Origin: Eledone cirrhosa | Taxonomy: Eukaryota | Length of the DNA stretch: 64,000 bases | NCBI GenBank assembly: GCA_964016885.1 | Contig: OZ024743.1 | Coordinates: 146,940,001-147,004,000 of the forward strand | Reading direction: 5' to 3' | Shown here: positions 1 to 64,000 of the stretch, in pieces | Layout of the letters: every line of letters begins with the position of its first letter | Numbering within the stretch: position 1 is the stretch's first letter | Program-made: the position numbers and the translations under genes | The notes under the pieces: model-generated | Told to the model about the DNA's origin: nothing | Database searches by the model: none | Seen by the model: only the letters and a program-made list of their open reading frames with translations

Positions 1-224
1 AGACAGAAACTATGTGGAAGCTTGAATGTTATATTGTATCAGTACTTCAAAAGCCCCCACCTGATTACATACTGTATCTCACATATTCACACTGAGATTG
101 ATGTAAAGGACATACATGTTTGTAAAATATTGAGCCACTTAGGTTTAAGAAGTAGGTAGTTCAGTTGATCAAATAATTGAATGATCATTTGTTGAAGAAA
201 ATAGAGATTCCATCATATATCTAT

Positions 225-393
225 CCCAGTACATTACTGGTATGTTTATTTTATCGACCCCGTAAGGATGAAAGGTAAAGTTAACCTCCCGCCGAGGTTA
301 ACTTTGCCTTTCATCCTTACGGGGTCGATAAAATAAAGTACCAGTAATGTACTGAGTAATTGATGGCCTTGTGCCAAAAGTAGAAACAATTAT
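225..393 (+). mobile_element. 5'-truncated SINE family A (Nin-like core) with an inverted duplicate arm
   Basis: 288-393 matches the 3' half of the SINE at 22654; 225-288 is its reverse complement lacking the last ~40 nt. Confidence 0.85.
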
Positions 394-400
394 CTATATA

Positions 401-503
401 TACAGGGTGTATCGAAAAAATGTATACACACTTTCATTACCTGTATATGCAATATTGATTAGAATGCTGTTGAAATGTGTATTCATTTTTGGGTTTCCCT
501 GTA
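401..503. mobile_element. Tc1/mariner-type MITE
   Basis: TA|CAGGG...CCCTG|TA ends with imperfect ~28 bp TIRs (caggGtgtatcgaaaaaatgtatacaca / tgtgtattcattttttgggtttccctg). Confidence 0.65.
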
Positions 504-3405
504 GTTCTAGTTATAGACATTTGTCTCTTTGTTAACGACCAATCCCGTCATTATAGGAAGAATTGAAATAATTTAAATAGCTTGCATGGATAAAATCATA
601 GGCTGTGTGGTGAAGAAGTTTGTTTTACAATTATGTGGGTTAAGGATTGACTGCAATGAGTGGTACATCGACCAAGTATCTTATACGATAATCTTCTGTT
701 AGACAAAGCCTTTTCACTGCAATTTGACACATGGAAGATACTTGGAAGGTTATCAGATGGACTATTTCTATTATCAATCTGTCACCTGGTTTAACACCAG
801 CATCTTGTTCCTGAGTTCTTTTAGTAGAGACCATTCCCCTGTAAATATTTGGTCCAGGTCTCCATCAGTCACAAAGGTTTACATAATACATACATAAGTG
901 TACATATGCGCAGGCACACATTTATTACCCCTATGTTATACCTTATGGAATCTATTCCGGACCAATGTTATTGCTTTTTTGAATGGGAGTAGTGCATGAT
1001 TGAAATACCATCAATGATTTATGGTATTGAGTCAATTCAATTGGTTAGACTCATTTTCACTCTACTGGTGATCTTATGATATCGAGGGGAATATTCATGT
1101 AGTTAGAATAGTTTTGGGTAAACTAATTTGTAAATCTTGCATAGATTTTGAATACTCACATTTTTATGAACACACACAACGGATATGTATTTGTGGTCCA
1201 AGGAATGAATAAGGAATATTTTATTACTAAGTTTGCTCTCACCGTTGGATAAGTGGTGAATAGGCAATTGTTGGCATCATATAAAATGCCTTGCAGCAGT
1301 TAGTGAATTTAGAGTTCTAATATTTTCTAGAGTCTGATTAAATACATTTGAACCACAATTAAATATGGGTTTTTTCTTAACCTAATTTCTGAGTAATTAC
1401 ACCAGTTTATATTTTCCATATCTAATCATTGAATAATTGTCACACAAATTACTAACCTCCCTGTCGGACATCTGAGAAGAATTTTGCAAAGCAGAACAAT
1501 ACTGCTTTTGGAGATGCCGGAGAAAGGAGCGCGTACCTTTCAAATGTAGAAGGGGCTAAGAAGTTGGGGGATGTCAAATAGTTATGGTCTCTTCTTCGGA
1601 TATATGGGCTCCAGACAGGAGTTCTGGTAAAGCCCCCTATCATAGGCTATGCCTCTGTGTTGTTTGATAAGTATTTGTCAGACTATACTTCATTCTGAAG
1701 GTCTTCTGAGGCCAAACTATGTTTGGAGTTGACACTTTACTCTCCAAAGAGCAAACTCGCTCTTTAATGATTATCTCCATTTAATTTTTTAATCAATTTA
1801 AATATAAAAGTTCCCTCCCTTAACTTTATTGAGGGGAGTTATTATTGATGCTAATGAATGGCCTTCTTATTACGAGTAAATTACCACTGATAAAAAAATT
1901 GTATTTGACTCACTACAATAAAAATGTTACATTGCATTTCTGCCTATAGATGTGGACAACTTCCCAATGTCTACATCACATATTTTTTCAATGTGCTTTC
2001 TTCGTGATTTGAAACTGCAAAGCATTTTCTTCTTTTATCTGATTTAATACCCGCTAAGGCTTGATTATCTAAAATTCAAGTGAAATTCAAGTATTCTATT
2101 GATCAAACAATATATATTTCATCTAATCTGAAACTTTAAAATATTCATAGTAAAAAAATAACCTACAGCACATTTCTCTTAATTTGTCTATATTTCCTGA
2201 GATGTTGGAAATTCACTTTCTCATAAACTTTGCATGCTTCTATACCTATTAGTTTAGCTCTTTTTTTATACATTCGCTAGAAATTCCATCAAGAATAATT
2301 ATTTACCTTAAATTAGAAAGTATAAGATAATTATATATATATTTTACATTTTTTATTTCGAAAATAAAAAAATGGGGAGGGGGGTTCTTCAAAAAGAAAA
2401 TGTATATAATTTCTTAAAAACTCTTAAATTAAATACAATTCATGATAGATTGATTATTTAAGGTTGTGTTCTTAGGTAAGCTATCTTAAATAAAGATAAA
2501 CTAGAGAAAAGTTATCCTGAATCACAATCAATATTAAGCTGAACACACACACAAGTAATTATAGACATTGGATGAGATGTAGTTTATAATAAAATAATGT
2601 AAATGAGTGGTTAGGATACTAGATTACTGATTCATTTTCAGCTTCTACTATAGGAGGCAAAATACTGGATGTGATATAGCTTTAGGTTTCCGTGTCAGAG
2701 GTCTTGTTATTATTGTTTAACCCCAAGCATATTCTGACTAGACTTCCAACTTATGACCACTTCGTCTTTTCATTTTGGTATAGGCTTCAGTATCTAATGT
2801 GTCTTTTTTTTTAAAGCAGATAGATTATTTCATAGAAGGCAAGCAACCATGGAGTAGTTTCATTTATTATGTATTAATGCGATATTCTTGATAAAATTGT
2901 TCCTCAGGTAATCTGGTTGTCGGGAATACCTACTAGATCCTCTGGAAATATTACCTGATACATACTAGCATCTTATCTTGGGGAAGACTTAACTCTCCCT
3001 CACACATGAGAGTAAAGCAAAGAATCGGTCCTTAAATAATTCTCTGGAAATATTTAAAGTTAGGTTTCAATTAGTTATGAAGTCACTAACTGGGCAAATT
3101 TTATTGTTTGGTTTGGATTAAGAAGCACCTAAAATTTACTATATAAATTATGTAAAAGACATTTTTATATACTTTCAGAAGTATGTAATATAGATGCAGT
3201 CATAGCTGTGTGGTTATGGAGTTCGATTTCTCCACATTTCGTCTTTTTGGGCATGTCTTCTGCTGCAATCCTAGATTCACCAATGCTGTCTGAGAGGAAT
3301 TTTTTTAACTACACACAAGCCATGTAATTTCATTTGCTTGAATTTTTAGAGTGAGGTTTATAAACAATAATTATGCCTACATTAAATCTATTTATATATA
3401 TCTAT

Positions 3406-3792
3406 ATCTGGAGAGAAATGAGGCAAGCATGCTCCGTTGGATGTGCAGTGTAAATGTACGTGAACGACCCAGCATAAATGTGTTGAGAGAGAAACTGTGT
3501 CTGAGAGGGATAGAATGTAGTGTACGGGAGAGGAGACTGAGGTGGTAAGGACATGTGATGCGCATGGAGGATGACCGATGGGTGAAGAAGTGCCAGGAAT
3601 TGCCAGTTGAAGGAAGACGTGGTAGAGGTAGACCACGAAAAACATGGGCGGAGGTGGTGAAAACAGACCTCAGATCATTGATGCTCACGATGGAGATGAC
3701 GAGGGACCGTGACGAGTGGAGAGATGCTGTGCTGAATAAGACCCGTCCCACCCTTGCAAGCAGGGAAAAGCGGACGTAAAATGATGATGATG
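3406..3792 (+). mobile_element. RTE-clade LINE 3' fragment
   Basis: ERNEASMLRWMC...RRLRW*GHVMRMEDDRWVKKC...GRRGRGRPRKTW; (ATG)n tail. Confidence 0.9.
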
Positions 3793-4168
3793 TAAGTGAA
3801 CATGGGTACAAAAAAAACCGTATACTCAATATGACATGTGGAGAGTATATTTGCAGGTTTGCATTCAAATACTCAGAGTTTCATACAGACCTGTTTAATT
3901 TTTCAGATGCCCATAGAGAGTGAATCGTGAGATACTATAACATATTACAATTTCTATAATTAGTTTAGTCTGTTTAATTAATGATTGCAATGCCATATAA
4001 TGGATTAATATTGATATAGTGTATAAGATATACAATAATCCAGGTAGAAATTTTATTTCTTTGTGTTTAGAGTTTCAATGAGCTGTTCTGGTGTTTGAAA
4101 ATATTTTACCACTGTGTATATATATATATATATATACATATATATGTGCGTGTATCTCTCGCTCTCTC

Positions 4169-4200
<32 letters not shown>

Positions 4201-4232
4201 GCATATATATGTGTGTGTATCTCTCGCTCTCT

Positions 4233-4276
<44 letters not shown>

Positions 4277-4310
4277 CGTGTGTGTGTAAGTATATATATA
4301 TATATATATA

Positions 4311-5205
4311 TAAACTAGAAATTGATTGACATATAAATATATCTAAAATATACATATGAAACAATCACAGGGGATAATTTGTAAAAGTGTGTAAGCACAC
4401 ATAGCTATGTAGGTAACTAAATAAAGTTTAACTAGAACTTCAAAAATAGATACCTTATAAATTGATTAAACTTCATTGTATATATTCCATTAAAGAAATA
4501 TATTTCACCAATTAATCGATTGGTAAACGACAGTAGCCAGATCCTGGATTTTCATAAAATGCTCGGATCTATTCATTGGAATATTGGGGCATATTTTACG
4601 GGTGATATGGCGCATGTCGATCTGACATGACACCCTTAATTTAACTTAAATTTGGATATATATAAATACGGCCCCTTAATTGTAGAGCTAACTCTGTTGA
4701 AAGGACATGACTGCTATTTCTAGTTGTCGATAACCCTATTCACGCCACTGGGCCGAAGCTGGTACGATGTGTGTATTTTTAGTAAATACAGCACGTGTTA
4801 CTGGCCAGTCGCTGATTTGAATTTGATGCGTAAACACAGATGGTTGAACCTCTTCCTTGTTTAAAATCCAGGATCTGGCTACTGTCGTTTACCAATCGAT
4901 TAATTGGTGAAATATATTTCTTTAATGGAATATATACAAGGAAGATTAATCAATTCATAAGGTATCTATTTTTGAAGTTCTAGTTAAACTTTATTTAGGT
5001 ACCTACATAGCTATGTGTGCTTACACACTTTTACAAATTATCCCCTGCGATTGTTTTATATGTTTATTTTAGATATATTTATATGTCAATCAATTTCTAG
5101 TTCATATAAAATGCTCGGATCTATCCACTGGAATCTTGGAGCATATTTTACGGGTGATATGGCGCATGTCGATCTGACACGACACCCTTAATTTAACTTA
5201 ATTTT

Positions 5206-5208
<3 letters not shown>
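4311..5208. mobile_element. Fold-back non-coding element family 3 (inverted arm plus 1.2-mer of a ~552 nt unit) in (TA)n
   Basis: 4311-4552 is the reverse complement of 4863-5103; 4554-4660 is directly repeated at 5106-5208. Confidence 0.8.
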
Positions 5209-5238
<30 letters not shown>

Positions 5239-6128
5239 CCATACAAAAGAAAACCAATGTTGTTATTCAAATTCAATCTTTAATTTCTACAATTGTGTCA
5301 ATGAGGATAAATGTAGCACTAATACAAATAATTAATTCATCAATCGGTCAAATAATTAATAATCTATATGGCACAAACACATCTAGAAATATAGATAGAT
5401 CCATTGAGTTATTTTAACACATCAAGAAAATATAGAGGCAAGCTTTCAAATAGCGAACAGAACACATTAGAAATATAAAGCAGATGAGTTGTGTAATTAG
5501 AAAATAGCGTATCAATATAACCATTTTGGAGAAAGTTATATTTATTGTAAGGAAACATTCCGTTAGGGAGGAGCTTAAACCGATTTGAAAGTCCCATGGC
5601 AAAACAATAACATTTAAAATTACGTGTAAATATAAATATTGTAGTGTAAGCTTCCTGTACTGATACTTTCAATTCACCAAAATCATCGAAAAGATTCTAA
5701 TAAGGCAGAATTAAGTGAAAAGAAGAACGCTAGTAAGGTCAAGTGTTGATTATATAAACAAAGAAATACCGTCAGATTACTTATCGGTGTCATTAACAGA
5801 ACGTCACCATATTTACCACAATGTTTGCTTATAATAGGGACCGGTCGAATAGATGTCAGTTTTATAATCACACAATACTCAAATACCGCTTATGTCAGCT
5901 TATAGCGATTATTTGGATGGTCGAGGTGGCGAGTTGATTGTGTTGTGGTGTTGATTTGTTTGTTGCGTGCGTGCAGAAAAGGACACCAAACCGCTATATT
6001 ATTAATTTATTGAAAATAGCGGACACCGGAGCTATACTAAAAATAGACAAGAATTATGTACGTTATTTATTTGTTTGTAAAAGTAGAATTAAATTGTATT
6101 TACCAAGGAAACTTCACGAACTTCACTG

Positions 6129-6184
<56 letters not shown>

Positions 6185-6616
6185 CCAAAGGGGTCTGTAG
6201 AAAGCAAATGTTTACTCAATCAAGAACTGCTTCGAACTGCTTACTGCTTGATCTAAGACAGGCTATTTACATCTGTCCCATGTCATACTCGTTTACACTC
6301 GAAAGGAGATTACCATTAACCCAGAAAATGACCGTTAAATGTTACCCAGGGGTCAAGGTGTGGACATATTTCGCTACAAGCTCATACCGTGACAAGGGTG
6401 GAGGTGATCAATGTATAACTGGGATGACAATAAGAACAATGACACCCACATCGAGAACCACGAACGTTTCAACCGAGATTACTGTTTTAGTGTGCTGCCA
6501 GACCCGGAGTTATTCACTCGAGTAAATACCACCAGAATCTAGTAAATATTCTTCTGCATATTAAGTATTTCAGGTCCATAGTGTGTGATTAGAGAGAAGA
6601 TAACATGCTCGTGTCC

Positions 6617-6815
6617 TGTGTTATCAATCAGAAAGGGAAGCGCCAAAAGAGAGTATACCTTTGGCGTAACCACGCCAGGCAGCCAAAAGGTGAAAAGAGA
6701 GGAAGTTTCATTGCGTTGCCTCTATTTATATCCTTTTTCCGGAAGTTACAAAAAAGGTTCTAGACTTTCGACGGGAAGTAACTCTAGCTACTTCCCTTGT
6801 CTAGAGAGCGCTACA
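6617..6815 (-). repeat. LTR segment of a Gypsy element (3' copy)
   Basis: Direct repeat of 7854-8057; on the minus strand starts TGTAGCG, preceded by the purine tract AGAGGGGAG. Confidence 0.75.
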
Positions 6816-7490
6816 AGACTCCCCTCTCAGACGAGAAGTCAAATGACCAAACGAAAATCATTGTAGCGAAAACATGAGGAGCAAAACAAAAGGTACAAAA
6901 ACATGAATGAATAAAACATGAGCAAGCAAATAGCAAAAATAAGCATAAAACAAGTAATGCATTTTTACAACTAAATACAAAGAGTTGAGTTGAGTTGAGT
7001 TAACATGTCAAACAAACAGTAGCAAACAAAATTAAGAGTTTTAAGCAGAGGAATGCACGGTCTACTGGCAAGTAGCTTTACTAGAATACCCCCTGTTTAG
7101 ACCAGAAGGGTGAAAACAAGAAAAAGTGAATTCGGACACGTCACCAGTGTGAAAACGCTGAAGAAGAGCACATCAACAAAAAAAAATGAATGAATGAATG
7201 CAAGAAGAAAATTATGAATGAGGCGCTAAGGGGCCAGTGTTATGTATGCCGCTGTGTCAAATGACTGGCTGTTTGCTATTTATAACATGACCACCCAGGG
7301 TCTAATAGAAAACAAATAAAGTCTGACATGGGCGAAAATGTGCAAAATGTTTTTAAAGTTGCTGTTCTTGCGTTAATTGTTATAAAAGTTGTTGTTGGCG
7401 GTGGCGGTAAAAGTATGAAACTACCACTTCTGTTATGTTGCTGTGAAATCGCCGTTGGTGTTGTGGTAAATGTTTTATCAGTAGCTGTTG

Positions 7491-7853
7491 TCAATGTCCA
7501 CGAGGGGTTAAATGTATATGACGGAAACGTGCGTCTGGCGGGCTGAATTTCCCAAGAAGAGCGCGGACATGCCGGTGAATCTTAGAGCGCTGACACCTCA
7601 AGCAAGAACGTGCCCAACTGGTGATTGAACGACGCATATTAGGCCAGAAGAATCGAGCCATAATAAGCTTCACCGTGGCAGCTATGCCAGGATATGATAA
7701 GGAATGAAGTGCATCAAAAACGGTGCGCTGATGACAATCTGGAACAAGTGGTCTGGGTGAGCCAGTAGAAATATCGCAGAGAATTTTCCCCTCAGGAGAT
7801 GGAAGAGGTAAATATTCCAATTTGCAGCAGGAGAACTGGTCAGAGGTAATGTC
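7491..7853 (-). pseudogene. Gypsy integrase N-terminal zinc-binding (HHCC-type) fragment
   Basis: VFDALHSLSYPGIAATVKLIMARFFWPNMRRSITSWARSCLRCQRSK...PDARFRHIH. Confidence 0.9.
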
Positions 7854-8057
7854 CTGTGTTGTCAATCCGAAAGGGAAGCGCCAAAAGCGAGTATACCTTT
7901 GGCGTAACCACGCCTGGCCCAAGGCTAGGCAGGTGAAAAGAGAGGAAGTTTGATTGCGTTGCCTCTATTTATATCCTTTTTTCCGGAAGTTACAAAGAAG
8001 GTTCTAGACTTTCGACGGGAAGTAACTCTAGCTACTTCCCTTGTCTAGAGAGCGCTA
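7854..8057 (-). repeat. LTR segment of a Gypsy element (second copy)
   Basis: Near-identical direct repeat of 6617-6815. Confidence 0.75.
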
Positions 8058-8064
8058 CTCTGTC

Positions 8065-8342
8065 TTTGGGACATGGAACGTTTGTAATCTATATGTTTGT
8101 GGAAAGGCGAAGTAATTTACACATGAACTTGCCAAATACACATGGGATATCTTAGGGCTGATGGACTGGACAGATGGACTGGGCTTGGCTAGACAACTAG
8201 CAATGAAGGCCACACACTGTGGTATAGCGGTGATGACATCAAGCATAAACATGGAGTGGGTTTCATCGTTAACAAAACCAAAGTGAGCTCAGTAATCGGC
8301 TGTACACTAGTATCCAGCTAACTCGTCACCGTGCGTATTGCG
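8065..8342 (+). pseudogene. RTE LINE AP-endonuclease N-terminal fragment
   Basis: Decayed GTWNV...ELAKYTWDILGL...RWTG...HTLWYSGDDIKHKHGVGFIV. Confidence 0.8.
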
Positions 8343-8343
8343 T

Positions 8344-8555
8344 ATTAAATAGTATACGGGAAGTTTATGAAAAACCTTTGAAGGCCTTTCGCTTTGAATT
8401 TTTAAGGTTGTGAACATGGTGACACAGTCAGACTCAGAAAAAAACAAGAGGAAGTGTTTTTTGCTGAGTGGTTGTGTAACAATGATCACAACCTTAAAAA
8501 TCCATAGAGAAAGGCCTTCAAATGTTTTTAATAAACATCTCGCATATTATTCAAT
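8344..8555. repeat. Old ~95 bp-arm palindrome (MITE or fold-back element)
   Basis: tttgaaggcctttc...tttttaaggttgtga is mirrored by tcacaaccttaaaaa...gaaaggccttcaaa. Confidence 0.7.
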
Positions 8556-8631
8556 TTACAATACCTACATTCATATGTATATCACTATGTCAGAGCACCA
8601 ATACAAATATTACACACGCACACATATATAT

Positions 8632-8850
8632 ATTGTTGAACTTTGGAAGTGTATGCTGCCAATAAAAACACACGAACCTTTTGTTTTTCACTTCAATTTA
8701 TAACAAATTTATAGTTGGTTGGTTTAATAACCGGGGGTGAAGGTGGGGTGTTTATTTATTGTCAAAGGTCTTTCGTCGCACAGTTTGTGAAGTCCTCAGT
8801 GAATAATTTATTTTGTGTCTCTCCTTTGTTCTGTTCTACACCACCTTCTT
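8632..8850 (-). mobile_element. 3' end fragment of the PLE family at 24367
   Basis: Aligns with 24367-24610, including a hammerhead-like core at 8761-8803 (CTGAGGA...GAAAGACCTTTGAC). Confidence 0.75.
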
Positions 8851-8865
8851 TCTAAATATATGTAC

Positions 8866-9008
<143 letters not shown>

Positions 9009-9058
9009 TATATATATATATGTACATATTATATATATGTATATACATGTAGTATATA

Positions 9059-9956
9059 CGGGGTGTGTCAGAAAAGTTCCAGGACTGATGTCACAAAAGA
9101 TTTATTTCAAACCCAAACTTCACAATAAGAGTTTTCTCCTTCAAAGTAATCCCCCTGGAGTCTAATGCACTTTTCCATCCTTTTCTGCCACACTTGCATG
9201 CTCTCCTGGAAGGATTCTTCCGGGATCCTCCGCAGTTCCGTCGTCACGGCCTTTTTGATGTCGTCCACATCTTCTAAACGGGTTCCCTCCCGGTCGTACT
9301 CGAAGATCCATGACTCAACACCGGTGATGACTGTCCCTAGCAAGTCTGGTTCTGTTTCAAGGCGCTCGAGGATGTCCTGGCACATTTGCATACGTCGCCC
9401 CTTCTGGTCATCGTTCAGCAGTTTTGGCACCATCTTCGCGCAAACTTTCCGCATGTCCAAATCTTCAGTGAGAATCTTCCAGACGCTGTCCCGATTCATG
9501 CCCAGCTCATTTGCCATCAGTCGAAGAGTCAGCTGACGATCACTACGCACCATCTGCCTGGCGCGCTCAACGTTGACCTCAGTACTGGTTGTTGAGGGCC
9601 TTCCGCTCCTGGGGTCATCTTCCACGTCCTCGCGTCCTTCTTTAAACCTCTTGCACCACTCAAAAACACGTGAGCGTGACATCGTCTCATCTCCATACAC
9701 TTGCTGCAGCGGAGTTTTCCCCAACCGTACCAGAAACTTCAAATTTGTTCGTTGCTCTGTGTTCATTGCTTGACGACCTGAAACAGAGGACATGTATATA
9801 AAATTATGAAGAAAAAAGTTTGATCGCTGCAGAGAGCTAAGATTACAGTTACATACTCCAGGGGGATTACTTTGAAGGAGAAGACTCTTAGTGTGAAATT
9901 TGGGTTTGAAATAAATTTTTTGTGACATCAGTCCTGGGACTTTTCTGACACACCTC

Positions 9957-9957
<1 letters not shown>
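9059..9957 (-). mobile_element. Internally deleted mariner transposon with ~100 bp inverted ends
   Basis: TA flanks; MNTEQRTNLKF...DDPRSGRP...AKMVPKLL...ITGVESWIFEYD fused directly to the C-terminus (...GDYFEG); most of the catalytic domain is missing. Confidence 0.92.
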
Positions 9958-10040
<83 letters not shown>

Positions 10041-10240
10041 AGTATGTATACGCACATACATATATGTATACAGACGTACAGTAGTATGTATATATACATA
10101 CATGCACACATATATATATGTACGTATCGATTCACCGAACATTTATTATAATTCTCGGTGTATTTGTAAACAAACATCCCGAATTAAGCCGTACAGTGTC
10201 TAGCAACCATCGTGCTCATTTGTTTAACACTGACAAAGGA

Positions 10241-10283
10241 ACGCTGTACTAGTTTCAAGCTTATTAGCTATCGTCAGCAACGT
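10241..10283 (-). ncRNA. Minimal type-I hammerhead ribozyme (family 2)
   Basis: ACGTTG CTGACGA TAGCT-AATA-AGCTT GAAA CTAG TA CAGCGT; palindromic stem III ACUAGU, GUA cleavage triplet. Confidence 0.85.
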
Positions 10284-10559
10284 ATACCTTCCTGCCAGAT
10301 GATTGAACGTCTGAAAGTATATACTTTCCTTATGCATATTAACGTCTGTATACATATATGTATGTACGTATACCTACTTATATTTAAGTAACAGCCGTAC
10401 TAAGAGTGAGAAATGAAATTTCGCTTCATTTTTTCCGTTTATCGTTTTCGGTACCCCGGCCGATTAACTCACTCGATATGCAAATTAGGCTGCTCAGCCG
10501 TTAATATGCATAAAGAAAGTATATACTTTCAGACGTTTAATCATCTGGCAGGAAGGTAT

Positions 10560-10602
10560 ACGTTGCTGACGATATCTAATAAGCTTGAAACTAGTACAGC
10601 GT
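10560..10602 (+). ncRNA. Minimal type-I hammerhead ribozyme (family 2)
   Basis: acgttg ctgacga tatctaataagctt gaaa ctag ta cagcgt; one stem II mismatch. Confidence 0.8.
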
Positions 10603-11080
10603 TCCTTTGTCAGTGTTGAACAAATGAGCAACGATGGTTGCTAGACCCTGTACGGCTTAATTCGGGATGTTTGTTTACAAACACACCGAGCATTATAATA
10701 AATGTTCGGTGAATCCATACGTACATATATATATGTGTGCATGTATGTATATATATATATATATACATACTACTGTACGTCTGTATACATATATGTATGT
10801 ACGTATACATACTTATGTTTAAGTAACAGCCGTACTAAGAGTGAGAAGTGAAATTTCGTTTCATTTTTTTCCGTTTATATATATATATATATATATATAT
10901 AAGTTAAGACATTGAAATAAAAAATCAAGTCATTAGAGATATACTTCACTGCTTTACGATCGTTTCTAGATGGTGATAATACATTGCATCTATACTCAGT
11001 TATTGATCTATGTAAGTTTACAAACTATCAGATAGAGAGAATATTTACTTAGATGCATATCACCAGCTGTTTTTGGATAC

Positions 11081-11127
<47 letters not shown>

Positions 11128-11242
11128 AAATATTATATATATATATACACATGTAGTATGCTCTACGGTTCTTATATATTTGATATATATTTTCCTTATC
11201 GAGCCCTCTTTGGATTTTAGTCTTCAATTTTATTATTATTAC

Positions 11243-11331
<89 letters not shown>

Positions 11332-11592
11332 ATGTGTGTGAGTGTGTGTGTACATATATATACATATATATGTATATACATCTACGTATATATATATATA
11401 TTTATATATATATTATGTATATATATATATATATATGTGTGTGTGTATGTATGTGTGTGAAATAACTGTTAAGACAGAAGTTATACAATCATATTTATCA
11501 ATTATACATATTTCTGTGACACAACTGAGCTACCCTTAATTGTTACCTCAAAGCTGGGCAGACACAGCTGACGTGGATTGTTCTTACCCGCT

Positions 11593-11629
<37 letters not shown>

Positions 11630-12330
11630 GTGTGTGTGTGTGTGTATAATTGTAAGGAGAATATGATGTGATACGTGAAATTAAAATCTTAATTATTGAA
11701 TTTATATATCTTTTAACAAAGTTAGAATTAACCTTGTCTTAGTTAAGTATATTTAAACAAAAACCCTGGAGAACTTGATATAATATGCACATTCACACAT
11801 ATTATGATGTATAAACTTATATTATGTTTGTTATATGTATCTACCTTCATGAATATAAAATATTTTTTGTTTGTTGATTTAAGTTAATTGTCAAATTCCA
11901 CTCTTTATCATAAAGAAGATGGATGCACTCACAATTTTAACACCTTATCTGTCGATAGAGGCTTCCAGAATTGCTTCTCACACCCAGTCTCTAACGTTTT
12001 CTTGTGTTTACCACTTGAAAGAAATGCATCTGTCAATTTCTACGTTTCAAGATAAAATACTTTGTTTCATATCACATTTCATTTTTATCCAATATTAGTG
12101 AATGTATGTGTGTGAATGTAATTATGCGTATGTGCACAAATACCCCCCCACACACACACATATATACATATTTACAAACATATACACATGCAGAGAAGCA
12201 CATATGCATTCACGTACACACACACACATACAAACACACACATATGTATGTATATCTATCTATATATCTATATATCTCTCTATATATATGTATGTATGCA
12301 TATATATATATATATACACACACATATATG

Positions 12331-12382
<52 letters not shown>

Positions 12383-12408
12383 CATATATATATATATCTA
12401 CACACATA

Positions 12409-12506
<98 letters not shown>

Positions 12507-12514
12507 TATGTATG

Positions 12515-12551
<37 letters not shown>

Positions 12552-13399
12552 TCCGCAAGTGTGCGTAAGTTTACTTAAGTGTTTAAAGAGTAGATTGACG
12601 TTTAAATCAAATTTTTAACCAAAATCAACAAAAGGAACTAAAAACAATCCACTTTTCGTTTTAATAAATTTATCTGTAAAACTTCTACACAAATTTATAT
12701 TTTTTAAATATAATTCTAAGTGAGTGTGTAAAAGGAGAGAATATAAGTGCCAGCCTATATGTGGCGTGTATGTGTGTGTGGTGAGATTGCTCAAGATTGC
12801 AATATTAACTCAGAGATTTCACTAAGTTTCTTCGTGACGACTATTCAAGTTTAACAACATCACTGTAAATATCTAAAACGCTAACTAAATTGTTGGGGAA
12901 AAAAAAGCGACATATCAGAGTACTAAATTAAAGGATGGAAATGAAGGGTTATACAGTTCGAAGATTAGATAAACAGGTAGTAACTAGAGTAATATAATTT
13001 GTAACTATATCAAAGAAGGATAATACGGAACACTAGATACAATGTTCACCGTTGTAACAACAAATAACGTAAGGTCAATTGGTATTAATTTGAAAGTTTC
13101 TTAGTAGGTAGTATGTTACGTATATATAGACAGATATTATTGCGAGTATCACATCAGTGCACATCATTGCTTGTTGGATCTTCACAGTTGTGACGCTACT
13201 TACGATTAGCATGTGTTGACAACATTAGTTGTGAATCGATTTCATGCAACATCCAGTTATCGAATTTATCCAGTGTGAGTCTCGTCAGTAAAGGAGCCTT
13301 ACAATTCTGTAACCAAATCTGATTCTGAGGCTATTTCCACTGGCTCTGATCTAGTTAAATCAAATACACCATTGTAATTGTACCACAAATCTTTGTTTT

Positions 13400-14990
13400 T
13401 CTCTGATAATCTTTCACAAATACTGTGAAAAGTTTGATTACCCTTCCTCAATGAATGCTCTTTGTGACAAGTTTTTTTTAATTCCTTAAACAAAACACTC
13501 TGTCTCACCTGGATGTAAAACAAAACAGGTGACGTGAAATGGTGAACATCTCATTGATTGGAATATTGTTTGAATTTAGATTAAGTAAATTGAATTCTGT
13601 TATCGAATACTATAGTTTAGGGCAGTCCTTCAATGGCGAAACCTTTCCTGGCTATCGTCAGTATTCCATTAGTAGGTGTTGATGTCGTCGATACAACATG
13701 TGGATATCATACGACTGAATCAATAACAATAAGCCACATTTTATGGTAAGATGATCCAGTGTAGTCGATATTTTTATCAACTGTAATAACAATTGATTGA
13801 CATGATGAACATGATTTTACCATCATAGATTGTATTTTCAACCAGCAGTAGTAGCATTCGAGCTATGTTCCAATGACTTCATATAGGTGAGTAAAAATGT
13901 ATTTTAAGAAGATTTGACAGCAAAATGAATAAATTCCTGTGATAAATTTGCATCACATTTTCCCCAATATTCTTAGATGTTTGCCTTCAATATTTAATTT
14001 TTCTGGCCAATCCCTATTGATGAATTCTTTAATTCCAATAATATGATATCAGAATTCGTAGGTAGTACCCGTTTCTTTATAGGTAAACGGCATTCGACAA
14101 AGACTTTCATAAATGTATTGATATTATTTCGAATCCAGATAGAATATGCTTTTTATGACGTTTTGTCAAAATCCTAACCAGACCTGATCGACAGTTTTAA
14201 TAAAGGATCAGCGTTTTATGTTGCTTCGATGCATTATATCGTATTATAGATTTTTATGAAGCCAATAAATCGCCCATTGCTGCAGTCGGTGAGACGTAAG
14301 TATCGGTATATTTTCATCCTGTTGGAATATGAATATTAATGGATTGTGGAACGTGATTATTTTCAAAGTGTTGTTTGTATACGAATTGGTTGAATTTATA
14401 AAACTGGATATGATAAATATTTCTTCTTATTGCAAATACCACCGTTGATATGCATTCAATGTACTTGATACGTATAACAAAATCATTCCAACATCAAAAA
14501 GAGACATATCTGCTGCTAAAATTAGTGGTAAAATTTCATTCCAATGTATGAGCGTTGTGACTTTAATTATTTGCTGTAACACAACACATTTTCCTGATAA
14601 TCATTTGAACATTTGAATGACACTCCCTTTTTGTTAAATTACATATAGGTGCAGTAAATTTGGCATGTTCTTAATGAATGTGCAACAGTATCTGAGTTTA
14701 GAAAAAAAGGCTAATACCTCAATCCCACTTTTGGAATTGGTAATGTTTAAATAGCATCAGTATTGTTACCTGATAATCTTTTTCGAGATGAATTAATGGT
14801 ATATTGCCGGCTGTATATTGACTGGCTTGGACAAATTAGCAAATGAAATTTTCCAGTAGATGGTTTATATGCAAAATTTTATAGGCTATAGCTTATTCTT
14901 AATTCAGTTCTGGGCAACTAAACAGCACTGATGATGTATAAGAATTCCTGAAACGTTAGTGCCTGGATACTGAGATAGTTGCGATATGAT
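13400..14990 (-). pseudogene. Heavily decayed Gypsy pol (RNase H plus integrase core)
   Basis: Hand translation gives ILPLILAADMSLFDVGMIL (RNase H DAS motif), NADPLLKL, IDYTGSSYHKMWLIVIDS and FAIEGLP*TIVFDN (integrase), with many stops. Confidence 0.8.
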
Positions 14991-15189
14991 CACAGTTTAA
15001 AACACGGATAGTAAGATACATATATGTTGATTATATATGAATATATCGTATATGTCTTCAAATACATTTTTATTATGAAATCTGCAATGACAGTGTTCCC
15101 GCTGATGCACACACATACATAAACATACATATAATTTACCCCAAGAGAAGTAATATCGCAACTAAAATGCAAAAAGGTTACTGAGAAAG

Positions 15190-16506
15190 GAAAAGGACAA
15201 GGCAGGGAATTTAAGGAGAGGGATGACGATTGATGTTTCTCTTGAATTTTTACAAATTGTAGTGGTTAGGAAAGCAGGAAGCCGGAAGAGAATTCCATGG
15301 GCGTGATGTGAGAGCAAAGAAACTATTAGAATAGAATTTGCGATTGCATCTAGGAACTTCAACTGTAAATGGATGAGACCTACCCCACTAATCTGGTGTT
15401 CTGTTTAAACTCTTGAATACGAAGCAACAAGATGTATTTAAGGCAACAGCTCTAGCTTCAATAGATCTATCTAAAGCCCTGCAGGTTCTCTCAGCAATAA
15501 CTGTTAGTACATCAGTAGTTGATTATGAAAAACGAAAGCCATATTATCTATCTAAAATAAGACCTTACGAATTCAGAATTTATTAAATCATCAAATACTG
15601 CCAAAAAGAGGCAGAAAACTATTAGGGCGATTATTAGAAGTCTCGGATGGTTCTCTAGAATGTTATAAACTAGAACAACAGAAGAGGGTTTCCAACGTGA
15701 GGGAAAGCAAGTATCAGCAAGGCAATTGTAAATTTAGATAAAACAATAGCTGGTTCAGGAGAACAATTCCGCAATACCATGCTTTATGGAGATCAAGATT
15801 TGAGATGACATCATGGAGAGAGGGATATGCATATTGCACAGTAAATTATCAGTTCTACGTGGAAAGTTACGTACAAATGTTCCAGATGAATCACGAATAT
15901 AATTAGAAGATAATTTCTGCGCGAAACGTTCAGGATTTTCAGTAGAAGATTTTAATACTCCTAATTGATTAAAAGAAAAGGAAGAATCGAAGACGCACCC
16001 CTATTCAACACTCTGTCACATAACAACGAGAGCCAAACATTTGATAAGCAATACGGTCTCTTTCTGTCGGCAATCAAAGTTGTGGCTTCATTCAGGACAT
16101 GCTTTCACTTGTTCCGAGCAGTCACAAAAAGCTTCCGCAATGGCTGGGCGGTCGCATTGATATTGCCGGAAAAGGTGATTTCTGTGGATAATAGCAGAAG
16201 TTTCATATTGTACTTGCGTGATGGCGCAAAAGCATCAATATCAGCTTTCACCCAAGAAGAAACCTGGGTGACACAAATTTTAGTGCGAGGATTAAAGATA
16301 TCATTCCAGGGAAAATCATGGAATGAAACTCAGTGATAGAAGACTCGAGAGAAATATCGATCGACGCCACAACATGATCAGAATTGCCAAGAGGGCTGTG
16401 TTGTGGGGCTTGAAAAAGGGGAGATGAAGGGGTAAGAAACAAATCAAGAACTGATGCAAGTTAATCCAAAGGATCGGAAAAGCGAGTAAGAAAACTGACA
16501 ATTTGC
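15190..16506 (-). pseudogene. Decayed CR1/L2-like LINE (endonuclease end and linker)
   Basis: SPLGNSDHVVASIDIS (APE SDH motif), FPWND-like linker, fragmented frames. Confidence 0.65.
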
Positions 16507-16509
16507 GTG

Positions 16510-16569
<60 letters not shown>

Positions 16570-16635
16570 TCATGTGTATATATATATAAGTATGTATTTA
16601 AATATATATTTATATACACATATATTTATATATAC

Positions 16636-16701
<66 letters not shown>

Positions 16702-16797
16702 GTATATATATATATATATATATAAATATACATATGTATATATCCTAATACCAAAAACTTTTCATAACTGTACCCCTTGTCATTGTTTTTTTATTTT

Positions 16798-16865
<68 letters not shown>

Positions 16866-16869
<4 letters not shown>

Positions 16870-17026
16870 TAGGGTGTGGTAAAAACCAGCTAAACCATAA
16901 CCCACACGAGTACTCGATACTTGGGGTAGTAGAGTGGGTAATATGAAAAGATTCAGGACCTCCATGTGTGAGCTCCGGCCGTTTCGGATCTAACGACCGG
17001 AGCTCAGCCGTCGGGGTCCTTAATCT

Positions 17027-17030
<4 letters not shown>
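16866..17030. mobile_element. Short fold-back element family 4, copy 1
   Basis: Inverted arms 16943-16982 / 16997-17032 plus a one-sided ~75 nt tail; between (TA)n tracts; homologous to 17585. Confidence 0.75.
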
Positions 17031-17070
<40 letters not shown>

Positions 17071-17075
<5 letters not shown>

Positions 17076-17524
17076 GAAGTTATATTTAATTTGTTGGGAT
17101 ACAACAAGCAAATATTTTTATAACTGATATAAAGCACTCAACAAATTATTGGAGTAAAAATACGATATTAACAAATGGAAACTATATTTATAAAACCATA
17201 TTTATTTCATTATACATATTTCAAGGACACCAAGTGAAATTATGGTGTGCTTTCATCAGATAAAATATAATATAGAGCAGTTTTATAAATAAATATTGAA
17301 TTCACATACCCTTAAAGAATGCGAACATTTCTGTTGGAAGCTCCCGGGAGCTTCCAACAGTAATGGTTGCATTCTTTAAGGGTATGTCAATATTTATTTA
17401 TAAAACTGATCTATATTATATTTTATCTGATGAAAGCGCACCATAATTTGACTTGGTGTCCTTGAAATATGTATAATGAAATAAATATGGTTTTATAAGT
17501 ATAGTTTCTATTTGTTAATATATC

Positions 17525-17527
<3 letters not shown>
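17071..17527. mobile_element. Hammerhead-bearing fold-back element family 1, copy A
   Basis: Arms meet at the perfect palindrome ctgttggaagctcccgggagcttccaacag; left arm has an extra ~90 nt tail; hammerheads at 17204-17266 (-) and 17420-17482 (+). Confidence 0.88.
17420..17482 (+). ncRNA. Minimal type-I hammerhead ribozyme (family 1, representative)
   Basis: ATTTTAT CTGATGA AAGCGCACCA-loop-TGGTGTCCTT GAAA TATGTA TA ATGAAAT; predicted AUA cleavage after 17475. Confidence 0.78.
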
Positions 17528-17584
<57 letters not shown>

Positions 17585-17586
<2 letters not shown>

Positions 17587-17765
17587 CGAAGGAAATGTGG
17601 TAAGGAACCAGGTGGACCATAACGCACCAAAGTACTCAATACTTGAGGTAGTAGAGTGGGTAATAGGAACCAGTAAGACCCCGACAGCTGAGCTCAAGCC
17701 GTTTCGACGGCTCCAGAATTAGCCGTCGAAACGGCTTGAGCTCAGCTGTCGGGGTCTTACTGGTT

Positions 17766-17768
<3 letters not shown>
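17585..17768. mobile_element. Short fold-back element family 4, copy 2
   Basis: Perfect ~49 bp inverted arms around ccagaatt plus a one-sided tail; contains CGAAACGGC, possibly the 3' half of a hammerhead. Confidence 0.78.
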
Positions 17769-17808
<40 letters not shown>

Positions 17809-18640
17809 TATAAGGATAAATAACAAGGATTCAGTGCTGCATCATAACATATTTAATAACATAATACATGTTTCCCCAACGATCAGCTCGAGGCAAGACC
17901 TATTATAGATCGAACCTGACTATGTAATCGAAAGGTCATCAGATATGCTTAGTATATGAATTCGTCTTCGATTCAGTGTGTTCAAATCTCTAACTATTAG
18001 CTATCTATAGCACACATTAGCATCATGTTATTCTCTGCCCCTTCATTGGGTCAATTATCCCATCATCATCGTCAGTCTATCCACGAGGTAACGGCTGTCT
18101 GTCCTCCGGTCAAGCTGTCGTATGCATTCAGGCATGGGAGGCCGTTGGCCTGCCATTTACTGCTATATATATATATAATTGGAGGCTTAGTAAAATCGAA
18201 TCTTTGGCGGTGTGCAAGCAAATTCGACCTACGATATGAATGAGTTAGCAAAGCACTCGACAAGATAGGTCCTCAGAATAATAACATACGTTTAAATAGC
18301 TTGACAAATTGAACATTGTGGTAGGCAAAATCTAACACACAATACCAAAGTAACGAAAGACCTAACAGGTTGAAAAAAAAAAAATATATATATTTATATA
18401 AAATTATATGCTTGAAGAACAGTCAGACAAAATATATCCAATTTTTCTTCTCCTTAGTCGGCAGAAACTAACTAGATAAATAATCATTTAAACGGAGCTA
18501 TGTTTAAAACGTAACTTTGAAGAAATAACAGATAAATGTCACAGACTATCTATCCTCTGTGAGGAACAGTCAGATAAAATTTACCTAGTCTTTCCTCTTA
18601 GCCTGTACAAATTAACTAGACAAATAATCAATATATATAT

Positions 18641-18986
18641 GGAGGCACATGGCTTAGTGGTTAGAGCATTGGCCTTGCAATCGAAAGGTTGTGAGTTCAA
18701 TTCTCAGACCGGGCGATGTGTTGTTTCCTTGAGCAAGACACTTTGTTTCACATTGCTCCAGTTTACTCAGCTGTAGAAATGAGATGATAGGGACTGGGGT
18801 CCATATCATTCCACTGTAAAGTGGACGTGGAGGTGCCACGGCAAAAAAGCACCCAGCACTCACTGTAAATGAGGTTGGTGTTAGGAAGGGCATCCAGCTG
18901 TAGAAATCAAGCCAGCATCAGTTCCCGTCCCACCCTTGCAAGCAGGGAAAAAAAGCGGACGTAAAATGAAATGATGATGATGATGA
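18641..18986 (+). mobile_element. tRNA-derived SINE family B with RTE-type tail
   Basis: A box TGGCTTAGTGG, B box GAGTTCAATTC; last ~55 nt nearly identical to the RTE 3' end at 3742-3792. Confidence 0.88.
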
Positions 18987-19355
18987 ATGATATATAACTC
19001 CACTATCAAGATGTACATTTGTACATTTTTATACTACCTGAAAAGGAGGCCATAGGTTTAGCGTAATGTTAATGGAGGTTTTGTATTTTGTTATTCCTAG
19101 TTTCTAATCAGATTTCTGTGTCTAAAACAGATAGTCTGTCGTTGGGGTGTTTGGTTGGGTAGCCCCTGTGCAGTGTACTAGCCAGAGATTTCCACTAGTA
19201 TCCTTTACCCGTCACATTTGGGCCTGTTCCTGGTTGTTTATTTTGTGAGGAAGTAAATGCTAAGCTAATGGACTACCACACTGATGGTTTGTTTAAAATG
19301 ATGAAGGTACTTTTTGTAATCAATTCGGATCGAGAACGAGGCGTTCAGCTACTAA

Positions 19356-19570
19356 ATAATGATTTCTAGTATAGGCACAAGGCCAGTAATTTAGCGGGGG
19401 ACGGGGTCGATTAAATCGATCCCAGTACGTTACTGGTGCTTTATTTTATCGACCTCGTAAGGATGAAAGGCAAAGTTAACCTCGGCGGGATTTGAACTCA
19501 GACCGTAACGGAACGTAACTATATGCTGCAAAGCATGTTGTCCGATACACTATCAATAGTACAAATCCTC
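19356..19570 (-). mobile_element. SINE family A
   Basis: Reverse complement homolog of 22654-22838. Confidence 0.85.
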
Positions 19571-19756
19571 AATAATAATAATTATAATAATAATTATAAT
19601 AACAATAGTACTGATAATATAGGAGGGGTAACATTATTAAAATTCTGAAATACACAGTCGCTTGCTCACGTAAACATACGTACACGTGGACACACACATA
19701 CATACACACATGTATGTACATACATAAATCAACACACCCATGTATGCATTAGTAAG

Positions 19757-19945
19757 TAATTGTTTCTACTTTTGGCGCAAGGCCAACAATTACTCTAGTA
19801 CATTACTGGTACTTTATTTTATCGCCCCCATAAGGATGAAAGGCAAAGTTAACCTCGGTGGGATTTGAACTCAGTCCGCAAAGGGACGTAACTCTATGCT
19901 GGAAAGCATGGCGTCCGACTCTCTACCGATACTGTCAATCCACCG
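19757..19945 (-). mobile_element. SINE family A
   Basis: Reverse complement homolog of 22654-22838. Confidence 0.85.
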
Positions 19946-20342
19946 AGACATAAGCACTACCTGATACTGACATACGTAAAAAAGACTATTACATGGAATT
20001 AATAAGTTATTTATAAGTAATTGTTAATAACAAAATGCAATAAATATAAACATGAGAAAGTACATAGAAAATAAAATATATAAATGTAAAGGAATAAATA
20101 TAAAAAAGATAAAGTTAGTCGGACAATTAGTGGACGCTAAGAGTTTACAATATATGGAAGTCACAATGTTGAGTAAGTGAAGGATGACATGTAAACACTG
20201 CTTCTCGGTATACAATAGATTTATAGGGTACTGGTTACCTTGATATGGTGTGGAATATAAGGCATTAGATTTTTCGGGTAAGATTAAGCACTACTATCGT
20301 CACTATCCTAGTATAGCAGCAACGGTAGATATGCCATACATG

Positions 20343-20498
20343 CGGTGAATTGGCAGAGTCGTTAGAACGTCGGGTAGAATGCTTTATGGTATTCGTTCCG
20401 GCTCTCTACTCTCTGAGTTCAAATCCCATCGAGGTCAACTTTGCCTTTCAACCTTTCGAGGTCGATAAAAAAGTAGACTGCTAATAGTGGGGTCGATT
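20343..20498 (+). mobile_element. SINE family A, older subfamily
   Basis: ctgagttcaaatccc...gaggtcaactttgcctttca...ggtcgataaaa core. Confidence 0.8.
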
Positions 20499-21384
20499 CT
20501 TCCTCTATATTCTTTTTCATTTCCTCTTTCTCTGGAAGAAAAAATCCGCTGTACTCAGGCCTGGCGAAGGATGGGCTTCGCTCGCCCGGCTTAAAATGCC
20601 CAAGAAACGCCGTATGTCACTACGGCGTCCCTACGACTCTAGCAGGAAATACGGGGCCATACAGATACATTGATATGTCATGGAAGTGTGTACAAAAATA
20701 AGCACGTTGGTTTAGCTGAACTCAATATATATCTTAGTTTATTTACCAGTGGTCTACCTTTCCGATGGGACGAGAAAAGGATTATACGGTGGGATCCCCC
20801 GGGAGTGGTGGTGAGTGTTGATGTTTCAAGTTTCATTAGTGAATATTGTCGCAGAGTTACGCCCGAAATTGCGATCTTTGCTGGAAGACGAGTTGATTTA
20901 CGCTGGTTTGTTCCTCAATCTTCCAGCCAAAAATGAAAGTTTGTCTTTCTAATAATAGTTCGCTTAGAGGTGTTCAACATATATGAAGACGCATTCGGTT
21001 TACTCTTGGGATATCGAGAGGGTTGCCGATAGAGTAAAGGTCTCATTCCCTTCTTACATCATTAAGCCCTCAACAGTTAAGTAGCTATTTTCTTTTGTAT
21101 ATAATGTTGACCAACCGGACTGTGTATGTATCACTCCAATCAGATAACGATGATGCAACTAGATTCAAGCACTCAACGACATGAGTATCCTTCCAAATAC
21201 GATTTGATAGTCCATGACGGAGTATACATGACAGAGTATATATATATATATGTATTGTGGTAGAAGACTGGGAGGTTATATCCATAGTAGTAGATCACTC
21301 AGTCCATGGGGCGAGTTCGGTAGAAGTTAGTTCCCCAACAGTTAACATACAGATGTGTCCTCGAAAATGATTAATTAACTATTG

Positions 21385-21765
21385 TGGAACTGACTTAATA
21401 AATAATATAGTGTATAAATGTATAATTACCACTAAGGACTCTAATCGATCCTATATTGGATCCACATCTAATCCGTTTAAATCGAGATTTTATGCACACA
21501 CCCACAGTTTTCGAAACACAAGATTAGCTAATACCACTTCTTTAGCAGAAGGAGTTAATCATTGTAAAAAGAAGAAAATTAATTATAACCTAACTTGGAA
21601 GATTCTCAAAAGAGCCATTTCTTATTAGGCCAATAGAAAGGAGTGTGGACTATGTTCCCAAGAAATTTTTGAAATTACTAAATCGAAAGACATTCTATTA
21701 AATAAAGGCAGAATTAATTATCGCATGTAACCATAGAATTAGAAAGGCATTCAAGTATTATAAAT
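21385..21765 (+). pseudogene. GIY-YIG endonuclease fragment of a PLE
   Basis: IVYKCIIT...SYIGSTSNPFKSRFYAHTHSF...WKILK...CGLCSQE; one internal stop. Confidence 0.85.
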
Positions 21766-22423
21766 AGAACTAAACAAATAAAGAAAAAATATAAAAGAAA
21801 AAAAAATATATATATATATATACGTGTATGTATATATATTTTTTGCTATTAGAATTACTCCATAAATTCAATCCTATATTTCATCCCTATAACTGTTTTA
21901 AATAATTAACTATTAATGAGCACTATATATTACATTATATTCAACACTCTAATAAAACTTTAACAGACATGCATTTAAACCTATTAAGAAAACCAGATTA
22001 TTAATGAAATTTCTTATTCGAAAATAAAATTGCCTACAGGTAAAACTTCACTCTGACCACTCTAATACAATACAATACTTACACAAATTGTATTATTTTA
22101 TTACCTATATATTTTTTTATCTTCTTTTTACTTTGCTTTGGTTCCATCTATATTCCTCTACTTGTTCTATTTTTAGAACAAATTATTCCCCTTGAACAAA
22201 GAAATAACAAATATTTAGGATTGTTATATACTATTCTACTGGATATAACACACTGATATCTGCACCCCTTTTCCTCCAGCTTTACTCTTCCTTGACTGTC
22301 CACACTTTTCTGAAATTTCTATACAATCTGTCTAAATTCCTTTACACTTGCAACTTTCTTTTCTTAAAGGTCATTCGATACCTCATCCCCTGACTGCTAA
22401 TTTATTCATCTACTACTACCAGC

Positions 22424-22648
22424 TTAATGATCTATATTGCCCCTTCCTATTTTTACTATTGGTCAATCTCAGCCTTGTTCTTAAAAGGTTACTTATTCAT
22501 ACATGTTTTTATATTCTTCAATAAACAAAACTCATTAATGATCTATATTGCCCCTTCCTATTTTTACTATTGGTCAATCTCAACCTTGTTCTTAAAAGGT
22601 TACTTATTCATACATGTTTTTATATTCTTCAATAAACAAAACTCATTA
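22424..22648. repeat. 111 bp tandem duplication
   Basis: Two near-identical copies starting at 22424 and 22535. Confidence 0.9.
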
Positions 22649-22653
22649 TTTTG

Positions 22654-22838
22654 GTGGATTGGCAGTATCGGTAGAGGGTCGGACGACATGCTTTCCAGCA
22701 TAGTTACGTCCCTTTACGATCTGAGTTCAAATCCCGCCGAGGTTGACTCTGCCTTTCATCCTTACGGGGTCGATAAAATAAAGTACCAGTAATGCACTGG
22801 ATAATTGCTGGCCTTGTGCCTAAAGTAGAAACAATTAT
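22654..22838 (+). mobile_element. SINE family A (tRNA-like head, Nin-like core)
   Basis: B box GAGTTCAAATC; core GTTGACTCTGCCTTTCATCCTTACGGGGTCGATAAAATAAAGTACC; ends AGTAGAAACAATTATT; at least 8 copies in the window. Confidence 0.88.
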
Positions 22839-23075
22839 TTCTGAAGACGGCGGGTAGGGAAGACGTATGTATATTTTCTTACTTTGATAATTTGTAATAT
22901 ATTTTATATAGATCACTAATAGAATGAACATACGGAGAACTACACCCCAGAAACGATCGTAAAATAATGAATTTTATTATGAATTACCCGTATTTTGTTT
23001 AATTTCATTGTTTTCACTATTTGTATTATATATATATATGTATATGTCTGTGTGTGTGTATGTATGTGTGTGTGC

Positions 23076-23122
<47 letters not shown>

Positions 23123-23126
<4 letters not shown>

Positions 23127-23202
23127 GGAAAATTTGAACAGGAACAAAACAGAGAGGCAGTACAACGAATGTTTATTAATTTCACGCTCTGGAGAGTGGG
23201 GT

Positions 23203-23237
<35 letters not shown>

Positions 23238-23480
23238 AAAAATTGAACGGGAACAAAACAGAGAGGCAGTACGAACAAAGGTTTATTGGTTTCACGCTCT
23301 TGAGAGTGAGGTGGTGGTATTTATATAAATGTCTTTTCTGTATCCATCCTTTGTGATCCTGTCTCTATTTTTATACTGAAGAAGGGCTAAAGCCCGATAC
23401 GGCGAACTTTCTTTCCCCTTTTCCATATAAAGCGTGAAACTAATAAAACTTTTTCTACATCTGTTGTTGTTTCCTTTGAC
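23123..23480. mobile_element. PLE-like terminal fragments (two minus-strand arms, one plus-strand arm) with a degenerate hammerhead
   Basis: 23123-23205 repeats at 23236-23320; inverted similarity to 23431-23455; CTGAAGA AGGGC-TAAA-GCCC GATA at 23376-23399. Confidence 0.6.
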
Positions 23481-23572
23481 TATATATATATATAATCACT
23501 GTAATTCTTTTATCACATAAATCCTAATATATATATTGTATTATATGTATCATTTATCATTATTTATCATAC

Positions 23573-23760
23573 GGTGAATTGGCAGTATCGGTAGAGGGTT
23601 GGACGCCATGCTTTCTAGCATAGTTACGTCCCTTTACAGTCTGAGTTCAAATCCCGCCGAGGTTAACTTTGCCTTTCATCCTTACAGGGGTCGATAAAAT
23701 AAAGTACCAGTAATGTACTAGTTAATTGCTGGCCTTGTGCCTAAAGAAGAAACAATTATT
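23573..23760 (+). mobile_element. SINE family A with TSD
   Basis: Full copy flanked by attatttatcatac. Confidence 0.88.
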
Positions 23761-24281
23761 ATTTATCATACAGTTTATATTTTGTGGTTTTTAATTTTCA
23801 TGAAGCTATTATCATTTTATCATTGCTCTATGTATTTTCTGTTGTAAATGTTATTTTATGTTTTGCTTTTGTTTTACTATATCTTTAATTTCTTCTCTGT
23901 ATTTAACACTTCGATCATTGCTTTTCTTTTCCTGATATACACACTCACTCATCATCATAATACTTTTTTCAAACTCGTTTGTTAACAAAAACAACAACTG
24001 CAACAACAACAACAATAATGATTTCTAATGACAATAATAAGTACTCCTTTTGTTATATCTCAATGATTTTTTTTTAAATTTCTTAATTCTTAATCATTGA
24101 TTCTTATTATTCAAAGATAAAAATATTGTTAGATTTATCACGAAACGTTTAAATTCAAATTTGAAATTTCATATCCTCCAAATATATTGACATAGACATA
24201 AATGCAGACAGACAAATATAGATAAGCTGACACATATCTAGACACAGTTCTATCTATCTAGCTAGCTAGCTACCCCCCATC

Positions 24282-24366
<85 letters not shown>

Positions 24367-24372
<6 letters not shown>

Positions 24373-26753
24373 ATACTTTGGGAGGGTCATGTTGCCAATA
24401 AGAAACACACGCACCAGTTGCTTTCACTTCAATTTATTATAATAAATTTATAAATTTAGGAATTTATAAATTTCTGGTTGGTTGGTTGGTTCCACAACCA
24501 GATAGTTGTTTATATATTGTCAAAGTTCTTTCGTCACACATTCTGTGACCTCTTCAGTGACTGGGGATTCTTTTCTTTATTTTTGTGTCTCTCCTTTGTT
24601 CTGTCCTACGCCATTTTGTTTCTGTGTGTGTGTTGCGTGCTCAGTCTGCGCATGCGCCACATCCGGGTGTCTGTGTGTGTTTATATTTGTTTATTTATTT
24701 GTTTATTTACATGTTACCGGTTGGTTGTTTGTTCTATGTGTGTGTGTGTTTTCATTTTGTCCTTAATTGTAAGTTGTGATGTTGCTGTTCCACTCATATT
24801 TTCTATTTAATTTTGGTTGTAATTCTTTTATGTTTATTGCCTCTGTGATTTGTCTAAACATTGCGTCTTTTCTGTGTGTAGATTCTATTTTTATTTCTAT
24901 GTTCTCTAATTTACCCTTATGTTCTATTTTAGCATGTTGGTAGAGTACAGATGATTCTTTACTATCTTGAAGGTCTCGCCAGTGTTCATTTATCCGTTCC
25001 CCTACACTACGAGCTGTCTCACCTATGTACACTATATTTTTGTCTCTACATTGTCCTTCAGTACATCTTATGCTATACACTACATTTCTAGTTTTACAGT
25101 TAATATGGGGGCTTATTTTACAGGTTATACATTTCTTATCTATACAGGGGGTCTTTGGAAAGGGTATGTCTTGCTAATAAGTGTTTTTACGGAGGTACCT
25201 GGTCTTTCTACTATCTTAATATTGAGTTTATGTTTATCTAGGGCCCTTCTAAGCTAATTCACCTCTAGGGGTTGTATCGATGAACATTACACTCTGGTAT
25301 TTATTGCTATCATACCATGAGTTTATTCTATTAGCCTTATTCCTAGTTCTTTCTATTCTATTCCAAAATTTGCTCCTATACAAGGGGCAGGTCCCATTTG
25401 TGTCATTATTTACCAATTTTTCCCATTTGGTTCTGGCTCCTCTATACACTCTGATTCTATCTCTCTGATTGTAACCAGAGAACTGCATACGGTGGATGAA
25501 GTGTTGTATGTGTCTCTCTAGTTCTTCGGGGTTGCACATGCGGGACACGTTTCTCATCACCCGTACCAAATCCGCAATCAGTATGTTGATTTTGGTATGG
25601 TCCGAAACAGCCGAGTTTCGGTGGATCAGATGTTTGGAAGTCATGGGTTTGGCATAATGGGAATGGAGGATTTGTTTTTTGTTATTAATGGTATCTAACC
25701 AGAGCTGTGTGTCTAGTACAGGTAATCGATGGTTGGGGTGTTTACTTGGGTAGTCTATAGTAACTCTAATACTCTGGTGGATAGAGTTAGCTATTTGCTG
25801 GATGCTTTCCATTGTGTTTTTCTCTAGTTCCTGACTGTTCTCTAGTGGGGGTGTCTTAACTACGATGTTTATATCGTCAACGTAGCGGGAGTACATTATC
25901 AGGGTTAAGGGGTCTTCTAATTGTTCTTTAAGTTTAAGTTTAAGTCTACTTTTCTACCATACCATGAATAAGTTAGCTATGTCGCCTGCAATGCTAACAC
26001 CAATGGCTGCTCCTTCCTCTTGGGCATATGTTTTTCCATTAAATTTGAACATATGTTCCTTAGGGGTTAGTTTTATGCTGGCCCCTACCGCATGTGCAAT
26101 CATTTTCTTCAGTTCATCGTGGTTTTCGGGCGTCCGTATGGCTCTGGTCCACCCGTTCCATCTATCTGTGTGGGTTTTCTTGGCCATTGAGGTAATGGTA
26201 GGTAGTCTGCCTCTTGCTGGTCTTGTAGGACACAGGTTGCTAAGGTCATATGTGTCTAGGTAATTATTACTATAGGTAAGTTTAAGTAGGAGTCCCAGCT
26301 CACTGGTATCAATCCCACGGAACTCAACCTTGCTCTCACTGATCATTTCTACGCATTTCTCCACAGCAAAATCCACGTCAATAGATGGATACAGGGACAC
26401 AACATCCATACTACCTATTATGCAGTTTGTTAGGTCCCTAGATCGGTTACTCTCGCCGATTCTGCTGAGGAGGTCCTCCGTGTAGTCATATACATCTGGG
26501 GACATTTCAATGATGGGCGTATGATCAGGGAGAGGAAGTAGGACAGTCTGTAGTTACTAGCAATGTTAGCCCCACAGACTGGCCGTGTTGGTGGTCCCGT
26601 GACAGGGTCATTGCCCGTTTTATGGTCTAGGGACCTAACAAACTGCATAATAGGTGCGTGTGTTTCTTATTGGCAACATGACCCTCCCAAAGTATAACAA
26701 TATCGGTTTCAACACACGATTTCAGATAAAGAATCTTGCTAAACAAATTCAGA

Positions 26754-26757
<4 letters not shown>
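24367..26757 (-). mobile_element. Penelope-like retroelement, 5'-truncated, with inverted terminal arm and tail
   Basis: RT pieces 25954-26505 (SMDVVSLYPSI, QEEGAAIG) and 25249-25896 (RYVDD, LPVLD, HYAKP); GIY-YIG 24763-25080 (VYIGETARSVGERINEH); 26652-26702 is an inverted copy of the 3' end. Confidence 0.93.
24519..24561 (-). ncRNA. Minimal hammerhead ribozyme in the PLE 3' region
   Basis: GTCA CTGAAGA G GTCACA-GAATG-TGTGAC GAAA GAAC TT TGAC. Confidence 0.78.
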
Positions 26758-26835
<78 letters not shown>

Positions 26836-26842
<7 letters not shown>

Positions 26843-27432
26843 TAAACTTCTTTATTAGCCACAAGGGCACAAAAGAAGGGGACAAATACAAATGGGGAGT
26901 TTACATACAGGTATATGAAAATAAAACTATTAATACAATAACAAATAACAATTGAAATCCCCAATAGGGGGAAGTGTTACACAGGGGTTGTACACACCCC
27001 GAAAAAATGTACTACCTTCATCTCCAGGAGCACCAAGAGTGAGTACTCCCTTCCTCTCTTCCTCTCTTCCTCTTTTTCCTCAACCTACAGGCTTATATAG
27101 AGAGAAGGCCCAATCACTCGGGCCATCTTTGCCACATTCACCCACCTTTTATAAAATTTGCTGGGGTACAGCACCTCTCTCTCCATCCTGATTCTTCTTC
27201 CAAAATGATATTTGAAAAAACGATTCAGTTGCTCGCCGGAGAGAAAGGTGTCTGACCTCAGCCCTTTTAACCTCATCCACCATATAACCTCTTTCACCAT
27301 AGTCATAACACATAGGAAAACCGCCTCTCCCTCGTTTTTGAAGGAGGGTGGCGGTTTGATCATGACAATGGACTCGGTGGTCAACTGGATTGGTCCCACC
27401 CGCGACAATAGTCGTTCTACATGGCCCCACAG
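26836..27432 (-). mobile_element. 5'-truncated second copy of the Tx1-like LINE
   Basis: Diverged paralog of 27456-28070 (SRVGPIQLTTESIVMIKPPP); own AATAAA and TATC tail. Confidence 0.88.
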
Positions 27433-27455
27433 GAGGATTACTCATGATAATAGTG

Positions 27456-30400
27456 AAATAGATAACTTTCTTTTTATTTTCCACCAGGGCGTCAAAGAGT
27501 GGGACAAGTACAATGGGGGGAGTTTACACAAAAAGGCGTCTTCAATAAGGAGGAGGCAATAACAAAATATAAAAATATAAGATATAAAATATAACAAAAA
27601 TAAATTGAATAACAAAATCCTCAATAGGGAGGTCGCCCCCCCCCCCAAAAAAAAAGTGTGCAACCCTTCTCCTCGGGAGCACAGAGAGAGAGTGCTCCCT
27701 TGATCTTTTATCTTTCTCACCTACAGTCTGATGTAGAGTTAAGGCCCATTCACACAGGCCATTCTCGCCACTTTCACCCATCTTTCATAAAAACAGCTGG
27801 GGTGCAGCACCTCTCTCTCCATCCTGATTCATCTTCCGAAATAATATCGGAAGAAAAGAACAAGTTGTTGGCCAGAGAGAGAGGTGTCTGACCTCAGTCC
27901 TTTCAGACGCGTCCACCATACAACCTCTTTCACCATGGCTATTACGCACAGAAACACCGCCTCTCCTTCGTTTTTGAAGAGGGGAGGCGGCTTGATCGTT
28001 ACAATAGACTCGGTGGTCAACCGGATCGGTCCCACCCGTGACAGCAGTCGTTCGACATATCCCCACAGATCGGCAATGCCCGAGCAGTGTACCAATGCTT
28101 GTGCAACGGTTTCCTCTTCGCACACGCATCTGGGACAGATCTTTTTCGAGGGGTCCCTACCCGGGCGCCCGTGTCTGTAGAGCCTTTCTCGAACGGGCAG
28201 AGCCCCTCGGTAGCACTGCCAGGCCAGGGACCTCTGGAAGTTATCCATAGGTTCCGGGCTGAATGTCCTACCGAAGAGGTTGGCCAGTTCGTTTTCCTCC
28301 ATGTCTAGGGCTTCTCCGAGGGCGTCGTCGCACCTGCTAACCACCAGCCCTCTATAGAATGACGAGGTGGATTCTCCACTGACAGCCGGGTCCTCCTGCC
28401 AGAGAGCCGTGAGCGCCTGGGCACACTCGGTGTGCCAGGCGCCCAGCTTTCTCGGTCTTTGCTTGACCCAGGATTGAAGCTCGGTGAGCGAGACGAGTCT
28501 GGGAAAGGCTCGCCTCACAAACGGGGCCCACACCGGTTGACCGGTGAGGAATACCTGGAGGTGCCGTAACCTTAATGTGTGTTTGCGCATCATCAGCCAC
28601 GGTATCCCCAGCCCTCCTTTCGAAGGGTGTTGACAGCAGATGGATCTCCTCACCATAGGAGCCCGCTTCTTCCAAAGGAAGTGTGTGCGCTCCATTTTGG
28701 CGAGCGTTTCCCTTGGGCAAGGCACGACGGTCAGGCGGTAGTAGATGACGGACGCTATATACGTGTTCGCCACCTCCGCTCGACCTTTCAGGGACAGTTT
28801 GCACTCGGCCCACTTCTGGGTCAGTGCAAACACCCTGTTCGTTACCTCACCCCAGTTCTTCTCCACCTGGAGGTCTGGTCCGAACCAGAACCCGAGCAAC
28901 TTCACCGGGCCCTCCGTCCAGCGCCCGACGACGCCATCGGAGGGCATCGATCTGCCCCTCCACGTGCCGAGTTGCAGACGATCGACTTGTTCCGGTTCAG
29001 CTTAGCCCCTGTAAACCTTTCGTACTCCTCCAGTAAAGTGCCGATCGCCCCGATTTCCGATGCCGTCGACACCATTACTGTTACGTCATCGGCGTAGGCC
29101 GACACCGCTTTCCGTAATCCCGGTTCCAACGAGATTCCCTGCAACAACTCCAACTTCCGCAGCAGTGGCTCTAGAGTCATTACATACAGAAGGTAGGAGA
29201 GAGGGCACCCTTGTCGGATGGACCGCGTGATTTCGAACGGCTGCGAGAGGTAGCCGTTCACCTTGACCCTAGAGCAGACGCGGCTGCTGTGCATGGCAGT
29301 GATCCAGCCCCTGAAAACGGGTCCGAAGCCTACCGCCGCTAGCACCACATCCAGGTAACCATGGTCGACCATATTGAACGCTTTAGATTGATCCAAGTTG
29401 ATCAGGGCCCCACCAAAGCCGGGTTCGTTCCCAACCCTCTCTATGATGTATCGCATGAGGTGGAGGTTGTCATGGATGGACCTGGACTGGATATCACATG
29501 TCTGCGCATCTCCCACCAGGTTGCCCACGACAAGCGCCAACCTCTTTGATAGCACCTTGGCCAAAATCTGTAACTCTGTATTTAGCAGAGTTATGGGCCT
29601 GAAATTATTTATATCGTCCCCCTTGTTCTCGTCCTTCCTCACTAGCGTGACTACACCGTTGGTCACAGCACAGGGAATTCTCCCGTTCTGTTGCCAGTTG
29701 CAGTATACCGTCTCGAGGAGATCGGGGAACAAATCCGGCATAGCTAGATATAGTTCGTATGGAAGACCATCGAGACCCGGGGATTTGCGTTTGCCGCATT
29801 GGCTCAGCACGTCCTCTATCTCAGCGGCCGAAATCGGCTCCTCGCAGAACTTCGCCTCCCTGTCCGAGAGACGCAGCAGGCCGTCGAGGTATGGACCGAA
29901 GTCCACTTCGCCAACCGGTTCCCCGCCCCTTCCGAACAATCTGGCAAAGTGCTTTTGAAAAGCCTCGCACATCTGCTTAGGTTCAAGGATCACCCGTCCA
30001 TCCTGGTCTCGCAAAGACCGGATAGTGGATCTACTCCCTCTTTTGGCTTTTGTCACGCGGGCCCAGCTAACAGCTTTGGTCCCCTCGTTTCCCAGAGCAC
30101 GTATTTTGCTTCGGACGAAGCAACCTTCGTGTTTCGCGTCGAAGAACTGGCCCAGGGCCGTTCTCAACACTAGCACTCTGGCCACGTCGCCGCTTCTAAT
30201 TGCCTCTTCTACACTATCTACCAACTCCCTTTCCTTCCTATTTCTATTTGAGGCTAACTCCTTACTAAATTCTATAGAGACTACTCTAATCTCTCTTTTG
30301 AGAGATCCCCACCACCTGCTGTTGACGATGGCGCCCGTCAACCGCTCCTTAACTAAAGTGCTAATCCTGTCCCTGTAAGCTTTACTTGCCGGTAAGGAAA

Positions 30401-33178
30401 AGTTGAGCTTCCAGTAACCGGGTCCCTGTCTATGCGTTCTGTCAAAGTTGACTATGCAGGTCACTAACTTGTGGTCTGAATAGCCAACCATGAGCATTTT
30501 TGAACAATTTAAAAAGTCCTTATCCTTATTTCTAACTAAGAACCTATCTAGGTACGACCTAGATGATCCGCTGAGGTTTGCCCAAGTTCAGGTTGGCGCA
30601 GTCGGAAAATCTAGTCGATATCTATCGGCCAGGTCAAATCGACCGATTAACCCTTTGAGGCTGTTACACCCCTCTCTATCGAGACAGGCCCCTACGTAGT
30701 CCCAACGTGCATCTAGGATACCATTTCAGCCCACCACTAATATCAAGGAGCGGGACGTCCCTAGAAAAGTCTCCAGACGATGGAAGAAGTCCGGCCGCGT
30801 TGACCCGAAAGGGCCGTAGACGGCTACCAGCCTAAACGCTCCGCCTTCACCACTGCCAAGGTCCAGAACCACTAGTCGACTCTCCGGGTCCAAATGTACC
30901 GACTGTGTTGCGAGACCCAGATGTTTTTGCAGCAGAAGGAGAAACCCCACCCCCACCTCCGGGCTGACAGAGAGATGCGTGCATCTCAAAGTCATCAAAG
31001 GTGGGGGCCAGCTGTCGCATGTTGGTGATCCGGGCCTCGCAAATAACCATCACACCTATATGTTGTGACCTGAGGTCATTTAGAAGCATTGCTTGCTTCC
31101 AAGTTGAGCCCAGGCCACGCGCATTTAGACAACCTACTCTTAGCATAGCCATGTTGGTGGTGAAGAGAAAAGGCACTTACCTCTCTGCATCCCGGGTATC
31201 GGGCTGCACAATTTCCATGAGGGTGGGGGATGGGTTGTTGGGTTGGGTGGTGGATTGTGGAAGTATAGGGGCATCAGTGTGTTGTGTGGTTGGGGTGTTT
31301 GGAGTTGCGTGGGTGTTTGGGGAGGGGGTGGGGAAATTTTTAGGAGGACGCAGTTAATGGGCCCGCCGCAGGGGGGGGGGGGGGCACATCCTCTTTAAAG
31401 TTGTTTTTTAGTGTTTTATATGTGTCCTCTGGGGCATTAATCATTTTGAGGTGGGGGAAATCCCCTGCCTGGGTGAAGTTAGGCCCTTGGGTTTTTACTA
31501 AATTGTTGTTGTATACAATGTTTATCAGTTTTTTTTTTATTTCTTGTGTTTATGTATGTGTATGCATGTTTTTGTTTTTGTGTGGTGTGTTTTGTTTGCT
31601 GTTGTTGTGTGCTCTTTTGTGTTGGTGTCTGTGTTATGTTTTGGGGAGGGGTTTTTTTCATTTGTGTGTCTGAGGTGTGTTTTCTTTTTTTTCTTTTGAT
31701 TGTGTGGTAGTGCTCCTCTTCGTCTGAGGACGAACGAGGGTCATCTTCCGCGTTAGGGAGGAGGGGTAGACTTTCGGGTTGTGTTTGCGGTGCGGGTATT
31801 TTGGAAATTGTTTTTTTTTAGTGTGTGTGTGTGGGGGGGGGGGCAGTGTTTTGTTTTGGTTTGAGCTGTGGTTGTTGTTTTTTGTAGTGGTGGTTACGGT
31901 GATTGTGTTGGTTGCGCAATTGTTGGTGGTGTAGGCAGGATTGGGGTTTTCTTTTTAAGTTGAGGACAGACAGCCCTCGGGTCACCTCTGGCTCCACAGA
32001 GGTAACACGAGGGCCGCCTACTCTCAACGGTAATGTTGATAAAAGTTTGATCATCCAGTATGACGCGTTGAGGGATCTGGGCGATCCTTTCGGGCCTCAT
32101 TTGAACTACAAGTTCGAGGCCCGTTCCACTGAACGCGTCACCCGATGCCTTTCCCATGGATATTAGTGTGTCATCGTCTAGGTCCAGGAAACCTGTCAAT
32201 ACCCATCATATGTCCATAATCGGCAGGATGGTGTGAATTTTTATTTTTTGTGTCCTTCTACCCATGTACGTAGGGTAGAAGATGTATGCGGTGGATGTGA
32301 TTGGTTTTATTGACAATTTCGCTGCCGTGTCCCTGTCCTTCATGAGAATGGATAGACTCCCGTAGAGTCTATCCTTCTGAATGAATATGATGTCTTTCAT
32401 GACATCTTTTAAAACCAGCTCTATCTCACTCTGTGATGGTTGAGCTGGTTTTTTGCTTTTGTTTGAGACTGTCCTAAACATGACAATGTTTAGGAGTCTC
32501 TGGCTTTTTAGTTCCGGGGGGGGGGGGGGGCGGGGTTCGAAAATGATCCATTTTCCACGTACACTATGTATTTTTTGGCATCTGCCAGTAGCTCCTTCGC
32601 TTTGCTTATATCTACTGGCAGATAGTCGAGTGTTTTCCTTGCAGTCTGGGCGAAGGAGACCTTTTCCTTGTTCGTGTTGCTGTTGTAGTTGGTGGTGTTG
32701 TTGTTATCATTGTTGTTGGTGTTGTTGTTTTTGTTGTCTTTATTGTTGCTGTTGTTGTCGTTGTTGTTGTTGTTTTCGGTTTCTTGGTTTCTACTTTTTG
32801 GCACAAGGCCAGCAATTACCCAGTTTATTACTGTGTAGTTGTGGCTACATCAAGTTGTCGGTCAGCAGGTCGGTCATCTGCTGCTGTGACAGTGGCAGGG
32901 GGAAGCTGTGAGTTTAGTTTCCCTTTTCTTTCTTTGAATGTTGGTGAAGATGCTTCAGCCATTTTTATCAAAGTAGGAAATTTTTCGAAAGATAACATTT
33001 TTTTCCCCCAACACAATTTCGCCTAAAGGCGTAGAATAATTTGAGAGACTGACCAGATCAAAATTTGACCTGGCAGTCCCTCTACAAAATGGTACAAAAA
33101 TGAAAGTTTACAGTTTGGAATTTCTATGGAAATTTAGGCAGAACTTACCCAGCAAGTTTTACGCGTGTGTCCATCCCA
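27456..33178 (-). mobile_element. Near full-length L1/Tx1-clade LINE, disrupted
   Basis: ORF1 relics ~33016-31177 (CYLCGARGDPRAVC knuckle-like motif); ORF2 from 31152: LNARG, SDH, PGYWKLN, SPGLDG, FRPITLLN, LDQSKAF, RQGCPLS, AYADD, CPRC...H...C; GATA repeats at both ends. Confidence 0.95.
28902..30497 (-). pseudogene. LINE ORF2 reverse transcriptase, largest open segment
   Basis: 531 aa ORF with the non-LTR RT motifs through YADD; frameshifted on both sides. Confidence 0.93.
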
Positions 33179-34546
33179 GATAGATAGATAGGTGAACTGA
33201 TTTATATAAACTCAAAAAGAAGTAAAGAGATGTTTTGACGTATACGTAGTCACATAGACACAGCGATAGATGGATATGATATATATAGATTACACACAGA
33301 TGAATATATGATCATATATATCTTTGAGTTATATCTCTATATTTACAGAATATATATAAAACCGTGGCTGCATAAATATGAAATATGTTTAGCATATAGA
33401 CATGTAAACTTGCCAAAATACGTATTTTCATGTAAACCGAAAACATGATAAATACTTTTAACAGTTGTGCAAAGCGAATTAAATCCACGTATATAATCTA
33501 AACAACCACAAGGGAATACAAGGGGCTTATAGTAGGACCTTGAAATGGATGCACTAATTTGTATGTCAGTAGATAATTAAGATATATATATCTATTTATG
33601 CGCTAAGTACTTGATAAAGTTATATCGGTATATTTACAGAATAGAAGTAACCAAAGCTATGTATGTTTATATACCATTCACGCAGTCTCTGTTCTGTAGA
33701 TAATACAGTGTGTTATGTGCATAGAAAGAATCCAACACCATATTTGTTATATACATGTATTTTATTGCTCTCTCTCCGATAAAAGACCCCTGGGAGTAAC
33801 CGCAGAACTTTTTGGCAGCTAGAACAAAGGTGAGAAGCCACTAGGCTTGTCTTTCCTTAAAGAATAATCAGTGGTTAATATTCTTGTCTTTTAATCTGCC
33901 AAAGTTGAGATGTATAGTTTCTTATAGAAAATGTAAATAAAATTATGGCAATGATAACGAAATTTCATATTATATTGCAAGCAAAGGCGTATTAATCGGG
34001 GAGAGATTGGACTGTAGCCAGGGCCAACGATATTGAAGGGGCCCAAATTCACTGTTTTGGCTCCCATAAATAATATATTCTGTTCTGACTTTGATGAAAT
34101 AATCCACCCCTAGCTACAAAGTGTAGGTGTCGGCTAATTAATAATAACTATAATACGAATACCGCGTGGATATTCTACATCTATATATAATAAACCACCT
34201 CACTATATAATTTTCTACATGTTTATAATAACACACTCTTAATTTTATACACATCAACACATATTCATACTCACACACATATATGCGCAGATACGTACAC
34301 TCATTAGAATATACGCATTTATTCATGAAAATACGACAGAGAAAGTCAAATGAATAAATAAATACTTTTAACTTACGAAATCCAAACCAATGTTTCTCAT
34401 TCAACATTAATGTTTTCTGTTGTTTTTTTTTTTAAATATATTTTATGAGTTTCACTAATGAATCCATCCTTAATCAACGACATCAACAACAAGATAACAA
34501 CAAAGATAACAACAACAGCATCCTCAAGATATCTGCAGCGTGTCCG

Positions 34547-34590
<44 letters not shown>

Positions 34591-34912
34591 ACGACAAAAA
34601 ATAAATAAACTACAATTATATTAAAATAAAATTTCAAGTATCTTGAAAAGATAATGGTAAATTTGAATTGGAAAATGTATTTTTTAATGGCTATAATTGC
34701 ACTAAAAAATATATATATATTTATATGCTTTTCTTTGTTTTAATTTTCGAAAAAATGATTCATTTATGTTGTGTAATGATGATTGTGCTTATGACATGAA
34801 AGTCTAAATTCAGGAGTGGAAGCAGTCATCTTCAGGAATGGTCGCCGTTTTGATAATGTTTTGTAAAAATATCTTTATCGGATGTGCTTTTTAATTTCTT
34901 TTAATTATATCA

Positions 34913-34953
<41 letters not shown>

Positions 34954-35551
34954 ACACACATACACACACACACACACACGCAACACACACACACACACAC
35001 TGACATACACACATGCATCCACACGCACAACACACATATGTATATATAGACATATAAATATACAGACACACGTATGGACATGCATACATACACACATGCA
35101 TACATATATGCATACATATATTCATGCCTACATACATACATACATATATACATACGTACATGCTTACATACATACATGCTTACATACGTACATACATACA
35201 TATATATATATATTCAAGCTTACATACATATATACATACATGCTTACATACATACTTACATACATGCATACTTACTATAAACATATTTATATATACACAC
35301 AAACATATATATAAAATAAATATGTGATTTATATTTGTTTTGTATTTCATTTTGCTTTTTTTTATTGATATCGTTTTTATATATTTTTTTACGGTTATAT
35401 GGTTACAATTAATTGCTTTGCATATACGTTGAGTATTATATTTGTTGTGGAGGCATCTATGTATGTATGTATGTATGTATGTATGTATGTATGTATGTAT
35501 GTATGTATGTATGTATGTATGTATGTATGTATGTATGTATGTGTATGTATG

Positions 35552-35585
<34 letters not shown>

Positions 35586-35709
35586 TGTATGTATGTATGT
35601 GTATGTATGTATGTGTATGTGTGTGTATGTATGTATGTTTGTATGTGTGTATGTGTGTATGTGTGTATGTATGTGTGTATGTATGTGTGTATGTATGTAT
35701 GTATGTATC

Positions 35710-36090
35710 CAATGATGTTGACTTGTTCTTCTTTTTGGTAAATATCATCTTGGTCAAGAGAGTGGGACTGGCTTTGTGCAGTGCCTTTGCTCACTATAAA
35801 AACTTCACGGCACAGGCATTGCTTTATATCTGGAGATCTCTCTGCACTTGTCGTCACATGGAACCATGGACCCAGCACTATGTGTCAATAATTGTCACAA
35901 GTGTAGTGTTTGTACCAGAGTTTTCAAGTCGTTGGCTGGACTAAAAAGTCACACTCGTTCAGCGCATCGGTAGGGGTTCTCCTACATGGATATAAAGTAG
36001 TGGCCGTACTCGAAAACGAGTTGGCAGCCACCATGTATGTATGTATGTATGTATGTATGTATGTATGTATGTATGTATGTATGTATGTAT
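35710..36090 (+). mobile_element. Probable RTE-type LINE 3' fragment with a C2H2 finger and (ATGT)n tail
   Basis: HKCSVCTRVFKSLAGLKSHTRSAHR* followed by a short UTR and (TATG)n; embedded in a (TATG)n array. Confidence 0.6.
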
Positions 36091-36361
36091 GTGTGTATGC
36101 ATGTATAAAACACACACACACACACAACACACACACGCACGCACACACACACACATATACAGTATAAGTTATAAACCGAAGTTTTAGCTGTCGTACAGCA
36201 AGTACTATTCAGTTTGTTTGAGGCAATCACAAAGCACTGAATGGAGCGAAAGTTAAAAACATTAGGTCCAGAGTAACTACAACAGTTATAAAGTATGACA
36301 CCAAGAATACTGACCGAAGGCACTGGCCATAAATATATCACAACGACGATAGATACAGAAA

Positions 36362-36426
<65 letters not shown>

Positions 36427-36427
36427 C

Positions 36428-36459
<32 letters not shown>

Positions 36460-36469
36460 GAGAGAGAGT

Positions 36470-36504
<35 letters not shown>

Positions 36505-36605
36505 TGGAATTGGAAATAGCACAGAAAATATATTTAAGGATCTGTTTTTCTTTTTTTCTTCTTTGATTCGTCAAAGTGACACTATTGAAAAAGAGTTTTA
36601 TAATG

Positions 36606-36702
<97 letters not shown>

Positions 36703-36898
36703 CCACAAACCCTCCATCTCAATTCTACTTTTGAAAAGCATAAGAACTGCGAAATCGGTAAAGGAACCAAATAAATATTCTTAAAAAGACTGCAATTGCA
36801 TTTTCGATTTCATCTTTTTTCCATATACTTTCACTTGTGTAGGACACCTCGTTTTTATTTTCATTTTGGAAAAAAACCCTCATTTTCTTATATATATA

Positions 36899-37269
36899 TA
36901 CAATATATTAACAAATGGAAACTATATTTATAAAACCATATTTATTTTATTATACATATTTCAAGGGCCACCAAGGTAAATTATGGTGCGCTTTCATCAG
37001 ATAAAATACAACCGTTAAGGTTGTCTTTTTTCAGAGTATGTCAATATTTATTTATAAAACAAATCTGTATTGTATTTTATCTGATGAAAGCGCACCATAA
37101 TTTGCCTTGGTGGCCCTTGAAATATGTATAATAAAATAAATATGGTTTTATAAATATAGTTTCCATTTGTTAATATATTGTATATTTACTCCACCAAAGT
37201 GTTGAGTGCTTTATATCAGTTATAAACATTTTTAAGCTTGTTGAATCCCAACAAATTAACTATAACCTC

Positions 37270-37272
<3 letters not shown>
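36899..37272. mobile_element. Hammerhead-bearing fold-back element family 1, copy B
   Basis: Hammerheads at 36944-37007 (-) and 37074-37137 (+); tail on the right arm only. Confidence 0.88.
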
Positions 37273-37332
<60 letters not shown>

Positions 37333-37844
37333 CTGAATTACTGGACAGTGCACATGCTAGTCTACTGCTATCAAGAATTTAGTTGAGTATTTACACTTAA
37401 TTGAATATTTCAGTTGGTGTATATTTCAGCAATCAGTGTTTGTTAAAATGCTAAATCACTGGATTTAAAGGGATGCATCATTAACAATGCTAATTTCTAA
37501 AACCCTGCAAACGTAAATAAATGTTGTCAATCTCGCCTGAAAAGTATTAGATTTCATGGGGTTTTTTTTTTACCGCTTAATGCATACATTTTAGATTAGG
37601 TGTGGTTGCGCTATTTTTACAGTGTTTTTATGAAGCATTAAATACAAAATTCTTCTATTTTGCGTTTGCAAATACCAATAATATTCATCTATGTGTAACC
37701 TTTATAAGTATCTATGTGTATCTATAGATGTAGGCTTTTGTCTCTGTTTCCCTGCCCCTATTGTCAATATGTGACCTCTCAATGTTTAAAAAAAGGAGGG
37801 ATATCAAAAATAATTAGCAGCTATGTCTGCATATGTATCATCAT

Positions 37845-38190
37845 CATCACCAACACCACTACCACCACCATCATTATCACCATCATCATCATCATCTTCA
37901 TTTAACGTCTGTCTTTCATGCTCGTAAGAGTTGGACAAGTCTTCATAGAACAAATCTGTATTCAAACCGAACTACTGACCATTTAGATGGGCTGGGGGCT
38001 TGCATCTTGCTTACACATGTTTCCACGCTCTACCTTGTGTAATTTATTGTGGTACGCGCACAAGAGGGCTGTCATGTGTTTTAGACAGCTGAAGAGTCCT
38101 TCCGACTTTTTGACAGGCATTTTGCGGCTGGATGTTTTTCCTATTACCAACCACTTTACGGTATGTACTAAGTGCGTTTTTCATGTACTA
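37845..38190 (-). mobile_element. Decayed SINE family B / RTE-tailed repeat
   Basis: (CAT)n, then tttaacgtctgtctttcatgct and gctggatgtttttcctattaccaaccac. Confidence 0.6.
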
Positions 38191-38268
38191 AGTGCAGCAG
38201 TATCGAGTTGTCGTATTAACTACAATAAACAATTATATATCTCAATCAGTTGCTAAACATTTAAAACA

Positions 38269-38454
38269 AATAATTGTTTCTACTTTAGGCACCAGGCCAG
38301 CAATTACCCAGTGCATTACTGGTACTTTATTTTATCGACCCCGTAAGGATGAAAGGCAAAGTCAACCTCGGCGGGATTTGAACTCAGATCGTAAAGGGAC
38401 GTAACTATGCTGGAAAGCATGGCATCCGACCCTCTACCGATACTGCCAATCCAC
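38269..38454 (-). mobile_element. SINE family A with TSD
   Basis: Full copy flanked by taaaacaaataat. Confidence 0.88.
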
Positions 38455-39147
38455 TAAAATTTGCTAAAACAAATAATATTTCATTTTTGTTGTTGGTGTT
38501 TAGCTCCAGATCAAAGGTGTTTCAACTTTAGTTTAGGCACAGTGTATTTAGGGACTCTATTTAATGTATGTTATTTCTTTTAAAGATGGCTAGTTGTGTG
38601 ATTTGTGAGAGATTTAGCTGCTATAGTTGCTATTTTTTATTTGATGATTGAATGAGATATAAAGGTTCCTTCATTAGTTCTGGTTGATCAATGGTCAGAG
38701 TTTTATCAAAATAGATTTTGAAAAGTAACATAACAAACATAAAGCAATGCTTTCAAGTCAATAGATAAAAAAAAAAAAATGCTTTTTGTTTTCATTCATA
38801 ATTTGATCCTTTTTGTTGTTGTTTTTAAGTAATAAATAATTTAAATATATAACTCTTTTGTTTTTCATTTTCAAACAGTTTGCATTATCATTAATTACAA
38901 TTTATAATAATTTGCACCAGAATTAATTTTTCAACAACACATACAAACAGACTCATGCATATGCCATTCCCTCTTAAATAACAAAATGTAAAAATACAAG
39001 CCTCATAAAATAATGCATATACAAATTTACACTAACAATTCATATGAATACACACAACTATGCAACTACTGGGATATATTCAATGATAAAAACGTTGTTG
39101 TAGAGTATGTTTCTTTGGCTCATATTATGTAGATCTATGGAGTATCC

Positions 39148-39410
39148 TCATCATCATCATCATCACCATTTTACGTCCATTCTTCCACGCTAGCATGGAT
39201 TAGACGGGTTGTCCTGTTGCGGGCAATGCCAGGTCGGGTGACCATGTCTTGCTCATACAGGAGCTTTGATTTGGCTTGATTTCTACAGCTGGATGCCTTT
39301 CCTAACACCAACCTCATTTACAGTGAGTACTGGGTGCTTTTTTTTTACCGTAGCACCTACACGATCATTTTACAGTGTGGACTGGGTGGTTTTTTGTCGT
39401 GACACCATCA
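39148..39410 (-). mobile_element. SINE family B 3' part
   Basis: Reverse complement homolog of 18830-18986. Confidence 0.75.
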
Positions 39411-39667
39411 TTTTGCAGTGGGAGGGGATGAGTGCATATTGTCAATATGCTACAGCTTCGGCTTGTACCCGTGGGAAGTCGGGTCTTCTGTATTACTGCA
39501 TAATGCCAGAGGTCTTGGTCCTGTAATATTAAACAATTCAATGTTTAATAGCTTTTAATTTTATCAGTGTGTTATGGCTGTGCCAATGCTACACAATAGT
39601 CAATAAGTGGTTGATGTTGACAGATATATGAACATATATTTGGTAAATAATATTTAAGGGTATGACT

Positions 39668-39847
39668 TGGCAGTATCGGTAGAGGGTTGGACGCCATGCT
39701 TTCTAGCATAGTTACATCCCTTTACAGTCCGAGTTCAAATCCCGCCGAGGTTAACTTTGTGTTTCATCCTTACGGGGTCGATAAAATAAAGTACCAGTAA
39801 TGTACTGGGTAATTGCTGGCCTTGTGCCGAAAGTAGAAACAATTATT
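39668..39847 (+). mobile_element. SINE family A with 17 bp TSD
   Basis: Flanked by tatttaagggtatgact at 39651 and 39844. Confidence 0.9.
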
Positions 39848-41392
39848 TAAGGGTATGACTGGATACATGTAAAGGTGTTGATTGCCAAAGCACTGTTCAG
39901 AACATTTAAAAACATTCCCAGGCAAATAATTCATTTGTAAAATTTCTTATTTATGGAAAATACAAATTTATTTATCCAATCATTAGAGAATATTGAGGTT
40001 TTATTTTATTGTTCTCTTTTTTATTAATAAACATTATCTAACTTTTTACTCACATACTTGATAATATGTAATTTAACTTACAAATCATCATCATCATCAT
40101 GATTAATAAACATTATCTAACTTTTTACTCACATACTTGATAATATGTAATTTAACTTACACAATAGTTATTATATTACCAGCTCTATCCTGGTTTTAGA
40201 AAAGGTACACTGTATCCCTGAATGTTCTAAGAAGTGACTGAAAGGGCATCCAACAATATAACACTGCCTAAAAAGATATCCAAATCAAGCCAATATGGGA
40301 AAGCAGACATAAAATGATGATGATGTTAATAGGTTATAACAACTATCAAGATATCCAAAGATTTGGTTATGTGGATAGTTGTCTGTTGAAAGATGAATAT
40401 ATTTTCATAAAACTTATCTTAAATGCAGCACATATACCATATTTGTATTGGTTCTTACTAGTTAAGATTTTCATAATATCTTATTGGTTAAGTAGCATTG
40501 CAGTGCAAACAAAGCTCTGGCTTATAAAATACTTGAATTCAAAAAGTAAATTAAAGGACTTGTTAATTATATGTCTTTTTTCTGTTTTTGCAGTTACTAC
40601 ACCTATACATAAGGCCTATTTACAGTTAGAATGATTATGCAAATGAAATCTAAATATTATCCTTTCATCAGTGATTGGTTGTGAACTGATGGCCATTTAT
40701 TCGTTCTGCAATGTGACATTCTAACAGCTTGTTACTCGTCCCACTGTAAAGCTAGTTGTTCTTTTAGATTTAACCTGTGACATGGTTTAATATGTTTAAA
40801 ATGTTGGTTGATAATGTAGAAATATAATGTTATGAGATTTCTGTGGTGTTTTATTTTAGGTTTTATGTAACTCATAATCACTGCTTTATTTTTATGAGCT
40901 GGGAATAAATATGAGAGCTTGCAATACTAAAGTGATATTTAATATACCATATAATGCTACGATGAAGGCAGTAGTATGAAATGTTGAATAGTAGAGGTTA
41001 TTGGTAATGTTTGTAAGAGTATTAGGAATGAATATATTGTTATTAATAATACTGTGTTTATTTACTTAGAGGTGTCATCTGCATAAAAATCAACAATCTT
41101 ATGAGAGTAAACATATTTATGCAAAATTTCAAAAATCTAATTTGAAATACTATTTCAATGATGAGTGAACAAGATTATTTCAGTGGTTATTATTTTAATT
41201 ATTTCAGCAAGTACAAAAGTGTATACGGTTTTGAGGAGGTTTTATAAGAGTGAAATATCTCTGCCATTTTCTAACATAATTACTGAAATGATTAAAATAA
41301 TATTAATCATTGAGCTAATGTTGCCTTTTTCTTAAACTAGAAGTATTTCTAATTCGATATTTGATGCTCTACACTATATTTACATATATTCT

Positions 41393-41720
41393 TACCTGGG
41401 TAAAGACCTCCTTCGGTCACGAATGGCCATGGGATTTGCACCTAGAAAGTTTTCCTCTGAGGCACAAGTCCAGGCAAGGTTTTTTGTGGAAGACCAGCAG
41501 TCATCCATGCATACCAGCCTCCCCTCTCCATGCCACCGATGTTGTCCAAGGGAAAGCCAATGGCCGATATAGCTTGGCACTAGTGACATTGCAACTCATT
41601 TCTACAGCTGAGTAAACTGGAGAAATGTGAAATAAAGTGTCTTGCTCATGGACAAAATGCATCACTCTGTCTGAGAATTGAACTCACAACTTCCAAATTG
41701 CAAGCCCAAATGCTCTAACC
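41393..41720 (-). mobile_element. SINE sharing the family B head but with a different 3' tail
   Basis: 41597-41720 is a reverse complement homolog of 18641-18783. Confidence 0.75.
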
Positions 41721-44700
41721 ACAAAGACATGCACCTTCACATTCATACCTACTTAGCTATTAATAGTAACTTCTTGATGATAATGATAGGAGTAATAGTG
41801 GTGGTGGTAGAGATACTGCTGATAGAGGAGAGTAGTGATAAAGGTAATAGTGATATTGGTAGGAATGACAATGAAGTTAATGATAGTTAGTGATAGTGAA
41901 CATCACAGGTATATTAGTAATGGTAAAGATATGGGACTGATAATATAAAGTTGAAGTTAGGAATGGTACCAAGGCGTAAAAATTAATACAACTTTTTTTT
42001 TTATCCTTTCAAATTTACCATTCTATGCTTACAGAAAATAGCAAGATGGTATAAGATCCTAAAGAAATTCTTGAAAAGAATGAATCTCTTTGAATGTATC
42101 ATAACATAGACTTCAGTAAATATATATCTATTTGCAGTGAAGCTGAATTCTTCATGGTACATTGTGTAGCAGTATACAACATATAAGGCTCTGAATACCC
42201 GGAAAAAATATATATGAATAGTAATTTTAATCAATGTATAGTATCTATAAAACAGAAATTGATTATTTTCTGTATTCTAGAAGGAAACCTTGAAAATCTT
42301 TGTTTATTGGTACACAGCTATACTAAATGACTTTAATATTTACAGTCACTGCTGGATGAAAAAATATCTTGTTAATCTTCATACTATTTGCCATTTTGAT
42401 AGTTACCTGCTTTATATGATTCACTCAACATAAGTTTGGTAAAAAGCATAAAAAACAAAAAACAAAACAAAACTTATTTTCTTTTATTTAACTCTACAAA
42501 CTTGTATGAGTGGTGATTGTAGCAATGAAAAGCAACAGCCCATCCCTGCAGTTTGCATACACATACAACAAATACACTGTTGCAGTCCCAAAGTATTGAA
42601 ATGGCATCATCATCATTATCATTATGTTTGCTAATAGATTTTATAGTTGAGTAATTGGATTTCTTCTTTCTGTTGAATAAATTGTTAAAAGAAACAGGAT
42701 CAGAGTGAAAACAAAGAGATATTTTAGTGAATTGACTCAATGGCTTTATAAAACATCTTTTGCACAAAAATGTCAATCAAAAAAGAATTTGTACAATTCA
42801 TTCACTTATAAAAACGTAACACACAAAAATGTTTGGTCTTTGTTTGTGACTGTTCGTTAACGGTTCGAAAATCTGTTGTTTTGATCCAGAATTTGAAATA
42901 TCTTTCAGATTCACTTCAACAATTTTTTGTCTCTCTTTAACAGGACATTTTTATTGATGTGATAAATACTATGTATGTACATGTGTGTGTAGGGGGTATG
43001 TATGTATGTATGTTCTTCTGGTTTTATAATTTCACAAATTTTTGCCTATGGAGAGACTCAATTTCTAAGATAGATATAAGACTCTCTCATTGGAATTTAC
43101 ACAACATCAACTAGGTAGATATGTCTGCATGCATATGTGTGCAGATATAGATGTTATTGTATGTATGTATGTATATATGTATGTATGTATGTAAGTATGT
43201 TCTTCTGGTTTTATAATTTCACAAATGTTTGCCAATAGAGAGTGAGTTGGTTTCTAACATAGTTACAAGATTCTCTAGTTGGAATTTACACAACATCAAC
43301 TAAGTAGATATATATGCATGTCTGCATGCATGCATGCACAGGTATGGATATTATTGTATGTGTGTGTATATGTATATTTTGAGTTATATATGTGCATATG
43401 CATATGCTTTGTATCTGTACATGCAGTTATTAGATGCAGAATTATTGGAATGTTTTACATATTATATTGGCATCTGTTAGGCAGCTAACTTCCACTACTG
43501 TGCATGCCTTCTTTTCCCTGTCCCATATCATTATATCTGGTCTGTTATGCCTTCATTTTATTGGGGTTTTTACTGGAACATTCCACCAGTACTCTTTCAT
43601 ATTATGTATGTGTATGTCTTCCACATTGCTGTAGCTTTTAATGTGTTTATTGCCGGAGCTATCTTTTCTATGGATTGCATTGTACAGTGTTTTGGCCTAT
43701 ACATGGGTAGATAGTACCATAATGACATCATTGGACAGCTGCTAATGACATTGGGCGACATCTTCGATGTTAATTCTGCAGAGTCTACACTTGTCACATC
43801 TAGGTGATTTGCCTGCATCCCTATCTCTTTTGTGAATCAGGTATTTGTATGTATGTATGTTTCTCTTTCTCTTAATTTCGAGTACATTTTTGTATATATG
43901 CATGCATATTCTTGCTTCCTGATTGAAGTTTTAATATTTAATTTGATTGCCCATCTCATCGGAGTAAGTTTGCTAAATAAAAATATTTGTCTTTTTTAAG
44001 AAGAGTGGATCTTGTTTACTTTATCAATGTTTGTGCAACAATTTGCTCTTTAGGTTTTAAGAAAGTCATCCACATTTATATATGTTCCCCAAAAGCATGA
44101 TCATCAGTAGCATATGAATTATAAACCTATGTTCTTTGTCAAAAATTTCAATTTGAAGCATACATTGATAAATGTAGATTGGTATATATAATGTTTCTCC
44201 AAAAATAATGGATGGGTACTGGATTTGTAGGCTCATTTTCAATGGTCTATAAATATCTTCTTTCTCATATTACCTTTCTTATCATATGTGAAGTGGACAT
44301 CAATATGATAAGAAAGCATAGCAGGTAGGTTGTGTTGTAATTTGATTGTGATTGTAATCCTGGGTACTTTTAATTTATTAATCACAATATGACCTTCCTT
44401 TCTCCCATACTTCTATATGCAGTATTTGTACAAGTTTTCAGTTTATTTACTGCACATTATTATAAAGATGCTACAGTATTCAGACTTATTGATTGTATGA
44501 CTGTGTACATACACTGTAAATGCTAAATTCATCTTATATTCCTACAATTCAATTTTTGCTTTATAGAATAAATGAATAATGACAGCCCCATCTAATGTAT
44601 AATGATTTCTAGCATTAATACAATTCCACAAAGTTGCTGTAGTTTAACTAATCTCAGTATGTGACTCATATTTATTTCATTCACTCCATAAGGGGGAAAT

Positions 44701-45029
44701 ACAAAGTCTTCTGTTTCAGGAATTGAATTCAATAAATAAAGGAACTTCTATTATGTAAAGGAACATATTTCAATACTGTAAGACATTTTAGTTTGGCACT
44801 CTAGCCTTTTTATAACTTTTATCCACCAAATGTAGACAGAGAGTAATGATGTCACCTATATGCCATAACGTCATTGTAGTTGAACTGATCAATAACTAAT
44901 GGCAACATTTATCAACCTGTAAAGAGCTTTCAGTTTCCTACTTATAAGTTTCTTTACTGATATTCTAAAATAGTGCTGTTGTTGTTGTTTTTGTTACTTA
45001 ACTGAGTCTAAGCATTCTTAATATCTATC

Positions 45030-45362
45030 ATCCTCCTCATCATCATCACTGTCAATGTTTAACGTCCATTTTTCCATGCTAACATGGGTTAGACGAATTG
45101 TCCTGTTGTGAGACAGGCCAGATCAGATTACTGTGTCTTGCTCATACAGGGCTAATTTTGGCTTGGTTTCTATGGCTGGATGCCCTTCCTAACGTCAACC
45201 ACATATACAGTGTGTACTGGGTGATTTTTGTCATGACACCTACATGGGCACTTTACAGTGTGGGCTGGGAACTTTTTGTTGCGATAGCTACACAACCACT
45301 TTACAGTGTGGGCTAGGCATTTTTTATCGTGGCACCAACAAGACCACTTTACAGTGTGGACT
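45030..45362 (-). mobile_element. SINE family B 3' part with internal ~30 bp repeats
   Basis: Homologous to 39148-39410; cactttacagtgtgg repeated. Confidence 0.72.
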
Positions 45363-45948
45363 GGGGTCTAGGGGACTTATCTGGCAAAGGGTGGGGTGTT
45401 AGGGCATGGGTGGAGTGTTAGGATGTGAGTGGTGTATGGGAGGCAGAGGGAAGTGAAGGTAGAAGTGATGCATACTAAATTTATGCTTCAGCCTTTGCCA
45501 ATGGGAAGGCAGATCTTCTGTATTAAATATATTTATATATTAATAAATCCTTATCTATGTACCCCAGAGCTTAAATACACAAGCTTACTTGCAGTTATCA
45601 TTATTCTATTGTGCCTTTAGTTAAGGAATATCGCCTTTTTATAATTTGCAGTTTTCGATGATGGGTACTTCATTGATGATTTATTAATATTTTCAGAGTA
45701 ACAAAGACCCACATGTTTTCACATTTGAGCAGATTTTTAAATGAAAGACCGTAAGTAAAAACTTAGATAAAGGAAAACCCTGAGTTATAAGATTATCCAT
45801 TGGAAAAAAAAAAACTGTAATATAAATAGGAAAACATTGCTTTAACAAGTTTGATATCAACCTGCCTCAGTCCTGCCAAAGTTCTATTATAAAAAACTAT
45901 TTGAATTTAAACAGTCCTCCGTACTTATATGTTATTGGCTTTTGTCAT

Positions 45949-46106
45949 ATACAATGTCTATGTATTTTGATTAATTTTGAAAATAATGAAAAATTTGGAG
46001 AGAATTTGGTAAGATATTCAATTTAATAATTAAAATGTTATCTTACCAAATTCTCTCCAAATTCTTCATTATTTTCAAAGTTAATCAAAATACATAGACA
46101 TTGTAT
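45949..46106. repeat. ~65 bp-arm near-perfect palindrome
   Basis: atacaatgtctatgtattttgattaa...ttggtaagata / tatcttaccaa...ttaatcaaaatacatagacattgtat. Confidence 0.85.
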
Positions 46107-46741
46107 TTCTTTAGCAATATGGTCATGGAATGGTTAAAACACTGCACAAAGTGAATGCTAAGGGCTATTTCATTCTAGAATGTTTTAGTTACTTAATAAA
46201 GTAATTATAAATATGTTTCAATGGAAAGAAATCTTACCCTAAACATATGTTTAGAACATGCTAAGAGTTGAACCAGTAGGTATAAATATAGGATAGCATA
46301 CTCAAGTAAAAAATTTAGGCAACAAATTCCTTCACTTCATTTACCAGTTCTATCTATGTTCTTGTCATAATATTTAAGCAAAACATTTATCTCCCTGTGA
46401 AAATTGAAAAGAAATTCAGAGAATAAAACCAATAAATAAACAAACAAAAACAAAACAAAGATAATAACAAATTAATGACAAAAGAACATTTGAATAAATT
46501 CTAAAAATGAAATTCCAAATAACAATTTTAGTTTTAAATAATATTGCAGAAATAAATTTGTTATTAAATAAAAAAAAAAACATACAAAAACATCAGTTTT
46601 GAAAATATAAATATATTTGAAAAAACAAAGAAAAACAAAATCCAATTGTGTATGGAATTTTACATATGTCATTTCATCAAGAGATTTCAAGATATCTATA
46701 TCAATATATTTGTTTTAAGTTTTGCTGTTTCATTGTTGTTG

Positions 46742-46781
<40 letters not shown>

Positions 46782-47104
46782 AGTAGAAACAATTATTATT
46801 ATTATTATTAATTCTTTTTTTAATGAAACTAGTCGAAAGTTTCTAAATTAGCTGAGCAAAATATAGCTGTCAGTCATCCAACTAGTGGGAATATATGTTT
46901 TTCTAATTTTTGCATTTATATTTATATTTTTTTACATATTAATTTTTTTTTTATTGTATGTTCATGTAGTGTAGACCCTGTCATTATAGGGACCAGTTTT
47001 AATTGTAAAACATTAGATGACAAGCAAAAATTCAAGCAAAATATTTCACAATAATTTGAAAGACTTCTATTCATTTTAATTATGTTTATCATTGTTACTG
47101 CTGC

Positions 47105-47143
<39 letters not shown>

Positions 47144-47562
47144 CATAGTTATACTTTTGTCTTTATATCTGTATATAAATCATTAAATTTTCTCCATAAC
47201 AATCTCCCTCGCTTAGTGCCAAACATTTCAATAGTTCTAGAATTTATTATTTCAAATCTCTGGACTTCATTACATCATTTTTATAAACACATTTTACTCT
47301 TCCAATCAGTTGATATTTTTACAATAATGTTTTATTTATTTATTTCTGAGGATGTATGTGTGTGCATGTGTAATCCTGAGCATATTCTTGAAGTGTTCTT
47401 ATGATTAGGCATATGTATGTTGTAGGATTATAATATTTTACTTAAAAAAAAAGAAGAAAAACACATCATAAATACAGTCAGGTTTATATGCCTTCTCCTT
47501 CGCCAAAATTTAATCAATCTCTTTTTATATATATATGTATATATATATATACACACACACAT

Positions 47563-47606
<44 letters not shown>

Positions 47607-47824
47607 TTATTGTGTGTATATAATGTATATAAATACATATCAATTATATATACATATATATGTATATTGTATGTGTATTCGTGAGGTATCCCATGTTAGG
47701 GCGAAAACAAATTTTGTTTTTATATCGTATATATTTTATTGCTAGAACTGAAGGTACAATTCCCAAATTGGCTGACCAGTCTCATCTTAGTTAAGATATA
47801 TATATATATTTTTATGTATATATA

Positions 47825-49823
47825 GTTATACTTGGGGAGGGTCATATTGTTGTAATAATATTGCCAGAAATAATAACAGAACACACTCACTGTTTGGTTG
47901 GTTTTCGCTTCTGTATGTTTTATATCTCCATAGTTAATTTATTTGGCCATCAATGTTTATCACTGACTGACCAACGGTCAAAAATACAGATATAAATACA
48001 TATAAATATAGTCTTTCATTGCACATCTGCAACATCATCAGTGGTACTATTATGTTTCCTCCTGTTGTATTGTATGTCTACGCCATTTTTATTTTATCTG
48101 TTTATTTATTTATTTTTGTTTGCGTGTGTGTATAGTGTTTGGTGTGTGTGTTTGCGTTTGGGTGACTGTATTTTGCTTATTGTATTCTATCTTAGTTTAT
48201 TATGTGTGTTTATATGTGTCTCTTGTTATTGTGCTTGTGTATATATTTATTTATTTTATTTATTTATTTATATTTCTCTTAAGTCAGTATTGTTTGTTTG
48301 GGTGTTGTTGTTATTCCATTCATTTTTTCTGTTTAGATTTGGCATTCTAAGCCCTATTTCGCTTGCTTCTCTGATTTGCCTACCTGTTGGGTCATTTCTA
48401 TGTTTAGATATTATTTTAATTTCTATGTTGTCTATGTTACCATCATGTTGTCGCGTGTTCATATAGTACTGAACCGTTTTTTGGTCCTTTTAGTTCCCCC
48501 TGTGTTGGTCTATTCTTTCTCCTATGCTTCGAGCTTACTCACCTATGTATGTAGCTGTCATGTTTCTGCAAGTACTTTCTGTACATCTTATGCTATGGAC
48601 AACATTTCTAGTTTTACAGTTTATCTGGGGGTTTAATTTACATATAACACATTTCATATTAGCATAGTGGGTTTTCTTAAAAGTGTATGTTTTGCTGATT
48701 AGGGATTTTATGGTAGTTCCTGGCTTATTTACCACTTTAATCTTTAAGTGGGCCATTCTACATTGGTTAGCTAATTTCCCTCCAGGTGTAGCATCCACGA
48801 ACATGACACTCTGGTATCTCTGGTTGTCGTACCATGAGGTGGCTTTCCCTATCTTATGTTTAGTCCTATCTAAGTTATTCCATGATTTGCTCCTGTATAA
48901 TGGGCAAATTCCTTTCATGTCTAGTTCTATGAGGGTCTTATACTTCTCTGTGGCTCCTTTGTGTACTCTGATTCTGTCTCTTTGGATGTAGCCAGAGAAC
49001 TGCATGTGGTTGATGAAGTGTTGGATGTGTCTTTCCATTTCTGTTGGGTCGCACATGCGGGACACGTTCTTCATCACTCGTACCAAGTCTGCGATCAGAA
49101 TATTAAACTTAGCACTACTGGTCATTGCTGAGTTTTTGAGTATCAGGTATTTGGAGGCCATGGGTTTAGCATAGTGTGAGTGGAGAATTTGGGCCCTCTC
49201 ATCTATAGTGTTAATCCAGAGTTCCGTGTCTAATACAGGTAGTCTATTGTTAGGGTAGTCAATAGTTACAGTTATACTCTGGTGTATGGAGTTAGCTATC
49301 TGCTGGATGCTTTCCATTGTGCTATATTCTAAATCATGTTCATTAGTACTCTCTTGTGGGGGTGTCCCATGGGAGTCTTTTTTGCCATTGAGTTTATGAT
49401 GGGGGTCTACCTCTAATGGGTCTACTAGGGCAGAAATGGCTAAGGTCATGGCTGTCTAGGTACTCGGTGTCATAAGTAAGTCTAAGTAGGAGGCCCAGTT
49501 CATCTGTGTCGACGACGCAGAACTCCACCTCTCACTGATTATTTCCACACATTTTTCCGCAGCAAAATCAATGTTAATGAATGGATACAGTGATACGATG
49601 TCCATACTGCCTACTATGCAGTTAGGAGGTTTTTGTTTTTATTACACTCATTTATTCTGCTGAGGAGGTCCTCTGTACTGTCACATACATCTGGGGACAT
49701 CTTAATTATGGAGTATGTTCTGTTATTATTTCTGGCAATATTATTAGAACACTATGAGCCTCGCCAAGTGTAACAATATTTGTTTCGACACACGATTTCA
49801 TATCAAAACCCTTGCAAAACAAA
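47825..49823 (-). mobile_element. Penelope-like retroelement, second diverged copy with internal RT deletion
   Basis: LPVLDTELW, HYAKPMASK, TYIGE; inverted 3'-end copy 49711-49778 plus tail 49779-49823; hammerhead core at 48009-48045 (CTGATGA..TTGCA-GATG-TGCAA.GAAA). Confidence 0.9.
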
Positions 49824-49837
49824 TATATATATATATA

Positions 49838-50278
49838 TACGATATATTAACAAATGGAAGCTATATTTATAAAACAATATTTATTTAATTATACATATTT
49901 CAAGGGCACCAAATTAAATTATGGTGTGCTTTCATCAGATAAAATATAATATAGATCAGTTTTATAAATAAATAAATAAATATTGACATACCCTTAAAGG
50001 ATGCGACCATTCCAACAGAAATGGTCGCATTCTTTAAGGGTATGTCAATATTTATTTATTTATTTATAAAACTGATCTATATTATATTTTATCTGATGGA
50101 AGCACACCATAATTTAATTTGGTGTCCTTGAAATATGTATAATGAAATAAATATGGATTATAAATATAGTTTCCATTTGTTAATATATCGTATTTTTACT
50201 CCAATAATTTGTTGAGTGCTTTATATCAGTTATAAAAATATTTGCTTGTTGTATCCCAACAATTTAAATAGAACTTCT

Positions 50279-50283
<5 letters not shown>
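49838..50283. mobile_element. Hammerhead-bearing fold-back element family 1, copy C
   Basis: Hammerheads at 49883-49945 (-) and 50086-50148 (+, core mutated to CTGATGG); tail on the right arm. Confidence 0.87.
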
Positions 50284-50338
<55 letters not shown>

Positions 50339-50587
50339 TATATATATATTCACATACACATATGTGCATATATGTACATACAATTATCTATATAAATACT
50401 CACACACACACACATATATATATGTGTGTGAATACAGTTACTGCCAATTCGCTGTTCTAAGCATCCAGTGCTGTTAAAATGGCCCGTCTCGTGTTGAGTT
50501 GTATTTCATGGTTAAGACGAGTATAATGTGCAGAGTGTAACCAATCAAAGTCAATTTGCAACACACACACACACATATATATATATA

Positions 50588-51044
50588 TATGTAGAAGTTA
50601 TATTTAATTTGTTGGGATATGTAGAAGTTATATTTAATTTGTTGGCAAATATTTTTATAACTGATATAAAGCACTCAACACATTTTTGGAGTAAAAATAC
50701 AATATATTAACAAATGGAAACTATATTTATAAAACCATATTTATTTCATTATACATATTTCAAGGACACCAAAGCAAATTATGGTGCGCTTTCATCAGAT
50801 AAAGTATAATATAGATCAGTTTTATAAACAAATATTGACATACCCTTAAAGAATGCGACCAAGAATGCTTCCAACCGACATGGTCGCATTCTTTAAGGGT
50901 ATATTAATATTTGTTTATAAAACTGATCTATATTATATTTCATCTGATGAAAGCGCACCATAATTTGCTTTGGTGTCCTTGAAATATGTATAATGAAATA
51001 AATATGGTTTTATAAATATAGTTTCCATTTGTTAATATATTGTA

Positions 51045-51047
<3 letters not shown>
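50588..51047. mobile_element. Hammerhead-bearing fold-back element family 1, copy D
   Basis: Hammerheads at 50743-50805 (-) and 50937-50999 (+, stem I ATTTCAT/ATGAAAT); tail on the left arm with a 30 bp terminal duplication. Confidence 0.87.
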
Positions 51048-51082
<35 letters not shown>

Positions 51083-51087
<5 letters not shown>

Positions 51088-51140
51088 GTAAGTATGTATG
51101 TATACGTACATACATATATGTATACAGACGTACAGTAGCA

Positions 51141-51208
<68 letters not shown>

Positions 51209-51697
51209 TACACATATGCATACAGGTACACATACATATATGCACGCATCAGTTTAGCCGACGTTTATTATAACGCCGGCCGCTTTGTTCGTTTGTTTGT
51301 CAACAAACCGAACAGCCTGAATTTATGCCATACGGTGTTAAGGCAACCACGTCACCTTTTTGTTCAACACTGACACAGGAACGATGTACTAGTTTCAAGC
51401 TTGTTAGCTATCATCAGCACCGTTTACCCATCTGCCAGATAGTTGAACGTTCGAAAGTATATACTTTCCTTATGAAAATTAACGGCTGAGCAGCCTAATT
51501 TGCATATTGAGTGAGTTAAATCGGTCAGGCATACCGAAAACGATAAGTTGAAAAAAATGAAAACGAAATTTCATTTCTCACTCTTAGTATGGCACTTACT
51601 TGTTGACAAACAAACGAACAAAGCGGCCGGCGTTATAATAAACGTCGGCTAAACTGATGCGTGCATATATGTATGTGTACCTGTATGCATATGTGTA

Positions 51698-51741
<44 letters not shown>

Positions 51742-51852
51742 TGCTACTGTACGTCTGTATACATATATGTATGTACGTATACATACATACTTACATTTAA
51801 GTAAGTGCCATACTAAGAGTGAGAAATGAAATTTCGTTTTCATTTTTTTCAA

Positions 51853-51857
<5 letters not shown>
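51083..51857. mobile_element. Hammerhead-bearing fold-back element family 2, second copy
   Basis: Minus arm 51083-51600 runs through the unit junction; plus arm 51601-51857 carries the tail. Confidence 0.85.
51381..51423 (-). ncRNA. Minimal type-I hammerhead ribozyme (family 2)
   Basis: ACGGTG CTGATGA TAGCT-AACA-AGCTT GAAA CTAG TA CATCGT. Confidence 0.85.
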
Positions 51858-51912
<55 letters not shown>

Positions 51913-52837
51913 ACTTTATTGGCATATTATAATCGTTTCAATATCGAGTTCAATGTCGAGGCGGAATGGGGCTGCGATAATTATGACTGTATCCTGAGCT
52001 GAGCGATATTGAAAAGATTGTAACATGTCAAGAAAGTTTATATATAGTATATACAGCAACATTGACCTTGTTTCTGATTATTTTATGTACGCACGCACAC
52101 ACACACACACACACACTCACACATGCACACACACACACACACATATTACAACTACATATCTGTTATAATAAAGACAGTAACATAGGTCGGAGAATCTCCA
52201 AAATATCCTCCAATACAACATACTTGCCTTCATTGATAATTATTGTTTTTTCATTTATATATTATTGTTTCCGTAATATTCCGTAGTATTCCACCCGACT
52301 CACACGCAAACACACACTCATACTCACACACGCACATACACAATCACCACCTTCATCATTATCATCATCATCATCTGAGTATGTTGTGCCTTTGATACAA
52401 GTGTGGAGTCCTTTTGAACTTTTCTTTGCATGGTATCCTTCCTATCACCAACTCCATTACAGAGATTGTACTGGATGCACCTTTCGTGACGCCCGCACTA
52501 TAGGCGTTGCCCTGTTTGACCGGCGAACCCTCTCAACTCTTTGCTTGGTGTCTACGGCAGAAAGGCCTTCTTACCACCAACAACAGATTGTACAGTTTTA
52601 TAATGGTACGAGTACTGGGGAGGCCGGCTATCCTTGAATTGACTTAAGAGATCTTCCTATAACGGGAGTAGGAAGTATGCCGTTGGTAAGGGTACAGTTA
52701 TAACGCGGGCAGTTACTAAAAAGAAGTTGATGAGAGAGGGGGGGGGGGAAAGAGAAGATGGTAATCTGAGAAGATGGTAATAGATGGAAGTACAGTGAAG
52801 CTTCGAAAGACTATGTAGCAGGAGTTTCCTCCCTTGT

Positions 52838-53160
52838 TGTGACACTCACATCCCCAATAGATTAACGCTCTCTAGACAGGAAGTAGAACCCTTTCTGTAA
52901 CTTCCGGTCAGAACCCTATAAAACTAACAACTTTAAGTTCTCTACCTCTCATTCGCCTTTTCGGTCAGGCGCCTCCTGGCCTTCGCCAGGAGTCTTCACT
53001 CAGGCGTGAGTAACCCTGGCAATCAAACGGTAACTAATAACTTTGCTTCATTCTTTCATCTATTCATTGACATGTCAACTATGCTGTTCTATATATCCAC
53101 AAATTGTTAATTAAATATTATACACACAAACCACGTCTCCTTGTTATACTCATACACACT
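52838..53160 (+). repeat. Probable solo LTR related to 6617/7854
   Basis: Shares cgctctctagaca-ggaagtaga and tgtaacttccgg with the reverse complement of those LTRs; TATAAAA present. Confidence 0.5.
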
Positions 53161-53299
53161 AGTATTATGCTATAACTACTAAGATTTTATGACTCATGTT
53201 TTAGGGCTTAAACAGTATGGGGTGCTCCTGGGTAAAGTGGGGCTGGAGTTCGGTTGGTTTGGATATTCAGTGAGAGTAAAGATAGTTATTATGTGCAGG

Positions 53300-53630
53300 G
53301 GGGAGGACACATGAATTGGTTATGTTCCATTTTACGCTGATTACAGGTCGTCTCTATCAGAGCATGTAACCAAAACTTGCGGTCCTTACTCATGTCTGTC
53401 GTGAGATTTAGCTTTTTAAGGCTGGTCTTCATTGCCTCATTCCATATCTTCCTGGATCTATCTCGTGCAATCCTATCCAGTAAGACTTCTCTGCAGTTAT
53501 ATATACTGTTGTCATCTTCCATACGCAATACATGCACATTACATCGAATGTTGCTTATGCCCAGCTTTTCTCTCAGTTCACTTATGTTCACTACCATTAC
53601 ATATCCACTGGAAGACACTCGCTTAATTTC
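53300..53630 (-). mobile_element. Old RTE LINE 3' fragment
   Basis: ELREKLGI...HVLRMEDD...RDRSRKIW; paralogous to 3406-3792. Confidence 0.75.
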
Positions 53631-53679
53631 TTTAAAGCTTTCGCAGATTTTCTAAAATCAAGGTCCACGTATCATTGGT

Positions 53680-53832
53680 GTCTACATGCAGAAATGACAC
53701 AGTCTATCTCTTTCTCCCATGAAAAGCTCAGCTGCTTTCTCTCATCCGTCCACTCTTTTCATCCCACCCTTACATTCACCACCTCCATCTCCGATTCTTC
53801 CGTGCAATTTCTCAACATCTCTCTCTCTCTCT

Positions 53833-53864
<32 letters not shown>

Positions 53865-53900
53865 CGCTCTCTCTCTCTCTATCTCTCTCTCTCTCTTTCT

Positions 53901-53963
<63 letters not shown>

Positions 53964-54183
53964 TGGATGAATACTTCAACAGGCACTAAGTACTTGTAGA
54001 AATATGCAAGGTGTTTATAATATTTGTGGTTCGATGGTACTACTTTGAGATACCAGCACAGTGGCAGTATCAACACGTTTATAATAAACAGCTGTTATCT
54101 GCGACCTGATTTTGCGTGTGTGTCATTTTAACGGCTTGACCGCATGCGTTGGGCAGGAAGCGAAATATTTACTTCTTTTTATA

Positions 54184-54253
<70 letters not shown>

Positions 54254-55490
54254 ACACACTCACCACCCTCTCTACTTCCATCTTCTACAACCCCACTGAC
54301 TCCCACTCCTACATAGACTTCAGCTCCTCGCCCACCCTACTTATACCAAATTTTTACCCTACTCCCATATCCTCCGTCTTTGTCGGCTCCTCAGCCAGGA
54401 ACATGATTTCAAGATCCAGTCTCAACGTATGGCTTCTCACATCATCCAGCGTGGATATCCTTCCACCGTGATTTAAGCTGCGCTGACTCTCGCCCGTGAT
54501 ACTGACCTACCATCGCCCACTAACCACCCTCAACACCCACCTTCCTCTCCCCCTCACTTATCACCCGTCTATCATACCACTACTTCACCGTGTCCTTCAT
54601 TGCTTCCGAACACTAGTTTCTGACTCCGTCACTTCTCGCTTCTTTTCCAAACCACCCATCACTGCTTTTAAGCATGCTCGTAATCTCCGTAACCTTTTAT
54701 GCACAGTTCCTACTCTCCCTCTCCAAGGACCCTTCCTGGCTCCCGTCCTTGTTCTCGCCGCCGCTGTAGCACCTGCCCCTACATAACAAGCCTCACCACT
54801 CTCACTGGTACGAACCATTCTTTTCGCATTCTCCACTTCTTCACTTGCACCTCCACCAATGTCGTCTATGCCTTCTGGTGTTCCCTTTGTGTGTCCATTT
54901 ACATCGGACAGACATACCAGGTAATGAAATATACAGGCCACAACCATATTCGCTATCACCTCTTTTCTACACAGCCCCTCTCAGCTGCTTCAATGTGTGG
55001 TGTGTGTATGTACGTATATATAGAAATTCATATACATTCTTGTAGATCCCATTATGTGGGTCAGTTCATGTGTGCACGCTCTCACAGCAGCCATCCCGTT
55101 ACTGTCCAACGCCACTCTTTCCAACATACGAACACATCTTTAAGCGCACACGCACGCACACACACTTACTAACACACTCACGCATGCACACATGTCCACT
55201 CCACACATACATTGATTACCTCCCTTCCTAAACCTCTCTAACGCGTAAGATATCGCTTGACCAACAACTCCCCAAGATGGCAGACTGAATTCGCCTCTTT
55301 TATTTTTCATTTTCCCCCGTTCCTTCTTCTTATCACTTTACTTTCTATTTATCTTTTATTTCTAACTCTATTTTCTAGTGAAAAACTTATGTCCGAAACG
55401 TTAACACTCTCTCTCTCTCTGCTATTTCAAGCGTTAAACTAATATGTCTCTTCCATGTACTATGCCGTTTGTTTTGTTATTTCTGATTAC
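53680..55490 (+). mobile_element. Decayed Penelope-like element (RT thumb, Cys linker, GIY-YIG start)
   Basis: HPTLTFT...VQFLNI, FYNPTDSHSY, QRGYP, LTYHP, PCSRRRCSTCP...CTSTNVVYAFWCSLCVSIYIGQT; interrupted by microsatellites at 53818-54250. Confidence 0.85.
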
Positions 55491-55549
55491 CTCTTTCACA
55501 CACACACGCACACTCGCAAACACACACACACACATGAATAAATAATATT

Positions 55550-56135
55550 GGATATGAATCGAAGTTGTGGCCGCCACATAGCAGGCACTCATCGAGTTGT
55601 TTGAGGCAATCACAAAGTACTCAATGGAGCGAGAAGTTAAACATTAAGACTGGTTTGTGTAATTGAATATTATTTTATTATGCGCATTTCAGTAACGCCA
55701 GAGTGCTGCAGTTATGCAATTACAACAGTTATGATATTATCAGATCATTACAATGAATTATATATGAAAGTCCATAACAGAAAATAATGCTATTGATACG
55801 CGTCTACTGACTCACAACCATTTGTGTCTCAGTGCTAGACGCTTTATTTTCTGTTATGGAGTTTCATTTATAATTCATTGTAACGATCTGATGATATAAT
55901 ACCTGTTGTAGTTGCATAACTGCAACACTCTGTTGTTACTGAAATGCACATAATAAAATAATTGTTTAATTACACAAACTTGTCTTAACGTTTATTCGTA
56001 TGGCGATATTCCGTCGTCTCAGACGGGATTCTATATTAATGGTGGATACATAGCACCTGCTTACAATATAGTTTGTTAATTGAGATGTGGCATATGTAGC
56101 TTTCAGGAATATACGCTTGAATAAATAACGACTAC
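55550..56135. mobile_element. Older fold-back element with a hammerhead-like core
   Basis: Inverted arms 55640-55815 / 55822-55992; CTGATGA (55888) long stem GAAA TGCACA TA; 55555-55650 is also present at 36173-36267. Confidence 0.62.
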
Positions 56136-56174
<39 letters not shown>

Positions 56175-56343
56175 ATAAATGAAGTAACGGAGTCAGAAAC
56201 TCACGTTAGTCCCTGTAATTTATGAGCTCAAAGAAAAAAGAATCCTGGGCTCTTCAAATATAATATAGAGAAGAAAACACAGACACACTAGATAGAGTAT
56301 GTGTTTACCAACATACACACTCTCTCTAATGTGTATTCATTCT

Positions 56344-56376
<33 letters not shown>

Positions 56377-56399
56377 ATATATATATATATATACATATA

Positions 56400-57249
<850 letters not shown>

Positions 57250-57611
57250 GTATAGTGGTAGCTATGGTGCTTCCGTAGCTGTTATGCCAAAATTAGCACT
57301 CGATATTCATCAGAGTAGAGTGTTGATGAACCGTGTGGCAACAGATACTGACCAGAACTTGTGATGACGTGGAGTAAAAACAGCCAATAGCATGACAAGA
57401 GTGGAAAGAAGGTTTTTTGAGGGTGTTGTTTTGATGACAACACCCCAGTGATAAAATTTGCTCCGGACATAACAGCGGTGTCTGAAAGAACCCGCAGAAG
57501 TAGAATCAGCCAGATCCATACAAGGACCATGACTCGAACTACATGCCGGCGAAACATTTGTAACACGAAATAAACTAAGTCCAGATGCATCACTGATTTT
57601 TCGTTTTCTTG

Positions 57612-57660
<49 letters not shown>

Positions 57661-58229
57661 CTTTATCCTCTCTAGCAGTCACTCTCTCTGTTAGCCTCTT
57701 CCCCACCCTTCACTCACTCATTCTCCGTTACTACCTCTCCTCCTCCTCCTTCTTCCCGTTTGACCTGTGCGTAATTCTTTTCTTTCGCACGCTTGGCCAG
57801 GCCGGTCGGCATTTTTTCTCTCTCTCGTCTACAATTTCACAGAACTTGTGTTTACCGAATTCACAGACTAGACCCCTTCTTCCTCCCATTAGACCTGTGC
57901 GAAATTCCTTCCTTGCTCACATTTCAACCAGGTTTGATGGTCTTTGTTCTCTCTCGTTCACGATTTCACCGAATTTAAATTCATAGAAATTTGGGACTTG
58001 ACTCCTTCTTCCTCACTTTTCGTTGCTTCACCATTTTTGTTTGTTTACACTCGTGTCCCCTTTATTTACGTGTCCCAGCGACTTTTTTTTAGCCGTTGCT
58101 CGCACCAACCGGAGGTATATGGTCTTTAAAGCGATGAAATACCAATGATGGTTGGAAGATCACTGATGAAGGACTAACTTTATTCATATGTAACCCATTA
58201 GCAACCCCGCAGCACGTTTATTTCATATT

Positions 58230-58305
<76 letters not shown>

Positions 58306-61300
58306 CGTTATGTGTGTGTGTGTACTTGAAGTTGACACATGTCAGTGGTAAATGTAATAATCGCTGAGAAAACGTATAAACCGACGCTTTAGAATAAAAA
58401 TAAGCGTATGTTATTTGTTTTGAATGAGTTGTGCAGAGGCTTCGTTGTCATTCTTACCATCGAAAATTTAGGGAATTAGCCAGTTGGAAACATTTAACTA
58501 ATAATACTATTGTTCACAAAATGTAATAAAATGAATCAATAAATCTTGTCAATTATATTGTCTTTTCTCTATGCACAACATACCTTCAGACTATATTCCA
58601 GAAAATAAGTAATGACCTCATCATTGCATTAGTGTAATATGTATAATCGTTTATATTCGACTGGAAATTCAACGATATAAAATATCAGCTCCCAGAATAC
58701 ATTTTAATATTCATATTTACAGATCATGCTGGCTGGTACTAAAATAGAAAGAAGTCCATAAAGAAAGAAATTAAAGTGTAATTTGTTTTCTATTGTTAGA
58801 CTCCTCTGGCATGTTAGATGACATTTTGGCAATTTATCATAATTGTACTAAACAATACATCAAGGAATGTAAATAACTAGATAGTCGGAGGACCTAAAAA
58901 TTACTTGTAATATACTAACGCTGTGCAGCCATTTTCATGAATGGCAGATTCCATAGCCATTCTCATCTCCTACAATTGTGGGCTTAAAGTATCTTGATTT
59001 TAATGTCATAGTGGGAAATCAGACACCAATAGTAGTAAAGCTGAAGTCTTATGCGGTATTGTTTATATATAAAACCTCTGTAAATTTGAGTATAACATCA
59101 GATAATATTGTGGGTTAGGCAAAAATGTTTAAATTTAAACAAATGTAGGTGCCTACAATGTATTGTGTTTTGTTGTGTGCACTGTGAAGTGGGAAGTAAA
59201 TGAGTAGTTGGGCAGCCTATGCCCTGGAACTATCTTCAGGAATGCTCTTTGTTTGGTTGGTAAGAATTGGGTAAGAAGGTACTGCAACGCCAGTAGGAAT
59301 TCTCTTGACAGTGAAGCCGAAAGGTTGGTTGCAAATTCAGATTAAAAGGCTTGGAGGTCATGCAATGTCAAACGACATCCTTTGCTTTCTAATTGTTTGT
59401 TTTGCAGGTGTTGTGGTAATAGGTATATATCTTTTAATTAAAGATGATAGGCAAAGTCTATGATGTGTTGTAGGCATTATTTTATTGGTTATTCAACTGC
59501 AATGGCGCTTGTGGGATTTGATTGTTTGGAAGATTTGAAGTGACATATCTGGAAGGATTGTATAGGCCTCTTTGCCAGCTAACGGACTAACGCCTTCAAG
59601 TAAAAAGCATTGAAGTTTGTAGACTAAAACATAAATGAGCACAGCATCGTAATTAAGATAAAGGTATTGTAAGTATGAGATATTAAGAAATACTGATCAT
59701 AGTCTACATCCTTTTATTTCTAATCAAATGTGAACAATATTTTTACATCTAGTCTTTTTCTATCAATTAATGCTTTTGCATATTTTCTATCTTTACATCT
59801 CTGTTTATTCAGTCAGGCAACAACGTTTTTCTGTCATTATTTATGTTGTAAATTTGCATAGAATAATTGGCCACTGTTTATCTCAACAAGTTCACCATTT
59901 TTTAAACTTCAGTCAATTTTTATTTTTCAGTGTTGTCTTGCGTGAAAAACTTCGCTTACAAAATAAATTAGAAAAATATACTTTCATTGTATCTTTAATC
60001 TCAATAGTGTAAAAACGTAATCCAACAAAATATATGAGACAAAAAATATTTAAAAAACAGTAAAATAATGCTCCATTCCCCGTGGTGAAAACATTTGTAT
60101 TGACATATTAAATGTTTTCTATTTATTTCTGTCAATAACTTCTCAGTTTCAATACCCCCAACTGATGACTTGAATATCACTTTGATTTAAACAAGTGATA
60201 CACATTTTCGACATTATTCTCAAATGGTACTTACATGAAGTCAACTTGTTTGGAAAGTATCCATTTCAATAACCTACTATATTCATTATTTCTCTAAGGA
60301 ATTTTGCCTATATTATTTCATAGTTATCTTCATTTAAAGGATAAAGTTGTTTACTTCATAACATAATGCAATTTCTCTACCTTCTAAAGTACATGTAACT
60401 TTTAATCAGAGTACTTATAACAGTTTATAACATTGAGATAAAACTCTGGGAAACATGGCTGTCTTTGAGTGTTATCTAATGACATTTCTAAACTATATAG
60501 TCAAAATTCCCTAACGGATCCTACTTAAACAAACATCACTTTTGTTGGAGCTTACTTTATTAAATTTCCAATAAGTACAATTCACTTTTTCTATAATTTT
60601 CCTATGTTAGCATTACACTACATTGTATGTATGAGAGAGTTTTTAAAAATTAATTGTTTGCAGTAGGAGGTATAATATCACTGACCTTTGTATGCCCTCA
60701 CAGATTAATACAGTTCATATTCAGTTTCGACGTCTGTAACCTATAGCAAAACTGTGGTTAGGGAAGGTATTATATAGGAATATATTCTGGAGAGGAATAT
60801 ATGAGAAAATATTTAGTGAAAATAATGCTGTGTGGGGCAAAAAGGCAGCTATGTTGTGTGAGCCAGTGCAGAGGTGCACAACCTACAAGTTCAGCGGAGC
60901 AGAGCCTGTTTATAAAGAGGTAGAAATAAGAACCATCGTTTTTATGAGCCAATGTTTATAGCATATTGGCTGGCCAGTAAAACTTTACCAAAAAGCTGGA
61001 TGGTCTTCTTTAGAAGGTGTATACAAACGTAACGTTCCAAATAAGTAAAGAATACTCCAAAATACGTAAATCCTAAGCTATATAAAGGGTCAGCAATTGA
61101 TGAGGGATGAAGTGTATTCCGTCCTTGAAAAGAAAGAACATTTATATTTTTCTTGCTCATGTGTTATGTATATATTTAGCATTTTGTTGCAGAAAACTTG
61201 CAGGATATTTTTTATCAAAGATATTTTTATCAAAGAAAATTTGCAAGCTTGGCATGAAGTGCTTATGATATGATATGAAGTGCTTATTATGCACAGATCT

Positions 61301-61956
61301 CGATTGAGGAATGAAGGGAAATATCATTTGCAATGGAGTGCATGGGGTTAGAAACAACAGCAAGTCGGTCTTTAATATAGAGAAAGAAGTACATAAAAGT
61401 TAAAATGATCTTGATCGAAGGGACCCCCATCAACATATACAAACTGAGATAGATGAATCGAAAAGTAAATGCATTCAAGGACCAGGTAGAGTGGATATTA
61501 AACCAGTATAACCAGATTAAGTCTACCACCCTTTGACTTAGAAAAGTCTCTCCTGCTTTCAGTAGTAGATACGTATAGGAAGAAGTATTTCTTTGACTAG
61601 AAATAGAAACAATGTGTGGTCATGACAGACTGGTAACGTAAAACCGTGCTCTATGCGACTTGTCAAAAAGTAATCAGTAATATTTAGATTAAGCTATAAA
61701 AAGGAATATACAGTCGAAGTTAGTTTTCATTCCTCGGTGGAATTGATAATGAGCTATATGTACATGATGTATTAAAAGCGACAGGATATGTCATTTCTAT
61801 AAGAAAGATTTTAGAAAACAATCGTGATACCTCTTAGTGTAACATATAAAATAAAAAGTTTCTACTGATATAGGGGTGCTGTCAAATCAGACAAAGCCTA
61901 GGCTAATTTTGGGAGAAACTAACTAAATAACAAACTATGTATGTGTGTATATATAT

Positions 61957-62022
61957 ATTACATGGTCCAATTTCTTAATTTAATATTTCATTTTTCATTT
62001 AAAATTATAAGCATTAAGATTG

Positions 62023-62063
<41 letters not shown>

Positions 62064-62135
62064 GTAATATCAACCTCAATGCTTATAATTTTAAATGAAA
62101 AATGAAATATTAAATTAAGAGATTGGACCATGTAA
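61957..62135. repeat. ~73 bp inverted repeat around a (CA)n(TA)n spacer
   Basis: attacatggtccaat...ttgatattaca / tgtaatatcaa...attggaccatgtaat. Confidence 0.85.
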
Positions 62136-62692
62136 TTGCAGACAGACCTCTGATCAAAATCTTTGAAGCTGTGACCATCCTCATTTTCATTTAGATATTA
62201 TCAAGTAAGTCTTTTGTTTCTTTACGATGGACGTTGTGTGGTTTGCTGTTTTTAATAGGTCAAAAGATTACATCGAATCTCCACCTTGTCTTTGGCTCAA
62301 GGAGCTCTCTGTTTAATCTTTATTTTAGGGACTTTACTTTGCTAGGTGTGGAGGAAGGAGCTGTACTCATTGTACTCTCAGGCTTTCTGGGATTAGTGAG
62401 TTTAATGCCATTCACATTTCAGTAAGCGTAGTGGGGAGTAACGAACCTGAGGTTAGGACGTAACATGGGTGATGACAAGAAACGAATGAGTGGGAGGTGG
62501 CGGCATAAGATCAGTCGAGTCAAAAGATAGTGACAATTCTATAATTTGTAATGTGATACAGTCAAAGTGCTATTTTATATGCTAATTTTCCAGAAAGTTT
62601 GCTACTGTGGTTTCATGTGGTACGGGATGTTAAGAGTTAGTACCTATATAAGACGTTAGAGTGCTGAGACTCTGATATTAGTGTAACCAAGG

Positions 62693-63115
62693 AATGATGG
62701 TTAGAAGGGAGGTAGCCCTAGGGCCAAGGACATCAGAAGTCTCCACTGCTAGGGGCTCGACAGCAAACCTGTCGGAGAGCGACCGATACTTGGATAGTTT
62801 ACCCTCCTCAGCCCGAAGTACAGCAGAACCTGGGTTAGTCGCAGACTGCACAAGGTTGCTGTTGGAGATTGTGTCGCTGCATGTGACATCCTAGACGAGG
62901 GGTTTGCCACCGCGGAACGGGAAGATGGTCATGCCGTCTGGCTTTTTGTCGTCCCCACGGTCGAGCTGGAAGGGGAAGGCCGCAGCATCCAAGCCATGCT
63001 TTATGACCTCGTTGAGAGCAGCATGGCGTGGAAGGCGGCCGGCACTGTAGCGACAGGAAAGTGGACGGAGGCCGAAATAATCTACGGTGGATCCACAGCG
63101 ACAATAGCTGTAACG
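62693..63115 (-). pseudogene. Restriction-like endonuclease domain of a CRE-type non-LTR retrotransposon
   Basis: CRCG...LSC...GRLPRHAALN...KPDG...LV*DVTC...AEEGKLSKY...PLAVETSDVLG. Confidence 0.82.
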
Positions 63116-64000
63116 AAAGCATTTTACTGCATTTGAAACAAAACACTTTGGCGAGGAATTATTACTTTTTAACCGTTGGCCATCTGTCATTCGACAGGAG
63201 ATCCAATTGTAGAAATTGCTTTGAGTAAAACAAGATACTGCATTTTATAACAGTGTGCGTATTGAAAATAAAGAACATTTCTCATTAATTCAGATGATAT
63301 ATATATATTTTTTATATATCAAGTGTAGATTTTGTTCTTGATGAAAGGGAACACCCTTTATTTATTCAAACTTGATTGTTATATATTTTTCAAATATATG
63401 ATGTTATATTTGTTGATGTTGCTTATCACGATGACACTCCTGATGAAAGAGACCTGCCATCAACCCGTAGAGGTTCCCACAGTTCCTTGTTACTGAATAC
63501 AATGTATTTTATTATTGCCTCAAATATATGATTTTGGGTGGATGGAAGCTGTGTAGATAGACCATACCTCACCTTGCGTAGTTGATTGAGTTAATGTTTA
63601 ATTTTCCACCTGGCTTAACACAATCACCTGGTCCTAGATTGCTTTTAGTGGAGTCCACTCTGTTGTAAATATGTGGACTATGATTCCCACCTGAGAATAG
63701 CAAGGTTTTCTTCCATTTCCCCCACCAATTAAAGGAGCCCTGCAAAAGGGTATATGCGCTAACCACCCTCCCCGAAGTATTAGCAATGTATTGTTTTAAT
63801 ACAAAATAAATTTGTGCTATTTTTTTTAAAATCTTCGTTGAAATGTAGTGTAATAAGTCTCGTTAATATTGCTGACTTGATATATAATAACAGCATTCAC
63901 ATCCATCATCATCCTGTTTTCCCAGATATATTGTATCATGGACTACATTATCGAACGAGTCCTTTTTTTTAAGACAGTAGGTTATAGTTGGAACGATCTG

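What the first reader, a model, noticed from the sequence alone, without database searches (positions are those of the whole stretch)
10038..10878. Family 2: ~435 nt head-to-tail permuted hammerhead unit, a candidate circRNA-templated retrozyme
Seen: the plus arm is a 1.2-mer in which the unit end (...ttccgtttat) runs straight into the unit start (cgttttcgg...). The independent, diverged copy at 51083-51857 spans the same junction on the minus strand, so the junction belongs to the template. The unit is non-coding and has one canonical hammerhead, with a U-G to G-U swap in stem I between the two loci. Established: metazoan non-LTR retrozymes are tandem units with type-I hammerheads that yield circular RNA and are thought to be PLE-mobilised. 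Inference: reverse transcription around a circle or tandem transcript, followed by PLE-style inverted second-arm synthesis. I do not know of this combination being described in cephalopods.
Basis: partly seen in the sequence, partly recalled or inferred. Interest (0 to 1): 0.88.

Follow-up and report, generated by a model that had tools for sequence, protein, structure and literature searches.

The report
Hammerhead retrozyme with Penelope insertion footprint
This is one copy of a very abundant non-coding repeat with a hammerhead self-cutting RNA motif that sits in TA microsatellites as two back-to-back arms, nearly always one ending at each of two fixed points about 60 bases apart, which is the footprint of Penelope-type jumping genes and so likely shows how such repeats are copied; a circular RNA intermediate is predicted but untested.

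Summary
Locus 10038-10878 is a 1.23-mer of a 436-nt non-coding unit plus an inverted arm between (TA)n tracts. It has two type I hammerheads, not one, and the plus-arm copy is damaged in stem II. The genome has 24,152 exact hammerhead cores, in dispersed copies and arrays.

Arm 3' ends fall at two sites about 60 nt apart (S and L). In 55 of 59 classifiable two-armed insertions one arm ends at each. This is the Penelope-like element (PLE) 'tail', shown in vitro to mark two internal reverse-transcription starts. ORF-bearing PLEs in this genome do the same. Arms run through the hammerhead cut site in 101 of 102 cases although the ribozyme is conserved, so the template was re-ligated or uncut.

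It is a new animal non-LTR retrozyme, very likely PLE-mobilised (0.9). A circular template is plausible (0.55) but unproven: no RNA data, no partner PLE found, and long arrays also grow locally. I did not find this anatomy in print for retrozymes, but this scan noted it before, in this genome and others.

The parts
9958..10037 (.). (TA)n tract, left half of the target
   Evidence: sequence
10038..10344 (-). Inverted, 5'-truncated arm (unit ~57 to 377); its 3' end points outward and stops at the short end S
   Evidence: BLAST extends it to 10348
10247..10277 (-). Intact type I hammerhead core; predicted cut between 10247 and 10246
   Evidence: descriptor scan; fold
10342..10344 (.). Head-to-head junction of the two arms, 3-nt microhomology
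   Evidence: sequence
10342..10442 (+). Partial upstream unit (335-436), the pLTR-like direct repeat of 10777-10878
   Evidence: 95% identical
10443..10878 (+). One complete 436-nt unit ending at the long end L
10478..10485 (+). Octamer-type motif ATGCAAAT; possible promoter element (name recalled, function untested)
   Evidence: 99.3% column identity over 115 units; invariant in 22 aligned rows
10534..10618 (+). Long interrupted stem I that closes the hammerhead
   Evidence: consensus fold; 97.7% of cells paired
10566..10596 (+). Type I hammerhead core with a private stem II mutation at 10575; cut site after 10596
10725..10816 (+). Internal TA-rich, self-complementary tract of variable length, ending at site S (10816)
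10817..10878 (+). About 60-nt tail between S and L, with a hairpin and a T run
10879..10901 (.). (TA)n tract, right half of the target
   Evidence: sequence
51083..51601 (-). Second locus, young subfamily: 1.0-unit arm ending at S
   Evidence: 356-nt part matched at 100% by 5 other places
51387..51417 (-). Intact hammerhead core of the second locus
51600..51857 (+). Second locus: inverted truncated arm ending at L

Best explanation
This is a protein-free tandem hammerhead repeat (a non-LTR retrozyme) whose copies sit in (TA)n tracts as head-to-head arms ending at two fixed sites, and it is likely copied in trans by a Penelope-type reverse transcriptase-endonuclease, probably from a circular RNA. 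Steps: (1, inferred) tandem copies are transcribed, perhaps from the internal octamer-type motif. (2, predicted) two neighbouring hammerheads pair through their palindromic helix III and cut, releasing 420-570-nt monomers, which a host ligase closes, as shown for other animal retrozymes. (3, inferred) the PLE enzyme cuts both strands of a (TA)n tract, and each free end primes reverse transcription at an internal RNA site. (4, shown as a genomic pattern) one end starts at S and the other at L, about 60 nt apart, and the two arms usually come from the same template variant. (5, shown) synthesis runs through the ribozyme cut site and often past one unit, and stops at scattered positions. (6, inferred) the two cDNAs join head to head by microhomology or at palindromes. 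(7, shown in part) some arrays later expand by local duplication up to satellite size.
For: Two end classes: 78 of 93 arms in a position-ordered sample of 55 loci end at S or L, 74 of the 78 directly before TA repeats; 26 of 55 loci have a head-to-head second arm. Pairing rule: 52 of 56 classifiable pairs are S/L; after removing one local duplicate and adding four pairs from extended or new loci, 55 of 59, p about 1e-12 against 50%. ORF-bearing PLE families of this genome have the same two-end pattern (tails about 60-90 nt), with 8 of 10 head-to-head pairs of mixed type. In vitro, a PLE protein cuts and extends both strands and starts at two internal sites that define the tail (PMC11167929). 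Sister arms share a rare allele in 15 of 62 loci, against 15 of 5,228 pairs from different loci. Only 1 of 102 units stops at the cut site; about 2 are expected from uniform truncation at a mean arm length of 641 nt. The ribozyme is conserved: in 97 units found without using the core, changes seen in more than 3 loci between 121 and 157 lie at N7, loop II and the stem I pair; catalytic positions change in 1-2 loci only. Conservation plus read-through is most simply met by cut-and-religate. The unit is strongly self-paired, z about -7 without the TA tract. Frames with RT and GIY-YIG domains exist in the genome.
Against: No autonomous partner was identified: the tail shows no significant likeness to 10 PLE ends (best z 2.6 among 20 comparisons), and the one candidate fusion was a nested insertion. 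In vitro, the Anolis PLE used uncut RNA and did not need its hammerhead. Genomic arrays of at least 30 and 56 kb exist and could supply long uncut transcripts. One variant is present in only some units of two separate loci (L210, L213), so some templates were longer than a monomer. Periodic variants confined to one arm (L166, L179, L201, L207) show local duplication, so array length is no proof of rolling-circle copying. 38 of 94 pairs could not be classified, and L209 has arms of two subfamilies, both ending at L. Only one stem pair is truly compensatory. In the 2026 preprint 8 of 9 predicted retrozyme dimers did not cleave.
Confidence: 0.55

Rival explanations
1. Same PLE enzyme and same two start sites, but the template is an uncut linear read-through transcript of tandem copies. 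The hammerhead fold is kept as part of the protein-binding platform or cuts only occasionally, and any circle is a by-product.
For: PMC11167929 found uncut RNA to be the dominant substrate and no reads ending at the cut site. Read-through in 101 of 102 units fits equally. Giant homogeneous arrays exist, and L207 shares both fixed variants of the C239 array. L210 and L213 share a partly distributed variant.
Against: Catalytic nucleotides do not vary among 9 subfamily majorities that are 78-97% alike (sampling partly by the core pattern, checked without it). Median arm length is 494 nt, so linear copying alone would wear arrays down. Of 12 dispersed stretches compared with the 60 sampled units of the C239 array, 3 shared one single-unit variant each and none an ordered series.
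Confidence: 0.3
2. Only one arm is target-primed. The cDNA folds back at a palindrome and copies itself, and the endonuclease resolves the copy at S, leaving the tail on one side only.
For: Some junctions sit on palindromes with equal 5' positions (L125, L141, L154, L210, L245). L210 has 7 units on each arm with the same alternation. It explains the rare alleles shared by sister arms. Self-priming and endonuclease resolution were proposed for PLEs.
Against: In most pairs the two 5' positions differ widely, and either the S or the L arm may be much the longer, e.g. S 6.5 units with L 1.4, and S 2.3 with L 7.5. L209 has arms of different subfamilies. In vitro both strands are cut and extended.
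Confidence: 0.1
3. The unit is only a detached PLE terminal repeat or a satellite, spread passively by truncation of full-length PLEs and by DNA-level duplication between TA tracts.
For: Truncated PLE ends look alike, and local duplication is real. The 2026 preprint suggests pLTRs seed local tandem repeats.
Against: The unit wraps onto itself instead of entering an ORF; no PLE ORF is its natural upstream continuation in 130 fetched stretches. Dispersed copies are 100% identical over 356 nt, each with its own ends. DNA duplication cannot give the S/L rule.
Confidence: 0.05

Closest known systems
Animal non-LTR retrozymes (Cervera and de la Pena 2020, PMC7229834; Li, Clavereau and Pollet 2026, bioRxiv 10.64898/2026.07.22.740005)
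   Same: Short non-coding tandem units with one type I hammerhead each, low GC, self-paired fold, monomers to long multimers, co-occurring with PLEs. The weak palindromic helix III and the U-U pair at the base of stem II resemble the axolotl motifs as described there.
   Different: Inverted second arms, two fixed 3' ends, the S/L pairing and (TA)n targeting were not mentioned in the parts I read (supplements not seen). Circular RNA was shown there for coral, mussel and axolotl, not here. No pLTR homologue was found here, unlike 21 PLE matches for Xenopus families.
Endonuclease-bearing Penelope-like elements and their insertion units (PMC8557442, PMC3846280, PMC11167929)
   Same: Partial tandem, adjacent inverted 5'-truncated copy, tail on one end only, (TA)n bias, type I hammerhead with palindromic helix III, two internal start sites.
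   Different: No ORF; the whole 436-520-nt element is the repeat. The tail is about 60 nt, not 30-40 (ORF-bearing families here have 60-90). The hammerhead lies about 220 nt upstream of S, much further than in most local PLEs.
Newt satellite 2 and similar hammerhead satellites (as cited in PMC7229834 and PMC4209133)
   Same: Dimer-type hammerhead in tandem units; satellite-size arrays occur.
   Different: Most copies here are dispersed 1-3-mers with retrotransposition ends. An octamer promoter in satellite 2 is recalled, not confirmed.

Membership tests
Non-LTR retrozyme | Short head-to-tail repeat unit | tested here: met
   420-570-nt units; 10 of 55 position-ordered loci have an arm of 1.9 units or more; arrays over 59 units
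Non-LTR retrozyme | Type I hammerhead in each unit | tested here: met
   descriptor, conservation and pairing; Rfam models did not match
Non-LTR retrozyme | No protein coding, no true LTRs | tested here: met
   longest internal frame 68 aa; the terminal repeat is a variable partial unit
Non-LTR retrozyme | Self-cleavage of the RNA | not testable with these tools
   needs a dimer cleavage assay
Non-LTR retrozyme | Expressed as linear and circular monomer | not testable with these tools
   no RNA holder listed
Non-LTR retrozyme | Autonomous PLEs in the same genome | tested here: met
   10,597 GIY-YIG candidates; a 938-aa frame with RT and GIY-YIG
PLE-type insertion unit | Partial tandem (pLTR) with 5' truncation | tested here: met
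   45 of 78 arms exceed one unit; 5' ends scattered
PLE-type insertion unit | Adjacent inverted 5'-truncated copy | tested here: met
   26 of 55 position-ordered loci
PLE-type insertion unit | Tail on one end only | tested here: met
   55 of 59 classifiable pairs
PLE-type insertion unit | Microsatellite target | tested here: met
   74 of 78 S or L ends abut TA repeats
Autonomous PLE | RT plus GIY-YIG ORF between the repeats | tested here: not met
Derivative of a named PLE family | Sequence homology to a PLE pLTR | tested here: inconclusive
   none in 50 GIY-YIG loci or 10 family ends; only a part of the genome's PLE families was sampled

The most novel reading that the evidence does not exclude
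A dimeric Penelope enzyme loads on one circular ribozyme RNA, cuts both strands of a (TA)n tract and reverse-transcribes from both ends at once, one subunit at S and the other at L, rolling round the circle with strand displacement. The genomic arms would then be the first record of twin rolling-circle retrotransposition, and a 436-nt RNA with no sequence likeness to its enzyme's own element would be a minimal trans substrate.
Probability: 0.3. Interest if true: 0.8.

Novelty: new member of a known kind. Interest (0 to 1): 0.52.

Why it matters
How animal retrozymes move is stated as open in the 2026 preprint, and PLE involvement rests on co-occurrence and pLTR likeness. This family carries the PLE integration footprint itself, in over 24,000 hammerhead copies including near-identical young ones, and maps both priming sites to a few bases. 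It also turns the PLE 'tail on one end' into a counted rule (one arm per start site) and offers a small non-coding substrate to test circle against uncut multimer, a question open for PLEs too. The class, the circle model and the PLE link are all already proposed, which caps the surprise.

Tried and rejected
Rfam scan: no hammerhead family, only microsatellite noise. Sequencing runs: no RNA holder listed; contigs of four runs of unknown kind gave nothing usable on RNA ends or level. Partner by tail likeness: an eye-catching match to the L091 family end was not significant (26 of 300 shuffles as good). Partner by fusion: L030, where a PLE ORF lies upstream on the same strand, is a nested insertion; the other copies printed keep their own 3' region (part of the output was cut). 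A second family with the same helix III and a longer stem II: none among 71 matches, which were family variants or chance (9 control matches). Period-2 arrays as proof of dimer circles: rejected, since in L166 the fifth, partial unit breaks the period; L210 remains suggestive only. Pile-up of 5' ends at the cut site: none (0 of 226, a sample biased by selection on the core; 1 of 102 unbiased). Circular-fold z-scores of -12 and -13 are inflated by the TA tract; -7 without it. The hammerhead domain alone folds no better than shuffles in 2 of 3 copies. Octamer promoter precedent: not found in the library. The supplement of PMC7229834 could not be read and those of the preprint were not seen; either could hold cephalopod examples or insertion structures.

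Full report
Observation. The locus is as described. Between two (TA)n tracts lie a minus arm (10038-10344) and a plus arm (10342-10878), joined at their 5'-truncated ends by 3 nt of microhomology. The plus arm is 1.23 units of a 436-nt repeat. The second locus (51083-51857) has the same layout, a 518-nt unit and 78% identity. Each locus arm that covers the region carries a type I hammerhead: 6-bp stem I, 4-bp stem II on a U-U pair, and a one-pair helix III closed by a palindromic tetraloop. PMC4209133 (passages) describes this form as canonical for animals and active as a dimer. Rfam reported no hammerhead among 147 matches.

Family. The 31-nt core has 24,152 exact matches in G000 and the next 25-mer has 27,367; reversed controls gave 0. 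From 160 non-overlapping loci, 115 gave a full unit; these fall into 9 subfamilies, 78-97% alike. The subfamily of the second locus is very young, with dispersed copies at 99-100%. Core conservation in that set is partly built in, since many loci were found with the core. I therefore scored 97 units found through the downstream 25-mer (5 more set aside for indels or truncation). Changes in more than 3 loci between positions 121 and 157 lie at N7, loop II and the stem I pair 121/157; catalytic positions change in 1-2 loci. That pair is G-U, U-G or A-U; it is the only pair with a change on both sides among 23, and the rows are related.

Ends. In the 55 loci taken in order along contig C1, 78 of 93 arms end at one of two sites, S (unit about 374) or L (436), and 74 of those abut TA repeats. 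26 loci have a head-to-head second arm. Over all sets there were 94 such pairs; 38 had an end elsewhere or off the fetched stretch; of the other 56, 52 were S/L, 3 S/S and 1 L/L. One S/L pair was a local duplicate; three long arrays and one new locus added four S/L pairs. That gives 55 of 59, and 18 of 19 in the position-ordered set. Both window loci are S/L. A tail on one end of an inverted insertion is the PLE hallmark (PMC8557442 and PMC3846280, passages). PMC11167929 (abstract and main text) shows that the tail is the stretch between two internal start sites and that the protein cuts and extends both strands. ORF-bearing PLE families here show two ends 60-90 nt apart, with 8 of 10 head-to-head pairs mixed.

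Partner. The genome is rich in PLEs, and two decayed ones lie in the window. No family-2 copy in 130 fetched stretches continues naturally into an ORF; the single candidate was a nested insertion. Tail likeness to 10 PLE ends was not significant. The partner is unidentified, and clade names I used while working are recalled resemblances.

Template. A hammerhead-cut linear RNA would stop synthesis at unit 155. Only 1 of 102 units stops there, no more than uniform truncation gives. The template is thus continuous across the site: re-ligated or uncut. Conservation of the catalytic core favours cut-and-religate, the model of PMC4209133 and PMC7229834 (results and discussion read), where circles were shown in coral, mussel and axolotl. 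Sister arms share rare alleles far above control (15 of 62 against 15 of 5,228; most rare alleles, 199 of 220, are unshared later decay), so both arms usually come from one template variant. Against a pure monomer circle: L210 and L213 share a variant present in only some units; periodic variants in one arm show local duplication; arrays of at least 30 and 56 kb could give long transcripts; and the Anolis PLE used uncut RNA. No RNA data were available. I put PLE mobilisation at 0.9 and a mainly circular template at 0.55-0.6.

Comparison and novelty. It meets every genomic feature of animal non-LTR retrozymes; cleavage and circular RNA are untested. The 2026 preprint (main text read) derives retrozymes from PLE termini, sampled no mollusc and leaves the mechanism open. 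Searches for retrozyme with cephalopod, hammerhead with octopus, Penelope with mollusc and circular RNA, non-autonomous Penelope, and retrozyme with inverted and tail listed no paper describing this anatomy in a retrozyme; subscription papers and supplements were not seen. The host group was not tested. Earlier notes of this scan report the same kind of element and the two-site rule in this genome and others; I had reached the reading before seeing them, and they are not independent support. Verdict: a real, new member of a known kind with unusually clear evidence on how it is inserted; interest 0.52.

Noticed in passing
window 17211-17475, 36951-37130, 50750-50992 and near 49900: A second hammerhead family in head-to-head pairs; its ends also fall in two classes about 90 nt apart, and these three pairs are one of each. 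One shares a TA tract with the locus at 51083.
   Followed up: partly
window 24763-26553 (-), hammerhead-like motif at 24557; 48535-49455 (-): Decayed PLE with a GIY-YIG match and its own 3' hammerhead-like motif ending in (TA)n; a second PLE fragment.
   Followed up: partly
window 11160-11242: The 88-nt tail of the very abundant 713-aa PLE-like family (L214-L220), next to the finding.
   Followed up: partly
window 9059-9957: Internally deleted mariner-like element with terminal inverted repeats in the same TA tract; resemblance recalled, not tested by a family scan.
   Followed up: no
L091/L100/L108 and L214-L220 3' ends: Young PLE families carry hammerhead-like folds with non-standard cores: U3 with A8 in one group, A in place of U4 in the 713-aa family. 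That protein has no Pfam match.
   Followed up: no
G000:C5:84373000 to beyond 84429900; G000:C239:96000-125900: Satellite-size arrays of this unit. The C5 array begins with an inverted arm, so a single insertion grew into a satellite; the C239 array is very homogeneous.
   Followed up: partly
unit positions 117-127: 11 of 226 arm 5' ends fall on the 5' strand of stem I, about twice the uniform rate; perhaps a pause site, not significant over many windows.
   Followed up: no
unit positions 110 and 165 (window 10552 and 10607): These two positions tend to change together between subfamilies (G/T against A/G in 8 of 9), in the stem I internal loop; a possible non-standard contact.
   Followed up: no
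L209 and L210: L209: two abutting arms from different subfamilies, both ending at L. L210: two 7-unit arms with strict alternation of two unit types.
   Followed up: partly
window 27085-32700 (-): Long frames of a non-LTR retrotransposon with endonuclease- and RT-like stretches.
   Followed up: no

Follow-up and report, generated by a model that had tools for sequence, protein, structure and literature searches.

For PLEs, among them the Hydra clade of C-terminal EN+ PLEs (Craig et al. 2021, PMC8557442), which includes Hydra-1_Obim from Octopus bimaculoides, published traits already comprise pLTRs in inverted and truncated form, a tail on one side, (TA)n targets and hammerheads. The PLE integration reaction has been termed undefined (PMC8557442), and no obvious mechanism of pLTR regeneration was recognised (PMC2377424). 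For the Poseidon element PAc from Anolis carolinensis (Frangieh et al. 2024, PMC11167929), the protein nicks and extends both strands in vitro, RT initiates from a pair of RNA sites flanking the tail, and hammerhead cleavage is unnecessary for insertion. In Drosophila virilis Penelope, the transcript starts at an Inr-like site inside the upstream pLTR, and an intron begins 46 nt downstream (PMC2377424). Minimal type-I PLE hammerheads are expected to require a dimer or protein for activity (PMC4209133; bioRxiv 10.64898/2026.07.22.740005).

The window analysed here is a 64,000-nt stretch of the Eledone cirrhosa assembly GCA_964016885.1 (contig OZ024743.1, 146,940,001-147,004,000, forward strand), and it holds four palindromic copies, W1 to W4, at the positions reported in an earlier note on this DNA (Table 1). 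Judged by sequence, each palindrome is a head-to-head insertion, truncated at its 5' side, of an autonomous Hydra-clade PLE and not a separate ribozyme parasite. All short arms stop at TTAATATATYGTA, confirming the fixed end that had been noticed, and the surplus of the longer arm, earlier put at ~90 nt, is 88 nt. In W1, both arms start 2 nt inside the 5' edge, which puts them at position 3954 of the parent. The centres of W2 and W4 are asymmetric, W3 has an additional TTTA run common to both arms, and the tail end of W4 is duplicated as a 30-nt repeat (50588-50619), likely through re-priming at the T end described below.

Table 1. Coordinates in the window of the PLE-derived palindromes, their motifs and two neighbouring fold-backs.
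Feature	Position	Strand	Remarks
W1, whole head-to-head PLE leader insertion	17072..17528		T arm 17072-17347 (-), S arm 17344-17528 (+)
W1 88-nt tail	17072..17159	-	parent 5'-UTR between S and T, directly upstream of ORF
W1 bulged hairpin 1	17155-17136	-	within 88-nt tail
W1 minimal type-I hammerhead motif	17203..17267	-	predicted cut 17211
W1 minimal type-I hammerhead motif	17419..17483	+	predicted cut after 17475
W1 conserved splice-donor-like G/GTATGT	17380..17387	+	putative, from sequence and positional parallel with PMC2377424; 40 nt downstream of 5' edge
W1 mirror copy of splice-donor-like G/GTATGT	17311-17304	-	
W2, diverged subfamily copy	36898..37273		S arm (-) from 36898, T arm (+) to 37273
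W2 hammerhead motifs	37008-36943; 37073-37138	-; +	
W2 hairpin 1	37188-37207		
W3	49837..50281		S arm 49837-50011 (-), T arm 50010-50281 (+)
W3 hammerhead	50093	+	core mutated, CTGATGG
W3 hammerhead motif	49938	-	stem I mismatch
W3 hairpin 1	50198-50217		
W4	50588..51045		T arm 50620-50861 (-), S arm 50867-51045 (+)
W4 hammerhead motifs	50803-50745; 50936-51000	-; +	
Neighbouring fold-back, another family, same (TA)n cluster	16867..17030		bulged RCTC..GAGY hairpin also in long arm (16935, -), preceded at 5 nt by TAT
Second neighbouring fold-back of that other family	17587..17768		hairpin 17657 (-); short arm ends at TAT before hairpin position

The longer RT-coding parent that the earlier note had proposed to look for is present in the genome (loci L091, L210 and L211). 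It is a ~4.2-kb unit with direct pLTRs, which lie 4,226 bp apart in L091, and the unit length of 3.7-4.2 kb is due to a long 3'-UTR. Intact 742-aa ORFs in L210 and L211 (in L211 at 2784-5009) comprise RT followed by a GIY-YIG-type endonuclease at the C terminus. The RT has a YRDD core, and the top Foldseek match of the AlphaFold model (pLDDT 89.8) is telomerase RT (TERT, E 2e-9). Pfam gave neither an RT nor a GIY-YIG match for the protein, a PDB sequence search returned nothing useful, and no GIY-YIG structure is among the Foldseek matches listed; the endonuclease is accordingly a putative one, assigned by motifs without a profile or fold match. Its residues Y622, Y635-G637, R646, C699-C702, E705, N717 and C726-H728 are kept in at least 90% of 97 homologues.

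Motifs of the parent, compared by eye with reference proteins in the supplement text, place it in the Hydra clade. As in that clade, a single ORF joins RT and C-terminal GIY-YIG, with RW, DKT (SDKTNN, for DKG), GLYRDD, the CxCx5C linker (CNCRNKSNC), and CxxC and CxH beside the conserved E and N (CxxC..E, N..CxH), and lacks CCHH; the hammerhead lies in the pLTR, and insertion is into (TA)n. The pLTRs, the inverted 5'-truncated copy and the one-sided tail are found among L091, L092, L211 and L214. The link to PLEs, the pLTR reading and the (TA)n targeting that had been suggested from the window are right. Unlike the clade at large, the element has RWR in place of RWK, a tail of 88 nt rather than 30-40, a very high copy number of Hydra-type sequence in the present genome, and a length of 4.2 kb against 'generally <3 kb', which PMC8557442 gives as a tendency rather than a definition. 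It belongs to a different family from Hydra-1_Obim, from whose supplement rows its hammerhead and leader differ. The element itself is ordinary, one more Hydra-clade PLE family.

Its short copies (stubs) are very numerous: counts were 8,872 for exact hammerhead arms, 5,576 for junctions at S and 2,871 for those at T (the two 3' ends of the arms), against 82 for the second hairpin, which marks the ORF start. Among 40 randomly sampled ten-kb stretches the family occurred in 2, which does not allow a precise estimate of its copy number. Such figures, with short pieces outnumbering ORF starts ~100:1 (8,872 vs 82), would suit a non-autonomous ribozyme element, be it the palindrome as such or a unit of ~280 nt resembling a retrozyme or SINE, that PLE enzymes spread in trans; the sharp 5' edge gives the semblance of a fixed unit, one locus (L102) is a tandem of two edge-to-T units, and retrozymes are described as non-autonomous PLE derivatives (bioRxiv 10.64898/2026.07.22.740005). 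We nevertheless regard such an element, which the earlier note had favoured, as very unlikely. The stubs match the coding parent's leader at 94-96% identity and follow its subfamilies, and hairpin 2, which stands behind every T site in coding copies, is absent from them. Arm lengths range from ~20 nt up to the full unit, and centres vary from copy to copy, the exact self-complementary centre of W1, CTCCCGGGAG, recurring in 86 copies against the 8,872 exact hammerhead arms. None of the loci examined contained a long array of short units in tandem. Unlike retrozymes, the copies are not tandem monomer arrays; a non-LTR retrozyme, with a fixed-length non-coding tandem unit and a lineage of its own, was rejected in view of the variable centres and lengths, the coding parent and the single dimer. 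The earlier caveat that the copies might be random truncations of an autonomous PLE largely applies, except that the truncations lie on the 5' side, are non-random and pile up at one edge. Long inverted arms in (TA)n also recall a DNA transposon of MITE or fold-back type, which would have terminal inverted repeats and target TA; the unequal ends and varying centres, where matched terminal repeats and a fixed interior would be required, and a sequence that is the leader of an RT-coding element leave this explanation with almost no credibility.

A strict type-I descriptor found six hammerhead motifs in the window, every one inside W1-W4, against a mean of 0.04 and a maximum of 1 in 100 dinucleotide shuffles of the window. 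It missed the two of W3, owing to the CTGATGG core and the stem I mismatch, and with these the eight cores previously counted, one of them mutated, are all accounted for. The motifs have the CUGANGA, GAAA and UH core elements and three stems of type-I hammerheads and, like minimal type-I PLE hammerheads and those of non-LTR retrozymes (PMC4209133; bioRxiv 10.64898/2026.07.22.740005), a short palindromic helix III and a long helix II. The cut formerly predicted in the plus-strand motif of W1 is correctly placed, after an AUA triplet and with stem III formed from TATGTA. No hammerhead was matched by Rfam across the window at E<=1 or within 17400-17500 at E<=10, and the hammerhead-constrained fold lies 3-4.5 kcal/mol above the MFE. 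The supposed covariation of stem I (ATTTCAT/ATGAAAT) proved to be a single-copy change, the C-G pair occurring in 1 of 243 arms; compensatory changes sit instead in stem II, where 27 of 243 arms have T-A for C-G and 11 have G-C for A-T. The core conservation check proposed earlier revealed no excess across genomic copies: in 136 arms, mismatches amount to 2.2% in the core and to 1.9% at non-polymorphic sites elsewhere, and the 17 common polymorphisms all lie outside the core (p 0.07). Nor is a pile-up of 5' ends at the hammerhead cut (4086) claimed: among 69 T arms, 5 end in 4084-4095, of which two are alignment artefacts, and among 69 S arms none does. The proposed blocking of each ribozyme by its antisense is plausible in silico, W1 folding as one long duplex (-266 kcal/mol), but shows no sign of selection or use. 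Since the two motifs are opposed, a sense-sense dimer is impossible. Two opposed ribozymes are not universal either: in 18 of the 38 copies that pair an S arm with a T arm, the T arm consists of tail only and lacks a hammerhead, so that the opposed arrangement is a by-product of arm length. The hammerhead would then be a passenger within the copied leader, uncleaved in the stub templates.

The arms end at two fixed 3' sites, S and T, 88 nt apart, each with UAU 3-5 nt in front of a bulged hairpin. Sampled arms were the first pattern matches on one contig rather than random draws, with L177 counted twice and L144 and L145 resembling copies of one event; the 86 arm records include 33 single arms and 44 near pairs, namely 38 S/T, 2 S/S, no T/T and 4 with a damaged end. 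Of the 40 two-armed copies with intact ends, 38 pair an S with a T (p 7e-10 if ends were independent). A different route to such palindromes is fold-back self-priming, in which a single cDNA from T folds on a micro-palindrome and copies itself, and an endonuclease trims the second arm at S; PMC3846280 proposed self-priming for PLE palindromes, and for the tail PMC8557442 suggested resolution by endonuclease. The self-complementary centre common to 86 copies is as this would require, and sister arms are alike beyond expectation from within-subfamily permutations, being identical at haplotype level in 29 of 56 cases against 13.8 and having 16 rare variants in common against 1.4. (A nearest-neighbour comparison, 3.0 vs 1.6 differences, was dropped in favour of permutation as unfair, being a minimum over 243 arms.) An A-to-G editing footprint was not seen among the shared variants (1 of 16), which could also have arisen by later conversion. 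We consider self-priming quite unlikely. In 18 of the 38 S/T pairs the T arm begins at 4124 or later, and the S arm therefore cannot be its fold-back copy; in the long copies L094, L168 and L180 the arms are unequal and derive from different parent segments; and there are insertions whose only 3' end is S and others whose only 3' end is T. Common haplotypes differ between some sisters (at 4 sites in L012, 2 in W1 and 2 in L009), so one RNA molecule does not explain all copies. The copies resemble the head-to-head pLTRs with optional tail of Adineta vaga and D. virilis Penelope (PMC3846280, PMC2377424), for which self-priming was proposed or pLTR regeneration left open, whereas the non-overlapping arms argue for two priming events.

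At their 5' side, 58 of 127 terminal arms end within 8 nt of a conserved edge, CACT/ATCC, 40 run past it and 29 fall short, so that 58 of the 98 arms reaching the edge stop there; about 30% of arms run past the edge zone, and just 4 of the 127 end in the 32 nt upstream of it. Arms that carry hairpin 2, in which the ORF start had already been copied, stop at the edge in only 1 of 12 cases (Fisher p 0.001). This pile-up and the rarity of edge stops after the ORF start are what the present analysis adds. An RT stall or a TATCC microhomology hotspot in the same parent, with otherwise ordinary truncation, might produce an edge that is not an RNA end, as 124 exact junctions join (TA)n directly to TATCC via TAT microhomology and a CCGG palindrome lies at the edge. 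Such a sequence effect is unlikely, given that hairpin-2 arms meet the same sequence and that few ends fall in the flanks on either side, which are equally AT-rich. The edge is instead a candidate transcription start, and the putative splice donor follows it at 40 nt, compared with 46 nt between start and intron in Penelope. Contigs of two of the four listed sequencing runs (kind not on record), which are silent on splicing and expression, have loose ends at S and T and no joint at the candidate intron.

The best explanation, to which we assign a probability of about 0.7, is that the palindromes are head-to-head stubs formed when two cut target ends each prime RT on the 5' RNA leader of the element. 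The PLE protein would bind the two hairpins, one nicked (TA)n strand would prime at S and the other at T, both cDNAs would extend to the RNA 5' end at the edge, and they would be joined head to head via microhomology. Full run-off would give 187 + 275, or about 460 bp, the size of W1, and the recurring stub size likely reflects both target ends copying only the front of the element RNA. Stubs, lacking hairpin 2 and the ORF, are probably dead ends. Counting against this explanation are the arms that run past the edge, the 33 single-arm records, the sisters with different common haplotypes, and the T arms that stop early, whose ends are spread across the tail with no peak at S. In L1 twin priming, reportedly described by Ostertag and Kazazian in 2001, two target ends are said to prime on one RNA and so yield a 5' inversion; here, in contrast, the second start has a fixed site, and the template stretches of the two arms often overlap. 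The proposed reaction resembles that of PAc in that two RT start sites bound the tail, both strands of an AT-rich target are nicked and extended, the protein's RNA signals are located 3' of the start sites and hammerhead cleavage is unneeded. It differs in that the PAc start sites lie inside the ORF and priming proceeds without homology between RNA and target DNA, where the present scheme supposes a UAU match, a further point against it; nor does PMC11167929 report S/T pairing, twin hairpins, a 5' edge or two template classes for PAc.

The scarcity of edge stops once the ORF start has been copied suggests that stubs copy the 5' leader of a linear mRNA and that long copies use an endless (circular or multimeric) template. 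Extended tentatively, to a scheme that we hold to be possible though somewhat doubtful, a linear capped mRNA primed at two hairpin-marked 5' sites would give thousands of strong-stop-like leader palindromes, and full-length copies and pLTRs would come from a template without a 5' end there, most simply a hammerhead-cut, circularised monomer read round more than once. Neither a leader-stub nor a two-template reading of PLEs was found stated, and none linking Penelope to strong-stop as a PLE mechanism, in the literature searched, to which most subscription papers and Repbase did not belong. If true, the two-template scheme would give a common explanation of why the repeat is inverted, the tail one-sided and the hammerhead kept, and of how pLTRs are regenerated.

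Annotators should take 400-bp palindromes of this kind neither for MITEs nor for viroid-like ambisense RNAs or a SINE family. Their thousands of copies are a useful record of PLE integration, a reaction that the published in vitro assay can test directly, given that the ORFs are intact, both start sites are exact to the base, the two hairpins are small and an RNA 5' end is predicted.

The four palindromic copies reported in an earlier note, W1–W4, were located at the positions it gave (Table). In each, an antisense arm precedes a sense arm whichever strand is read, so the arms lie head to head. When the 64-kb window was searched with a strict descriptor for type-I hammerheads, six motifs were returned, all within W1–W4, compared with 0.04 in shuffled sequence; both motifs that it missed belong to W3, one having the core CTGATGG and the other a stem I mismatch. 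The W1–W4 hammerheads are composed of a stem I of 7–8 bp, a 9-bp stem II with one mismatch, the triplet AUA, and a stem III built on a near-palindrome, with two or three pairs. The window motifs were not recognised in an Rfam search.

A genome-wide search located a longer RT-coding parent, an autonomous Penelope-like element (PLE) of ~4.2 kb. A 22-mer that extends to just upstream of the W1 centre has 1,802 exact matches in the 3.0-Gb genome, often in opposed or tandem pairs no more than 5 kb apart; locus L091 carries a frameshifted RT-endonuclease ORF between direct repeats 4,226 bp apart, and L210 and L211 carry intact ORFs of 742 aa. The parent pseudo-LTR (pLTR) and leader, the 5' part of its RNA, match the window arms at 89–96%. 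The parent protein contains RWR, SDKT, GLYRDD, CxCx5C, CxxC..E and N..CxH and is without CCHH, and thus fits the Hydra-clade diagnosis in section 11 and the supplement rows, including Hydra-1_Obim, of PMC8557442. The closest named protein relatives are from Argonauta hians, and the structure model of the parent protein (pLDDT 89.8) has telomerase RT as the best structural match; a Pfam search of the protein was blank. Of 40 randomly sampled 10-kb stretches, five (L053, L060, L071, L076 and L088) contain related coding fragments, which belong to other Hydra-type families (40–50% identity); the genome search gave 91,283 first-look candidates, of which 101 were scored. The Hydra clade is heavily amplified in the Eledone cirrhosa genome, and W1–W4 are a real feature whose family is new and whose clade is known.

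Arms terminate at two fixed 3' ends, S and T, 88 nt apart. Exact genome matches number 8,872 for hammerhead arms, 5,576 for S junctions into (TA)n, 2,871 for T junctions, 3,069 for read-throughs at S, 82 for the sequence just behind T and 86 for the W1 centre, all being lower bounds with differing subfamily coverage. The copies had been read as a non-autonomous ribozyme element copied by PLE machinery. The PLE link stands, given an RT-endonuclease parent with pLTRs, whereas the non-autonomous unit is not supported: the W1 centre is scarce, arm lengths vary from ~20 nt up to the full unit, and the 88 extra bases of the long arm are the PLE "tail", parent 5'-UTR ending ~50 nt before the ATG. That first reading is partly wrong.

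The arm survey covered 81 loci from the first 100 hammerhead matches on one contig and yielded 86 arm records: 44 near pairs, 33 singles, and 9 pairs that are far apart or (TA)n-separated. The near pairs comprise 38 S/T, 2 S/S, no T/T and 4 damaged pairs, where independent ends predict about half S/T (excess p = 7e-10, with one locus counted twice and two apparent duplicates). Fold-back copying is excluded as the source of 18 of the 38 S/T pairs, since their T arm begins at parent position 4124 or later and the two arms do not overlap. Sister arms have identical haplotypes in 29 of 56 pairs, against 13.8 expected among same-subfamily arms (maximum 22), and have 16 rare variants in common against 1.4 expected (maximum 5), 19 of the 56 pairs having been chosen by likeness to W1. 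A few sister arms are unlike at common sites, which implies that the template is on occasion another RNA molecule or the other pLTR. In a hand count at 60 junction-selected loci, arms of 101 nt or less made up 15 of 51 T arms versus 4 of 46 S arms (p = 0.011), as if RT from T were often halted within the tail; no sharp peak at S was found among the early-stopping T arms.

A hairpin lies behind each end, ACTC-stem-TT-GAGT behind S (hairpin 1) and GCTC-stem-TY-GAGC behind T (hairpin 2), each with TAT 3–5 nt upstream and then GCTTTA downstream in every subfamily with an ORF start. L053 belongs to an unrelated Hydra family that has two instances of the same arrangement. Hairpin motifs number 12 in the window versus 2.25 in shuffles and 35 in 400 random kb versus 14.1; for motifs preceded by TAT the counts are 19 versus 0.67. 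The fold-backs flanking W1 obey the same rule, with a bulged hairpin in the long arm and a short arm ending at the TAT before it, and their family also adjoins other copies (L036, L166, L234, L274). L188 is a rare S/S palindrome with two private variants common to both arms; its template may have carried hairpin 1 without hairpin 2.

The 5' ends of arms pile up at the conserved edge CACT/ATCC (parent position 3952), upstream of which the sequence varies by subfamily. Of the terminal arms (n = 127), 58 stop no more than 8 nt from the edge, 40 extend past it and 29 fall short; four 8-nt bins upstream of the edge zone hold 2, 1, 1 and 0 arm ends. The length of W1 corresponds to S-to-edge (187 nt) plus T-to-edge (275 nt). 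A G/GTAYGT is conserved 40 nt downstream of the edge. In D. virilis Penelope, transcripts start in the upstream pLTR and an intron begins 46 nt later (PMC2377424). We infer that the edge is an RNA 5' end. Conserved parent position 3992 (W1 17380 onward) resembles a splice donor, with possible acceptors at 4046 or 4175, inside or behind the hammerhead; such candidate splicing could strip the ribozyme from the mRNA.

An arm containing hairpin 2 must have begun further downstream. Hairpin-2 arms scored by the anchor, which covered part of the 30 loci examined out of 82, differ from other arms (n = 14: 1 at the edge, 11 past, 2 short; Fisher p = 0.001), and inspection by eye of further hairpin-2 loci showed about eight arms extending beyond the edge, with about ten others ending well short. 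A stall or microhomology hotspot should affect both arm classes equally; that the classes differ suggests two templates, with stubs copied from linear leader RNA and long copies from circular or multimeric RNA. The existence of tandem arrays (L299/L300) favours a putative circle for the long copies. The repeated tail end of W4 and the edge-to-T dimer of L102 are consistent with re-priming at T. In L102 (1329–1893) the two tandem units are separated by a short TA run, and such a tandem could be the start of a retrozyme-like array.

Copies with a complete hammerhead in each arm must have come from templates that were uncleaved or re-ligated. In computed folding, the hammerhead fold lies 3–4.5 kcal/mol above the minimum and the whole W1 transcript forms a single duplex. 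Excess core conservation across genomic copies was not found in 136 arms, where core and flanks have decayed to a similar degree (2.2% vs 1.9% mismatch); together with compensatory stem II changes between subfamilies, this is consistent with selection that acts on source elements alone. Cleavage by minimal PLE hammerheads is inefficient and requires dimers or a protein (PMC11167929; PMC4209133). Antisense trapping of the sense motif in read-through transcripts remains predicted on either strand, the antisense arm coming first, but nothing points to a function.

Elsewhere in the window, the RCTC..GAGY hairpin was not found in the second hammerhead-bearing family. The two ORF remnants, presumably Naiad-type PLEs from their motifs, gave a blank Pfam search.

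Table. Features of the window
Feature	Position	Strand	Remarks
W1	17072–17528
W2	36898–37273
W3	49837–50281		at end of ORF remnant 48302–49824
W4	50588–51045
Fold-backs flanking W1	16867–17030, 17587–17768		other family, same (TA)n cluster; both carry hairpin motif
Second hammerhead-bearing palindromic family	10129–10878, 51242–51857		core CTGAYGA...GAAA, stem III CTAG, internal pieces rearranged
Diverged old palindrome	55638–55994		hammerhead-like core at 55888 (+)
ORF remnants, ~70% alike	24776–26750, 48302–49824	-	N-terminal Cys-rich endonuclease-like part, YVDD
Non-LTR retrotransposon remnant	27832–30587	-	RVT_1 (E 1e-22), zf-RVT
Mariner-like transposase remnant	9059–9957		terminal inverted repeats ~100 bp
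SINE-like repeat, ~190 bp, at least 7 copies	216–401, 19412–19945, 20339–20475, 22648–22840, 23568–23772, 38268–38460, 39663–39849
Young 246-bp inverted repeat (97%)	4307–5220		in (TA)n; inner segment duplicated; without hammerhead core

Published PLE traits already include hammerheads, a tail, a preference for (TA)n and a truncated pLTR in inverted orientation (PMC8557442; PMC3846280). Among the papers accessible to literature searches, none gave the leader-stub or two-template reading. In vitro, two RT starts bound the tail and both strands are extended (PMC11167929), a system that resembles S and T here in its two start sites bounding the tail. Twin priming of L1, with both target ends priming on a single RNA, is another point of comparison. 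The element itself is ordinary; its use lies in recording, in testable form, an integration mechanism that is still unsolved.
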